A stretch of DNA of 46,593 nucleotides from Chloroflexota bacterium (GCA_017610335.1 JAFCCG010000002.1:1-46593), one strand, 5' to 3'. Numbered from the stretch's first letter, positions 1 to 46,593 are shown. The notes: generated from the sequence alone by a model not told the origin. Numbers and translations: made by a program.

Positions 1-21
1 TTTTTTAAGGGGAATTAAGTT

Positions 22-999
22 ATGTCATCAAAAAATGAAGAGTTTTTCAAAGACAAAAAAATACTGGTTACAGGCGGAGCCGGCTCAATAGGCAGCGAAA
101 TTTTAAAAAATCTGCTCAAATTCGGGGCAAAAACTGTAAGAAGCATTGACATAAATGAAAACGGGCAATTTGAGCTAAAGCACGAATTAGAATCCACTGG
201 AAATGCAAGTTTCTTTATTGGAGACATCAGGGACAGGGGCAGAATGCTGATGGCGGTAGAAGACATTGATATCATTTTTCACGCAGCAGCCCTGAAACAG
301 GTTCCGTTATGCGAATACAACCCGTTTGAAGCGGTTAAGACAAACGTGTTTGGAACACAAAACCTTATTGAGGCAGCACTTCAGGCAGGGGTTAAAAAAA
401 TGGTTACAATAAGCACTGACAAGGCCGTGAATCCCGTAAATGTCATGGGGGCAACAAAGCTTCTTGCAGAAAGATTAACAATTTCAGCAAACAGCTACAA
501 AGGCAAGAAAAAAACAGTTTTTTCATGCGTCAGGTTTGGAAATGTTCTGGACTCAAATGGCTCAATCATACCTTTGCTGAAAAAACAGATTAAGGCAGGA
601 GGTCCTGTAACAATTACAGATAATGGAATGACAAGGTTTGTTATGAGCATTCCAAAAGCAATTGGCCTTGTTCTTGAAGCAACAAGGGAAGCACAAGGCG
701 GAGACATCTTTGTACTAAAAATGCCAATAGTTAGGATAAAAGACTTAGCGGAAGTCATGATTGAAGAGCTTGCTCCAAAATATGGTTTTAAGCAGGATGA
801 AATTGAAAGAAAGATAATTGGAAGAAGGTATGGAGAAAAGCTGTTTGAAGAGCTTATGACTTCTGATGAGTGCAGGAATATGGAAGAGTCCGAAGAAATG
901 TTCAAAATTCATTCAATGGAAAGGCTTGTTCAATTCAGGAAAAAAAAGCCAAAGAAAACAAAAGGAATTCATACGATTCAGAAAACGGAAAGCTGTTAA
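22..999 (+). CDS. UDP-GlcNAc 4,6-dehydratase (PseB/FlaA1/CapD-like SDR); natural C-terminus probably frameshifted (true end about 1046)
   Basis: Motifs TGGAGSIG, FHAAALKQVP, STDKAVNPVNVMGATK, CVRFGNV and GEKLFEEL of the Polysacc_synt_2 family. Confidence 0.9.
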   Translation: MSSKNEEFFKDKKILVTGGAGSIGSEILKNLLKFGAKTVRSIDINENGQFELKHELESTGNASFFIGDIRDRGRMLMAVEDIDIIFHAAALKQVPLCEYNPFEAVKTNVFGTQNLIEAALQAGVKKMVTISTDKAVNPVNVMGATKLLAERLTISANSYKGKKKTVFSCVRFGNVLDSNGSIIPLLKKQIKAGGPVTITDNGMTRFVMSIPKAIGLVLEATREAQGGDIFVLKMPIVRIKDLAEVMIEELAPKYGFKQDEIERKIIGRRYGEKLFEELMTSDECRNMEESEEMFKIHSMERLVQFRKKKPKKTKGIHTIQKTESC

Positions 1000-1051
1000 G
1001 CAAGAAAGAAACAAGAGAAATGCTGAAAGAGGCAAAAGTTCTTTAAAAAAA
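817..1051 (+). repeat. Direct repeat copy 1 (3' end of dehydratase gene); copy 2 at 2619-2820
   Basis: 817-930 is identical to 2619-2732. 964-1051 matches 2733-2820 with one mismatch. Copy 2 lacks 931-963 (33 bp). Confidence 0.95.
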
Positions 1052-1188
1052 CATTGAAAAACATAAGAAATTAAATAGCTCCATTTCAAAACAATAAACT
1101 GAAGAAAATTTGCATTTCCTGCGAAAACAGGTAAAAAAATAAAAATTCTAAAAAGCAAAATTAAATTGGAAAAGAAGGTGACAAAAAA

Positions 1189-1860
1189 ATGAAATGCCCG
1201 AATTGTGGAGCAAGATTTTATGAAAAAAAAATAGTAAAAAAAACCTTTACCAAAATAGACAATGTAAAAAATCTTAATGTTGGATGTGGAGAAGAAGAAC
1301 TTGTTAAAGGATGGCTCAATATTGGACTATTTTCAGAAGACAAAATCCCTTATGGTTCAATCATAAGCAAGAACGGAACAAGAGTATTGAATTTTGATTT
1401 AACACAAAATCTTCCATTGCCCGAAAATAGCATAGAGTATGTATATGGAAGCCATTTTATTGAACATTTGAGTTTCAACGACGGTTTAATGTTTTTGAAA
1501 AGAATGCACACAGTTATGAAAAAAGGCGGAGTAATCAGGCAATGTTTTCCAGACCTTGAATTGTGGATTAAAAACTATTATGAAAACAACAATAAATTTT
1601 TTAACGAATACAAGTCAACGTTTTCTTCATGCAAGCAGGCAAAAACCAAGGGACAGATTTTTATGACACAAGTTCATGCTTTTGGCCACAGATGGGGTTA
1701 CGATTTTGATTCAATGAAAGATTCCTTTGAAAGGGCAGGATTTTCAAATGTTGCCAAAAAAAAAGTTCATGAAAGTTTGATACCGGAAATTAAGAAAATA
1801 GAGCCCTGTTGGAGAGGGCGGGTTCTGGAAACGGCTTATGTTGAAGCTAAAAAAGCTTGA
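1189..1860 (+). CDS. Class I SAM-dependent methyltransferase (type 11-like)
   Basis: LNVGCG motif I, LPLPENSIEYVYGSHFIEHL, MKKGG; GGTGA RBS upstream. Confidence 0.85.
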   Translation: MKCPNCGARFYEKKIVKKTFTKIDNVKNLNVGCGEEELVKGWLNIGLFSEDKIPYGSIISKNGTRVLNFDLTQNLPLPENSIEYVYGSHFIEHLSFNDGLMFLKRMHTVMKKGGVIRQCFPDLELWIKNYYENNNKFFNEYKSTFSSCKQAKTKGQIFMTQVHAFGHRWGYDFDSMKDSFERAGFSNVAKKKVHESLIPEIKKIEPCWRGRVLETAYVEAKKA

Positions 1861-1871
1861 AAGGGATTAAC

Positions 1872-2355
1872 ATGAAAAAAAGAAAAAGAACTGTTCAGAA
1901 CAAGGCAAACAGCTTTAATGCCATAAGGCATGCCATAAAAGAATTTGAAAAAATTTATGGCAAGAAAGTAAGCCATATAGTGCTATTGCAGCCAACCTCT
2001 CCATTTAGGGAAGCAAGGCATATTAACAAGGCATTAGAAAAGTTTTTTGAATCAAAAGCAAATTCGCTTTCCTCTGTTGTAAAAGCAAAAGATGGAAACA
2101 AATTCCTGGTTTATCTTAAAAAAGGAAAGCCAATAATTCTTTCAACAGGAATGGAAACAATGCAGGAGATTCAAAACGCATTGGAAGTCATTTATAAGAC
2201 GGGCAACAAAAAAATAATCGCTCTGCATTGCACCACCAATTATCCCTGCGACTTAAAGCAAGTGAACTTGAATGCAATGCTTTCGATGAAAGAAGAGCTT
2301 GACTGTCTTGTGGGATTCTCAGACCATAGCTTAAGCATGGTTGTGCCAGGTGCAG
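1872..2355 (+). pseudogene. In-frame chimera of a CMP-nonulosonate synthetase (NeuA-like) fragment and a nonulosonate synthase (NeuB-like) fragment
   Basis: IVLLQPTSPFR...SLSSV (NeuA middle) is joined to KPIILSTGM...LHCTTNYP...VGFSDHS (NeuB middle); both ends of both enzymes are missing. Confidence 0.85.
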
Positions 2356-2478
2356 CCAGTGCATTTGAAAACAGCTTACAGAAAGCAATTTGACTGCAGG
2401 AAAGGAATGCTTCCGATTACTGAAAAGATTGCAAAAAAGGTTTTAACCCTGCCATTTCATGCAAAAATCAAAGCATAA
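2356..2478 (+). pseudogene. C-terminal fragment of DegT/DnrJ/EryC1/StrS sugar aminotransferase
   Basis: Manual translation PVHLKTAYRKQFDCRKGMLPITEKIAKKVLTLPFHAKI matches the family C-terminal signature; not in the ORF track. Confidence 0.8.
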
Positions 2479-2820
2479 GAAGCCTTGACATAAATGAGAA
2501 CAGGCAATTTGAGCTCAAGCACGAGCTTGGAAACCCAAAAAATATTGGCTTTCTGATTGGAGATATCAGGGACAGGGAAAGAATGATGATGGCGGTGGAA
2601 GATATTGAGAGAAAAATCATTGGAAGAAGGTATGGAGAAAAGCTGTTTGAAGAGCTTATGACTTCTGATGAGTGCAGGAATATGGAAGAGTCCGAAGAAA
2701 TGTTCAAAATTCATTCAATGGAAAGGCTTGTTGGAATTCATATGATTCAGAAAACGGAAAGCTGTTAAGCAAGAAAGAAACAAGAGAAATGCTGAAAGAG
2801 GCAAAAGTTCTTTAAAAAAA
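2474..2820 (+). pseudogene. Internally deleted second copy of the 4,6-dehydratase
   Basis: IRSLDINENRQFELKHEL...MAVEDIE is a diverged match to about 136-270 and is fused directly to RKIIGRRYGEK... (nucleotide-identical to the 3' part of gene 22..999 from 817). Confidence 0.9.
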
Positions 2821-2827
2821 AAAGAGA

Positions 2828-3787
2828 GTGAAAAAAATGAGACCAATATATGATGTACCAGTTATACAAATTGACGTAACCAATGCATGCACGCATGAAT
2901 GCGCAAATTGCACAAGGTTTGTAGGACACTACAAAAAGCCGTTTTTTATGGACCTGAAAACCGTAGAAAAAGCCCTTGATTCAGTTAAAGACTTTCCAAA
3001 AAACATAGGATTAATGGGTGGAGAGCCTACACTGCACCCGCAATTTGAAGAAATTTGCAAGCTTTACCAGGAAAAAATTCCGGAAAAAAGAAGGAGGAGA
3101 TTCTGGACATCCGGCTACAAATGGAAAGAATATGAAAAAATTATCAAAGAAACTTTTGACATGGACATAATAAGTTACAATGACCACTCAAACAAAGACG
3201 AAGGCTGGCACCAGCCATTGCTTATTGCTTCCGACGAAATAATAGAAGACAAGGAGCTAATGTGGAAGTTAATTGATGACTGTTGGATTCAAAAAAGATG
3301 GTCTCCCTCAATAACTCCAAAAGGTGCATTCTTCTGTGAGGTTGCAGCAGCCCTTGACATGATGTTTGATGGTCCAGGAGGCTGGCCAATTGAAAAAGAC
3401 TGGTGGAAAAAAGAGCCAAAAGACTTCCAAGACCAGGTTAAAAGATACTGCGTAATGTGCAGTGCCGCAATCCCTTTAGAGATTCCAAGCAGCCACTTAC
3501 AGTACGACATTATATCAAAAGGAAACCTGAAAAGACTTGAAAAAATTGGCTCGCCAAAATACCTAAAAAAAGCATTCAAAATATATGACAAAAAATACAC
3601 CTATGAAGACTACAAAAAATACTTCAAAAACTGGGCGCCTGGGCATTACAGGGATTTTGTTCAGCATGATCCAAAAAAAAGGGAAAAGGACACTGAAATA
3701 AAAAAGCCTTGGGCAACCTTTGACAAAAACGAAGTATGTAATGCAGGCCTAAATGCCAAAGAAAAAAAGGTAAAAGGAAAACAGTAA
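2828..3787 (+). CDS. Radical SAM protein, uncharacterised
   Basis: CxxxCxxC (CTHECANC), GGEPTLHP, additional C-terminal cysteines. Confidence 0.85.
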   Translation: MKKMRPIYDVPVIQIDVTNACTHECANCTRFVGHYKKPFFMDLKTVEKALDSVKDFPKNIGLMGGEPTLHPQFEEICKLYQEKIPEKRRRRFWTSGYKWKEYEKIIKETFDMDIISYNDHSNKDEGWHQPLLIASDEIIEDKELMWKLIDDCWIQKRWSPSITPKGAFFCEVAAALDMMFDGPGGWPIEKDWWKKEPKDFQDQVKRYCVMCSAAIPLEIPSSHLQYDIISKGNLKRLEKIGSPKYLKKAFKIYDKKYTYEDYKKYFKNWAPGHYRDFVQHDPKKREKDTEIKKPWATFDKNEVCNAGLNAKEKKVKGKQ

Positions 3788-4061
3788 AAGCAATTCTTGC
3801 AGCAAACACTAAACAAAACAGGCGAATGCAAGTTGCCAGAAAAGCCTGAACAAAAAAAAAGATTTTAAACAAGATTGTACCAAATGACTTTAAATAAAAG
3901 CAAAAAACTAGGTAAAAAGCCTTACGCCAAACAAAAGCAAAATTCCAGTAAATTTGACATTGACAATGCTTTCAAATATATCAATGATCAAAATCTTGAA
4001 AAGAAGATTTTGAAAAGACATAGGAACAGGCAATGGGTCAAAAAGAATTGGATGGGAATGA

Positions 4062-4976
4062 ATGCAAATGCTGATAACTAACCAAGAGGCTGAACCAAAT
4101 TATTACTTTTCAAAGCCTGAAAAAAAGCCAAAGCCGGTACCAGGTGAAAGAGCAAGAACATTTCAGGATAAAACTATCTCAGGTCTTAACAGCGCAAGGT
4201 ATGCTGTGGAAGAGCCATTGAAGCTAAGGCTCCTAAGAATGTTGCATAAGAAAGAGTACTCAACACAGGAAAAGAACCCTTTGGTTACTGTTTACACACC
4301 AACTTATAACAGGGCAAAACTTTTGATGGAACGGGCTTTGCCGTCTGTTCTTGACCAAAGCTACAAAAATATAGAATATATTATTATTGGAGACTGCTGC
4401 ACTGATGAAACAGCAGACCTTGTCAAATCAATGAAAGATAAGAGGATTAGGTTTTACAACCTGCCAAAAAAGTGCAGTAACTTTCCCCAAGATGTAAAAG
4501 GCAGATGGTTTGCAGGGCCTGTTGGGCCGTCCAACGTCGCCCTTGATAAGGCAAAAGGCAAGTGGATTGCCCGCATTGACGACGATGACTCGTTTACAAA
4601 GGACCATATAGAATTACTGTTGAGATTTGCACAGGAAGGAAACTATGAATTTGTTTCGGCTGCCTATAAAGCAAAAAGACAGGGCAAAGAATATGTAGTG
4701 GATGTGAAAGATATTATCCCCAAAATTGGCGGAACCTCAACCTGGCTTTACCGTTCCTATTTAAAGAGTTTTAAGTATAATATAAACTGCTGGAGAAAGA
4801 ACTGGAACTGCGTCAATGATACAGACCTTGTTTACCGCCTGTATAAAGCAGGAGTGAGAATGGACTTTTTGGACAAGGTTGTTTCCTATGTGTTTCCAAG
4901 GCCTGGAGAGCAGACAATTGGCATTGAGGCCTACAAAGAAGCTGAAAAGGAAGGGCGAAAAACCTATAATGAGTGA
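4062..4976 (+). CDS. Glycosyltransferase family 2
   Basis: VTVYTPTYNR, IGDCCTD, IARIDDDD motifs. Confidence 0.88.
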   Translation: MQMLITNQEAEPNYYFSKPEKKPKPVPGERARTFQDKTISGLNSARYAVEEPLKLRLLRMLHKKEYSTQEKNPLVTVYTPTYNRAKLLMERALPSVLDQSYKNIEYIIIGDCCTDETADLVKSMKDKRIRFYNLPKKCSNFPQDVKGRWFAGPVGPSNVALDKAKGKWIARIDDDDSFTKDHIELLLRFAQEGNYEFVSAAYKAKRQGKEYVVDVKDIIPKIGGTSTWLYRSYLKSFKYNINCWRKNWNCVNDTDLVYRLYKAGVRMDFLDKVVSYVFPRPGEQTIGIEAYKEAEKEGRKTYNE

Positions 4977-5090
4977 ATTTTAAATAGCCTGATGTGCTTT
5001 CCTATGAATTTTGTTTGTTAGCCCAAAGCTCAATGCGGCATGAGGGTTATGACAAAAACAGGCCATTGCTGAAACAATACATGCAAGCAG

Positions 5091-6662
5091 TTAAATAAAC
5101 CGCTTTATAAAGTGTCTTATTGGACCGATTCTTACACCTGTTTTCTTTTCTATAGACCTCAAAATGTCAATATCTTCTGGCTGAAGGCCCCTGAAAGCAA
5201 CAAAAAACAAGCCATAAAGGAAAAGAAAGCTAACACCAAGAGCAATCAAAAGAATAAAGTTTAACGGAAAAGCAAGGGACTCAAGGCTCGGCAAGGCATT
5301 CTTTAAAAAGTAAAACAGGATAATTGAAAGGCAGGCAACAAAAGTTGGCACAGAATATGCCTTGTTGTATGGATGCAACTTTGTGAAAGCAAACACTTCC
5401 AGAAAGGCCATAAAATTCCACAGCACATAAGAAAAGGATGTTGCAAGAGCAGCACCAATTATTGCGTTTCCACTGGCTTCAAATAATGAAATAAGCCAAA
5501 GGTTGAGAAAAATATTGAAAACACTGCATATTACCGTGTTAAAAAAAATAAGCTTTGTCTTTTTGATGCTTTCAAGAATTGAACTGACAGGGCCAATACA
5601 GCTTACTATAAAAATGCCTGAAGCAAGAATTATCATTGCTGTTGCACCCTGAACATAAACCGGGCCAAACAGCACCGCCAAAATTCCGCGGCTGAACAAG
5701 ACTGTGAAAAGAAAAACAGGGAAAATCAGGGAAAAAATCCACCTTGTGACAATCTTGAACATTTTTTGCATTTCTGCCATTTTTTTTTGCGCATAAAGCC
5801 CGGTTATTATGGGCAAAAAAAGCGAGCCAAAAGCAAACGGCGCTACCAAAAGCAGGTTTGCAGTAGGCGTTGCAACGCCGTAAATTCCTGCATCATAAGC
5901 CTGGCTAAGGTGGCCAAGCATTATTATATCAATTGAACTCAGCAATACACTAAAAAATCCAATCGCAAGCAATGGCCAGCTATAACTTAAAACATCTTTC
6001 ATGTCATTGTAATGTTTTAATCCAGAACCAAATATTGGAAAAACCTTTTTTTGAACAAAATAAAGAGACAAAACAAATGCTGTAATAATACTTAATACAA
6101 TTCCAACAACTGCTCCAAAAAGCCCAAAGCCAAGCAAAAGCAAAATTCCTGTAAACCCTACTTTTGCAACATTTTCCAGCACATTTCTGATTAAAATCTT
6201 ATACTCTATTTTTTTGAAAGCCACAGTTACAATCATTAAACTTGAGGTAAGTGTAAAGAAAGGTAAAGAAATTGAAAACAGTTGCAAAACAGATGTAAGT
6301 TCAGGATTGTGAAAGAAGGTAACAGCAAGCCAGTCAGAGGAAAAAAACAATGCAATTGCAAGAACTATTGACAAAATTAGCTGGACTTTTAATGCAAATC
6401 TAATTACACCCCTTGCATTTTCATCTTTTCCTAAAGCATTGTGTCTTGCCACAAAATGCATAATACCCTGATAAAGTCCAAAAGCAGCAAAGACAGTTAA
6501 AATTCCAACAATACTAACTCCAATTGAAAAAACACCAAATGCTTCAGGACCAAGACCGCGTGCTACAAGCACTCTGTAAAGATATGACAAAACCTTGCTT
6601 ATGGCAAATCCTGCAAAGTAAAATCCAGCACCCTTTGCAATCAACGAAAGATCTTTGCCCAA
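5091..6662 (-). CDS. Oligosaccharide flippase (Wzx/MOP family)
   Basis: ARGLGPEAFGVF, IDIIMLG, AGIYGVA, IGAALAT; about 14 hydrophobic segments. Confidence 0.9.
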   Translation of the reverse strand: MGKDLSLIAKGAGFYFAGFAISKVLSYLYRVLVARGLGPEAFGVFSIGVSIVGILTVFAAFGLYQGIMHFVARHNALGKDENARGVIRFALKVQLILSIVLAIALFFSSDWLAVTFFHNPELTSVLQLFSISLPFFTLTSSLMIVTVAFKKIEYKILIRNVLENVAKVGFTGILLLLGFGLFGAVVGIVLSIITAFVLSLYFVQKKVFPIFGSGLKHYNDMKDVLSYSWPLLAIGFFSVLLSSIDIIMLGHLSQAYDAGIYGVATPTANLLLVAPFAFGSLFLPIITGLYAQKKMAEMQKMFKIVTRWIFSLIFPVFLFTVLFSRGILAVLFGPVYVQGATAMIILASGIFIVSCIGPVSSILESIKKTKLIFFNTVICSVFNIFLNLWLISLFEASGNAIIGAALATSFSYVLWNFMAFLEVFAFTKLHPYNKAYSVPTFVACLSIILFYFLKNALPSLESLAFPLNFILLIALGVSFLFLYGLFFVAFRGLQPEDIDILRSIEKKTGVRIGPIRHFIKRFI

Positions 6663-6666
6663 AAAA

Positions 6667-8220
6667 TCACCGGTTTACCCCATATAAATTTGAACAGCCA
6701 TCTGAAAAAACTTTTACCAACTTGCCCTGACTTTCAAGCTCTTCCAAAACATCTTTGTTCCATGGATTTTTGTAACATGTTTCAGCCAAATGAGTTATGC
6801 CTGATTCATTCAGCTTTAAATAAAGTTGCTCAGATTCCAATCTCATAAAAGTTGTTGGTGAAATTGCTTCTTTGCCGGCAATAAATTCAATCTGTCTTGT
6901 CTTATTTCCATGAATTACAATCTTGCTTTCATCAGGAAGATCTTTAACAAACTCATACAAAGGAACATGATTGTTATAATCCTGATTAAAATGCAGTGCA
7001 TAAAAGCAGGAAAAGACTACAGCATATAATGCTAAAAGTAAGAAAAGTAAGGTGAAAAACTTTTTCCAGGGAAACTTTAATTCCTTAAAAGCATTTGAAA
7101 ACGCTATTCCAAGCAATGGCATAACAGGTAAGATCATCCTTCCCTGCACAAACATTCGGCCTCTTGAAATTACAGGAACAAGTGATATTGCAAAGCAAAC
7201 TGCAAGCAAAACAAACGACATGAACAAAGGGCTTCTTCTGTTACCCAAACCTTTAACAAGCCCGTAAAAAAGTAACATCAGAAAAGGAAAGCTTATCAAA
7301 GTAAAAACAGCAAACACCATTGAAGATGAAATACCAAAAGGCAGTGATTCAAAACCCTGCGGCAAAAAGAACCAAAAGCCGGCATTGAAATTTAAAGGGT
7401 AAAGAAAAATTGATTCAAATGTTGCAGAAACAGTGGATGTTACAAAAAGCTCGGTTACACCAGAATCAATAGCAGAGCTTACGCCGCCTGTTGCTGCAAA
7501 GCTTATGACAAACCAGGCAGAAAAAAGAAGAATTGCTGCAACAACAAAGCAAACAGCCGGAGAAATGCTTTTGAAATCCCTTGAAGGCATTTTTTTCAGC
7601 AGTGCATAAAGGAAAAAAACAAAAAATACAGGAACAAGAATTGTTGCACTTTCCTTTGAAATGGCAAGAAGCATTAATGCAAACGGCATTACAACAATAA
7701 ACTTTTTGCTTCCTGTTTCAAGATAACGCCAGTAAACAAAAAAGCAAAACAACACTGTTACAGAAGCAAGTGTTTCAAGGTAATTTACTCCGCCAAAAAT
7801 AACCAGTAGTGGTTGTATTGCTACAAAAGCAAAGCCAAAAATCCAGTTTTTTGGAAACATTCTTTTCAGCAAAATGAAAGACAAAAGCAATTGCAGAAAT
7901 GAAAAAATAACCGGAAAAATTTTTGCCACGGCAAGAGTAACAGGAATTTGAAACAGAATAAAAAATCCAGAAGTTAAAAAATGGAACAATGGAACAGGCA
8001 TGTCAACAACACCTGCTTTAGGTATTCCCTGAAAAGGAATTGCATAATTTTGCACAATGTATTTTGTAATAGTCAAATGGTACATGCTGTCGGTTAAAGC
8101 TGTATCAGGAAGCATAAAAAGCACGAAAATTCTGGCCAAAATAGCCAAAAGTATTATGGCTGAAAAGATTTTCACTTCAAGGCTTTGCCTAAAAAAACCC
8201 TGAAAAAAATTGAACTGCAT
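6667..8220 (-). CDS. Polytopic membrane protein, probable GT-C fold (PMT/ArnT-like) glycosyltransferase
   Basis: TM1 followed by a DSMYH loop, then PLFH, YLET, SKES and RMILP, with a soluble C-terminal domain. Confidence 0.65.
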   Translation of the reverse strand: MQFNFFQGFFRQSLEVKIFSAIILLAILARIFVLFMLPDTALTDSMYHLTITKYIVQNYAIPFQGIPKAGVVDMPVPLFHFLTSGFFILFQIPVTLAVAKIFPVIFSFLQLLLSFILLKRMFPKNWIFGFAFVAIQPLLVIFGGVNYLETLASVTVLFCFFVYWRYLETGSKKFIVVMPFALMLLAISKESATILVPVFFVFFLYALLKKMPSRDFKSISPAVCFVVAAILLFSAWFVISFAATGGVSSAIDSGVTELFVTSTVSATFESIFLYPLNFNAGFWFFLPQGFESLPFGISSSMVFAVFTLISFPFLMLLFYGLVKGLGNRRSPLFMSFVLLAVCFAISLVPVISRGRMFVQGRMILPVMPLLGIAFSNAFKELKFPWKKFFTLLFLLLALYAVVFSCFYALHFNQDYNNHVPLYEFVKDLPDESKIVIHGNKTRQIEFIAGKEAISPTTFMRLESEQLYLKLNESGITHLAETCYKNPWNKDVLEELESQGKLVKVFSDGCSNLYGVNR

Positions 8221-8315
8221 TTAATACAGTTAATCCAAAAAGGTATTTAAAGAAAAGGGCAAAGTTATAGTACGTTAATCAAAAAATAACGATTTTAAAA
8301 GAGTTAAAGGCAAAA

Positions 8316-9296
8316 TTGATTACAATGAAAAAAATGTTAAAGCTTGTAGTGCTAATCCCTGCGCTCAACGAGGAAAAAACAATTGCCACAGTAATCAAAG
8401 CAATTCCAAGAAAAATTGAAGGAATTTCAAAAGTACTTGTTTTAGTAGTTGACGACGGAAGCACTGACAGAACAGTACAAAAGGCAAGACTTGCAAAAGC
8501 TAACAAAATCGTTTCACACAAGGGAAACAAAGGTCTCGGAATAGCATTCCAAACAGGACTTGACACAGCCCTTAAAATGGGCGCAAGAATTATTGTAAAC
8601 ATTGACGCAGACGGGCAATTCAATCCAAAAGACATTCCAAAAATCATTGCACCAATTTTACAAGACAAAGCAGATGTTGTCATATGCAGCCGTTTTTTGG
8701 ACAAAAGCCTTGAATCAAAAATGCCAGGAATTAAAAAATTCGGAAACAGATTGTTTACAAAAATAATAAACCTGTTTACAGGAAGCCATTTTACTGATAC
8801 ACAATGCGGCTTCAGAGCATACAGCAAAGAAGCCGCTTTGAGAATGAACCTGTTTGCAAAATTCACTTACACACAGGAAGTTTTAATGGACCTTTCACAG
8901 AAAGGAATGCGAATTGAAGAAGTTGCCTGCAAAGTAGAGGGAAAACGCAACGGTCAAAGCAGAATTGTATCACACTGGTATAGTTATGGAATAAGAGCAT
9001 TGATAATAGTAGTAAGAAGTTTAAGAGACTACAAACCATTACAGTTTTTTGGGATTATCGGCACAATCTTTTTCCTTATAGGAGCAATAAGCGCATTTAT
9101 TCTCTGGATAAGACTTATACTAATCCACCAAATAGACCCATTCATGTGGATTGTTTACACAGACGTTATCTTAATCGTTCTCGGATTCCTTTTGATAATT
9201 CTTGCACTAATCGCAGACCTTGTTGACAGACAAAAAAGAATACAGGAAGAAATCCTTTACAGAATTAAGAAAAAAGAAATTGAAAAAATTCAATAA
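8316..9296 (+). CDS. GT2 polyprenol-phosphate glycosyltransferase (DPM synthase-like) with two C-terminal TM helices
   Basis: IPALNEE, VDDGSTD, NKGLG, DADGQ, DTQCGFRA; start may be 8325 or 8334. Confidence 0.9.
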   Translation: MITMKKMLKLVVLIPALNEEKTIATVIKAIPRKIEGISKVLVLVVDDGSTDRTVQKARLAKANKIVSHKGNKGLGIAFQTGLDTALKMGARIIVNIDADGQFNPKDIPKIIAPILQDKADVVICSRFLDKSLESKMPGIKKFGNRLFTKIINLFTGSHFTDTQCGFRAYSKEAALRMNLFAKFTYTQEVLMDLSQKGMRIEEVACKVEGKRNGQSRIVSHWYSYGIRALIIVVRSLRDYKPLQFFGIIGTIFFLIGAISAFILWIRLILIHQIDPFMWIVYTDVILIVLGFLLIILALIADLVDRQKRIQEEILYRIKKKEIEKIQ

Positions 9297-9304
9297 ATCA
9301 AAAA
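9134..9304 (+). repeat. 171-bp direct repeat copy 1 (3' end of GT2 gene); copy 2 at 12108-12278
   Basis: Read-through comparison shows one mismatch (gcagacc vs gcaaacc). Confidence 0.95.
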
Positions 9305-9349
9305 AAATAGAATTAAAAAAAAACAAACAAGTGTTTCAATTTGATTTGA

Positions 9350-9405
9350 TTTCCAAGATTGTACCAAATTGGTTAAGTTAAAAAAGAAAACCTCTTTGAT
9401 TATTA
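9350..9405 (+). repeat. 56-bp identical copy of the divergent-promoter region at 13615-13670
   Basis: tttccaagattgtaccaaattggttaagttaaaaaagaaaacctctttgattatta occurs at both places, with diverged similarity on both flanks. Confidence 0.92.
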
Positions 9406-9443
9406 CTTATAATACTCACTTACAATACATTTTTGGAGACCGC

Positions 9444-9533
9444 ATGAATATTGTATGTTTTAACCCCTCCAAAGAATTGCTTAAAACAAGCTTTAGAAGC
9501 GGCTGGAGCCTGCTACAATATATCAGGGGATAA
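9444..9533 (+). pseudogene. 29-codon collapsed homolog of radical SAM gene 13708..15120
   Basis: MNIVCFNP-SKELLKTSFRSGWSLLQYIRG* versus MNIVFLNP...NLLKTSFRSGWSLLQYIK*. Confidence 0.88.
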
Positions 9534-9537
9534 AGAG

Positions 9538-10236
9538 ATGGCTAAAAATAATGAAAGTGTTTCCTTTTTTTTCCCAGCATACTATGATAAAAAAAGCCTT
9601 CCAAAACTTGTTTCCGACTTTTATAAAACTCTTCAAAAGACAGGGCGAGATTTTGAAATAATAATAATAGACGATTGTAGCCCTGATGGAACAGGCGCGG
9701 TTGCGAACAAACTTGCCAAAAAATTTCCAAAGGTTAGAGTAATTCACAACCCAAAAAATTTGGGATATGGTGGCGTATTGTTCGCAGGATTTAATTCAGC
9801 AAAAAAAGACCTGGTTGGCTTTACCGACGGGGATGCACAGTATTCTGCAAATGACTTTGGGAAATTTCTGGAAGCAATAAAGGACGCAGATTTTGTCATA
9901 GGATACAGGATGAACAGGGCCGAGGGTGTTAGCAGGATGATTATACAAAATGGCAACAAGGTTGCATTGTTTTTATTTTTTGGCATGCGCTTTAGGGATT
10001 GTGACTGCGGCTTCAAGATGATTAGAAAAAATGTTTTCAAAAAGGTGACACCGCATTCAAAAGGCGGATTTTTCAGCGCGGAAATGATTTACCGTGCAAA
10101 AAAGAACGGTTTGAGAATTAAAGAAGTTCCAGTAACACATTTGAAAAGGCCTTTTGGAAAAAGTACTTTTTTGAGATGGGGCAAAATTTTTGACTTTATT
10201 GAGGATATGCTGAAAATGCGGATTGGAAAACTTTAA
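9538..10236 (+). CDS. GT2 glycosyltransferase (DPM1-like)
   Basis: FFFPAY, IDDCSPD, NLGYG, DGDAQY, DCDCGFK; start reassigned to ATG 9538 because the upstream sequence is the radical SAM remnant. Confidence 0.88.
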   Translation: MAKNNESVSFFFPAYYDKKSLPKLVSDFYKTLQKTGRDFEIIIIDDCSPDGTGAVANKLAKKFPKVRVIHNPKNLGYGGVLFAGFNSAKKDLVGFTDGDAQYSANDFGKFLEAIKDADFVIGYRMNRAEGVSRMIIQNGNKVALFLFFGMRFRDCDCGFKMIRKNVFKKVTPHSKGGFFSAEMIYRAKKNGLRIKEVPVTHLKRPFGKSTFLRWGKIFDFIEDMLKMRIGKL

Positions 10237-10265
10237 TAAAAGGTTTTGCACCAATAAGTTTTGCA

Positions 10266-11183
10266 ATGAGTAATTACCTTGTTTTAGGAGCAAATGGTCT
10301 TATTGGCAGCAGTGTTTCAGAACGACTTGCTATAGAAGGCCATAACATACGAGCCTTTGACCTGTTTCAGGGACATGACAACCTTGTAGGCATTGAATCT
10401 ATTGAAAAAATGAAGGCAGATTATTTGAAGGAAGAAGACTTAAAAAAAGCAGTCAAAGAAATTGAAACAGTGTTTCATTGCATTCATACAACGATTCCAA
10501 GAACAAGTGTTGAAAAACCATTGTTTGACGCTGAAACAAACATTGTTCCAAGTCTCAGACTTTTGGAACAGGCAACAAAGGCAGGCGTGAAAAAAATCGT
10601 TTACATCAGCTCTTTGGCAGTTTATGGAAACCCATTAAACAATCCAATTAAGGAAACTGATGCCATGCAACCAATTTCCCCATATGGTGTGTCAAAGCTT
10701 GCAATTGAAAAGTATTTGGAATTGTTTTACAAAAACCATGGACTGGATTACACAATATTAAGACTTGCACCAACCTACGGTGAAAGGCAAAGAGTTTCTC
10801 CAGGATCAGGAGTTATAGCAAACTTTGTTTTTAATTCACTGCATGAAAAGCCAATTATAATGTACGGAAACGGAAATGCTGAAAGAAACTTTTTGTTTGT
10901 TGAAGACTCTGCAAAAGGCATTTCCAAAGCAGCTTTCAAGAAAACTAAATCAAAAATTTTCAATTTGGGCGGCTCCGAAACTGTAAGTGTGAAGCAATTA
11001 GCAGGGAAGGTGGCAAACGCAACAGGCAAAAAATTGAAAATAAACCATATTGAAAAAAAAAACGAGATTGAAAAGCTTGTATGCGATTTTACCAGGGCAA
11101 AACAAGAACTTTTATGGAAACCAGAAGTCAAGTTGGATGAAGGCATAAAAAGATGTGTTGCAACATTTAAAAAAGGAGAGTAA
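10266..11183 (+). CDS. NAD-dependent epimerase/dehydratase (GalE-like SDR)
   Basis: GANGLIG, SSLAVYG, YGVSK catalytic motif. Confidence 0.9.
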   Translation: MSNYLVLGANGLIGSSVSERLAIEGHNIRAFDLFQGHDNLVGIESIEKMKADYLKEEDLKKAVKEIETVFHCIHTTIPRTSVEKPLFDAETNIVPSLRLLEQATKAGVKKIVYISSLAVYGNPLNNPIKETDAMQPISPYGVSKLAIEKYLELFYKNHGLDYTILRLAPTYGERQRVSPGSGVIANFVFNSLHEKPIIMYGNGNAERNFLFVEDSAKGISKAAFKKTKSKIFNLGGSETVSVKQLAGKVANATGKKLKINHIEKKNEIEKLVCDFTRAKQELLWKPEVKLDEGIKRCVATFKKGE

Positions 11184-11188
11184 TTTGA

Positions 11189-11947
11189 ATGGAAAAAAAG
11201 TATGCCTCAAAGTACTTCAATCTGGAAGACGAGCATTGGTGGTTTAAGGCAAGGCGTGACATAATAGGCAGAATAATTAAAGAAATGCCAAAGAAGGCAA
11301 AGATTTTGGATGTCGGATGCAGCGGAGGCGTTTTAATTAATGCGCTCAAGGAAAATGGCTTTTGGGACATCAGCGGAATTGACATCAGCGAAGAAGCCAT
11401 TGAAAAGTGCAAAAAGACAGGGCTAAAAAAAGTAAAAAAAGCCGACGGAGCAAAAACCGGCTTTAAGGCAAACAGCTTCGACCTGATAATTGCTTCAGAT
11501 GTCCTTGAACACATTAAAGAAGAAAAGAAAGCACTAAAAGAATGGAAAAAGATTTTGAAGAAAAACGGAAAACTTCTGGTTTTTGTGCCAGCAGTTGATT
11601 TTTTGTGGAGCGCTCACGATGTGGCAAACGCGCATTGTAGAAGATACAAAAAGAAAAAGCTTTGCAAAGCGTTAAAGGAAGCTGGTTTTGAAGTGTTGCA
11701 ATCAGGCTATTGGAACTTTTTTTTGTTTCTTCCGGTAAGCATTTCAAGAATTGTGCAGAACCTTTTTATTCAACCGGAAAAGAGACATGAAAGGAGAGAC
11801 CAACTGGTAAAAGCTGGTAGAATTTCAAACAGGCTGTTGACTGAATTACTTTTGCTTGAAAACAGGATGTTTTCAAACAAGGTTAACTTTCCTTTTGGAG
11901 TAAGCATTTTTGCACTAGGCAAAAATTTTGAGATTGCACCAAAATAA
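11189..11947 (+). CDS. Class I SAM-dependent methyltransferase
   Basis: EDEHWWFKARR, LDVGCSGG, DVLEHI, HCRRY; a type common in glycan loci. Confidence 0.9.
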   Translation: MEKKYASKYFNLEDEHWWFKARRDIIGRIIKEMPKKAKILDVGCSGGVLINALKENGFWDISGIDISEEAIEKCKKTGLKKVKKADGAKTGFKANSFDLIIASDVLEHIKEEKKALKEWKKILKKNGKLLVFVPAVDFLWSAHDVANAHCRRYKKKKLCKALKEAGFEVLQSGYWNFFLFLPVSISRIVQNLFIQPEKRHERRDQLVKAGRISNRLLTELLLLENRMFSNKVNFPFGVSIFALGKNFEIAPK

Positions 11948-12107
11948 TTTATAATCTGTTGCAAGCCATATTTTAGTATTGGCAAAGCCGGTGAATCAAA
12001 TAAATATTGCCAACAGAAACTATACTTATAGAATTAGTAGAAAACAAACGGAGTCAATTAAATAGCAAAGGCATTAGCTGAAAAGAAAACAGTTCTATTG
12101 GTTCAGC

Positions 12108-12278
12108 AGACCCATTCATGTGGATTGTTTACACAGACGTTATCTTAATCGTTCTCGGATTCCTTTTGATAATTCTTGCACTAATCGCAAACCTTGTTGA
12201 CAGACAAAAAAGAATACAGGAAGAAATCCTTTACAGAATTAAGAAAAAAGAAATTGAAAAAATTCAATAAATCAAAAA
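12108..12278 (+). repeat. Direct repeat copy 2: orphan 3' end of GT2 gene 8316..9296
   Basis: Matches 9134-9304 with one mismatch. Confidence 0.95.
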
Positions 12279-12279
12279 C

Positions 12280-13575
12280 TTACGATTTCTTTTTTCTAAA
12301 CATTTGTGAAAAGTATTTTATACCTGAAAGCAAGAGCTTTGGATTTTTTGCAACCCTTTTCAAAACATAACCTGGCCTAAAGTAAACTTCTTTGTAAGCC
12401 TTTTTGTACATTTTTTCAACAAGGTCTTTGTCAAGGTCGCCAAATTCATAATATGCTTTTCCAGAATAACTACCAAAAGATGCCCAATCTTCTACCAAAA
12501 ACTTTCCTTCCTTTTCAACCATTCCATAAAGCTCGGTTCCGGGATAAGGAACTGTCACAGTAAATTGCACAAGATCCAAAGGAAGTTTTTTTGCAAAATC
12601 AATTGTTTCCTGCATTGTTTTCTCATTATCAAAAGGCAATCCAATCATAAAAAATCCAATTGTTTCAATCCCTGCTTCCTTTGCCCATCTTACAGCATTC
12701 TCAACCTGCTCTAACTTAATTCCTTTCCCAACTTTATCTAATACTTTCTGATTTCCTGATTCAACACCAAAAGAAAGCTGATAACATCCTGCTTTTTTCA
12801 TAAGCTTAAGCAAAGGCAAATCCATAGTGTCAACCCTTACACCATTAGGGCAGGTCCAGGCAATTTTTATTTTTCTTTGAATTATTTCCCTGCAAATGTC
12901 AACAGTTCTTGCTCTATTTTGTGAAAAATTATCATCAATAAAAGCAATTTCCTTAACGCCGTACTCTTTTTGTAAATTTTCAATCTCGTCAACCACATTT
13001 TTTGCAGAACGCATTCTGTAAGTCCTTCCAAAAATTCCCTTAAAGCAGTAAACGCAGCCCCATGGACAGCCCCTTGAAGTCATAACCTTAAGGTAAGGAT
13101 GACGCCTTGTTGGTGCAGTATACTTTTCTAAAGGAAGGCCATGCCAATCAGGAAAAGGAATTAAATCAATGTCTTTTACTAAGGTCCCTCGGATTATTTT
13201 TTTCTTTGAAGAAAAAATTTCAAGAACACTGTTTTCTCCTTCTCCAACAACAACTTTATCAGCATGTTCCAATGCTTCTTTTGGCATTATTGAAGCATGC
13301 GGACCTCCAATCACAACCTTTTTTCCACTTGCCCTGTAAGCGTCAGCCATTTTGTAAGCTTGTTTTGCAGTAGGAGTAAAAATTGTTAAACCAACCCACT
13401 CTGTTTCAACAGATTTGGGAGATGTTGACATTCCTGCTGTTTCATCAATAAGCACTGTCCTAATCCTGTTCTTTTCAAGAATTGCTTTCAAATAAGCAAT
13501 GCCCAAAGGCGGGCTTGGATGTGCTACATATACCCCAAATGCAGGATTAATCAGGGTAATTGAATGTTCTACCAT
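12280..13575 (-). CDS. Cobalamin-binding radical SAM protein (class B methyltransferase-like)
   Basis: PPLGIAYL, GGPHAS, GEGE, TSRGCPWGCVYC, FGVESG; likely start ATG 13575 (ORF track starts at 13632). Confidence 0.9.
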   Translation of the reverse strand: MVEHSITLINPAFGVYVAHPSPPLGIAYLKAILEKNRIRTVLIDETAGMSTSPKSVETEWVGLTIFTPTAKQAYKMADAYRASGKKVVIGGPHASIMPKEALEHADKVVVGEGENSVLEIFSSKKKIIRGTLVKDIDLIPFPDWHGLPLEKYTAPTRRHPYLKVMTSRGCPWGCVYCFKGIFGRTYRMRSAKNVVDEIENLQKEYGVKEIAFIDDNFSQNRARTVDICREIIQRKIKIAWTCPNGVRVDTMDLPLLKLMKKAGCYQLSFGVESGNQKVLDKVGKGIKLEQVENAVRWAKEAGIETIGFFMIGLPFDNEKTMQETIDFAKKLPLDLVQFTVTVPYPGTELYGMVEKEGKFLVEDWASFGSYSGKAYYEFGDLDKDLVEKMYKKAYKEVYFRPGYVLKRVAKNPKLLLSGIKYFSQMFRKKKS

Positions 13576-13707
13576 AAAAAAAATTAAACCAGCAAGTGTT
13601 TTAATTTGGTTTGGTTTCCAAGATTGTACCAAATTGGTTAAGTTAAAAAAGAAAACCTCTTTGATTATTATTTATAGTAATCACTTAGAATTAGTTTTGG
13701 TGACCTT

Positions 13708-15120
13708 ATGAATATTGTATTTTTGAACCCCCCATTTAAAGGAATATACAACAGAGAAGTCAGGTTTCAGGCAGTTTCGCCACAAAAGGCACTGCACCCG
13801 CCGATAATTTTAGGATATGCCACAGCAGTCTGCCAAAGAAACAAACACAAAGTTGATTTGATTGACGCACCAGCTCTTGAAATTTCAATGGAAGAAACCA
13901 TAAAAAGAATTTCAGATTTCGAACCGGAATATGTTGTAATGCTTACATCAACAGCATCTGTTGAAAGCGATGCAGGTCTTGCAAAAAAAATTGCTGCAGA
14001 AACAGGTGCAAAAACAATTGCAGTAGGAGTTCACGCAACAGCTATTCCGGAAGACACATTAAAACAAGGCTTCGACATTGTTGCAAAAGGAGAATACGAA
14101 TATACAATTGCTGAAATTGCAAAAGGAATTCCTTTGGAAAAAATTGAAGGAATTTCATTCAAAAAAGGCAACAAGTTTATACATAACAAAGCACGTCCGT
14201 TAATCAAAGATCTTGATAATTTACCATACCCTGCAAGAGAATTCCTTCCAAACGAAAAATATTATTCGGCTTTATACAAAAACCCGTTTACTTTTGTGCT
14301 TGCAGGCAGAGGCTGTCCACACCAATGCATTTATTGTGCAGGACCACAACTCATGTCTGGCAGGGGTTATAGAATGAGGTCTCCTGAAAACGTTGTTAAA
14401 GAATTAAAATACCTTAAAGAAAATTTCAAATTCAAAAGCGTGCTGTTTAATGACGATACTTTGAATGTCAACAAAAAATATTTGCTTGAATTATGTGATT
14501 TGATTGTTAAAGAAAAGATTGAAATGCCATGGGTTGCATACAGCAGAGTTGACTCTGTTGATGAAGAGATTGCAAAAGCAATGAAAAGGGCCGGGTGCTT
14601 TCTTGTAAAAATAGGATTTGAATCAGGTTGCGATGAACAACTTAAAACAATGAAGAAAGGACCAAGGGCAACAACAGAACAAGGAAAAAAAGCTGCAAAA
14701 TGTTTTGAGAACGCAGGCATTCAGGTTCATGGAACATTTGTTTTTGGAATGCCTGGCGAAACAGTTGAAAGCATTAAGAAAACCATCAAATATGCAAAAG
14801 AACTTAATATTGACTTTGTACAGTTCAGTGTTGCCCAACCATACCCTGGAACAGAATTTTATGATTTCCTTAAAAGCAAGAACTATTTAAAATTTGAAAA
14901 ATGGTCAGATTACCTTGATTCCGATGGAAAAATCAGACCAATTTTTGAATATCCAAACCTTAGTGCAAAAGACATGCAATACTGGCTAAAACAAGCTTAC
15001 AAAGAATATTATTTAAGACCAAAATATATGTTTAAAGCATTAAAGCAAAGGATTACAAACAGGAATCTTCTAAAAACAAGCTTTAGAAGCGGATGGAGTC
15101 TTTTGCAATATATAAAATAA
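13708..15120 (+). CDS. Cobalamin-binding radical SAM protein (HpnJ/BchE-like)
   Basis: GVHATA, GEYE, GRGCPHQCIYC, IGFESG, PYPGT; GGTGA RBS. Confidence 0.9.
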   Translation: MNIVFLNPPFKGIYNREVRFQAVSPQKALHPPIILGYATAVCQRNKHKVDLIDAPALEISMEETIKRISDFEPEYVVMLTSTASVESDAGLAKKIAAETGAKTIAVGVHATAIPEDTLKQGFDIVAKGEYEYTIAEIAKGIPLEKIEGISFKKGNKFIHNKARPLIKDLDNLPYPAREFLPNEKYYSALYKNPFTFVLAGRGCPHQCIYCAGPQLMSGRGYRMRSPENVVKELKYLKENFKFKSVLFNDDTLNVNKKYLLELCDLIVKEKIEMPWVAYSRVDSVDEEIAKAMKRAGCFLVKIGFESGCDEQLKTMKKGPRATTEQGKKAAKCFENAGIQVHGTFVFGMPGETVESIKKTIKYAKELNIDFVQFSVAQPYPGTEFYDFLKSKNYLKFEKWSDYLDSDGKIRPIFEYPNLSAKDMQYWLKQAYKEYYLRPKYMFKALKQRITNRNLLKTSFRSGWSLLQYIK

Positions 15121-15121
15121 C

Positions 15122-15232
15122 AGAATTCAAAAAAAAAGCACCAGCTTTAGCACATAAAACAACAGGATTTGAAAAAGCACCAGCTTTAGCATAGGAAATA
15201 AAAGAATTTGAAAAAGCATCAGCTTTTTTGCA
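15122..15232. repeat. Three imperfect tandem copies (period 39) of the 3' end of the GT4 gene
   Basis: aaaaagcaccagctttagca at 15133 and 15172; variant aaaaagcatcagcttt at 15211 contains the GT4 stop codon. Confidence 0.85.
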
Positions 15233-16424
15233 AGCGCAGAATCTTTTGGTATATTTCAAAACCCTTTTCAACAGCAGAATACCATGAAAAGTTTTTTTCA
15301 GTATAATCACGCGCATTCTTTGACATTCTTTTTCTCAAGATCTCATCTTTCAACAAAATATTCAGCTTTTTTGCAATTTCTTTTGGATTTTTTGGCTTTA
15401 CAAGAAATCCATTAAAGCCGTCCTTTACAACATCAATAAGACCACCAACTTTTGAAACAATAACCGGTTTACCACAAGCAGTTGCTTCTAGTGCAACAAT
15501 TCCCAAAGTTTCTGTTTCACCACGCGAATCAACAATTGAAGGAATTACAACAATATCTGCTTCATTCATCCACAAAGGCACATCAGCATTCTGCACCTCA
15601 CCAATAAAAATTATTTTGTCACTCAACCCTTTGCCCTTAACCATTTGCTTTAACTCTTTTTCTAAAGGTCCATGCCCAGCAATAACACATACCGCACCAT
15701 CTGATTTCACATAATGCATTGCTTCAATAAGGTAAACAAAACCCTTTTTTTCAACAAACCTGCCAATTGAAAAAATAATTTTTTTATTATTTTCAACGCC
15801 AATTTTTTTCCTAAGCCCAACTCTCGTCATTACCTTAAACTTTTTTTCATCAATGCTTGGCGAAACAATTCCAAAATCCTTAAGCTTTACAACAGCTTTT
15901 GCTTTTTCAAGAGTGTAAGAAGAATTAAACATTACAAAATCGCAGTTTCGCAACACAAACTTGGTCAAAGCCGTTTGAATAAAATTTCCAAAGACCATTC
16001 TGTGAACCCAAAGCACAACAGGCTTGCCAGTAAGCTTTTTTAAAATAATTCCAACAAGCCCGCTTGGAATCCACTGCGCATGAATTATATTTTTGCCCCT
16101 TGAATTTCCTAAAGCCTTGAGAAAAAAAGAAAGCATAAAAAAAGGAAACTGTATTTTTGCCACCAGGCTATTGGCAAGATTAAAAGCAACCCCGCCATGA
16201 TAGGCAATCCTCTGCCATTGCTTTGGAAAAAAATACTGAAAACGGTGAATTCTTATGCCGTCAACTTCTTCAAAGCCAAGGCTGTTTTCCCTGTTATGTG
16301 GAACAACAACATCAATGCCAACGCCTTTTTTTACAAGCCTTGACATAAACTCGTAATTGAAACTGTAATCGCCCTTAAAGCGAAGGAAAGATGTTACAAG
16401 CTGCAGTACTTTTGGTTCAGCCAT
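15219..16424 (-). CDS. Glycosyltransferase family 4 (GT-B)
   Basis: IIHAQW, GRFVEKKG, ETLGIVALEATACGKPVI. Confidence 0.92.
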   Translation of the reverse strand: MAEPKVLQLVTSFLRFKGDYSFNYEFMSRLVKKGVGIDVVVPHNRENSLGFEEVDGIRIHRFQYFFPKQWQRIAYHGGVAFNLANSLVAKIQFPFFMLSFFLKALGNSRGKNIIHAQWIPSGLVGIILKKLTGKPVVLWVHRMVFGNFIQTALTKFVLRNCDFVMFNSSYTLEKAKAVVKLKDFGIVSPSIDEKKFKVMTRVGLRKKIGVENNKKIIFSIGRFVEKKGFVYLIEAMHYVKSDGAVCVIAGHGPLEKELKQMVKGKGLSDKIIFIGEVQNADVPLWMNEADIVVIPSIVDSRGETETLGIVALEATACGKPVIVSKVGGLIDVVKDGFNGFLVKPKNPKEIAKKLNILLKDEILRKRMSKNARDYTEKNFSWYSAVEKGFEIYQKILRLQKS

Positions 16425-16546
16425 TAATTAAATAAAACAACAATCCAAATTTAAAAAGACTTGAAAAACCATGCAATGATTGCACCAAAGAAAGAAAAAG
16501 CTATATAAGCATTTTTGCAGCCGTTTGCAAATCAGCCTCTTTATTA

Positions 16547-17980
16547 TCACTTTCTTAAAACATTTTTTAGAACCAAAAAATCAAATGGCTTTAATTCACG
16601 CAAAGCAAGCAAAGCTAGTACATAAAGAATTGATAGTATGAGATATTTAAAAATCAGTAGCAAGCCAGATGCGGGAAATATACTGCCAAAAGCAAAAACA
16701 AGCAATGCCGAAAGCAGGATTTTTACAGTGACAGTTGCTGAAAGAAGCGAACCAAACACCCTTTTGATAACAATTCCTAACAATATAAGACCTAAAAAAG
16801 ATGCAATAGTTGTTGAAAAAGCTGCTCCAACCATTCCAATTTTTGGAACAGTAAACAGGTTTAGTGCAAAATCTACTATAAGTACAATAACTCCAATCAA
16901 AAAAGTTATTTTTGCCATGCCTACTGCCGAAAGAATTGTTACGAAAATTAAAAAAAAGGCAAAAACTCCAAATCCAATTGCAAGAATTTCCAATGGAACA
17001 GCAGCAGGAGCATATCCTGAACCATAAACAAAGTCAATTATTTCCGAGGCAGTTGAAGAAAAAATCGCTGAAAGAAAGGCAATTATAAAAAAAGAATAGC
17101 GCAAAGAATGGTTTATGTAAAAGGCGGTCTTTTTCTTGTTGCCTTTGAAGGAAGCACTTGAAACAAGAGGAAATGCAACAAATGAGATTGCAACCACCAG
17201 TGTTGGAATGACCTTTGCAATTGTGCCAGCTGCATTATAATATCCTGCAAGAGCACTTGAAATTGAAATGTCTGTAAAAGCTTTGACTGCAAAAAGGTCA
17301 AAGCTCATCAAGAGAGTGGTTATTAGTGCAAGACCACCAATTGGAACAGCAAATGCAATCATTTTGTCAGGATTTAAAGGCTTACTGTTAATCTTTAAGC
17401 CGGCCATGAAACAGGCAACCAGCAGTAAAAACAGTGATGAAAGAATAAAACCAGATATTGCTCCAAAAAGCCCAAAGCCAAGCAGTACAAGTCCAATTAT
17501 CAGAACTACTTTTGCAAAAGAGTGAATGCCAACAAGTTTTGATTGCAGGGAAAAACGCTTGAGACCGTTTAAAGACCCTGAGAAAAGCCTGAAAAGAGGT
17601 TGCAAAAGAATCAATGGCGAGATTAAGTAGATAAAAGGCGTGAGGGAAATATCGTTCAGCATGAATGCGATAAATGGCACAAGTAAAACAAAAACAATGA
17701 AAATAACGGATGAAATGGAAAGATGCAGCAGTAGTGCGGTTTTTTTGACACGTTCGTTTTGATCTGGTCTTTCAGAAACAAATTTTGAAACTGTTTGCTC
17801 CATAGTAGTCACTAAGACGGTGTTTATGACCATAACCAGTGAGATTGTAACTCCATAGATTCCAAAATCAGCTGCTCCCAAAAGCCGCCCCAAAGCAAAG
17901 TATACAATATAGCTTGAAATGAAAGACGCAAAGTATGACAAAAAGATGAAAAAAGCACCTCTTTCAATTGTTCCTGCCAA
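16547..17980 (-). CDS. Oligosaccharide flippase (Wzx/MOP family)
   Basis: GRLLGAADFGIY, AGYYNAA, GMVGAAFST; multi-TM. Confidence 0.9.
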   Translation of the reverse strand: MAGTIERGAFFIFLSYFASFISSYIVYFALGRLLGAADFGIYGVTISLVMVINTVLVTTMEQTVSKFVSERPDQNERVKKTALLLHLSISSVIFIVFVLLVPFIAFMLNDISLTPFIYLISPLILLQPLFRLFSGSLNGLKRFSLQSKLVGIHSFAKVVLIIGLVLLGFGLFGAISGFILSSLFLLLVACFMAGLKINSKPLNPDKMIAFAVPIGGLALITTLLMSFDLFAVKAFTDISISSALAGYYNAAGTIAKVIPTLVVAISFVAFPLVSSASFKGNKKKTAFYINHSLRYSFFIIAFLSAIFSSTASEIIDFVYGSGYAPAAVPLEILAIGFGVFAFFLIFVTILSAVGMAKITFLIGVIVLIVDFALNLFTVPKIGMVGAAFSTTIASFLGLILLGIVIKRVFGSLLSATVTVKILLSALLVFAFGSIFPASGLLLIFKYLILSILYVLALLALRELKPFDFLVLKNVLRK

Positions 17981-17989
17981 GAAAACACC

Positions 17990-19270
17990 TTATCGTCCAA
18001 TTCCCTTGTAACAAATTCCCTGTTTTTTAATTCCATTTTTGTCAAGAACATTTCTTGCGTCAATAACCGCTTTAACACCCTTTGATTTTAAAAAGATTGG
18101 CGAAAGCTTTTTCAGGAAAACCGTGTGATTTGTTACAAGCACAATAAGGTCTGCTTTATCCAAGGCTTTGTCTAAAGAATTTACAGTACTTGTTTCTTTT
18201 ACCCAAGGGTCAAAGATTGTTGTCCTGTAACCCTTTAATTTAAGAAGACTAATTATTTTTAGTGCAGGACTTTTTCTTGTGTCTCCAACATTTGGCTTGT
18301 ATGAGAGACCAAGTACTGTAACTTTGCTTTTTTTTGGGTTAAGATTCATTTTTAGCAAAACTTCTTCTGCTAACAAGACAACATATGATGGCATACTTTC
18401 ATTAATTGAACGCGCAAGCTTTAGGAATTGATGCTCAAAACCGGCCTTTTCAGCTCTTGCAATAAGATAGTAAGGGTCTTGTGCAATACAATGGCCTCCA
18501 ACTCCTGGACCAGGGTAAAAAGGCATGTAACCAAAGGGTTTTGTACTTGCCCCCTTTATTACTTCAGCCAAATCAATGCCCATTTTGTCAAAGCTTTTGG
18601 CAAGCTCATTTACAAAAGCAATATTTACATCTCTAAAAGTGTTTTCAACAACCTTTACGGCTTCAGCACTTTTAACGCTTTTCAAAACATTTATTTTTGC
18701 ATCAATTATTGACGCATAAAACTTTCTTGCCTTTTCAGTTCCTTCAACTGAAAGACATGCAAGAACTCTTGGAATCTTTTCAATAGTAAATTCTTTATTT
18801 CCCGGGTCAATTCTTTCAGGACAATGACCTAAGAAAAAATCCTTTCCGGCCTTAAGACCTGAACCATTTTCAAGAATTGGCAATACAATTTCTTCAACAG
18901 TGCCAGGATAAATTGTTGACTCAATTATTATAAGCTCTTTTTTTGAAACAAAAGGAGCAATTTCTTTGCAGGCAGCCTCAACAAAACCAAGGTCTGGTTT
19001 GCCATCAATTGCGGGTGTTGGAACACACACAATTACAATATTTGTCAAATTAAGAGCTGTTTTTGCGTTGGTTGTCACCATTATTTTTCCAGCAACCAGA
19101 TTTTCTTCAACATAACTGTCTTTTATCGGAGATCTACCATTGTTTATCAAAGCAACCTTTTCACTATCCAAATCAAGCCCCCTTACTTCAAAGCCCTTTT
19201 TTGCGCAAAGGCAGGCAAAAGGCAATCCAACATAACCCAAACCAACAATGCAGACAGTATTTTGATTCAT
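17990..19270 (-). CDS. UDP-N-acetylhexosamine 6-dehydrogenase (WecC/WbpA type)
   Basis: GLGYVGLP, ESTIYPG, CPERIDPG, ENTFRDVNIA, GPGVGGHC. Confidence 0.9.
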   Translation of the reverse strand: MNQNTVCIVGLGYVGLPFACLCAKKGFEVRGLDLDSEKVALINNGRSPIKDSYVEENLVAGKIMVTTNAKTALNLTNIVIVCVPTPAIDGKPDLGFVEAACKEIAPFVSKKELIIIESTIYPGTVEEIVLPILENGSGLKAGKDFFLGHCPERIDPGNKEFTIEKIPRVLACLSVEGTEKARKFYASIIDAKINVLKSVKSAEAVKVVENTFRDVNIAFVNELAKSFDKMGIDLAEVIKGASTKPFGYMPFYPGPGVGGHCIAQDPYYLIARAEKAGFEHQFLKLARSINESMPSYVVLLAEEVLLKMNLNPKKSKVTVLGLSYKPNVGDTRKSPALKIISLLKLKGYRTTIFDPWVKETSTVNSLDKALDKADLIVLVTNHTVFLKKLSPIFLKSKGVKAVIDARNVLDKNGIKKQGICYKGIGR

Positions 19271-19407
19271 TAAAAAAATTAATACAAAAAGTGATTTAAA
19301 GGGATTATTGTGTGAAGATTGTATTAAGCTAGGAAATATTCATTCTTTTACAAAACCTTATTTCATTTTGCCACAGTACATTAATCAAAAAATGCGCATA
19401 AAAATAA

Positions 19408-19599
19408 CTATTTAAACTAAAAGACAACTGCAAAAAGTTCAGGACAAGAAATATTTCAATTGACGAAAAAGAAAGCGAAAAGACAATTGAAGCAAGAATC
19501 AAAAAGAATAAGGAAAGCAAATTGCTACAGGAAATCAAGGCTTTGAAAGGAGTTAAAAAGGTTGTCTTGTTTACCCACGAAGGAGAACTCGCTGAATGA
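19408..19599 (+). pseudogene. Start-less C-terminal gene remnant (resembles DUF4956-family C-terminus)
   Basis: Open frame ...KESKLLQEIKALKGVKKVVLFTHEGELAE* with a stop immediately upstream; family call is from recall only. Confidence 0.45.
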
Positions 19600-19648
19600 A
19601 AAAGCGATATGCAAAGAGATTTAAATCTATTATTATACGAGAATTATA

Positions 19649-21313
19649 TTAGTTTTTTACCCTGTACAAACCAATTTCGTCCCTTCCAACATAGTAATTT
19701 TTTATGAATTCAAGCCTGTTCCTCCAGCCATTTGGATAAATCTTATCCAAAAGTTTATCGTCACGACCAGATTTTATAAGCAGATGACTTGGTTTAAATC
19801 TTTCAAAAGGCTGTTTGTTATTAAAAGTATAGAACATCAAAATGCATTTTAGGTTTGTTTCAAAACAAAGGCAGTCAGTTGAAAGGCCCAAAACAACACT
19901 TTCTTCCGGAATATCTTTAGCAAGCTGCCTTGATGAATTAACCAACGTATATTTAGGATTAGAAGCCCAGTCAAAATATGGCACAAGGTTTGAAACAAGG
20001 AATGCAAACAAGACAATTAGAAGAATAGCCTGTCTTGCCTTTCTTGAAACACCAAAAGAAAAACCCTGCTTTCGCTTAACCAGTAAGAAAAGCAATGTAC
20101 CAATGACGAAGATTGCGGCAGAAAGCAACAAAACAGTTATAGCCTTTGCTGTCATATCATCGGAATTAAATAAGAACTTGACGGACCATATTGAAAATGC
20201 AAAACTTGCTAATGCAAGCCAGGAAAAAAAGCCAAGAACCGCAAGCCTTGAAAGTTTTGGCAAAGAAAACTTTTTTGAATCAAAAAAACTTATCAAAAAA
20301 TCGGCTGCCAGAAATGAAAGCGGAGGAAGCAAAATAAGGAAATACCGCGGAGGCTGATAAGACAAAAGAGCAAGCCCTGCAGAGCCAAACAAAAGCCAGC
20401 TTGCCATCAAAAGCCTTCCTTTAGAAGCGGAAAACCCTTTGGAGAGAAATTCCTGCAAAGCAAAAAGCAAAGCAATTAATGCAAGACCTGTAACAACAGC
20501 ACTTTGGAAAAAAATCCTGTTTACAAAAAAAATGGTAAAATTCCTAAGCATTTCAAACAAGGAAAAGGCTAAATGTGTTGGAACGTTTCCGCCAGAGAGG
20601 TCAAAAAACCTTGAATCCAGAAAAGAAATAATGCCAAAAAAAACAAAGAGGGCAATCGCAAGAATACCAGTCTGCGAGAGGGATGGTTTTTTGCTTGCCT
20701 TTCTTGAGGCAAGCAATACCACAAGCAAAACCGGAACAAAGATAATCGCCGTTGGCTTGAACAAAAAGGCAATGCAAAAAGAGGCAAGCGAGCCAGCCAC
20801 TAAGGCAAATGAATTTCCATTTCTGCTTTTATTGAAAAGGAAAAGCGAAAGCAACAAAAAGAAAACAACAAATGTTTCCAAAAAGCCAATTTTGTCAAAC
20901 ATCATTGCAGGAAAAGACAGAGCAAGAAAGAAGGCTGAAAGGAACGCAACTTTTTGGCCTGAAAAGCTTTTTGCAAGAAAGTAAAGCAAGGCAATTGACA
21001 AAACAGAAAAAATTACTGAAACAAGCCTCAATTGAATAACACCAACCCCGAACAAAGAAAATACAGGGTACAAAAGCCCGGTCATTACCGGTGACATAAA
21101 GGTCTTTGGGAGATCACAGTCAATTGGATAAATCTGACCAAAAAGCGCAAGGTTTCTTGCTTCAACAGCCCTTGACTCAGAGTCTGAAAAAGTGCTGCTG
21201 CTCCAAGTAAGATTTAAGGGCGCGTCAGCTTCAATAAAAACAGACCTCGACACAAAAGCAAGAAGCAAAATTCCCAAAAAGAAAAAAACCTCTTTTTGAT
21301 TTGACCGAAACAT
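19649..21313 (-). CDS. GT-C glycosyltransferase (ArnT/PMT, family 39-like)
   Basis: DSE loop after TM1, FGVGVIQLRLVS, FLET, FKPT, PPRYFL; multi-TM. Confidence 0.82.
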   Translation of the reverse strand: MFRSNQKEVFFFLGILLLAFVSRSVFIEADAPLNLTWSSSTFSDSESRAVEARNLALFGQIYPIDCDLPKTFMSPVMTGLLYPVFSLFGVGVIQLRLVSVIFSVLSIALLYFLAKSFSGQKVAFLSAFFLALSFPAMMFDKIGFLETFVVFFLLLSLFLFNKSRNGNSFALVAGSLASFCIAFLFKPTAIIFVPVLLVVLLASRKASKKPSLSQTGILAIALFVFFGIISFLDSRFFDLSGGNVPTHLAFSLFEMLRNFTIFFVNRIFFQSAVVTGLALIALLFALQEFLSKGFSASKGRLLMASWLLFGSAGLALLSYQPPRYFLILLPPLSFLAADFLISFFDSKKFSLPKLSRLAVLGFFSWLALASFAFSIWSVKFLFNSDDMTAKAITVLLLSAAIFVIGTLLFLLVKRKQGFSFGVSRKARQAILLIVLFAFLVSNLVPYFDWASNPKYTLVNSSRQLAKDIPEESVVLGLSTDCLCFETNLKCILMFYTFNNKQPFERFKPSHLLIKSGRDDKLLDKIYPNGWRNRLEFIKNYYVGRDEIGLYRVKN

Positions 21314-21376
21314 TCAAAAATTACAGTAGAAAACTATTTTAAACATTTATTGTCAATCTAACTGCGGAAAACCAAA

Positions 21377-21940
21377 TTAGAGTTGGTCTTTAGGCTTTAA
21401 CACCATAATCCACTGCAAAAAGAAAAAGTTTTTCACCTTGACTGGCTCAAAGTAATCTGAGTGAATTTCCACAATTTTTTTCCAACCAAGCTTGTGTTCC
21501 CAAGCATGCTCAAAAGTAAATTTGCAAAAAAGCCTTAGAATCTTGCTAAGCAGACTTGTTTCTCGTGGTATTGCAACAACCAAATATTTTGGCTTTAGCG
21601 CAAGAATTTGCTTTATTGCCTTCCTTAATTCAGATTCTGTCAAATGTTCAAAGACATTTGAAGCAAAAACTACATCGGGTCTTTGCTTTAATTCTGTCAA
21701 AAAAGAGATATCTGGTTTAAATAGTGGATTGATGTCGTAGGAAATATATTTCACACCAAATGGCAAAAACTTTTTCAACTGCTTTTCTCCAGCGCCAAAA
21801 TCCAAAACAGACATTCCACTTTTAAGCTTCGGGGTTTTTGCAACAGCTTTCATTAGAAAATTCCAGTAGAAATTAAAAAAAACGCTTTTCTGGCTGTTTT
21901 CATTAAAATGCATTTCTTGTTTTGTCATCTTAATCAACAA
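21377..21940 (-). CDS. Class I SAM-dependent methyltransferase
   Basis: VLDFGAGE, YDIN, NVFEHL; start may be 21928 or 21913. Confidence 0.8.
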   Translation of the reverse strand: MLIKMTKQEMHFNENSQKSVFFNFYWNFLMKAVAKTPKLKSGMSVLDFGAGEKQLKKFLPFGVKYISYDINPLFKPDISFLTELKQRPDVVFASNVFEHLTESELRKAIKQILALKPKYLVVAIPRETSLLSKILRLFCKFTFEHAWEHKLGWKKIVEIHSDYFEPVKVKNFFFLQWIMVLKPKDQL

Positions 21941-21998
21941 AGATTGGAAATGTTTTTATAACATTAAACTTTTTGCTTTTCACCCTAGTTTATAACAT

Positions 21999-23579
21999 TT
22001 AACTCTTTACTTTGCTTGCCATTCTCTTTAAGAGAAAAACAAGATAACCAGCCATCATCTTTGGATGACCAAACATCAATGCTGAAAATCGCTTGAAGAA
22101 ACGCGTTGGGTGCCTGAATGCAAGACTCAGATTGTATGAAAGCATATAACTACTTAGCATTGACTCAAGTTCTTTTGGAGTGAACTCATCAGTAACAATG
22201 TTGCCAACATAGAACTCTATGGCTCTTTTATCAAATCCTTTTCTCAAAAAGCCTTTTTTCTTGCAAATGTCATAAAGTTCAGAACCAGGCAAAGGCGTCG
22301 CAATAGCAATTCCAATCCCATCCAAATCAAGCTCTTTGGCAAAATTAAAAGTATCTTGGATTTGGACTTTGGTTTCTCCAGGAAATCCTATCACAAAAAG
22401 AGCCTTTGCAAGAATGCCATGCTTTTTAAGCAATGCAACAACTTCTCTGACCTTGTCAAGATTTACTGGCTTTTTGATTATCTTGTTTAAAACCTCTTGG
22501 TTACCAGACTCAATTGCGAGGTCAACCATATAACAACCGGATTCTTTCATTTTCTTTATAAGGGACTCGTCTAAAGTCCAAAGCGCGATACCGTTTGGAG
22601 CGCACCAGGAAAGATTAAACTTTCTGTCAATCATGCCCTGAAAAATTTTCATAGCCCTTTCCTTATCTGCAGTGAGATTGTCATCAATAAAACTTACTTC
22701 TTTTACACCATACTTTTTCACAAGCTGTTCAAGCTCATCCAAAACATTTTTAGGGCTTCTTGCCCTAAATCGCATTCCCCAAAAATGTGTGCTTGCGCAA
22801 AAAACACATTTTCCAGGACACCCCCTGCTGGTCATAACAGCAGTATTTCTTTTTTGGGTATAGCTAAGTCCGTGAGGCAGGGCTATTTCAAAGTATTTTT
22901 CCATTGGCAAAAGGTGCCTTGCAGGTAAAGGAAAGTCATCCAAGTTTTCAATAAACTTCATCTTTGGATTTATTTTAATTTTACCATTTTTTATGTAGGC
23001 AAGACCGTCCACTTTTGAAAAGTTTCTCTCACCCTGCAATTCATTAAGCATATTAATAAAAGAAATTTCACCTTCCCCTAATATTACAAAGTCGATGTTT
23101 TTCTCTTCTGCGAACTCTTTTGGAAGAGCGCCGGCATGTTCTCCACCAACAACAACCACAATTTTTGGGCTAATTTTTTTTGCAATTTCAGCAATTTTTA
23201 GAACATTTTCAAACTGAAAAGAAAAAAGGCAGGTTATTCCCAAAACACATGGATTAAATTTGCGAATTCTTTTCTCAATCTCCTCAAATGAAAGACCGTA
23301 TCTTACTCTTTTGCCATCAACATTTTCCTCATGAGTTATATCTTCAACCACTGCATCCAAAAGTTTAGTGTTGTAGCCGGCTTTTTCAACCATCGCTCCA
23401 AGACAAGCTAGGCCTAGAGGAACTGTGCAATACTTAAAACTTCCCTTTAGGGAGATTCCAGGTGGAGAAATAAGCATTATTCTTTCAATCTTTTTTTGCG
23501 AATTTCCAATTATTTTTCCTTGGTTTTCTGCGATATGCACTGGCCTCACCAAACCTTCCACGGTTTTGAGATTTTCCAC
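21999..23579 (-). CDS. Cobalamin-binding radical SAM protein
   Basis: VPLGLACL, GGEHA, GEGE, TSRGCPGKCVFC, AIESG; start may be GTG 23549 overlapping the rfbF stop. Confidence 0.9.
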   Translation of the reverse strand: MENLKTVEGLVRPVHIAENQGKIIGNSQKKIERIMLISPPGISLKGSFKYCTVPLGLACLGAMVEKAGYNTKLLDAVVEDITHEENVDGKRVRYGLSFEEIEKRIRKFNPCVLGITCLFSFQFENVLKIAEIAKKISPKIVVVVGGEHAGALPKEFAEEKNIDFVILGEGEISFINMLNELQGERNFSKVDGLAYIKNGKIKINPKMKFIENLDDFPLPARHLLPMEKYFEIALPHGLSYTQKRNTAVMTSRGCPGKCVFCASTHFWGMRFRARSPKNVLDELEQLVKKYGVKEVSFIDDNLTADKERAMKIFQGMIDRKFNLSWCAPNGIALWTLDESLIKKMKESGCYMVDLAIESGNQEVLNKIIKKPVNLDKVREVVALLKKHGILAKALFVIGFPGETKVQIQDTFNFAKELDLDGIGIAIATPLPGSELYDICKKKGFLRKGFDKRAIEFYVGNIVTDEFTPKELESMLSSYMLSYNLSLAFRHPTRFFKRFSALMFGHPKMMAGYLVFLLKRMASKVKS

Positions 23580-24304
23580 AACTCGTTTAGGTCAATATAG
23601 TCCTTATAGGTGTCCATCGAAGCAAAAAAACCATTGTGCTTGAACACAGCAAGCTTTCCAAGTGCAGCAATTTTTTTGAATGCTTCGTAGTCCATTTTAG
23701 AATCTTCCACATAATCAAAGACTGCCTTTTCCAAAACCATAAAGCCAATATTTATCCAGTTATCTGTCAAGGGCTTTTCAACAAAACAGATTGCAATTCC
23801 ATTTTTTTCCTTTACAGCCCCGTAATTAAGCCTTCTTCTCGAAATTGTCAAGGTTGCAATTGTTCCCTTTTCATTTTTCATTTTTTCATGAAATTCAATT
23901 ACTTTGTTTATATCAACATTTGAAACCCCGTCTCCATAAGTAAGCAAAAATGTTTCACCCTTAATATCTTTTTTTACCATATTTAGCCTTTTTCCAGTAG
24001 TGCTTTCAAGATCTGTGTTCTTTAGCACAACATCCCAATCATCAGCACAGTTTGAAGAAATTGACATGGGCTGATTTATTTCAAAAGAACTCTTGTGTGA
24101 AGGGTGTTTCAAAAAGAAATTCTTTATCATTTCTCCTTTGAAACCAACAGGAAGAATAAAACGCTTATGCCCAAAATAAGCATATCCCTTCATTATGTGC
24201 CAGAGAATTGGTTTTTCTCCAATTGGCACAAGTGGCTTTGGAGTAACATCTGTTTTTTCTGCAAGCCTTGTTCCCCTTCCACCACAAAAAATGACTACAT
24301 CCAT
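23546..24304 (-). CDS. rfbF: Glucose-1-phosphate cytidylyltransferase
   Basis: CGGRGTRL, PKPLVPIG.KPILWHIMK, TYGDG, HNGFFASMDT, PWKVW terminus. Confidence 0.88.
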   Translation of the reverse strand: MDVVIFCGGRGTRLAEKTDVTPKPLVPIGEKPILWHIMKGYAYFGHKRFILPVGFKGEMIKNFFLKHPSHKSSFEINQPMSISSNCADDWDVVLKNTDLESTTGKRLNMVKKDIKGETFLLTYGDGVSNVDINKVIEFHEKMKNEKGTIATLTISRRRLNYGAVKEKNGIAICFVEKPLTDNWINIGFMVLEKAVFDYVEDSKMDYEAFKKIAALGKLAVFKHNGFFASMDTYKDYIDLNELWKISKPWKVW

Positions 24305-24339
24305 AGCAAAATATTTACTACAGAAATGATTTAAATGCT

Positions 24340-25692
24340 TTAGTTGAGAGATGTTAATCCAACTGAAACAAATTTTGTGCTTTTTGGCAGGAGTTCCCTT
24401 TTAAGAAACCCACGGGAATCAAACAATAACTTAACATTAGTATAATTTGCCTCTTTGTATTCTAGCCAGGCTGTTGCAAGCACAACCGCATCAAAATTTT
24501 GCTGCAAGAAATCCGACAGACTTTCAAAAAAAACAACTTTTTTAGAATTATCATTCAAAGCCTTTTTTGCATTTTTAATAGCCATTGGATCGTGTGCCAA
24601 AACTATTGTTCCTTTCCCTAAAAGGTTTTGAATTATTTTTAAGGATTGTGATTCCCTTATATCGTCAGTTTCCGGCTTGAATGCAAGACCAAGAACGCCA
24701 ACTTTTTTTCCATTCAAAGAACCAAGTTCTTTTGAAAGCCTTTCAACAATGTGATCTGCTCTTTTCTGGTTTATTCCAACCACACTTTTCAAAAGATTTG
24801 GCAGATAACCCTTTTCCTCTGAAAAATGAATTATAGCATTCAAATCCTTCGGAAAGCAGCTTCCGCCAAAACCGCAACCCGCCCTAAGATATGTTAAAAT
24901 GTTTGGATTAACTCTTTTTTTATTAATAATTGGATTTAGTCTAAAGTCAAGGTGAACTGCCTTTAAGACATCTTCAACTGAAACACCAGGCAGTTTCTCA
25001 CAGAGATTAGCAAACTCGTTGCTAAAGCTTATTAAAGTTGCAATCAAACTGTTGTTTGCATACTTTATCATTTCAGCAGTAGACAAATTGGTTAAGACAA
25101 AAGGGGCGTTGTAAGAAGAATAAAGCTTTCGCATTATGCCTTTTTCTTTTTCACCAAGGCAACCCAAAACAATTCTGTCGGGCTCATTAAAGTCTTTTAC
25201 TGCACTACCCTCCCTCAAAAATTCAGGATTCATACAAAGACCAAAGTCGGTTCCTGCCTTTTTTCCAGAAGCCTGTTCAAGCAACGGACATACAATTTCC
25301 TGTGTTGTACCAGGAACAACAGTACTTTTTACAACAATTGCTGAAAAATCCTGCTTTTCTTTTAATTCATTTCCCAATTGCTTTGCAGCATTTTCCACAA
25401 ATGAGATGTCAATGCTTTTATCTGGCCTCATCGGAGTTCCAACAGCAATAAAAATTACTTCAGCTTCTTTTACAGCTTTGCTTAAATCAGATGTAGCCTG
25501 GAAAAGGCCTTTTTCTTTTGCTTGCAGAAAAATTTCTTCAAGACCTGGCTCAAAGATTGGAAGTTTACCCTTCTGCAACAAGCCAAGCTTTTCCTTATCA
25601 ATATCAAAGCAAATTACCTTGTGACCTTTTTCTGTAAAGCAAAGACCTGTTGTAAGACCAACATAGCCACAGCCCAAAATTGCAATATTCAT
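24340..25692 (-). CDS. ugd: UDP-glucose/NDP-sugar 6-dehydrogenase
   Basis: GCGYVGL, KSTVVPGT, NPEFLREG, GFGGSCFPKD. Confidence 0.88.
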   Translation of the reverse strand: MNIAILGCGYVGLTTGLCFTEKGHKVICFDIDKEKLGLLQKGKLPIFEPGLEEIFLQAKEKGLFQATSDLSKAVKEAEVIFIAVGTPMRPDKSIDISFVENAAKQLGNELKEKQDFSAIVVKSTVVPGTTQEIVCPLLEQASGKKAGTDFGLCMNPEFLREGSAVKDFNEPDRIVLGCLGEKEKGIMRKLYSSYNAPFVLTNLSTAEMIKYANNSLIATLISFSNEFANLCEKLPGVSVEDVLKAVHLDFRLNPIINKKRVNPNILTYLRAGCGFGGSCFPKDLNAIIHFSEEKGYLPNLLKSVVGINQKRADHIVERLSKELGSLNGKKVGVLGLAFKPETDDIRESQSLKIIQNLLGKGTIVLAHDPMAIKNAKKALNDNSKKVVFFESLSDFLQQNFDAVVLATAWLEYKEANYTNVKLLFDSRGFLKRELLPKSTKFVSVGLTSLN

Positions 25693-26753
25693 ACTTCAAC
25701 CTCCAAATGATACTGCCAGGTCCTTTCAAGACCCTCTTTTAGCATTACTTCCGGCTTCCAGTCTGAAAAAAACTCTTTCAATTTTGTTACGTTTGGACAT
25801 CTCCTGTTTGGATTATCTATAAGATAGTACTTGTCCTTGCTTTTTTTAAATTCAACTTCAAGATTTTTGCCACTTGTTTTAACAATGCACTTCGCCAGTT
25901 CTAGAATGCTTATTTCTTCCAAATCATTTCCAATGTTAAAAACTTCGCCATTGGCATCTGACAAAAGAACCTTAAAATGGCCTCTAATAGAATCAGTAAT
26001 GTAACAAAAACCCCTGGTTGGAGAGCCGTCACTTAATAACACTATGTTTTGATTGTTCCAAGCGTTTAACATAAAATCCGGCAAAACACGCTTGTCATGC
26101 AAGCCAAGCCTTGGACCATAAACATTAAAAGAACGGGAAATTCTTATTGGAACATTGAATTTTGTAAAGTAAACCATGCAAAGAGTTTCACCAAAGCGTT
26201 TGCTTTCATCATAACATGCACGTGGACCAGTACAGGAAACATTTCCCCTATAGGTTTCCTTTGTCGGAATGTTTTCCGGCGAAGGGTCACCATAAACTTC
26301 ACTTGTGCTGGTGAAAAGAAACGCCTCTACTTTATTTTTTTTAGCTAATTCAAGCAGATTTTTTGTTCCAAGAGTATTCGAATCCATTGTTTCAAGCGGG
26401 TTTTGCCTGAAAATTATGGGAGAAGCAATGCTCGCAGCATGTATTATAAAGTCAAGTTTTTCCTCAATCTCAAACGGTTTTGAGACATTTGCTTCAATGA
26501 ATTTAAAAAAAGGCTTTTTAAGCAAATTGGAAATTTTGCTTTTGTTACCCGAAATAAGATTGTCAACCGCGATTATTTTACAGTTTTTTTCAAGAAAATT
26601 TTCATTAAAGTAGGCTATTACATCACAAAAATAACTGCCCATAAAACCTGCTGCCCCAGTTATTAGCACTGTTTTTCCATTTAACTTTTTGCAGTCTTCC
26701 TTTAGAAATTTTGCTATGTTTTCAATATCTTCCTTTACTATTTTGGTTTGCAA
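25689..26753 (-). CDS. NDP-glucuronate decarboxylase-like SDR
   Basis: GAAGFMG, HAASIASP, STSEVYG, GPRACYDESKR. Confidence 0.85.
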   Translation of the reverse strand: MQTKIVKEDIENIAKFLKEDCKKLNGKTVLITGAAGFMGSYFCDVIAYFNENFLEKNCKIIAVDNLISGNKSKISNLLKKPFFKFIEANVSKPFEIEEKLDFIIHAASIASPIIFRQNPLETMDSNTLGTKNLLELAKKNKVEAFLFTSTSEVYGDPSPENIPTKETYRGNVSCTGPRACYDESKRFGETLCMVYFTKFNVPIRISRSFNVYGPRLGLHDKRVLPDFMLNAWNNQNIVLLSDGSPTRGFCYITDSIRGHFKVLLSDANGEVFNIGNDLEEISILELAKCIVKTSGKNLEVEFKKSKDKYYLIDNPNRRCPNVTKLKEFFSDWKPEVMLKEGLERTWQYHLEVEV

Positions 26754-26853
26754 GAAAACCCCCCTCCACTTTTTTTGCGTTAAAATAATAAGAACTGTGT
26801 TGTTTTTTAATATATTGCAAACATGATTAAATTAAAGAAATAGTGCTTTTTTT

Positions 26854-27732
26854 ATGGCAAAATTGGTTGAATTGAAAAAAAAGGCTGCAGGCATTAGAAA
26901 GAAAATTGTTGAAATGTCCTACAAGTCAAACGCTTCGCACATTGGCGGTGCATTGAGCTGTACAGATATTCTTACTGTTTTGTATTTTGATGTAATGAAA
27001 ATAAACCCTAAAAGACCATTGGAAAAAACAAGAGACAGACTTGTTTTAAGCAAGGGCCATGCTGCGGCAACTCTGTTCTCTATTTTGGCAGAAAAAGGTT
27101 TTTTTGAGAAAAAAACTTTGGAAGAATTTCATGTAGAAAACGGCAGGCTTTGGGGTCACCCAAATTTAGGAATTGTGCCAGGAGTGGAAGCAACAACCGG
27201 GAGCCTTGGACACGGCCTTCCGATAGGTGTTGGAATGGCATTAGCCGGAAAATTAGACGGGTTGAATTACAATGTTTTTGTCGTGCTAAGCGACGGAGAA
27301 TGCGAGGAAGGAAGCAACTGGGAAGCAGCATTAAGTGCAGCGCACAACAAGCTTGACAATCTTGTTGCAATAATTGACTACAACAAATGGCAGTGCTTTG
27401 GAAAAACCAACGAAGTGGTTAATTTAGAGCCGCTTGCCGAAAAATGGAAAGCGTTTGGCTTTTCTGTAAAAGAAGTAAACGGCCACAATTTTGAAGAGCT
27501 TGTTTCGACCTTTAAAGAAGTGCCTTTTGAAAAGGGAAAGCCAAGCATGATAATTGCTAACACAGTAAAAGGAAAAGGAATTAGTTTTATGGAAGACTGC
27601 CTTGAATGGCACTATAAAAGTCCGAACAAAGAGCAGTGCAGGCAGGCGTTTGAGGAAATTGAAAAACAGGCAATACCCGGCAGCAAAAGCAAGGAAAAAG
27701 AAAAAAATAAAATTAAAGGTGAAAGCAAATGA
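26854..27732 (+). CDS. Transketolase, N-terminal (TPP-binding) subunit
   Basis: SHIGGALS, LSKGHA, TGSLGHGL, SDGECEEGSNWEA. Confidence 0.92.
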   Translation: MAKLVELKKKAAGIRKKIVEMSYKSNASHIGGALSCTDILTVLYFDVMKINPKRPLEKTRDRLVLSKGHAAATLFSILAEKGFFEKKTLEEFHVENGRLWGHPNLGIVPGVEATTGSLGHGLPIGVGMALAGKLDGLNYNVFVVLSDGECEEGSNWEAALSAAHNKLDNLVAIIDYNKWQCFGKTNEVVNLEPLAEKWKAFGFSVKEVNGHNFEELVSTFKEVPFEKGKPSMIIANTVKGKGISFMEDCLEWHYKSPNKEQCRQAFEEIEKQAIPGSKSKEKEKNKIKGESK

Positions 27733-28661
27733 GGCAAGCATTTACAAAAGCACTGGTTAAGGCATCTGAAAAAGACAAAAGCATTATTTTGCTTACAGGA
27801 GACCTTGGCTTCACGGTTTTGGAGCCGTTTATGGAAAAATTCCCAAAAAGGTTCTTCAACATGGGGGTTTCAGAGCAAAACATGGTTGGGGTTGCAGCAG
27901 GTCTTGCATTGTCCGGCAAAAAGCCCTTTGTTTACAGCATTATTCCTTTTGCAGCAATGAGGCCTTTTGAGCAAATCAGGAACGACATATGCTACCAAAA
28001 AGCAAACGTGAAGATAGTGGGGGTCGGAGCAGGACTTTCTTATGCTTTGGACGGGCCAACACACCACAGCATAATAGATATTGCAATAATGAGGGCTTTG
28101 CCAAACATGACAGTGGTTTGCCCGGCTGATTCAATTGAAGCAGGCCTTGCAACAAAGGCTTTGGCAGAATTTAAAGGGCCGGCTTACTTAAGGCTTGGAA
28201 AAAGCAGGGTACCGCAAGCGCACAAGCAAAACATCAGCTTTGAGATTGGAAAGGCAATTGAAGTAAGAAAAGGAGAGGACGCTGCCCTTATTGCAACAGG
28301 CGAAATGGTTTCAGTTGCCTGCGATGCAGCCGAATCTTTGGCTGAAAAAGGCATTGAATGCAGGGTGTTAAGCATGCACACAATAAAGCCATTGGACAGG
28401 GAAGCCGTGCTAAAGGCTGCAAAGGAAACAAAACTTGTCCTGTCAATTGAAGAGCACAGCGTGATTGGCGGCCTTGGAAGCGCCGTAACAGAAGTGCTTG
28501 CAGAATCAGACAGGTGTGTTTTATTTGAAAGGCTTGGTGTCCAAGACAGGTTTGCTGAAAAGATAACAGACCAAAACGGGCTGCGGGAAGAAAATGGCTT
28601 AACAGCAAAGCAGATTGCTGAAAAGGTCTTGAAAAGAATCGGAAAACAAGCACACAGGTGA
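27729..28661 (+). CDS. Transketolase, C-terminal subunit
   Basis: GVSEQNM, FEQIRND, DGPTHH, EEHSVIGGLGS; ATGA overlap with the N subunit. Confidence 0.92.
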   Translation: MRQAFTKALVKASEKDKSIILLTGDLGFTVLEPFMEKFPKRFFNMGVSEQNMVGVAAGLALSGKKPFVYSIIPFAAMRPFEQIRNDICYQKANVKIVGVGAGLSYALDGPTHHSIIDIAIMRALPNMTVVCPADSIEAGLATKALAEFKGPAYLRLGKSRVPQAHKQNISFEIGKAIEVRKGEDAALIATGEMVSVACDAAESLAEKGIECRVLSMHTIKPLDREAVLKAAKETKLVLSIEEHSVIGGLGSAVTEVLAESDRCVLFERLGVQDRFAEKITDQNGLREENGLTAKQIAEKVLKRIGKQAHR

Positions 28662-28700
28662 TTGTGTTTGAAAAAAACTAATCAAAATTAGAAGAAGACT

Positions 28701-29399
28701 TTAATTGCTTTTCCTCTTCCAGACCTTGTACGCTCTTCTTGTGTCTTTAATAAGCTTTTCCGGATTAAGGCCCATTCTGATTAGTTCCAATTCAATCAGC
28801 CACTTCGAAAAAAACTCCTTGTCCAAAAGGCGGATTTTGCCCTTTACCGAACCCTTTTTGCTCAAATGCCTTTCAAGCAATGTTCCATAAGCATCTTTCA
28901 AAGCAAAGATATCCTGCCCCCATTTAGTTGGATTGCCCTTTTTATCATACGCCACCGGCACACCCCTGCAAACACCGTCAGCATACAAAACAATTTTTTG
29001 CTCCAAGGACAGCTTGTCGAGGTTTTTTGGAGTAATCCTTTGAAAGTGAAGCGATTCCATTGGAGCAACCAATTGAGCAAGCTCCGGGAAACCCATTTTT
29101 TCAAAATATCTAATTGCAACACGTTCCTCATTCATGCCTTTTTCTGCCAAGTGCCTGAATATATCGTGTGCAAAAGCGCCTCTTGAAACAAAAATAGGGT
29201 CAACTTTTGCCTTTCCGGCCGCATTCAACTGCTTTGCTGTTTTTCTGGAAGCAATCTCACAAAGCCTGCAGTGGTCTCTCACTCCAAAATAACCGTGTTT
29301 GAATAAGCCCTTGAGCATTCTGTCAATTTTTTTCCTTGAAGGAAGAGGAGGCTTTTTGGAAGCTGCCCGAGAAGCATGAGAAAGCTTTCTTGAACGCAT
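28701..29399 (-). CDS. HD-domain protein (degenerate) with basic termini
   Basis: DHC...AHDI...LEQKIVLYAD pattern of HD phosphohydrolases. Confidence 0.7.
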   Translation of the reverse strand: MRSRKLSHASRAASKKPPLPSRKKIDRMLKGLFKHGYFGVRDHCRLCEIASRKTAKQLNAAGKAKVDPIFVSRGAFAHDIFRHLAEKGMNEERVAIRYFEKMGFPELAQLVAPMESLHFQRITPKNLDKLSLEQKIVLYADGVCRGVPVAYDKKGNPTKWGQDIFALKDAYGTLLERHLSKKGSVKGKIRLLDKEFFSKWLIELELIRMGLNPEKLIKDTRRAYKVWKRKSN

Positions 29400-29447
29400 A
29401 CAAGTTTAATGGCAACAAACCTTTAAAAAAACTTTTAGAAAAAAAAG

Positions 29448-30185
29448 TCATTTAATTCTTCCAGACGCCGACTTTAGCCTGAATGCAAGCATTGCCCTAA
29501 AGTTTTCCATTGGAACACGCAAATTCATTTTGCTTTTTCCCTTCGGCCTTTTTAGAAAATGAACTTCCACATGGTTTATTTTAAAGCCCTTTCTTGTTGC
29601 TATGGCAAGCATTTCCGCATCAAAAAAACCGTCGTTGTGCTCTGCCTTAATCGCATTATAGCATTGCCTTGTCATAATCTTTGGATAGCCATTTATATCG
29701 CCCAACCTGTAGCCAAGAATAATAAAAGAAAGAATGTTGTACATTTTGCTTTCAAAACGCCTCCAAAAATTATAGCCGCGGCTAATTCTATAGCCCTTGC
29801 ATAAGTCAAGGTCTTGGTCAACAAGCTTTTTGAAAATCTTAACACAGGCATCTGCCTTTACCTCGTTGTCTCCAGCATCATAACCCAAATAATCGCCTTT
29901 TGCGATTTTCAAACCTTGTTTTATTCCAAACCCAAAACCCTTGTTTTTTTTGACGGTCACAATCCTTACTTTGGAACTTTTTAACCTTTCAAGAATTTCA
30001 CCTGTTTTATCCCAAGAACCATTGTTTACGCCAATCAGTTCGTACTTGAATCCTGCTTTGTCAAATTCTTTAATGCGCTCTTTAATGCAGTCTTCGGCAT
30101 TTTCCTCCTCGTTATAGAAAGGAATTGCAAGCGACAAAAAGCCATACTTGTTATTGCTTTTCTCTAACCCTGTTTGATTTTTCAT
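29448..30185 (-). CDS. GT2 glycosyltransferase (DPM1-like)
   Basis: IPFYNEE, NNGSWDKT, NKGFG, FDAEML, RPKGKSK. Confidence 0.88.
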   Translation of the reverse strand: MKNQTGLEKSNNKYGFLSLAIPFYNEEENAEDCIKERIKEFDKAGFKYELIGVNNGSWDKTGEILERLKSSKVRIVTVKKNKGFGFGIKQGLKIAKGDYLGYDAGDNEVKADACVKIFKKLVDQDLDLCKGYRISRGYNFWRRFESKMYNILSFIILGYRLGDINGYPKIMTRQCYNAIKAEHNDGFFDAEMLAIATRKGFKINHVEVHFLKRPKGKSKMNLRVPMENFRAMLAFRLKSASGRIK

Positions 30186-30319
30186 ATTTATTCAAACCCC
30201 TAAAAAGAAATAGCCATATAAATTAAATAATACTGCAAAGATATATAAATTTTTCTCCTTTAAAAAAAACCCGCACACAGGGCAGGCTGGTTTTTTAAAA
30301 CACACAGCGGACAAGTTTT

Positions 30320-31273
30320 TTAAAACACTTTCTTTTTTTCGCCAAGCGTTAAAAGGAATCCGGGAACTCCGAGGAGTATGGTTGCAATAAACACAAGCAA
30401 CGAAAAAGAAACCGCGGAACTTGCAGGAAGAGAAACAAGCGCGAAGAAGAACACCAATGAAAATTCCCTTGTTCCAATTCCATTGAATGCAATCGGCAAA
30501 ATTCCCAAAAGGTTTACTATGGGCATTATAAGGAAAAGGTATTCAAAGGATATTGGAATATTAAGGGACAGGGCAAGAACATAATATTGAATCGCCGAAA
30601 TAACCCATAATAGAACAGTAAGAAGGCCTGCTTTAAGCATTAGTCCCTTTTTTGACTTGTAAATTTTTACGCCGTCAAAAAATTCATCAAGGCCCCCTTT
30701 TATTTTTTCGTTAAACCTCTTTGGAATAAAAAACCTGTAAAATGGCCTGAAGACAACAAAAACAAGATTTTTTTTTGTCAAAAGATATGTACACGCAAGA
30801 AAAAGCAAAAATATTGCAAGAATTGGAATAAAAAGGTCAACATCAAAAATCAAAAAAGAGGACATCACAAAAATCCCTAAAAGGGTTAATGCAAAAAGCA
30901 CGGCAACATCAAAAAAGCGCTCAACAACAACCGCCAAAAGCCCTTTGCCAACACTAACCGTTGTTTTGTCAGAAATATAAACACATTTTATTACATCGCC
31001 TGACTTGCCGGGAGTAATAATTGAAAAGAAAAACCCAATAAGCCAGATTTTTGCAGAATCCAAAATGCCCAACTTTACCCCAAAGCCATTTACTAAAAGC
31101 GATTGCTTGTATGCTTTGAGCAAAATGATTGGAACCAAAATCAGCAAAGCAATTGCAAAAAGCAATAAATTCATCTGCAAAAAGCTTTGGATTATATTAT
31201 CAATTCCAATTGCCCAAATGATATAGGCAAAAACAGCAAGCCCTACCAGCCCAAAATACTTTATGTATTTCAT
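30320..31273 (-). CDS. UPF0104/AglD2-like flippase (lysylphosphatidylglycerol synthase TM region)
   Basis: ITPGKSGD, ERFFD, PIAFNGIGTRE; start reassigned to ATG 31273 because the upstream extension is tandem repeat. Confidence 0.85.
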   Translation of the reverse strand: MKYIKYFGLVGLAVFAYIIWAIGIDNIIQSFLQMNLLLFAIALLILVPIILLKAYKQSLLVNGFGVKLGILDSAKIWLIGFFFSIITPGKSGDVIKCVYISDKTTVSVGKGLLAVVVERFFDVAVLFALTLLGIFVMSSFLIFDVDLFIPILAIFLLFLACTYLLTKKNLVFVVFRPFYRFFIPKRFNEKIKGGLDEFFDGVKIYKSKKGLMLKAGLLTVLLWVISAIQYYVLALSLNIPISFEYLFLIMPIVNLLGILPIAFNGIGTREFSLVFFFALVSLPASSAVSFSLLVFIATILLGVPGFLLTLGEKKKVF

Positions 31274-31392
31274 AAAATTAACACCCTTAACGCTTTTGCA
31301 CCCCCAAACCACATAAAATTAACACCCTTAACGCTTTTGCACCCCCAAACCACATAAAATTAACACCCTTAACGCTTTTGCTGCCCAAACCA
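31271..31392. repeat. 41-bp tandem repeat x3 spanning stop codon, RBS and ATG
   Basis: cataaaattaacacccttaacgcttttgcacccccaaacca at 31271 and 31312 (identical); variant at 31353. Confidence 0.95.
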
Positions 31393-32304
31393 TTCAATCG
31401 TTTTTGCAAGGCCTTCTTCAAGCCTGACTTTTGGAGCCCAGCCAAGCTTTTTTTCCGCAAGCGTTATATCGGGCTTTCTTCTTACAGGGTCGTCTTCCGG
31501 AAGGCTTGTGAAAGAAAGTTTGCTTTCACTTTTTGAAATTTTTAAAACTGTTTCTGCAAATTCTTTTACGGTTATTTCATGAGGGTTTCCAATATTAACA
31601 GGCTTACCGTAATCGGATTCCATTAATGCAATTAAGCCCGCAACCAAATCAGTTACAAAGCAAAAAGACCTTGTCTGCAGGCCTTTACCGTAAATTGTAA
31701 TATCCTTTCCGCTTATTGCCTGCATAATAAAATTTGGAGTAACCCTTCCATCGCCAAGCCTCATTCTTGGGCCATATGTATTGAAAATTCTCGCAGTCCT
31801 TGTTTCCAGGCCAAACTTTCCTGCATAGGAAAAAACAAGTGCTTCTGCAAACCTCTTGCTTTCATCATAACAGCTTCTTTCACCAATTGTATTAACGTTT
31901 CCCCAATAGCTTTCCTTCTGCGGATGCTCTAAAGGCTGGCCGTAAACTTCACTTGTTGAAGCCTGCAAAATTCTTGCCTTTTTTTCAACAGCAAGGTCAA
32001 GGCTGTTTTTTACGCCAATTGAATTTGCAAGCATTATTTTAATCGGAATTTTTGAAAAGTCTTTTGGCGAGGCAGGGCTTGCAAGATTGTATACAAAATC
32101 AACCTCTTCTTTAACAGTAAACGAAATGGTTATGTCGTGTTCAAGAAGTGAAAAATTTTTTTCCTGCATTAAATGCTCTATGTTTTGCTTTTGCCCTGTT
32201 AAAAAGTTGTCAACACAAATTACGCGCAGGCCTTTTGAAAGAAGTACTTCACACAAATGGCTTCCAATAAAGCCTGCTCCACCTGTTACAACAGCTGTTT
32301 TCAA
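31369..32304 (-). CDS. UDP-glucuronate decarboxylase (UDP-xylose synthase)
   Basis: GGAGFIGSHL, LASPASP, ASTSEVYG, YWGNVN, RSCYDESKR, DDPVRRKPDI. Confidence 0.92.
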   Translation of the reverse strand: MKTAVVTGGAGFIGSHLCEVLLSKGLRVICVDNFLTGQKQNIEHLMQEKNFSLLEHDITISFTVKEEVDFVYNLASPASPKDFSKIPIKIMLANSIGVKNSLDLAVEKKARILQASTSEVYGQPLEHPQKESYWGNVNTIGERSCYDESKRFAEALVFSYAGKFGLETRTARIFNTYGPRMRLGDGRVTPNFIMQAISGKDITIYGKGLQTRSFCFVTDLVAGLIALMESDYGKPVNIGNPHEITVKEFAETVLKISKSESKLSFTSLPEDDPVRRKPDITLAEKKLGWAPKVRLEEGLAKTIEWFGQQKR

Positions 32305-32338
32305 ACTAGAACACCTGATAAATTGAGTAATAAAAACT

Positions 32339-32439
32339 ATTTAAAGCATCTGCTTGTCTAATGGCCCAAACCATTTAAAGCATCTGCTTGCCCAAAGGCT
32401 CAAACCATTTAAGGCATCTGCTTGCCCAAAGGCTCAAAC
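32339..32439. repeat. 34-bp tandem repeat x3 of the nucleotidyltransferase 3' end
   Basis: atttaaagcatctgcttgcccaaaggctcaaacc-type units at 32339, 32373 and 32407. Confidence 0.93.
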
Positions 32440-33161
32440 TCTTTTCTTGATTTCTCAAGGGCAGAATGCCACCCAATGTCAAACCATTTTTCTTTATAGG
32501 CATATCCATATACCTTATCGTTTTTCAAAAGCCATATCATGAAATAGCCCATTTTGTCAGGGTCGTTTCCTTCTTCAATGAATTTCTTGAAAAGGCTTAC
32601 CTTTTCCTTTGGAAAAAAATATATTCCCAAAGAAATCAGTGTGCTCTTTGGATTTTCATCCTTTTCCTGGAAATCAACAAGCTTTCCTGAACCGTCAATT
32701 ACGCCAATGCCCTGCTGTTTTGCAACCTCAAGGCTTTGGCTGTCCCAAAGCCCGTTCACAACCAGATTTTTCTCTTTGAAGAAACAGTATGCCGGCCTCA
32801 AAGAAAAGTTAAACAGATTGTCGCCTGCCACAACCAAGAGGTTGTCATCGATTTTTTCCTGTTCTATTACAAACTGTATGTCTCCAACCTGACCTTTTCT
32901 GTCCTCATTACTTTTTGTGCCATCGTTCAAAATTTTTATTGAAACATTGCTTGAAAAGCCTTTTAGCCATTGGTCAAAATTTTGAAAGTATTTGCCATTG
33001 CTGACAATAAAAATTTCGCTTACGTTGGGCAATTCCTCAATTCGCTTTACAATGTGTTCAAGAATTGGCCTGCCTTTTACTTCAAGCAATGCCTTTGGCT
33101 TGTTTTCAGTTAAAGGATAGAGCCTTGTTGCATAACCAGCAACAGGAATTATTACCTTCAC
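32409..33161 (-). CDS. Sugar-phosphate nucleotidyltransferase
   Basis: VAGYATRLYPLT..KPKALL, AGDNLF, WFDIG. Confidence 0.9.
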   Translation of the reverse strand: MKVIIPVAGYATRLYPLTENKPKALLEVKGRPILEHIVKRIEELPNVSEIFIVSNGKYFQNFDQWLKGFSSNVSIKILNDGTKSNEDRKGQVGDIQFVIEQEKIDDNLLVVAGDNLFNFSLRPAYCFFKEKNLVVNGLWDSQSLEVAKQQGIGVIDGSGKLVDFQEKDENPKSTLISLGIYFFPKEKVSLFKKFIEEGNDPDKMGYFMIWLLKNDKVYGYAYKEKWFDIGWHSALEKSRKEFEPLGKQMP

Positions 33162-33209
33162 TTAATCAGCCTCTTGAAAACAATCAGCCTCTTGGGAAAT
33201 TGCCATTCC

Positions 33210-34523
33210 TTACAACCTTCCAATGCTTTCGTACTTGAAACCTTTTGCTCTCATTGCAATCGGGTCAAAAATGTTTCTTCCGTCAAAAACAAAAACATCT
33301 TTCATTAACTTTTTCAGTTTATCCAAATCAATTTCCACAAACTGCTTCCATTCAGTCAAAAAAAGCACTGCATCAACCCCTTCAGAAACAGCATACATGT
33401 CTTTACAGTACTCTATTTTATCTCCAAGAATTGCCTTTGCTCTTTCCATTGCCTCTGGGTCAAACGCCTTTACTTTTGCACCCTCTTTTAACAAAGCGTT
33501 TATGATATCAATGCTTGGGGCAAACCTCATGTCATCAGTATTTGGCTTAAATGCAAGTCCAAAAACACCAATTGTTTTGCCATTTAAATTCCACAAAGCA
33601 TCTTCTATAGTTTTTACAAAATTTTCTTTCTGAAACTTATTTACTGCCTGAACTTCTTCCAAAATCTTAAATTTATAACCATTTTTTTCAGAAATTCTGA
33701 TAAATGCTTCCACATCCTTTGGAAAACAAAAACCACCATAACCAATTCCAGCATTCAAAAAACTCGGACCAATTCTTTTATCCAAACCCATTCCCTTTGC
33801 AACCATTGCAATATCAGCACCTGTTTTTTCACAAACGTTTGCAACTGCATTGATAAAGCTTATTTTTGTTGCAAGAAAGCTGTTGCTTGCATGCTTTATC
33901 AATTCAGCACTCTTAATATCTGTAAAAACCATTTCAGCTTTCAAAGGAGCATACAATTCTTCCATTGTCTTTCTTGCATTTTCGTCATTTGACCCAATCA
34001 CAATTCTGTCAGGATTTAAAAAATCCTTTACAGCACTTCCTTCCCTTAAAAATTCAGGATTGCTTACAACAATGTGTTTTATACATTTTCCATTATTATC
34101 TCCGTCATTGCAATCCAGTACCTGGATAATTCTTTCACAGGTTTGAACAGGAACAGTGCTTTTTTCCACTACAATCTTTGGCTTTTTTGCAGCTGCTGCA
34201 ATTCCTCTGGCAACATTTTCAACAAAACTCAAATCTGCTCCACCGCTTGCTTTTGGTGGAGTTCCAACTGCAATAAAAACAACTGTGCTTTTTCTTACAG
34301 CATCATCAAAATCAGTAGTAAAAACAATTTTTCCTTTATTCTTTGCAATTAATTCTTCCAATCCAGGCTCGTAAATCGGTACTTTTCCCTCATTTAGTAT
34401 CTTTATTTTTTCTTTATCAATATCAACACATATAACGTCATGTCCCAGTTCTGCAAAACAAGTGCCTGCAACCAATCCGACATATCCTGTTCCAATAACA
34501 GCTATATTCATTCTGTTTACCAC
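33210..34523 (-). CDS. ugd: UDP-glucose 6-dehydrogenase
   Basis: GTGYVGL, KSTVPV, SNPEFLREG, GYGGFCFPKD; start may be ATG 34511. Confidence 0.92.
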   Translation of the reverse strand: MVNRMNIAVIGTGYVGLVAGTCFAELGHDVICVDIDKEKIKILNEGKVPIYEPGLEELIAKNKGKIVFTTDFDDAVRKSTVVFIAVGTPPKASGGADLSFVENVARGIAAAAKKPKIVVEKSTVPVQTCERIIQVLDCNDGDNNGKCIKHIVVSNPEFLREGSAVKDFLNPDRIVIGSNDENARKTMEELYAPLKAEMVFTDIKSAELIKHASNSFLATKISFINAVANVCEKTGADIAMVAKGMGLDKRIGPSFLNAGIGYGGFCFPKDVEAFIRISEKNGYKFKILEEVQAVNKFQKENFVKTIEDALWNLNGKTIGVFGLAFKPNTDDMRFAPSIDIINALLKEGAKVKAFDPEAMERAKAILGDKIEYCKDMYAVSEGVDAVLFLTEWKQFVEIDLDKLKKLMKDVFVFDGRNIFDPIAMRAKGFKYESIGRL

Positions 34524-34723
34524 CCTAAAAGGAAAAAAGCTAAAACACTTAAAAAGGGTATTTTTTTGATGAATGTATTAGGAGAAAAGAAGGGACTGTT
34601 TAGAGGTTTTTCGCAGCCACCTTACTTAAGAAAAATAATAAATAAAAAATTAAATACACCGAAAGCCAGACATTAATCTGAACTTAAACGCCGCCGCTCC
34701 ACTTACTAGTTCTAAGAAATTTT

Positions 34724-35269
34724 TTAACAGTCAACAAATTTAAATTCAGCCGGTTTTCGAAAGCCTCTTTTTAACAAAATGTCCCGTTCTTTTAGCAGAC
34801 AACTTCTGTTATGGGCAATTGCTTTGTTTAGATCGCCCTTTTCCCATGCTTGCATGCAAAGAAGTCCTTTGTCATTGAATGGATCACCGTATTGTGAAAT
34901 GCTAAGTAGTTTGACAGCAGTTTTCTTTGCTTCAAATTTTTCTTTGTTTAATTCTCTTTCAAACAAAAACTTTGTTTTAAGAAAATGAAAAAGAACACCC
35001 ATTTCAAAATCACAATTAAAAGCATGAAACGGCTTTGTTAAATCGTTTAATACAATAGAAATCCTTTCCTTTAATTTAACCAAATCAGCAGTTTTTTGGG
35101 CAGTAAGAATTCTTAGTTCCTGTCCATTAATATATCCAAAAATTACAGGCTCAATAGCAGCATATTGCCTTGAATCACTAAAACCGCAAGAAAAACCTCC
35201 AATGGTTTCAATGTCAATAATTGTTCCATCAAAAGCAAACTCGTTGCGTTCACAATGCTCCAAAATCAT
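34724..35269 (-). CDS. RNase H-like (YprB/DEDD-type) domain protein
   Basis: IIDIET, HAFNCDFE, HNRSCLLKE pattern. Confidence 0.6.
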   Translation of the reverse strand: MILEHCERNEFAFDGTIIDIETIGGFSCGFSDSRQYAAIEPVIFGYINGQELRILTAQKTADLVKLKERISIVLNDLTKPFHAFNCDFEMGVLFHFLKTKFLFERELNKEKFEAKKTAVKLLSISQYGDPFNDKGLLCMQAWEKGDLNKAIAHNRSCLLKERDILLKRGFRKPAEFKFVDC

Positions 35270-35334
35270 TTTTTACAGCCCCATTAATCAAAAGAGTCAA
35301 GGGATTTAAAAAGAATTAGGGCAAATTCGACAAT

Positions 35335-36186
35335 TTATTCCTTTTCCAAAAACTCTTCCAGAATCTTTTTTTCCAACTTGATTTCTGTTTCAGAAATGTT
35401 TGTTCCGTGTTCAAAAATTATTGGAATTTTATTAAGCTGTTTTATTGCCGCAAGTGATTCAAGTTGTGTTATTGAAGTAATTGGATTGTGTTCGTCTGCT
35501 TTTGGAGCAATGGCCTCAGGCCTGCTCATATGCAAATGAAGCTGGCAGACCTTATCTGCAAAGTGTTTGACGAGATTGTCCAGTCTGCTGCTGAAAAGAG
35601 CATGCCCGACATCCAAAAGCATTTTAAGATCTGGAAATTTTTTAAAAACATTTTCAAAATCCTGTACAGAACTCACAAGTGGAACAGCTGCACAGGGAAT
35701 GTTTTCAATTGCAAAAGAGCAGTTTGTTTCATCTGCCTTTGCAAGACAGCATTCAACCAAGTCAAAAAAGCCTTGCCATGCTTTTTCAATAGGTATTTTT
35801 TCCTTTGGCAAAAACTCATACATAGGACTGGCTCCTTCGACCCATTCAACTTCTTTTCTAAAACCAGGGTGAATTGAAACAATTTTTGCTTCAACAATTT
35901 GCGCAGCCTTAAAAAAATTTTCAACAATTTTTTCATTCTGCTTTGTCAAACCAAGGCTTGCATTAAACCAAAACCTTTTCTCCAAAGGCGGAAAAAGGCC
36001 ATGCACAGTATAATTTTTGTCAGGAAAATCACGCTTTATTCTTTTGACTGCATCCCAAACCTTTGACTCAGGATTGTGCCCTGCTCCAAGCTCTACAGTG
36101 TCAAAACCAAGGCCAAAAACCTTTTTTGCAGACTCATAAACAGGAATTTTTTGAAAACCGTAATAGCTGCTGCTTAAACCAATCAT
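35335..36186 (-). CDS. Sugar phosphate isomerase/epimerase (xylose-isomerase-like TIM barrel)
   Basis: VELG, TVHG, IHPG, AIEN, LLDVGHA, QLHLH, DEH, IFE metal-binding pattern. Confidence 0.82.
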   Translation of the reverse strand: MIGLSSSYYGFQKIPVYESAKKVFGLGFDTVELGAGHNPESKVWDAVKRIKRDFPDKNYTVHGLFPPLEKRFWFNASLGLTKQNEKIVENFFKAAQIVEAKIVSIHPGFRKEVEWVEGASPMYEFLPKEKIPIEKAWQGFFDLVECCLAKADETNCSFAIENIPCAAVPLVSSVQDFENVFKKFPDLKMLLDVGHALFSSRLDNLVKHFADKVCQLHLHMSRPEAIAPKADEHNPITSITQLESLAAIKQLNKIPIIFEHGTNISETEIKLEKKILEEFLEKE

Positions 36187-36488
36187 AAAACCACAAAAAA
36201 TTAAGGAATTGATTCAATTTAAATGATTTGGTGCAGCCATTGGTGGAAAAAACAGAAAAAAAGATAAAGTTTAATTCAAGCCTTTCTTGAGCCCTTTTCC
36301 TAATCCTTTTATGTAATAAATTTATAGAGGCGCCCTTCTTTAAATTTCTTATAAAACACGCAGGTTTCTCTTGGCAAGCACACTAATCATACCGCACAAT
36401 AAAAGAAAGTGACTGTATATAAATAGTATACTCCACAAAAATATATATAAATTTTTTTCTTTTAAAAAACTATATTTTATCCAAGTTA

Positions 36489-38177
36489 TTAAATTGCCTC
36501 AACTTTGTAAAGCCAAATTTTCCAAGGTGAATCATTGCGTTCAAAAACCTTTAACAGCTTTAACCCTGTTTGTTCAGCGTTTAAAATTTCAACAGAAGAA
36601 AATACAAATTCTCCCCCCAATTCCTTTAACGCAACAGTATTCAATTCAAGGTTTTTAACAACCGCATTTAAGTCTTTTGTATAATAATAAGGTAAAGGAA
36701 GCTCTGCAACAAAAACATAGCAACGGCTTCCCCAGCCATCAAAATAACGCTTTAAATGAAGAGGACTTTTATCCAGTTCTTTTTCAATAACCACCCTAAA
36801 CCGGTGCTTGTAATCCAAAGGATAATTTGATTGATAGGAATCAACAGTATAAAATCTATTGTATTGAGCAATGGCAGGATGCAAACCAATACTTACAACT
36901 TTATAACTCTCTTTTGGCAATCCAATAAAGCCATCAATTTCATCAAACAACTTTGTTGAATAAAATTCTCCGTAAGACATTTTGTCAGATAACAAAGTTC
37001 CAATTCCCCCTTCTTGCACACCCCACTCAGTATAACAAAACAAGAACGCAATTTGCAAAAATATAAAAGCCCAGGCAACAATAGGCTTACGTTTCAAAAT
37101 AACTTTTAAAGAAACTGCAAAGGCAATAAACCAAACTACCGGCAGCATAAAAATTACCCTGCCAAAGCCAAAAGTTCTAAGCAAAGAAAAGTTTGCCTTC
37201 AATGGCTCAAGCAAATCAAGCCCCTTCATTATTTCACCAAAAAGGCAAGCTGCAGCAATTATAAAAATAAGCAATAGCAAAAACCTGTTCTTAAATCGCT
37301 GAAAAGCCAATGCAACCAAAACACAAAGAGCAATAATCCAATGCAGGCTTCTGGAATGACCACTGCTAAAAATAAACGACCTGGCGCTTCTGCCAAGAAT
37401 CATTAAAAAATTATTCGGATAACCCAAAAATTCTACACGATGACTAACAAAGTTTGGATTAAAAAACATTAAGTAAACAAGCCTGTATTCTTTCAAAAAA
37501 CTTATTGAAGTCAACAACACTACTGCAAGCAAAAGCTTTTTGTTAAACCGCTTGTGCTTAAACCAATCCCAAGCAAACAAGGCAAAAGAAAAACCCAAAA
37601 AAACAAAACCACCTAAAACAAGGTCAAAAAACAAAGGAACAAACAGCACAATCAGCCAGTCAAAAAACCGGTCATTGTTATGCCTAATGTTAAACAAAGC
37701 ATACAAGGCCAACGGCGTTCCGGCAATAGTCAGACTAATAAGGGGCAAAAAAGGCAACAATGCAAAAGCCGTTGCAACCCCAAGAGCAATGCGCCAATCT
37801 TTAACAAAATATTTTTTTAAAAGCAAAAACATTCCAATCAAAGCAACAACATGCATTATTACAAGGTTTACAACATAAACAGCAAAAGGCGAAAGCAACA
37901 AATACATCCACAAAATAGGATTAAACTCTGAGCCAAAAATATCACGCTGCAAGCCACCCATTACAGCAGGAATTTCTCCAGTTCCCAATGGAGCAAACGC
38001 CTGCCCTGAATCAGCCAAAACCTTGTTGAAAAGCATTACGTTATCAAGATTGTCATTCAACAAAACAGGCGCATCTTCCCATAAAACAAAAAACGGCAAA
38101 AGATACAAACAAACTACTAAAAGCGAAACGCAAAACCACTTAATCTCACGACATTGTTTAAGGTCCATTCTTTTCAA
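36489..38177 (-). CDS. Polytopic membrane protein (DUF6044/YkoS-like, possible GT-C)
   Basis: DNLD loop, SHRVEF, VVSIGLHPAIAQYN, YPLDYKHRFR, WGSRCY; family call from recall. Confidence 0.7.
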   Translation of the reverse strand: MKRMDLKQCREIKWFCVSLLVVCLYLLPFFVLWEDAPVLLNDNLDNVMLFNKVLADSGQAFAPLGTGEIPAVMGGLQRDIFGSEFNPILWMYLLLSPFAVYVVNLVIMHVVALIGMFLLLKKYFVKDWRIALGVATAFALLPFLPLISLTIAGTPLALYALFNIRHNNDRFFDWLIVLFVPLFFDLVLGGFVFLGFSFALFAWDWFKHKRFNKKLLLAVVLLTSISFLKEYRLVYLMFFNPNFVSHRVEFLGYPNNFLMILGRSARSFIFSSGHSRSLHWIIALCVLVALAFQRFKNRFLLLLIFIIAAACLFGEIMKGLDLLEPLKANFSLLRTFGFGRVIFMLPVVWFIAFAVSLKVILKRKPIVAWAFIFLQIAFLFCYTEWGVQEGGIGTLLSDKMSYGEFYSTKLFDEIDGFIGLPKESYKVVSIGLHPAIAQYNRFYTVDSYQSNYPLDYKHRFRVVIEKELDKSPLHLKRYFDGWGSRCYVFVAELPLPYYYTKDLNAVVKNLELNTVALKELGGEFVFSSVEILNAEQTGLKLLKVFERNDSPWKIWLYKVEAI

Positions 38178-38339
38178 CCTCTTTGTTTAAACCTGCAATC
38201 GCAAAAGCAGCCAAGACCATTTGCTGTTCAACTTGCTCAATTCCAGCATTTTAACATTCAACTTAAATGTTTTTTTAAATAGATACGCAATCAATAAAAA
38301 AAAATAAGTTTAACATTAATTCAAATAATGGAACATTAA

Positions 38340-38427
38340 AAAAAGATAAACTTTAATTAACTTAACAGACTCAAAACTTGCCCCCTAGTACAATTAGGAA
38401 AAAGATAAACTTTAATTAACTTAACAG
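38340..38427 (+). promoter_or_regulatory. Duplicated 29-bp BRE/TATA-like block
   Basis: aaaaagataaactttaattaacttaacag is identical at 38340 and 38399; the TATA-like core of the second copy lies about 25-30 nt upstream of ATG 38441. Confidence 0.75.
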
Positions 38428-38440
38428 GCTATTAGTTTTT

Positions 38441-39184
38441 ATGCAGAAAAAATTTAACATTAACAAAGCATTCATTCTAGCAGGAGGACTTGGCACAAGA
38501 CTAAGGCCAATAACCCTTGAATTAAGCAAACTAATCCTTCCAGTACAGGGCAAGCCATGCCTGCAGTGGAACATAGAGCTTGCAAAAAGGTTTGGAGTAA
38601 AAGACATTACGCTTGCAGTTGGCTTCAAGCACGAACAAATTCAGGAAAAGTTTAAGAATGGAAAAAAGCAGGGTGTTGAATTACATTACAATGTTGAAGA
38701 AGGATATATGGGAACAGCAGGCGCACTCAAAATTGCAGAACCACATTTCAAAGGCGAGCAAAAATTCATTGGAATGAACGGAGATGAATTAAAAGATGTT
38801 AATTTTGCAGCAATGGCAAAAGTCCACGAAAAAAACAACGCTATTGTAACCCTTGCGCTTGCAACAGTAGCCTACACCAAAGCAGGCGGACTTGTAAGGC
38901 TTGAAGGCGAAAAGGTAACAGAATTCAGCGAAAAGCCACCAGACGAAGAAGAAGGCTTTAAACTAATTCATGCAGGAGCATACATTCTCTCGCCAAAGAT
39001 TTTTGAACTCATTCCAGCAGGAAAAAAAGTAAGCATTGAAAAAGAAATCTTCCCAAAACTTGCAGAAGAAGGAACCTTATGCGGAGTGGACATGGGCGAA
39101 AGGCAATTCCTCCAAACAGACACTTTTGAAAGGTATGACAAGGCAATCAGGGAATGGAAAGGATTTACAAAATCAAGCAGGTAA
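38441..39184 (+). CDS. NDP-sugar pyrophosphorylase (mannose-1-phosphate guanylyltransferase-like)
   Basis: LAGGLGTRLRPIT, GTAGAL, MNGDE, FSEKP, AGAYIL, SIEKEIFP. Confidence 0.88.
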   Translation: MQKKFNINKAFILAGGLGTRLRPITLELSKLILPVQGKPCLQWNIELAKRFGVKDITLAVGFKHEQIQEKFKNGKKQGVELHYNVEEGYMGTAGALKIAEPHFKGEQKFIGMNGDELKDVNFAAMAKVHEKNNAIVTLALATVAYTKAGGLVRLEGEKVTEFSEKPPDEEEGFKLIHAGAYILSPKIFELIPAGKKVSIEKEIFPKLAEEGTLCGVDMGERQFLQTDTFERYDKAIREWKGFTKSSR

Positions 39185-39189
39185 CAGAA

Positions 39190-39807
39190 ATGGCTGCAAA
39201 GAAAAAAACCCAATCGCCTCTTAGAAGAAGAATTAGACGCCGCATAAGAAAGCACATCAGACCAAAGCAAACAGGCCTGAAGCAGGTCTTCAAAGACGGC
39301 TTAATCTCCCACAGTCAGGTTCGCGTAGGCAAACCCGGACCAAAAAGCAACACCTTCCCAAAAGGAAAGCCAAAAGCGATTGTTGTCACAAAATTTAGGA
39401 CAATGAAGGACAAAGCGCACGAAGACTTCGGGAATAGGGGGAGAAAGGACGAGCACTATAAGACTTGGTTTGGAAAAATTGTAAGAAAACTTTATCACAT
39501 TGACGAGCTTCCGCAAATCATTAGCATCCTCAAAGGAGATCTCAGATTTACAGGAATAAGACCACTGCCAAAAAAGGAATACAGAATGCTTTCACCAGAA
39601 CTGAAAAAAATTTATGACGAAGTTGGACCAGGCCTTTTTGGATTAGTCTATGCCTGCAAAAGCAAAAATCCTACAATAAAAGAATTTACCCAAGTTGCAA
39701 ATGAATTCTACAAAATGTGGAAAAAAAATAGGGCAAAAGCATACCTTGTTTTTGGGAAAAGAAGCCTTATGGGATCCAAAGGCAGGGAACTTACAATAGT
39801 GGAATAG
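39190..39807 (+). CDS. Bacterial-type sugar transferase (monotopic phosphoglycosyl transferase) homolog with Arg-rich N-terminus
   Basis: RVGK, KFRTM, IDELPQ, GDL..GIRP, PGLFG motifs. Confidence 0.75.
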   Translation: MAAKKKTQSPLRRRIRRRIRKHIRPKQTGLKQVFKDGLISHSQVRVGKPGPKSNTFPKGKPKAIVVTKFRTMKDKAHEDFGNRGRKDEHYKTWFGKIVRKLYHIDELPQIISILKGDLRFTGIRPLPKKEYRMLSPELKKIYDEVGPGLFGLVYACKSKNPTIKEFTQVANEFYKMWKKNRAKAYLVFGKRSLMGSKGRELTIVE

Positions 39808-39932
39808 AAAAATAAATAGCTTTCAGATTATCCACTAAAAAGGCAGCCCCCCTAAAATCACAATTATACATTGCACAAGCCTTTAAATTCTTTTTTACAC
39901 AGAAAATTGTTTGTTAATTGGAGAATTTTTAA

Positions 39933-40484
39933 ATGGACTTGAGCAAAAAAATTCGGACAATTCCAAACTTTCCAAAAAAAGGCATTTTGTTCTACGACGT
40001 AATGAGCCTTTTCCAAGACGCCTCGGCCTTTCGGCAGGCGGTTGACGACCTGGTTGAATACTTTATGAAAAAAGACATGCACTTTGACAAAGTAGTAAGC
40101 ATGGAATCACGCGGATTCATCCTTGGCTCTGTTCTGGCATACGAATTCCACGCAGGATTTGTCCCGCTGCGAAAGCCTGGAAAGCTGCCATACAAAACAA
40201 TAAGTCAGGAATTTGAAAAAGAATACGGCAAGGACTCATTTGAAATACACGAGGACGCAATAGAAAAAGGGGAAAGCGTTTTGATTGTGGACGATTTGCT
40301 TGCCACATCGGGAACAATGAAGGCATCAATCGACCTTGTTGAAGCCCTTGGCGGAAAGATAAATGGAATCGCCTGCCTTATTGAACTAACATTCCTAAAA
40401 GGAAGAGAAAAAATAAAAGGATACGACCTGTACACCCTACTCAAATTTGACAGCGAAAAGGTTGAAGAGGGACAGCATGCCTGA
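39933..40484 (+). CDS. apt: Adenine phosphoribosyltransferase
   Basis: IPNFPKKGILFYD, ESRGF, RKPGKLP, IVDDLLATSGT. Confidence 0.95.
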   Translation: MDLSKKIRTIPNFPKKGILFYDVMSLFQDASAFRQAVDDLVEYFMKKDMHFDKVVSMESRGFILGSVLAYEFHAGFVPLRKPGKLPYKTISQEFEKEYGKDSFEIHEDAIEKGESVLIVDDLLATSGTMKASIDLVEALGGKINGIACLIELTFLKGREKIKGYDLYTLLKFDSEKVEEGQHA

Positions 40485-40920
40485 AAAAATTTCAAAAGGA
40501 AAGCTTGTGATAAGGGCGGCAAAGAAAAGCGAATTGGAAAGGTTCGAAATCAATCTTAGAAAAGACTTAGTGTAGCCTAAGCTTTTTGTCGCAGTTTATG
40601 ATGGCGAAATCGTGGGAGCAACTTTTGTCGGAAAGAGTCCAAAAAAGAACAATGGCATTATTCAAAATATCGAAATATTTGTTAAAGGGCTTAGAGATAA
40701 AGGAATTGGCCACAAGCTTTTGGGAAAAGCCCACTCCTATCTCCACAAAAAAGGTATAAAAGCCAGCACAACAACGGCAATAAGAGGAACAAGCGGATTC
40801 TACAAAAGCGCAGGTTATAGAGAACTAGAAAAAATCGGGCCTGTTGGCGACCACTTCTTCAGCAAAATGGTAAGGGTTCCAAAAAGGAAACAAAGAATCA
40901 TTAGGAGAAGAAGAAAATGA
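40477..40920 (+). pseudogene. GNAT acetyltransferase interrupted by one in-frame TAG (40573-40575)
   Basis: ATG 40477 is in frame with the 40612 ORF. LVIRAAKKSE...*PKLFVAVYDGEIVG...FVKGLRDKGIGHKLL...FYKSAGY. Confidence 0.8.
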
Positions 40921-40932
40921 TTGGAATAATCG
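40915..40932 (+). repeat. 18-bp direct repeat of the mtnP start (second copy 41617-41634) flanking the TA pair
   Basis: aaatgattggaataatcg occurs at both sites; decayed similarity continues for about 54 nt. Confidence 0.85.
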
Positions 40933-41020
40933 AAGGCAAAAGCCCTGGCAAACAGGAAATATTAAAAGAAATGAAAGATTTAAATATAACTTGCGATATA
41001 ATTTTATTATAGGTGATATT

Positions 41021-41215
41021 ATGGAAGTTTTGGTCAGGACAAGAAAAATTGGCGGTTCGATTGTTACAACCATTCCAAAGCCGGTTGTGGAAAAAGAAGG
41101 CATAAAGGGAAACGAATTTGTAAAGCTTGACATAAAAAAAGTCAAAAAAAGCTTTTTTGGAAAGCTCAAAGGAATTGGGCCCTTTACCGAAAAAGACGAA
41201 CTCAATATAAAATAG
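41021..41215 (+). CDS. vapB: AbrB/MazE-fold antitoxin
   Basis: RKIGGSIVTTIPK...EGIKGNE swapped-hairpin motif; GGTGA RBS; upstream of a PIN toxin. Confidence 0.85.
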   Translation: MEVLVRTRKIGGSIVTTIPKPVVEKEGIKGNEFVKLDIKKVKKSFFGKLKGIGPFTEKDELNIK

Positions 41216-41227
41216 GGAGATTAAGGC

Positions 41228-41617
41228 ATGAATGTAATAGTTGACAGCTATGCTTGGATAGAATACTTTGAAGGAAGCAAAAAAGGGCTTTTGGCAAAAG
41301 AAATAATAGAAAATGAAAATAATAGCATATTTTGTTCAGCATTAACAGTTTCAGAAATTGTAAGCAAAAGCGAGAGACTTGGAAAAGACAGCAGCCAATA
41401 TATTGAAGCAATGCAATCACTATCTCGAATTTTGAAAATAGACGAAAAGACAGCAATAGAAGCAGGAAAAAAACACGCAGCCATCAGAAAAAAAGTGAAA
41501 AACTTTGGGCTGGCAGATGCCTTTATCATAGTGCAAGGGGAAAAAGAAAAAGCAAAAATTTTAAGCGGAGACAAACACTTTAAAGAAATGAAAAATGCAA
41601 TCTTTATAGGCGATTGA
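41228..41617 (+). CDS. vapC: PIN-domain toxin
   Basis: [28 protein letters not shown]. Confidence 0.92.
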
Positions 41618-41618
41618 A

Positions 41619-42407
41619 ATGATTGGAATAATCGGCGGCTCAGGCCTTGACGACCCAAAGCTTTTGAAAGAAGCAAACGAAAAGAAAGTTGAAACACCCT
41701 ATGGCAAGCCAAGCTCGCCTATTGCAATTGGAAAAATTGGCAATGTTGGGGTTGCAGTCCTTGCAAGGCATGGGAAAAAGCACGGGATAATGCCCTCAAA
41801 TGTTAATTTCAGGGCAAACATCTGGGCATTAAAGGAATTGGGGGTAAAGCACCTGCTTGCCACAACTGCCTGCGGCTCATTGCGCGAAGAAATCATGCCT
41901 GGGCAAATTGTTTTTCCCGACCAGTTCATTGACTGGACAAGCAAAAGGGCAAGCACTTTCTTTGACAAGAAAGAAGTATGCCATATTCCAATGGCAGACC
42001 CATTCTGCCCAAAAATAAGGGAAACACTTATCGAAACAGCAAAAGAACTCAAAATAGGCCACCACGAAAAAGGAACGGTTATTACAATAGAGGGGCCGCG
42101 CTTTAGCACAAGGGCAGAATCAAAAATGTTCAGGAGAATCGGCGGGGACATAATCAACATGAGCACAGTCCCCGAAGTTGTCCTTGCACGCGAAGCCGGA
42201 ATGTGCTATCAAAGCATTGCAATGGCAACAGACTACGACTGCTGGCGTGAAGAAGACAGTGTTGATATTGCAACAGTCATGAAAGTATTTGCAAAAAACG
42301 TTGAAAACGTGAAAAGCCTTTTGCTTGCATCAATTCCAAAAATCTCTTTTTCAGAATGCGAATGCCAAAAGCACATTAACAACGCGATAATAAAGCACGA
42401 AGACTGA
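41619..42407 (+). CDS. mtnP: S-methyl-5'-thioadenosine phosphorylase
   Basis: [45 protein letters not shown]. Confidence 0.93.
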
Positions 42408-42432
42408 AGCAAAACCGTTCAAAAAAACAGGT

Positions 42433-42939
42433 TCAAAAGGCAAAGCCGTTCAAAAGCCCAAGCGTTACAGCAGTTACCATTGCAGCCGCTATCAGCACCC
42501 CGACCACGCAGGCAATTGCAAAATCCCGAAAACACACCCCAAGCAGGTAAGCAGCCAAAGCCCCTGTCCAGACACCTGAACCAGGCAAAGGAATGCCAAT
42601 AAAGATTGCAAGCCCTACTGCCCCGTATTTTTCAACAAAGGGCTTTGCTTTTCTCTGTGTTCTTTCCACAATTCTATTATATAATACTTTAATATATTGG
42701 ATTCTGGTAAAAAGCCTTACAAGAAAATCCAAAGCAAAATACAGAAAAAGACCCAAAAGAATGTTTGTTATTACCACAATTGGCAAAACCTCAAACACAG
42801 ACATACCAAACCCGTTTATTGTTCCAATCAAAGGCAGGTCAATTGGCTTATTCCAAAGCCCGAGTGGAATACTCCACCTTAATTCAAAAACAGGAGCAAG
42901 AGTAAACAACACAAGATAAAAAATATTATATAAGCTCAT
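42433..42939 (-). CDS. Small multi-drug export-like membrane protein (COG2426)
   Basis: PVFELRWSIP, FIGIPLPGSGVWTG. Confidence 0.82.
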   Translation of the reverse strand: MSLYNIFYLVLFTLAPVFELRWSIPLGLWNKPIDLPLIGTINGFGMSVFEVLPIVVITNILLGLFLYFALDFLVRLFTRIQYIKVLYNRIVERTQRKAKPFVEKYGAVGLAIFIGIPLPGSGVWTGALAAYLLGVCFRDFAIACVVGVLIAAAMVTAVTLGLLNGFAF

Positions 42940-43193
42940 AATTACACCAAAAGGGAAACTTAACACAGAAAGTTGGTTGTTTTATTTTCTGTTTGGAAAT
43001 ATTTAAATAAAGCTTCAGCAGAATTTTAAAGCTATTGGTAAAACAAGAAAAAAAGTAGTAAGGTAAAAAGATTATTTTGTGAGCGGAAAAATCAAGCTGT
43101 TTTAAGAGTTAATGTAGGGCAAAAAACTATTTTCAGCGGAAATTCTGGTGAAGCACTTTTCACCGGAAACCTGTTCTCTTTCAGTTTATTTAA

Positions 43194-44484
43194 GAAGGGA
43201 AAATGAATAAATACTTATCATGCAAGCTGTAAAAACTGTTAAGCTGAAGCTATTTAAGCCAACTAGGGTAAAGCGACAGTTGTTGTTTCTTTTGCAAGAG
43301 AATCAGCAACTGTTGAATAATTATATTGGTTTGATTGAGAAGCATAGTACAACCAACAAGTCGTTGTTGCACAGTCTTAGTTACAGTAGACTTCGTTCAG
43401 ACTATAAATTACCTTCTGCGATTGTGCAGAGTGCAAGGGATAAGGCAGTAGAGGCCTATAAGAGCTATAAAGCAAAGAAACGTAGAGGCGAAAAGTCTAG
43501 TAAACCTTGTTTTTCTGATCGTGTCCCTGTGCGACTTGATAAGAGAACATTTTCAGTGATTGAAACAGACAACAGGTTTAGGTATTTTGCTTCAATAGCA
43601 ACTGTTGAAGGCAGAGTTTTTGTTCCATTGCTTGGCCAACGTTACCAGTACAAGTATTTAGCAAGGTTGTTTAAAGGCGAGTTACAGCAAGGAACAGCAG
43701 AACTGCTACTAAAAGGAAACGAGTTTTACATCTATCTTGCAGTGAAAAAAGAGTTAAGCGTTCCTCGGCCTGATGCTAGCTTTACTCCTATTGGTATCGA
43801 CCTTGGCTTGAATAATCTCTTAACTTCTGTGATTTTGAGAGACAAGCCTTCTGGAGCAAAGTTTTTCAGTGGAAAGCCTGCATTAAAGATGAGAAAGCAT
43901 TTTTCCACATTCAGGACAAGCCTTGGGAAAGCTAAACTATTATGGCGAATCAAGAAAAGCAAGGAAAAAGAGTCAAGGTGCATGCGGGACATAAACCACA
44001 AGGCAAGCACAGCAATAATAAAACAAGCACTAACAGTCGAAAACCCAGTGATTATTTTAGAGAGACTGCGAGGAATAAGGCGAAAAGCAAAGTCTGGCAA
44101 AAAGCTTAATAGGATGCTGCACAGTTGGGCTTTTGCACAACTACAAAGTTTCATCGAATACAAAGCCAACTGGAATGGCATCCCAGTTGTGTATGTAAAC
44201 CCTGAGTTCACTTCGCAGCGTTGCAGTGTGTGTGGTTACACCGATAAAGCAAATAGGAAAGGAAATTCTTTTGTTTGCAGCAAATGTGGCTATCAACTGA
44301 ATGCAGACCTAAATGCAGCAATCAATATAGCAAAACAACATAAGAACTTTGCATTTGGCTATATGCTAGATGCACTGGGCGATGTGGCAACGCCCTTAAC
44401 CCCTGCAGTGAACAAAAAGGAACATAAAATGGTTTCAGTAGTCGACAGGGGAAGCCCATGCTTTTAGGCCTGGGAAGATGTTAC
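43194..44484 (+). mobile_element. Non-autonomous IS1341-like element (tnpB only, no tnpA in window)
   Basis: Right end GAAGCCCATGCTTTTAGGCCTGGGAAGATGTTAC resembles IS605/IS1341 ends; the left boundary is inferred and uncertain. Confidence 0.6.
43220..44467 (+). CDS. tnpB: TnpB RNA-guided endonuclease (IS200/IS605/IS1341 family)
   Basis: RuvC I GIDLG, RuvC II ILERL, TSQRCSVCG/CSKCG zinc finger, RuvC III NADLNAAINI; all catalytic residues intact. Confidence 0.95.
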   Translation: MQAVKTVKLKLFKPTRVKRQLLFLLQENQQLLNNYIGLIEKHSTTNKSLLHSLSYSRLRSDYKLPSAIVQSARDKAVEAYKSYKAKKRRGEKSSKPCFSDRVPVRLDKRTFSVIETDNRFRYFASIATVEGRVFVPLLGQRYQYKYLARLFKGELQQGTAELLLKGNEFYIYLAVKKELSVPRPDASFTPIGIDLGLNNLLTSVILRDKPSGAKFFSGKPALKMRKHFSTFRTSLGKAKLLWRIKKSKEKESRCMRDINHKASTAIIKQALTVENPVIILERLRGIRRKAKSGKKLNRMLHSWAFAQLQSFIEYKANWNGIPVVYVNPEFTSQRCSVCGYTDKANRKGNSFVCSKCGYQLNADLNAAINIAKQHKNFAFGYMLDALGDVATPLTPAVNKKEHKMVSVVDRGSPCF

Positions 44485-44502
44485 GTAGACTCATAAAAAT
44501 CA
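44350..44502 (+). ncRNA. TnpB omega-RNA (scaffold overlapping the tnpB 3' end, plus flank-derived guide)
   Basis: Stems at 44350-44374, 44377-44395, 44400-44405/44446-44451 and 44455-44474; ends GTTAC at 44484; predicted guide GTAGACTCATAAAAATCA. Confidence 0.75.
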
Positions 44503-44659
44503 CATTAAAGCGCGCGATATACCCTCAAAATGCAAAAAAGTTTTTAAATAGAATGACTCCAAAGTAGTACGAGCAAAAAGCTCAGATGCCAACATTAACA
44601 GACCATAAACAAATATACATAACAAATTCCTTCTGGTGAAGGAACGTGGGGGATTGGGA

Positions 44660-46593
44660 GTGATAAAAAAATTTGCCTTTCTGTTACTAACATTTCTAAT
44701 TTTAAGCGGGATTCCGGGGGAACCTACACTAGTTATAGGAATACTAACATAGATTTGAATGGCTCTGCCACAGACATCTACGGCGACATCACGAGCATCT
44801 ATTGGGAATATCCTACAGCAGACTGTATAATAACGGAATTCGAGGACATTAGTGACCCGCACAATGCCAAGAACAACGCAATAATCAGTTGCACCAGCAT
44901 AGGCGTTAAAGACCTCAATTTGATTGCCGACAACAACTATGGAGAGCAAACAATAGAGAGTACTAGCCTTACTATTTCAAACCAAGACCCAATAGCCAAT
45001 TTAGAAGAAGATGTTGTAACAGGAAACCCTACACTTACAGTTACTTTTACTGGATTTTGTTCTGACCTAGACGGAAATGGAACAATTAACACCTGTTTTT
45101 TGGATTACGGTGACGGAGAAGGAAAAGCAATATCGGGGCCACCTTATTATTTTACAGAAACACACAATTACGATACTGAAGGAACGTATTATGCAAAACT
45201 AATGGCAAATGACGACCAAGATATTAACGGTTCAGATATTGATGGAATTACTGTAACCCAACCATCCGCGCCGACGATAAACAATAAGAACCCAACTTCA
45301 AATATAAACAACGTACTGCCAACCATAAGTTTTGACGTGAACGATTCTGGTTCAGGGGCGAACATTGCTAGCCTTGCGCTTTTTGTTGACAATGAAACGG
45401 TAGCACCAACGACCACAGCATTTGGAAGCAGTTATCATGTTTCTTGGATATTTGGCTCAGCCATTTCAAATGATCACATAGTTTATGTTGGATTAAGTGT
45501 TGAAGATTCTCTTGGAAACAGCACAGGAGACGTAAACTGGAACTTTACAATCGACACAGAAGCACCAACGTTTGATGACATAGACGTTGCCGATTATACT
45601 AACGACAGCACGCCAACTATTTCATTAGAAGACGTTTCAGGCTCTCCAACAGAAATGGCTTTAAGCTGCGATAATTCAAACTGGAAAGGCTGGCAGGCAT
45701 ATTCTGCAAGCGTAACAGATTTTAGCATAACAAGCTCTTCATACGGCTGCCTTGACGGAAGCGAAGGAAATGTTGAAATTTACTTAAAGCTGCGTGATGA
45801 AGCAGAAAATGAATCAGACCCTGAAAATGATTCAAGCACCTATGACAATAGCAATCCTGATTCCCCGACACTTAACGTTGCAACTGCTGGAAATGAAGAT
45901 GTTTACTTAGACTGGCCCACTGTTTCAGACAACGGCCCAAGCGGCATTAAGGAATATGTTATTTATAGAAACAACTCGCAAATAGGCACTACAACCGACA
46001 CAGAGTATAATGCCGAAGGGCTCAGCAATGGAACTGAGTATGACTTTAAGATAAGAGCAAGAGACAACGCAAACAACATTTCCGGATATAGCAATGAAAA
46101 GAGTGCAACACCAACAAGCGGTGGAACAAGCAGCGACACAGTCGACACAAGTCCGCCTTACTTGAATTGGGAACTTCCAAACAGAGATAGCACTATAAGC
46201 GGAATTGTTACACTAAAAGTTTGGGTTTATGATGACGAAAGCACCCTTCACCCAGTCAGGTTTTATGTTGACAATGAAACCATAAACATTGGAAGCGACG
46301 GAAGCCCTTCAGGAGAAAGATATAGCATTGAATGGAACAGCGAAACAGTTGTTGACGGCACTCACACCTTAAAGGCTTTGGCAAAGAACAGGAGCGGTGA
46401 CGAAGACCATGACACAACAATCAAAACAATCACTATCACAACAAACAATGGCATTACAGAGATTGACGGAACAATAACCGATTCCATCGATGAAAACAAC
46501 GATGAAGATAAAATTGCCGCAGAAAACGCCCTTGATGTCGCTTCCGCTGTAAAGGAAACTGTTGATTCTTTACTTGCAGAGCTTGATGTTTTG
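44660..46593 (+). CDS. Large secreted/surface glycoprotein (PKD, Ig-like, FN3 domains); partial at window end; signal peptide out of frame
   Basis: GTG 44660 gives MIKKFAFLLLTFLILSG. A -1 frame is open to the window end: LDYGDG..HNYDTEGTY (PKD), IDTEAPT, YVIYRN..GLSNGTEYDFKIRARDNA (FN3), WNSETVVDGTHTL (Ig). Many N-x-S/T sequons. Confidence 0.85.

Follow-up and report, generated by a model that had tools for sequence, protein, structure and literature searches.

Duplicated gene ends and stop-codon stutters in a hypervariable surface-glycan locus of a DPANN-type archaeon look like residue of recombination with relatives and copying slips

Several described systems come close to the arrangement analyzed here. 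[quoted passage not shown] Replacement flexible genomic islands for surface glycans occur in aquatic bacteria and archaea (PMC4033161, PMC4535781), and their exchange is attributed to recombination in conserved flanks, a point of likeness to the locus described here (PMC4033161). The capsule island of Neisseria meningitidis lies between flanks D and D', with an intact galE1 and a truncated galE2 remnant (PMC5349592). On a smaller scale, microhomology-mediated tandem duplications filtered by selection are described in yeasts and humans (PMC8639346, PMC13167724).

The stretch of DNA analyzed here (the window) is a whole contig of 46.6 kb from the 1.29-Mb genome of an uncultured DPANN-type archaeon, a draft of 95 contigs with 2.9% contamination. 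This genome is labeled G000, its relatives bear other G-numbers, and C-numbers denote contigs. The window carries a surface-glycan locus with genes for glycosyltransferases of families 1, 2, and 4, flippases, sugar-nucleotide dehydrogenases, epimerases, and PMT_2 (Pfam); a TnpB gene lies at 43220-44467. The duplicated gene ends and short tandem stutters in this contig look like the ordinary residue of recombination with related strains plus copying slips and do not look like a new integron-like cassette system. The probability that those two ordinary processes left the marks seen in this hypervariable glycan locus of a small archaeal genome is put at about 0.6. The original prediction held that DNA, possibly in the form of circular cassettes from relatives, would repeatedly enter at gene boundaries, duplicate the gene terminus, and leave tandem scars after cargo deletion, in an integron-like manner. 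Its three repeat pairs and six stutters were all found in place, and its claims that DNA of relatives entered and that cargo varies were borne out; deletion scars, integron likeness, and specificity for gene boundaries were not. The duplicated ends that bracket its three blocks are real and beyond chance, but the blocks are larger than described and comprise intact and collapsed multigene copies.

On the best reading, DNA of relatives carrying another version of the locus would have integrated beside the resident genes without replacing them, either through a homology anchor or illegitimately, and microhomology deletions would have followed. Entry probably took one of two routes, either pairing a homologous anchor at one end with an illegitimate join at the opposite end or bringing in a circle through a single crossover, and both would duplicate the stretch at the junction. 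Redundant genes would then have been lost by short-homology deletions, leaving as residue "ghosts" made of gene ends, promoter regions, and mini-ORFs. Because selection would retain only outcomes with whole flanking genes, the duplicates would seem to be seated on gene termini. We infer both the route and the order of events.

The first block adjoins a nonulosonic-acid operon. The operon is closed by an intact 4,6-dehydratase gene (22..999, plus strand; Polysacc_synt_2, Pfam E 4e-106), and the tail of contig C50 supplies the part upstream, with genes for CTP_transf_3, radical SAM/SPASM, NeuB, Epimerase_2, hexapeptide transferase, and DegT; DegT adjoins the dehydratase in G001, G002, and G006. 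In self-comparison, the dehydratase 3' end with 52 nt of downstream flank (795..1051, plus strand) matches 2597-2820 (257 versus 224 nt, E 1e-85) with a single 33-nt indel. Between the intact operon and its ghost lies cargo with a methyltransferase-like ORF (1189..1860, plus strand; weak Methyltransf_11 match), in a stretch (1052-1883) that had no DNA match among the matches listed from 40 relatives. DNA comparison with C50 and the resident dehydratase identifies 1884..2820 (plus strand) as a collapsed ghost of the entire operon, with pieces in operon order: three from the C50 tail across 1884-2467, namely, cytidylyltransferase (1884-2130, 95% identical), NeuB (2120-2348, 70%), and the DegT 3' end (2354-2467, 100%, matching exactly the 114 nt with which C50 ends), followed by the dehydratase 5' part (2476-2608, 79 to 80%; 80% in the match to 137-269) and the dehydratase 3' end with flank (2597-2820, 96 to 100%). 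The deletion junction within the ghost dehydratase has a 5-nt ATTGA common to both sides, and the switch to 100% identity comes about 20 nt beyond it. The ghost 5' piece is 85.0% identical to the G006 allele and 78.9% identical to the resident gene. The next genes, encoding a radical SAM protein (2828-3787, plus strand) and a GT2 protein (4062-4976, plus strand), both assigned by Pfam, occur in G001 and G015; G002 and G006 lack them. Empty sites are observed directly: G001:C3 has DegT, dehydratase, and radical SAM genes without the ghost, and the dehydratase adjoins the flippase in G002 and G006. Across genomes, the dehydratase-to-flippase interval holds no genes, two genes, or two genes plus the ghost.

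The second block follows GT2a, an intact GT2 glycosyltransferase gene (8316..9296, plus strand; Pfam and self-comparison). Repeat A (9134-9304) consists of the final 163 nt of this gene and 8 nt more, and an orphan copy, A'' (12108..12278, plus strand), is identical to it at 170 of 171 positions (E 6e-83). Since A'' differs from A at one base while A matches G002 at 148 of 171, A'' is taken as a recent duplicate within the lineage. The inserted block between them (9305..12107, plus strand) is absent from G002, G001, G006, and G015 and contains a ghost promoter region, b' (9315-9467), a ghost of the radical SAM gene R2 reduced to 29 codons (9444-9533, with c' inside it at 9480-9523), genes for GT2b (9538-10236), an epimerase (10266-11183), and a methyltransferase (11189-11947), and a terminal 160-nt spacer. 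Beyond A'' stand the resident radical SAM/B12 genes R1 (12280-13575 if read from ATG, minus strand) and R2 (13708-15120, plus strand), with a divergent promoter region, B, between them; the G002 counterpart of this whole R1-R2 segment is 90% identical and contiguous with GT2a. The stretch 9134-9523 is a collapsed copy of 12108-15113, in which 9315-9467 corresponds to 13578-13731 (88%) and 9480-9523 to 15070-15113 (86%). The R1 deletion has its endpoints in A-runs and removed the ORF to within about 2 nt, and R2 was cut down to the 29-codon in-frame relic. Here, too, empty sites are seen, with GT2a followed directly by R1-R2 in G002:C138, G001:C105, G006:C3, and G015:C19; across genomes, GT2a is followed by R1-R2, by R2 only (G004), or by the inserted block. 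No donor was found, the best relative of GT2b being 62% identical in species genomes and 42% identical in metagenome contigs. Ghost b' is 87.8% identical to resident B and 86.5% identical to the G002 B region, those two being 96.2% alike, and it has 17 ghost-only differences, 5 of them common to G006; in these comparisons, it is an outgroup to the pair formed by resident B and the B region of G002. The right junction (12107/12108) shares at most 1 to 2 nt and falls 163 nt inside the glycosyltransferase frame, which contradicts entry specifically at gene boundaries. The left junction lies in an A-run, and the crossover cannot be placed because A equals A''; Campbell-type entry and one crossover with an illegitimate join fit this block equally well.

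The third junction is at mtnP. A GNAT acetyltransferase gene (40477..40920, plus strand) that has an in-frame TAG at codon 33, with intact homologues in G002 and G003, is followed by a ghost of the mtnP 5' end (40917..40977, plus strand) that keeps the gene's initial 16 nt unchanged, the remainder having decayed. The repeat pair itself is exact over 18 nt (40915-40932 and 41617-41634) and 71% identical over 56 nt. The vapBC-like cassette in between (40978..41617, plus strand) comprises a TATA-like promoter, a 64-codon gene with no Pfam family (41021-41215, plus strand), and, 12 nt farther on, a PIN-domain gene (41228-41617, plus strand; PIN E 5e-14). Its left edge, TTTAAATATAACTT, is identical in G003 and G005 in different contexts, giving three positions in three genomes. 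The intact mtnP, of the methylthioadenosine phosphorylase family, follows (41619..42407, plus strand; PNP_UDP_1 E 1e-50). PRTase-to-mtnP spacing is -4 to 9 nt at the empty sites of G006, G017, G004, and G001, and 19 genomes show at least 8 states of this junction.

Because ghost pieces are nearer to alleles of other lineages than to the resident copies, DNA from relatives did enter, and the empty sites in congeners agree with its entry at these places. Some observations count against the best explanation, the failure to find a donor among them. If homology on one side had drawn in DNA of a donor 12% divergent, one copy of A should be divergent as well; that A and A'' agree at 170 of 171 positions calls for duplication of the target, a donor flank nearly identical to it, or gene conversion at a later time. 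Likewise, the alternating identities in the operon ghost (95, 70, 100, 79, and 100%) require several exchanges. Self-comparison of the syntenic contigs of three congeners (G003, 80 kb; G006, 57 kb; G004, 45 kb) revealed not a single local direct repeat with an identity of 80% or more, and recurrence of the process in the lineage is thus unsupported.

The tandem stutters are of a different kind. A repeat of period 39 with 2.4 copies (15133-15226) spans the stop of a GT4 gene on the minus strand (15219-16424) and also resembles the end of R2. Two 25-nt copies at 88% identity, 34 nt apart (21955..22013, starting at 21955 and 21989), lie across the stop of 21999-23579 (minus strand), and two more in tandem at 76% identity (30275..30324, starting at 30275 and 30300) lie at the stop of 30320-31312 (minus strand). 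A 41-nt unit holding the last codons and stop of an epimerase gene, a ribosome-binding-like GGGTG site, and the ATG with which the following gene starts is present in three copies (31271-31393, minus strand) and in two in G003. A 34-nt unit holding the end of a nucleotidyltransferase gene and a TTTAAATA box upstream of the epimerase gene is present in 3.1 copies (32334-32444, minus strand), in two in G003, and in about one in G006, G004, and G005. Stutters of 16 to 17 nt (42409-42463) lie between the convergent stops of mtnP and 42433-42966 (minus strand).

Genome-wide, 112 tandem arrays were placed relative to longest-ORF gene calls. Enrichment at stop codons holds for arrays with frame-breaking periods, 20 of 40 of which span a stop (2.9 expected; p 7e-13), with 10 intergenic (2.7 expected) and 9 inside genes (32.4 expected). 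In contrast, arrays with in-frame periods are placed as if at random (8 of 72 spanning stops versus 5.3 expected; 53 of 72 inside genes versus 59.2 expected). The window contig has a somewhat higher density of stop-spanning arrays (4 of 28 for 45 of 1,501 genes; odds ratio 5.8, p 0.0085, a post hoc value for a window picked for its repeats), which a selection filter alone does not explain. The other 24 of the 28 lie elsewhere. At the same junctions, relatives have one, two, or three copies of a unit and never cargo. Given this genome-wide occurrence, a placement that fits a frame filter, and cargo-free copy variation, the stutters are slippage products surviving where harmless rather than records of cargo deletion; moreover, had cargo been excised between direct repeats on its flanks, a single copy would remain and no tandem pair. 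Copying slips would produce short tandem duplications throughout the genome, and a duplication whose period is not a multiple of three would persist only if it fell between genes or over a stop, since there the first copy leaves the gene whole. Surviving duplications may later gain and lose copies.

An integron-like route lacking an integrase, in which circular cassettes target and duplicate gene termini and later leave tandem scars, is very improbable. It would account for insertions with duplicated ends, for presence/absence variation in relatives, for the recurrent left edge of the vapBC-like cassette, and for the denser stop-spanning repeats on this contig. Yet that cassette is single copy in the genome, frame-dependent survival accounts for the tandem repeats, and one of the junctions falls within a gene. 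As originally stated, the window lacks a recombinase: none of the 43 ORFs scanned has such a domain, and the genome's six PF00589 matches (on C11, C18, C88, C84, and C61) and its PF00239 matches (on C75 only, in a broken gene) are all on other contigs. A scan of the window with Rfam, which may or may not include an attC model, gave no family at gathering score, and the window has no tRNA. Among its 8 inverted repeats with arms at most 120 nt apart, none recurs at another junction, although one pair (12239-12300) straddles the end of orphan A'' beside the 3' end of R1. No attC-like hairpins were found, and the block junctions share no motif.

A purely internal history of multikilobase tandem segmental duplications, reciprocal gene loss, and patchy gene conversion is unlikely, though less so than any other alternative. 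Both large blocks pair an intact with a collapsed copy in like order and orientation, A/A'' and several ghost pieces are 95 to 100% identical to the resident copy, and loss by recombination between A and A'' would recreate exactly the G002 arrangement. Against this stand the outgroup position of b', the affinity of the ghost dehydratase 5' piece to the G006 allele, the precise loss required in each of four relatives, and the fact that no examined relative has GT2b-epimerase-methyltransferase after R2. Somewhat more doubtful still is an assembly chimera, in which the assembler joined locus versions of co-occurring strains through common sequence. The fragmented, slightly contaminated draft, the end of C50 exactly where its 114-nt identity to 2354-2467 ends, and the finding of ghost blocks in G000 and in none of the three congeners' syntenic contigs would suit it. 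However, the ghost junctions share just 5 to 12 nt, probably too little for a k-mer graph hop; indels and substitutions separate the flank copies, which means that each is present as DNA; a strain carrying 1052 onward would have to hold its own preceding flank copy; and the independently assembled G003 has two-copy versions of the same tandem units.

Among known systems, integrons likewise add gene cassettes at a fixed place, but the window has no intI, attI, or attC, and its junctions lack a common site; integron cassettes are promoterless under a common promoter, whereas the vapBC-like cassette and the GT2b block each have a TATA-like upstream region that may act as a promoter. In flexible islands, as portrayed in PMC4033161, the genomic place, the kind of function, and the differing gene sets of close relatives are alike: exposed-glycan genes are found here both in the Pfam set of the window and in the NeuB/DegT operon on C50, and close relatives differ in gene content at the same place at dehydratase-flippase and GT2a. 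According to that paper, the boundaries of such islands bear no clear sign of illegitimate recombination, whereas here they show duplicated ends and ghosts, and new genes are added rather than swapped. The N. meningitidis island, from what PMC5349592 gives on its flanks, is likewise an acquired glycan locus bracketed by a duplicated region with one intact gene and one remnant, but it is a single large island of a bacterial pathogen, and here there are several small blocks. The stutters resemble the yeast and human duplications in the traits described for these (PMC8639346, PMC13167724): they are short and head to tail, depleted in coding sequence by purifying selection (here inside genes for frame-breaking periods and not for in-frame ones), and reversible in copy number (here among relatives at 32334-32444 and 31271-31393). 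The host here is an archaeon with 90% coding density, and surviving duplications therefore pile up across stop codons. As far as the displacement account in PMC5361080 goes, T6SS/Rhs loci also place a new module beside the old, with an intact gene, then an orphan 3'-end copy downstream, and no integrase; correspondingly, GT2a and its orphan end (A/A'', 170/171) bracket DNA whose b' piece is an outgroup to resident B. Those loci are bacterial toxin/immunity pairs whose displaced genes are kept, whereas here archaeal glycan-synthesis genes decay and the route is the one proposed above. The type of process is already known, and the host is new.

The draft genome that includes contig C72, of which the window is the entire length (GCA_017610335.1; 1.29 Mb, 95 contigs, 37% G+C, estimated completeness of 87%) belongs to an archaeon. 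The genome encodes ribosomal protein S19e, a family that in the control set matches the four archaeal genomes only, and the nearest named relatives of one of its genes are MAGs labeled "archaeon" and "Candidatus Iainarchaeum archaeon." A surface-glycan locus fills nearly all of C72 and includes glycosyltransferases of families 1, 2, and 4, two flippases, three UDP-sugar dehydrogenases, and several epimerases/dehydratases; it also holds four B12/radical SAM enzymes, nucleotidyltransferases, and one PMT_2 protein. A TnpB gene (43072 to 44467) lacks a tnpA partner, and the genome has 12 TnpB domain matches; similar copies of the 130 nt upstream of it occur on other contigs and in the relatives G001, G003, and G005. 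A 16-nt motif, CAAGATTGTACCAAAT, has exactly three copies in the genome, all in the glycan locus (3870 to 3885, 9354 to 9369, and 13619 to 13634), compared with a chance expectation of 0.17 in the window. An A/T-rich TATA-like stretch lies directly downstream of every copy, and the motif, which also occurs in G002, G004, and G006, may be a locus-specific regulatory site.

Downstream of the intact glycosyltransferase gene GT2a (8316 to 9296), whose 3' end (A; 9134 to 9304) recurs as an orphan copy (A''; 12108 to 12278), BLAST recovered two further homologies, with 9315 to 9467 matching 13578 to 13731 (88% identity) and 9480 to 9523 matching 15070 to 15113 (86%). Together with the A/A'' pair, these homologies identify 9134 to 9523 as a collapsed copy, or ghost, of 12108 to 15113, which holds the resident radical SAM/B12 genes R1 (12280 to 13575, minus strand) and R2 (13708 to 15120, plus strand) and the divergent promoter region between them (B). 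In the ghost, R1 is gone from stop to start within about 2 nt, taking the ATG at 13575 as its start, and R2 persists as a 29-codon in-frame relic in which its first 9 and last 18 codons are fused. The order 3' of the ghost is an inserted glycosyltransferase gene (GT2b, probably starting at 9538), an epimerase gene, a methyltransferase gene, a 160-nt spacer, the orphan A'', and intact R1 and R2; the core of the ghost promoter (b'; 9315 to 9467) is perfectly conserved upstream of GT2b. In two large collections, a search with GT2b (9541 to 10236) yielded no donor, the closest matches being 62% identical among species genomes and 42% identical among metagenome contigs, and R2 was not upstream of GT2b in the two relatives with 61 to 62% identity.

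A second ghost involves a nonulosonic acid operon. The tail of contig C50 encodes a cytidylyltransferase, a radical SAM/SPASM protein, NeuB, a UDP-GlcNAc 2-epimerase, a hexapeptide transferase, and a DegT aminotransferase, and the final gene of the operon is the dehydratase that opens C72; DegT adjoins the dehydratase in G001, G002, and G006, and the end of the G002 aminotransferase gene matches the first bases of C72. Judged by that gene, some 45 nt would be missing between C50 and C72. The terminus of C50 coincides exactly with the end of a 114-nt identical stretch, and its stopping there is assembler behavior at a true repeat. Within C72, positions 1884 to 2820 carry pieces of the operon in operon order, at 95%, 70%, 100%, 79 to 80%, and 96 to 100% identity, so that about 7.4 kb has shrunk to 0.94 kb; the 178-codon "NeuB" open reading frame at 1857 to 2393 is a chimera of fragments. 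A further small ghost may lie in the spacer before the GT2 gene, where 39 nt (3914 to 3952) are 87% identical to 6117 to 6155, within the first of the two flippase genes. The two flippase genes also have an identical 26-nt stretch (6111 to 6136 and 17459 to 17484).

On sequence comparison, the ghosts are evidently not copies of the resident genes. The B regions of this genome and of G002 are 96.2% identical to each other, versus 87.8% and 86.5%, respectively, for b', which differs at 17 sites where the two agree; at 5 of the 17 it has the base found in the more distant G006. Similarly, the 5' piece of the ghost dehydratase is 85.0% identical to the G006 allele versus 78.9% to the resident gene, and identity with the resident gene rises to 100%, over a 112-nt stretch, within about 20 nt beyond the deletion junction. 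A single base distinguishes A from A'', and A matches G002 at 148 of 171 positions, which together indicate that A'' is a recent duplicate made within this lineage. Foreign DNA accompanied by a fresh junction duplication would be expected from homology-anchored illegitimate integration or from single-crossover entry of a circle; the identity of A and A'' additionally calls for duplication of the target, a donor whose flank was nearly identical, or subsequent gene conversion. Short stretches of shared sequence mark the deletion junctions (ATTGA, and A-runs).

Searches with positions 1 to 16000 found matches in 32 of 40 relatives, some of which have the corresponding sites empty. R1 and R2 directly follow GT2a in G002 (85 to 90% identity to the window), G001, G006, and G015, and in G004 R2 directly follows GT2a and R1 is missing. 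The order in G001 is DegT, dehydratase, and radical SAM, without a ghost, and the dehydratase adjoins the flippase in G002 and G006. Self-BLAST of the syntenic contigs of three congeners (80, 57, and 45 kb) revealed no such ghosts, yielding only paralogue-level matches (67 to 75% over at least 100 nt) and one 42-nt inverted match at 90%. Across the family the same genes are reshuffled: a comparison of G008, G013, G020, and G022 found the order R1-R2-GT2a, not GT2a-R1-R2, in two other genera, and 5 to 7.5 kb of other genes separate R1 from R2 in G009 and G010.

The third bracketed insert lies between the phosphoribosyltransferase (PRTase) and mtnP genes, a junction (39933 to 42407; loci L016 to L035) that is a small family-wide insertion hot spot. 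Here a cassette of about 640 nt, in which a TATA-like region precedes a 64-codon gene and a PIN domain gene, is bracketed by an 18-nt exact repeat that includes the mtnP start. Both anchor genes were found on one stretch in 19 of 23 family genomes, the rest being G008 (no match), G011, G014, and G022. The two genes lie -4 to 9 nt apart, adjoining or overlapping, in four genomes and are separated by a GNAT acetyltransferase gene in two, by the vapBC-like cassette alone in G005, by the cassette and then the GNAT gene in G003, and by the GNAT gene, a ghost, and then the cassette in G000, the genome studied here. A methyltransferase gene occupies the junction in two genomes (one of which, G018, also retains a PIN gene remnant), a PfkB kinase gene in five, and a PfkB kinase gene with further genes in three, including in G020 a DNA methylase with an HNH nuclease. 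The left edge of the cassette is the same in all three contexts. A repeated mobile element was ruled out, as the cassette is single copy in G000; its promoter-like left end, the only part with other matches in that genome, gave weak ones on C39 and C50. The GNAT gene upstream of the cassette (40477 to 40920) is interrupted by an in-frame TAG at codon 33, unlike its intact homologues in G002 and G003. The mtnP proteins of the family form two allele classes, one (L019, L026, L028, L033, and L034) about 57 to 58% identical to that of G000 in G002, G003, and G004 of the same genus and in G009 and G019 of other genera, and the other (L017, L020, and L023) 73 to 81% identical in G001, G005, and G006, a pattern that hints at allele replacement.

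The original prediction read the inserts and the short tandem repeats as one integron-like system, in which cassettes enter at gene ends and later deletion leaves tandem scars. Its three pairs of duplicated gene ends (817/2619, 9134/12108, and 40915/41617) and six tandem repeats (15122, 21955, 30274, 31271, 32339, and 42409) were all recovered, the long pairs with BLAST E values of 1e-85 and 6e-83. The scar reading fails. TRF was run on the whole genome against our own longest-ORF gene calls (1,501 genes, 90% coding), and 112 of 443 merged arrays were kept (period of at least 12, matches of at least 80%, score of at least 50, entropy of at least 1.6) and compared with 200 random placements of the same arrays. 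Among the 40 arrays whose period is not a multiple of 3, 20 span a stop codon (2.9 expected), 10 are intergenic (2.7), 1 is on the start side of a gene (1.9), and 9 are inside genes (32.4); the corresponding values for the 72 arrays with a period that is a multiple of 3 are 8 (5.3), 8 (4.6), 3 (2.9), and 53 (59.2). Frame-breaking duplications alone are therefore displaced, to sites that spare genes. Most stop-spanning arrays (24 of 28) are on contigs other than C72, which with the other four shows a modest excess (odds ratio of 5.8, P = 0.0085, in a post hoc test). The unit of the two strongest arrays joins the last codons and stop of the upstream gene to the TATA-like box or ribosome-binding-like site and the start of the downstream gene. 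Both arrays are present in G003 as two older copies, and the 34-nt array is represented by about one copy in G004, G005, and G006; copy number thus varies in these relatives, none of which has cargo there. Recombination between flanking direct repeats would be expected to leave one copy rather than a tandem pair. At 32400 to 32444 (minus strand), the usual stop of a nucleotidyltransferase, which in relatives ends in EFEP, is changed in G000, and the protein extends six codons into the tandem repeat (ending EFEPLGKQMP).

The absence of a recombinase from the window was borne out (zero recombinase domains among 43 ORFs scanned), and all tyrosine and serine recombinase matches of the genome are on other contigs. 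One of these, on C11 (approximately 900 to 2640, minus strand), is a 713-residue Xer-like tyrosine recombinase; a large, putatively intein-like insertion divides its Phage_integrase match into two parts. No motif common to the junctions was apparent by eye, no attC-like hairpin recurs among the junctions in the window, and Rfam and tRNA scans of the window were empty. One junction falls inside the GT2a reading frame and not at a gene boundary as proposed. Genome-wide, 50 local direct repeat pairs (at least 78% identity, within 15 kb) were found, 34 of which, picked by hand, were classified; the 16 left out are mostly overlapping rows of repeat protein genes and tandem arrays. Most of the 34 are intergenic-to-intergenic or paralogues, and a few with one copy touching a gene end (C74, 2728 to 2901/4141 to 4313; C55, 13519/13705; C95, 16487/17239; C93, 2539/10636) may represent additional gene-end echoes beyond the glycan locus. 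What stands of the original prediction is the entry of DNA from relatives and the variable cargo; the integron-like system and the tandem scars do not stand. The lack of a shared junction motif and of recurring attC-like hairpins, the empty Rfam and tRNA scans, the junction inside GT2a, the single-copy cassette, the absence of ghosts from the contigs of three congeners, and the failure to find a donor argue against a dedicated system.

In many microbes no part of the genome varies more than the glycan islands, and the way in which their gene content changes is still under debate. It is possible, with a probability that we place at roughly one in five, that surface-glycan loci in these small DPANN archaea turn over by a recombinase-free process of "add, then prune," in which divergent versions from relatives would be added beside the resident one with junction duplication and redundant open reading frames would then be excised almost ORF-precisely. 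Promoter-bearing ghosts would be kept because they now drive newly arrived genes, as b' may do upstream of GT2b. If true, such turnover would parallel, as a general archaeal process, the orphan-forming displacement seen in bacterial toxin loci. C72 itself is a caught-in-the-act case in a DPANN-type archaeon, with added genes, visible junction duplications, and decaying leftovers, and so offers a way to date and order island events. It also illustrates that stop codon tandem repeats pile up trivially in compact genomes and should not be taken for functional elements or scars.

A literature search combining DPANN genomic islands, glycosyltransferases, and recombination returned nothing on the topic as judged from titles and the beginnings of abstracts. 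For Vibrio type VI secretion effector-immunity arrays and Rhs loci, one study proposes displacement via homology-facilitated illegitimate recombination, its authors having considered and then set aside an integron analogy (PMC5361080); the arrangement described there, an intact gene, a new module, and an orphan 3' end, is like that of C72. A Neisseria capsule island is likewise described as bracketed by intact galE and a truncated remnant (PMC5349592). Replacement flexible genomic islands for glycans match the setting of C72, and their boundaries are reported to show no clear hallmarks of illegitimate recombination (PMC4033161); in C72, by contrast, new genes joined the resident ones instead of replacing them, and footprints are present at the boundaries. 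The tandem repeats fit the picture, given in two reports (PMC8639346, PMC13167724), of microhomology-mediated tandem duplication subject to purifying selection. The C72 case is one of known kinds of process, new in a little-studied archaeal lineage.
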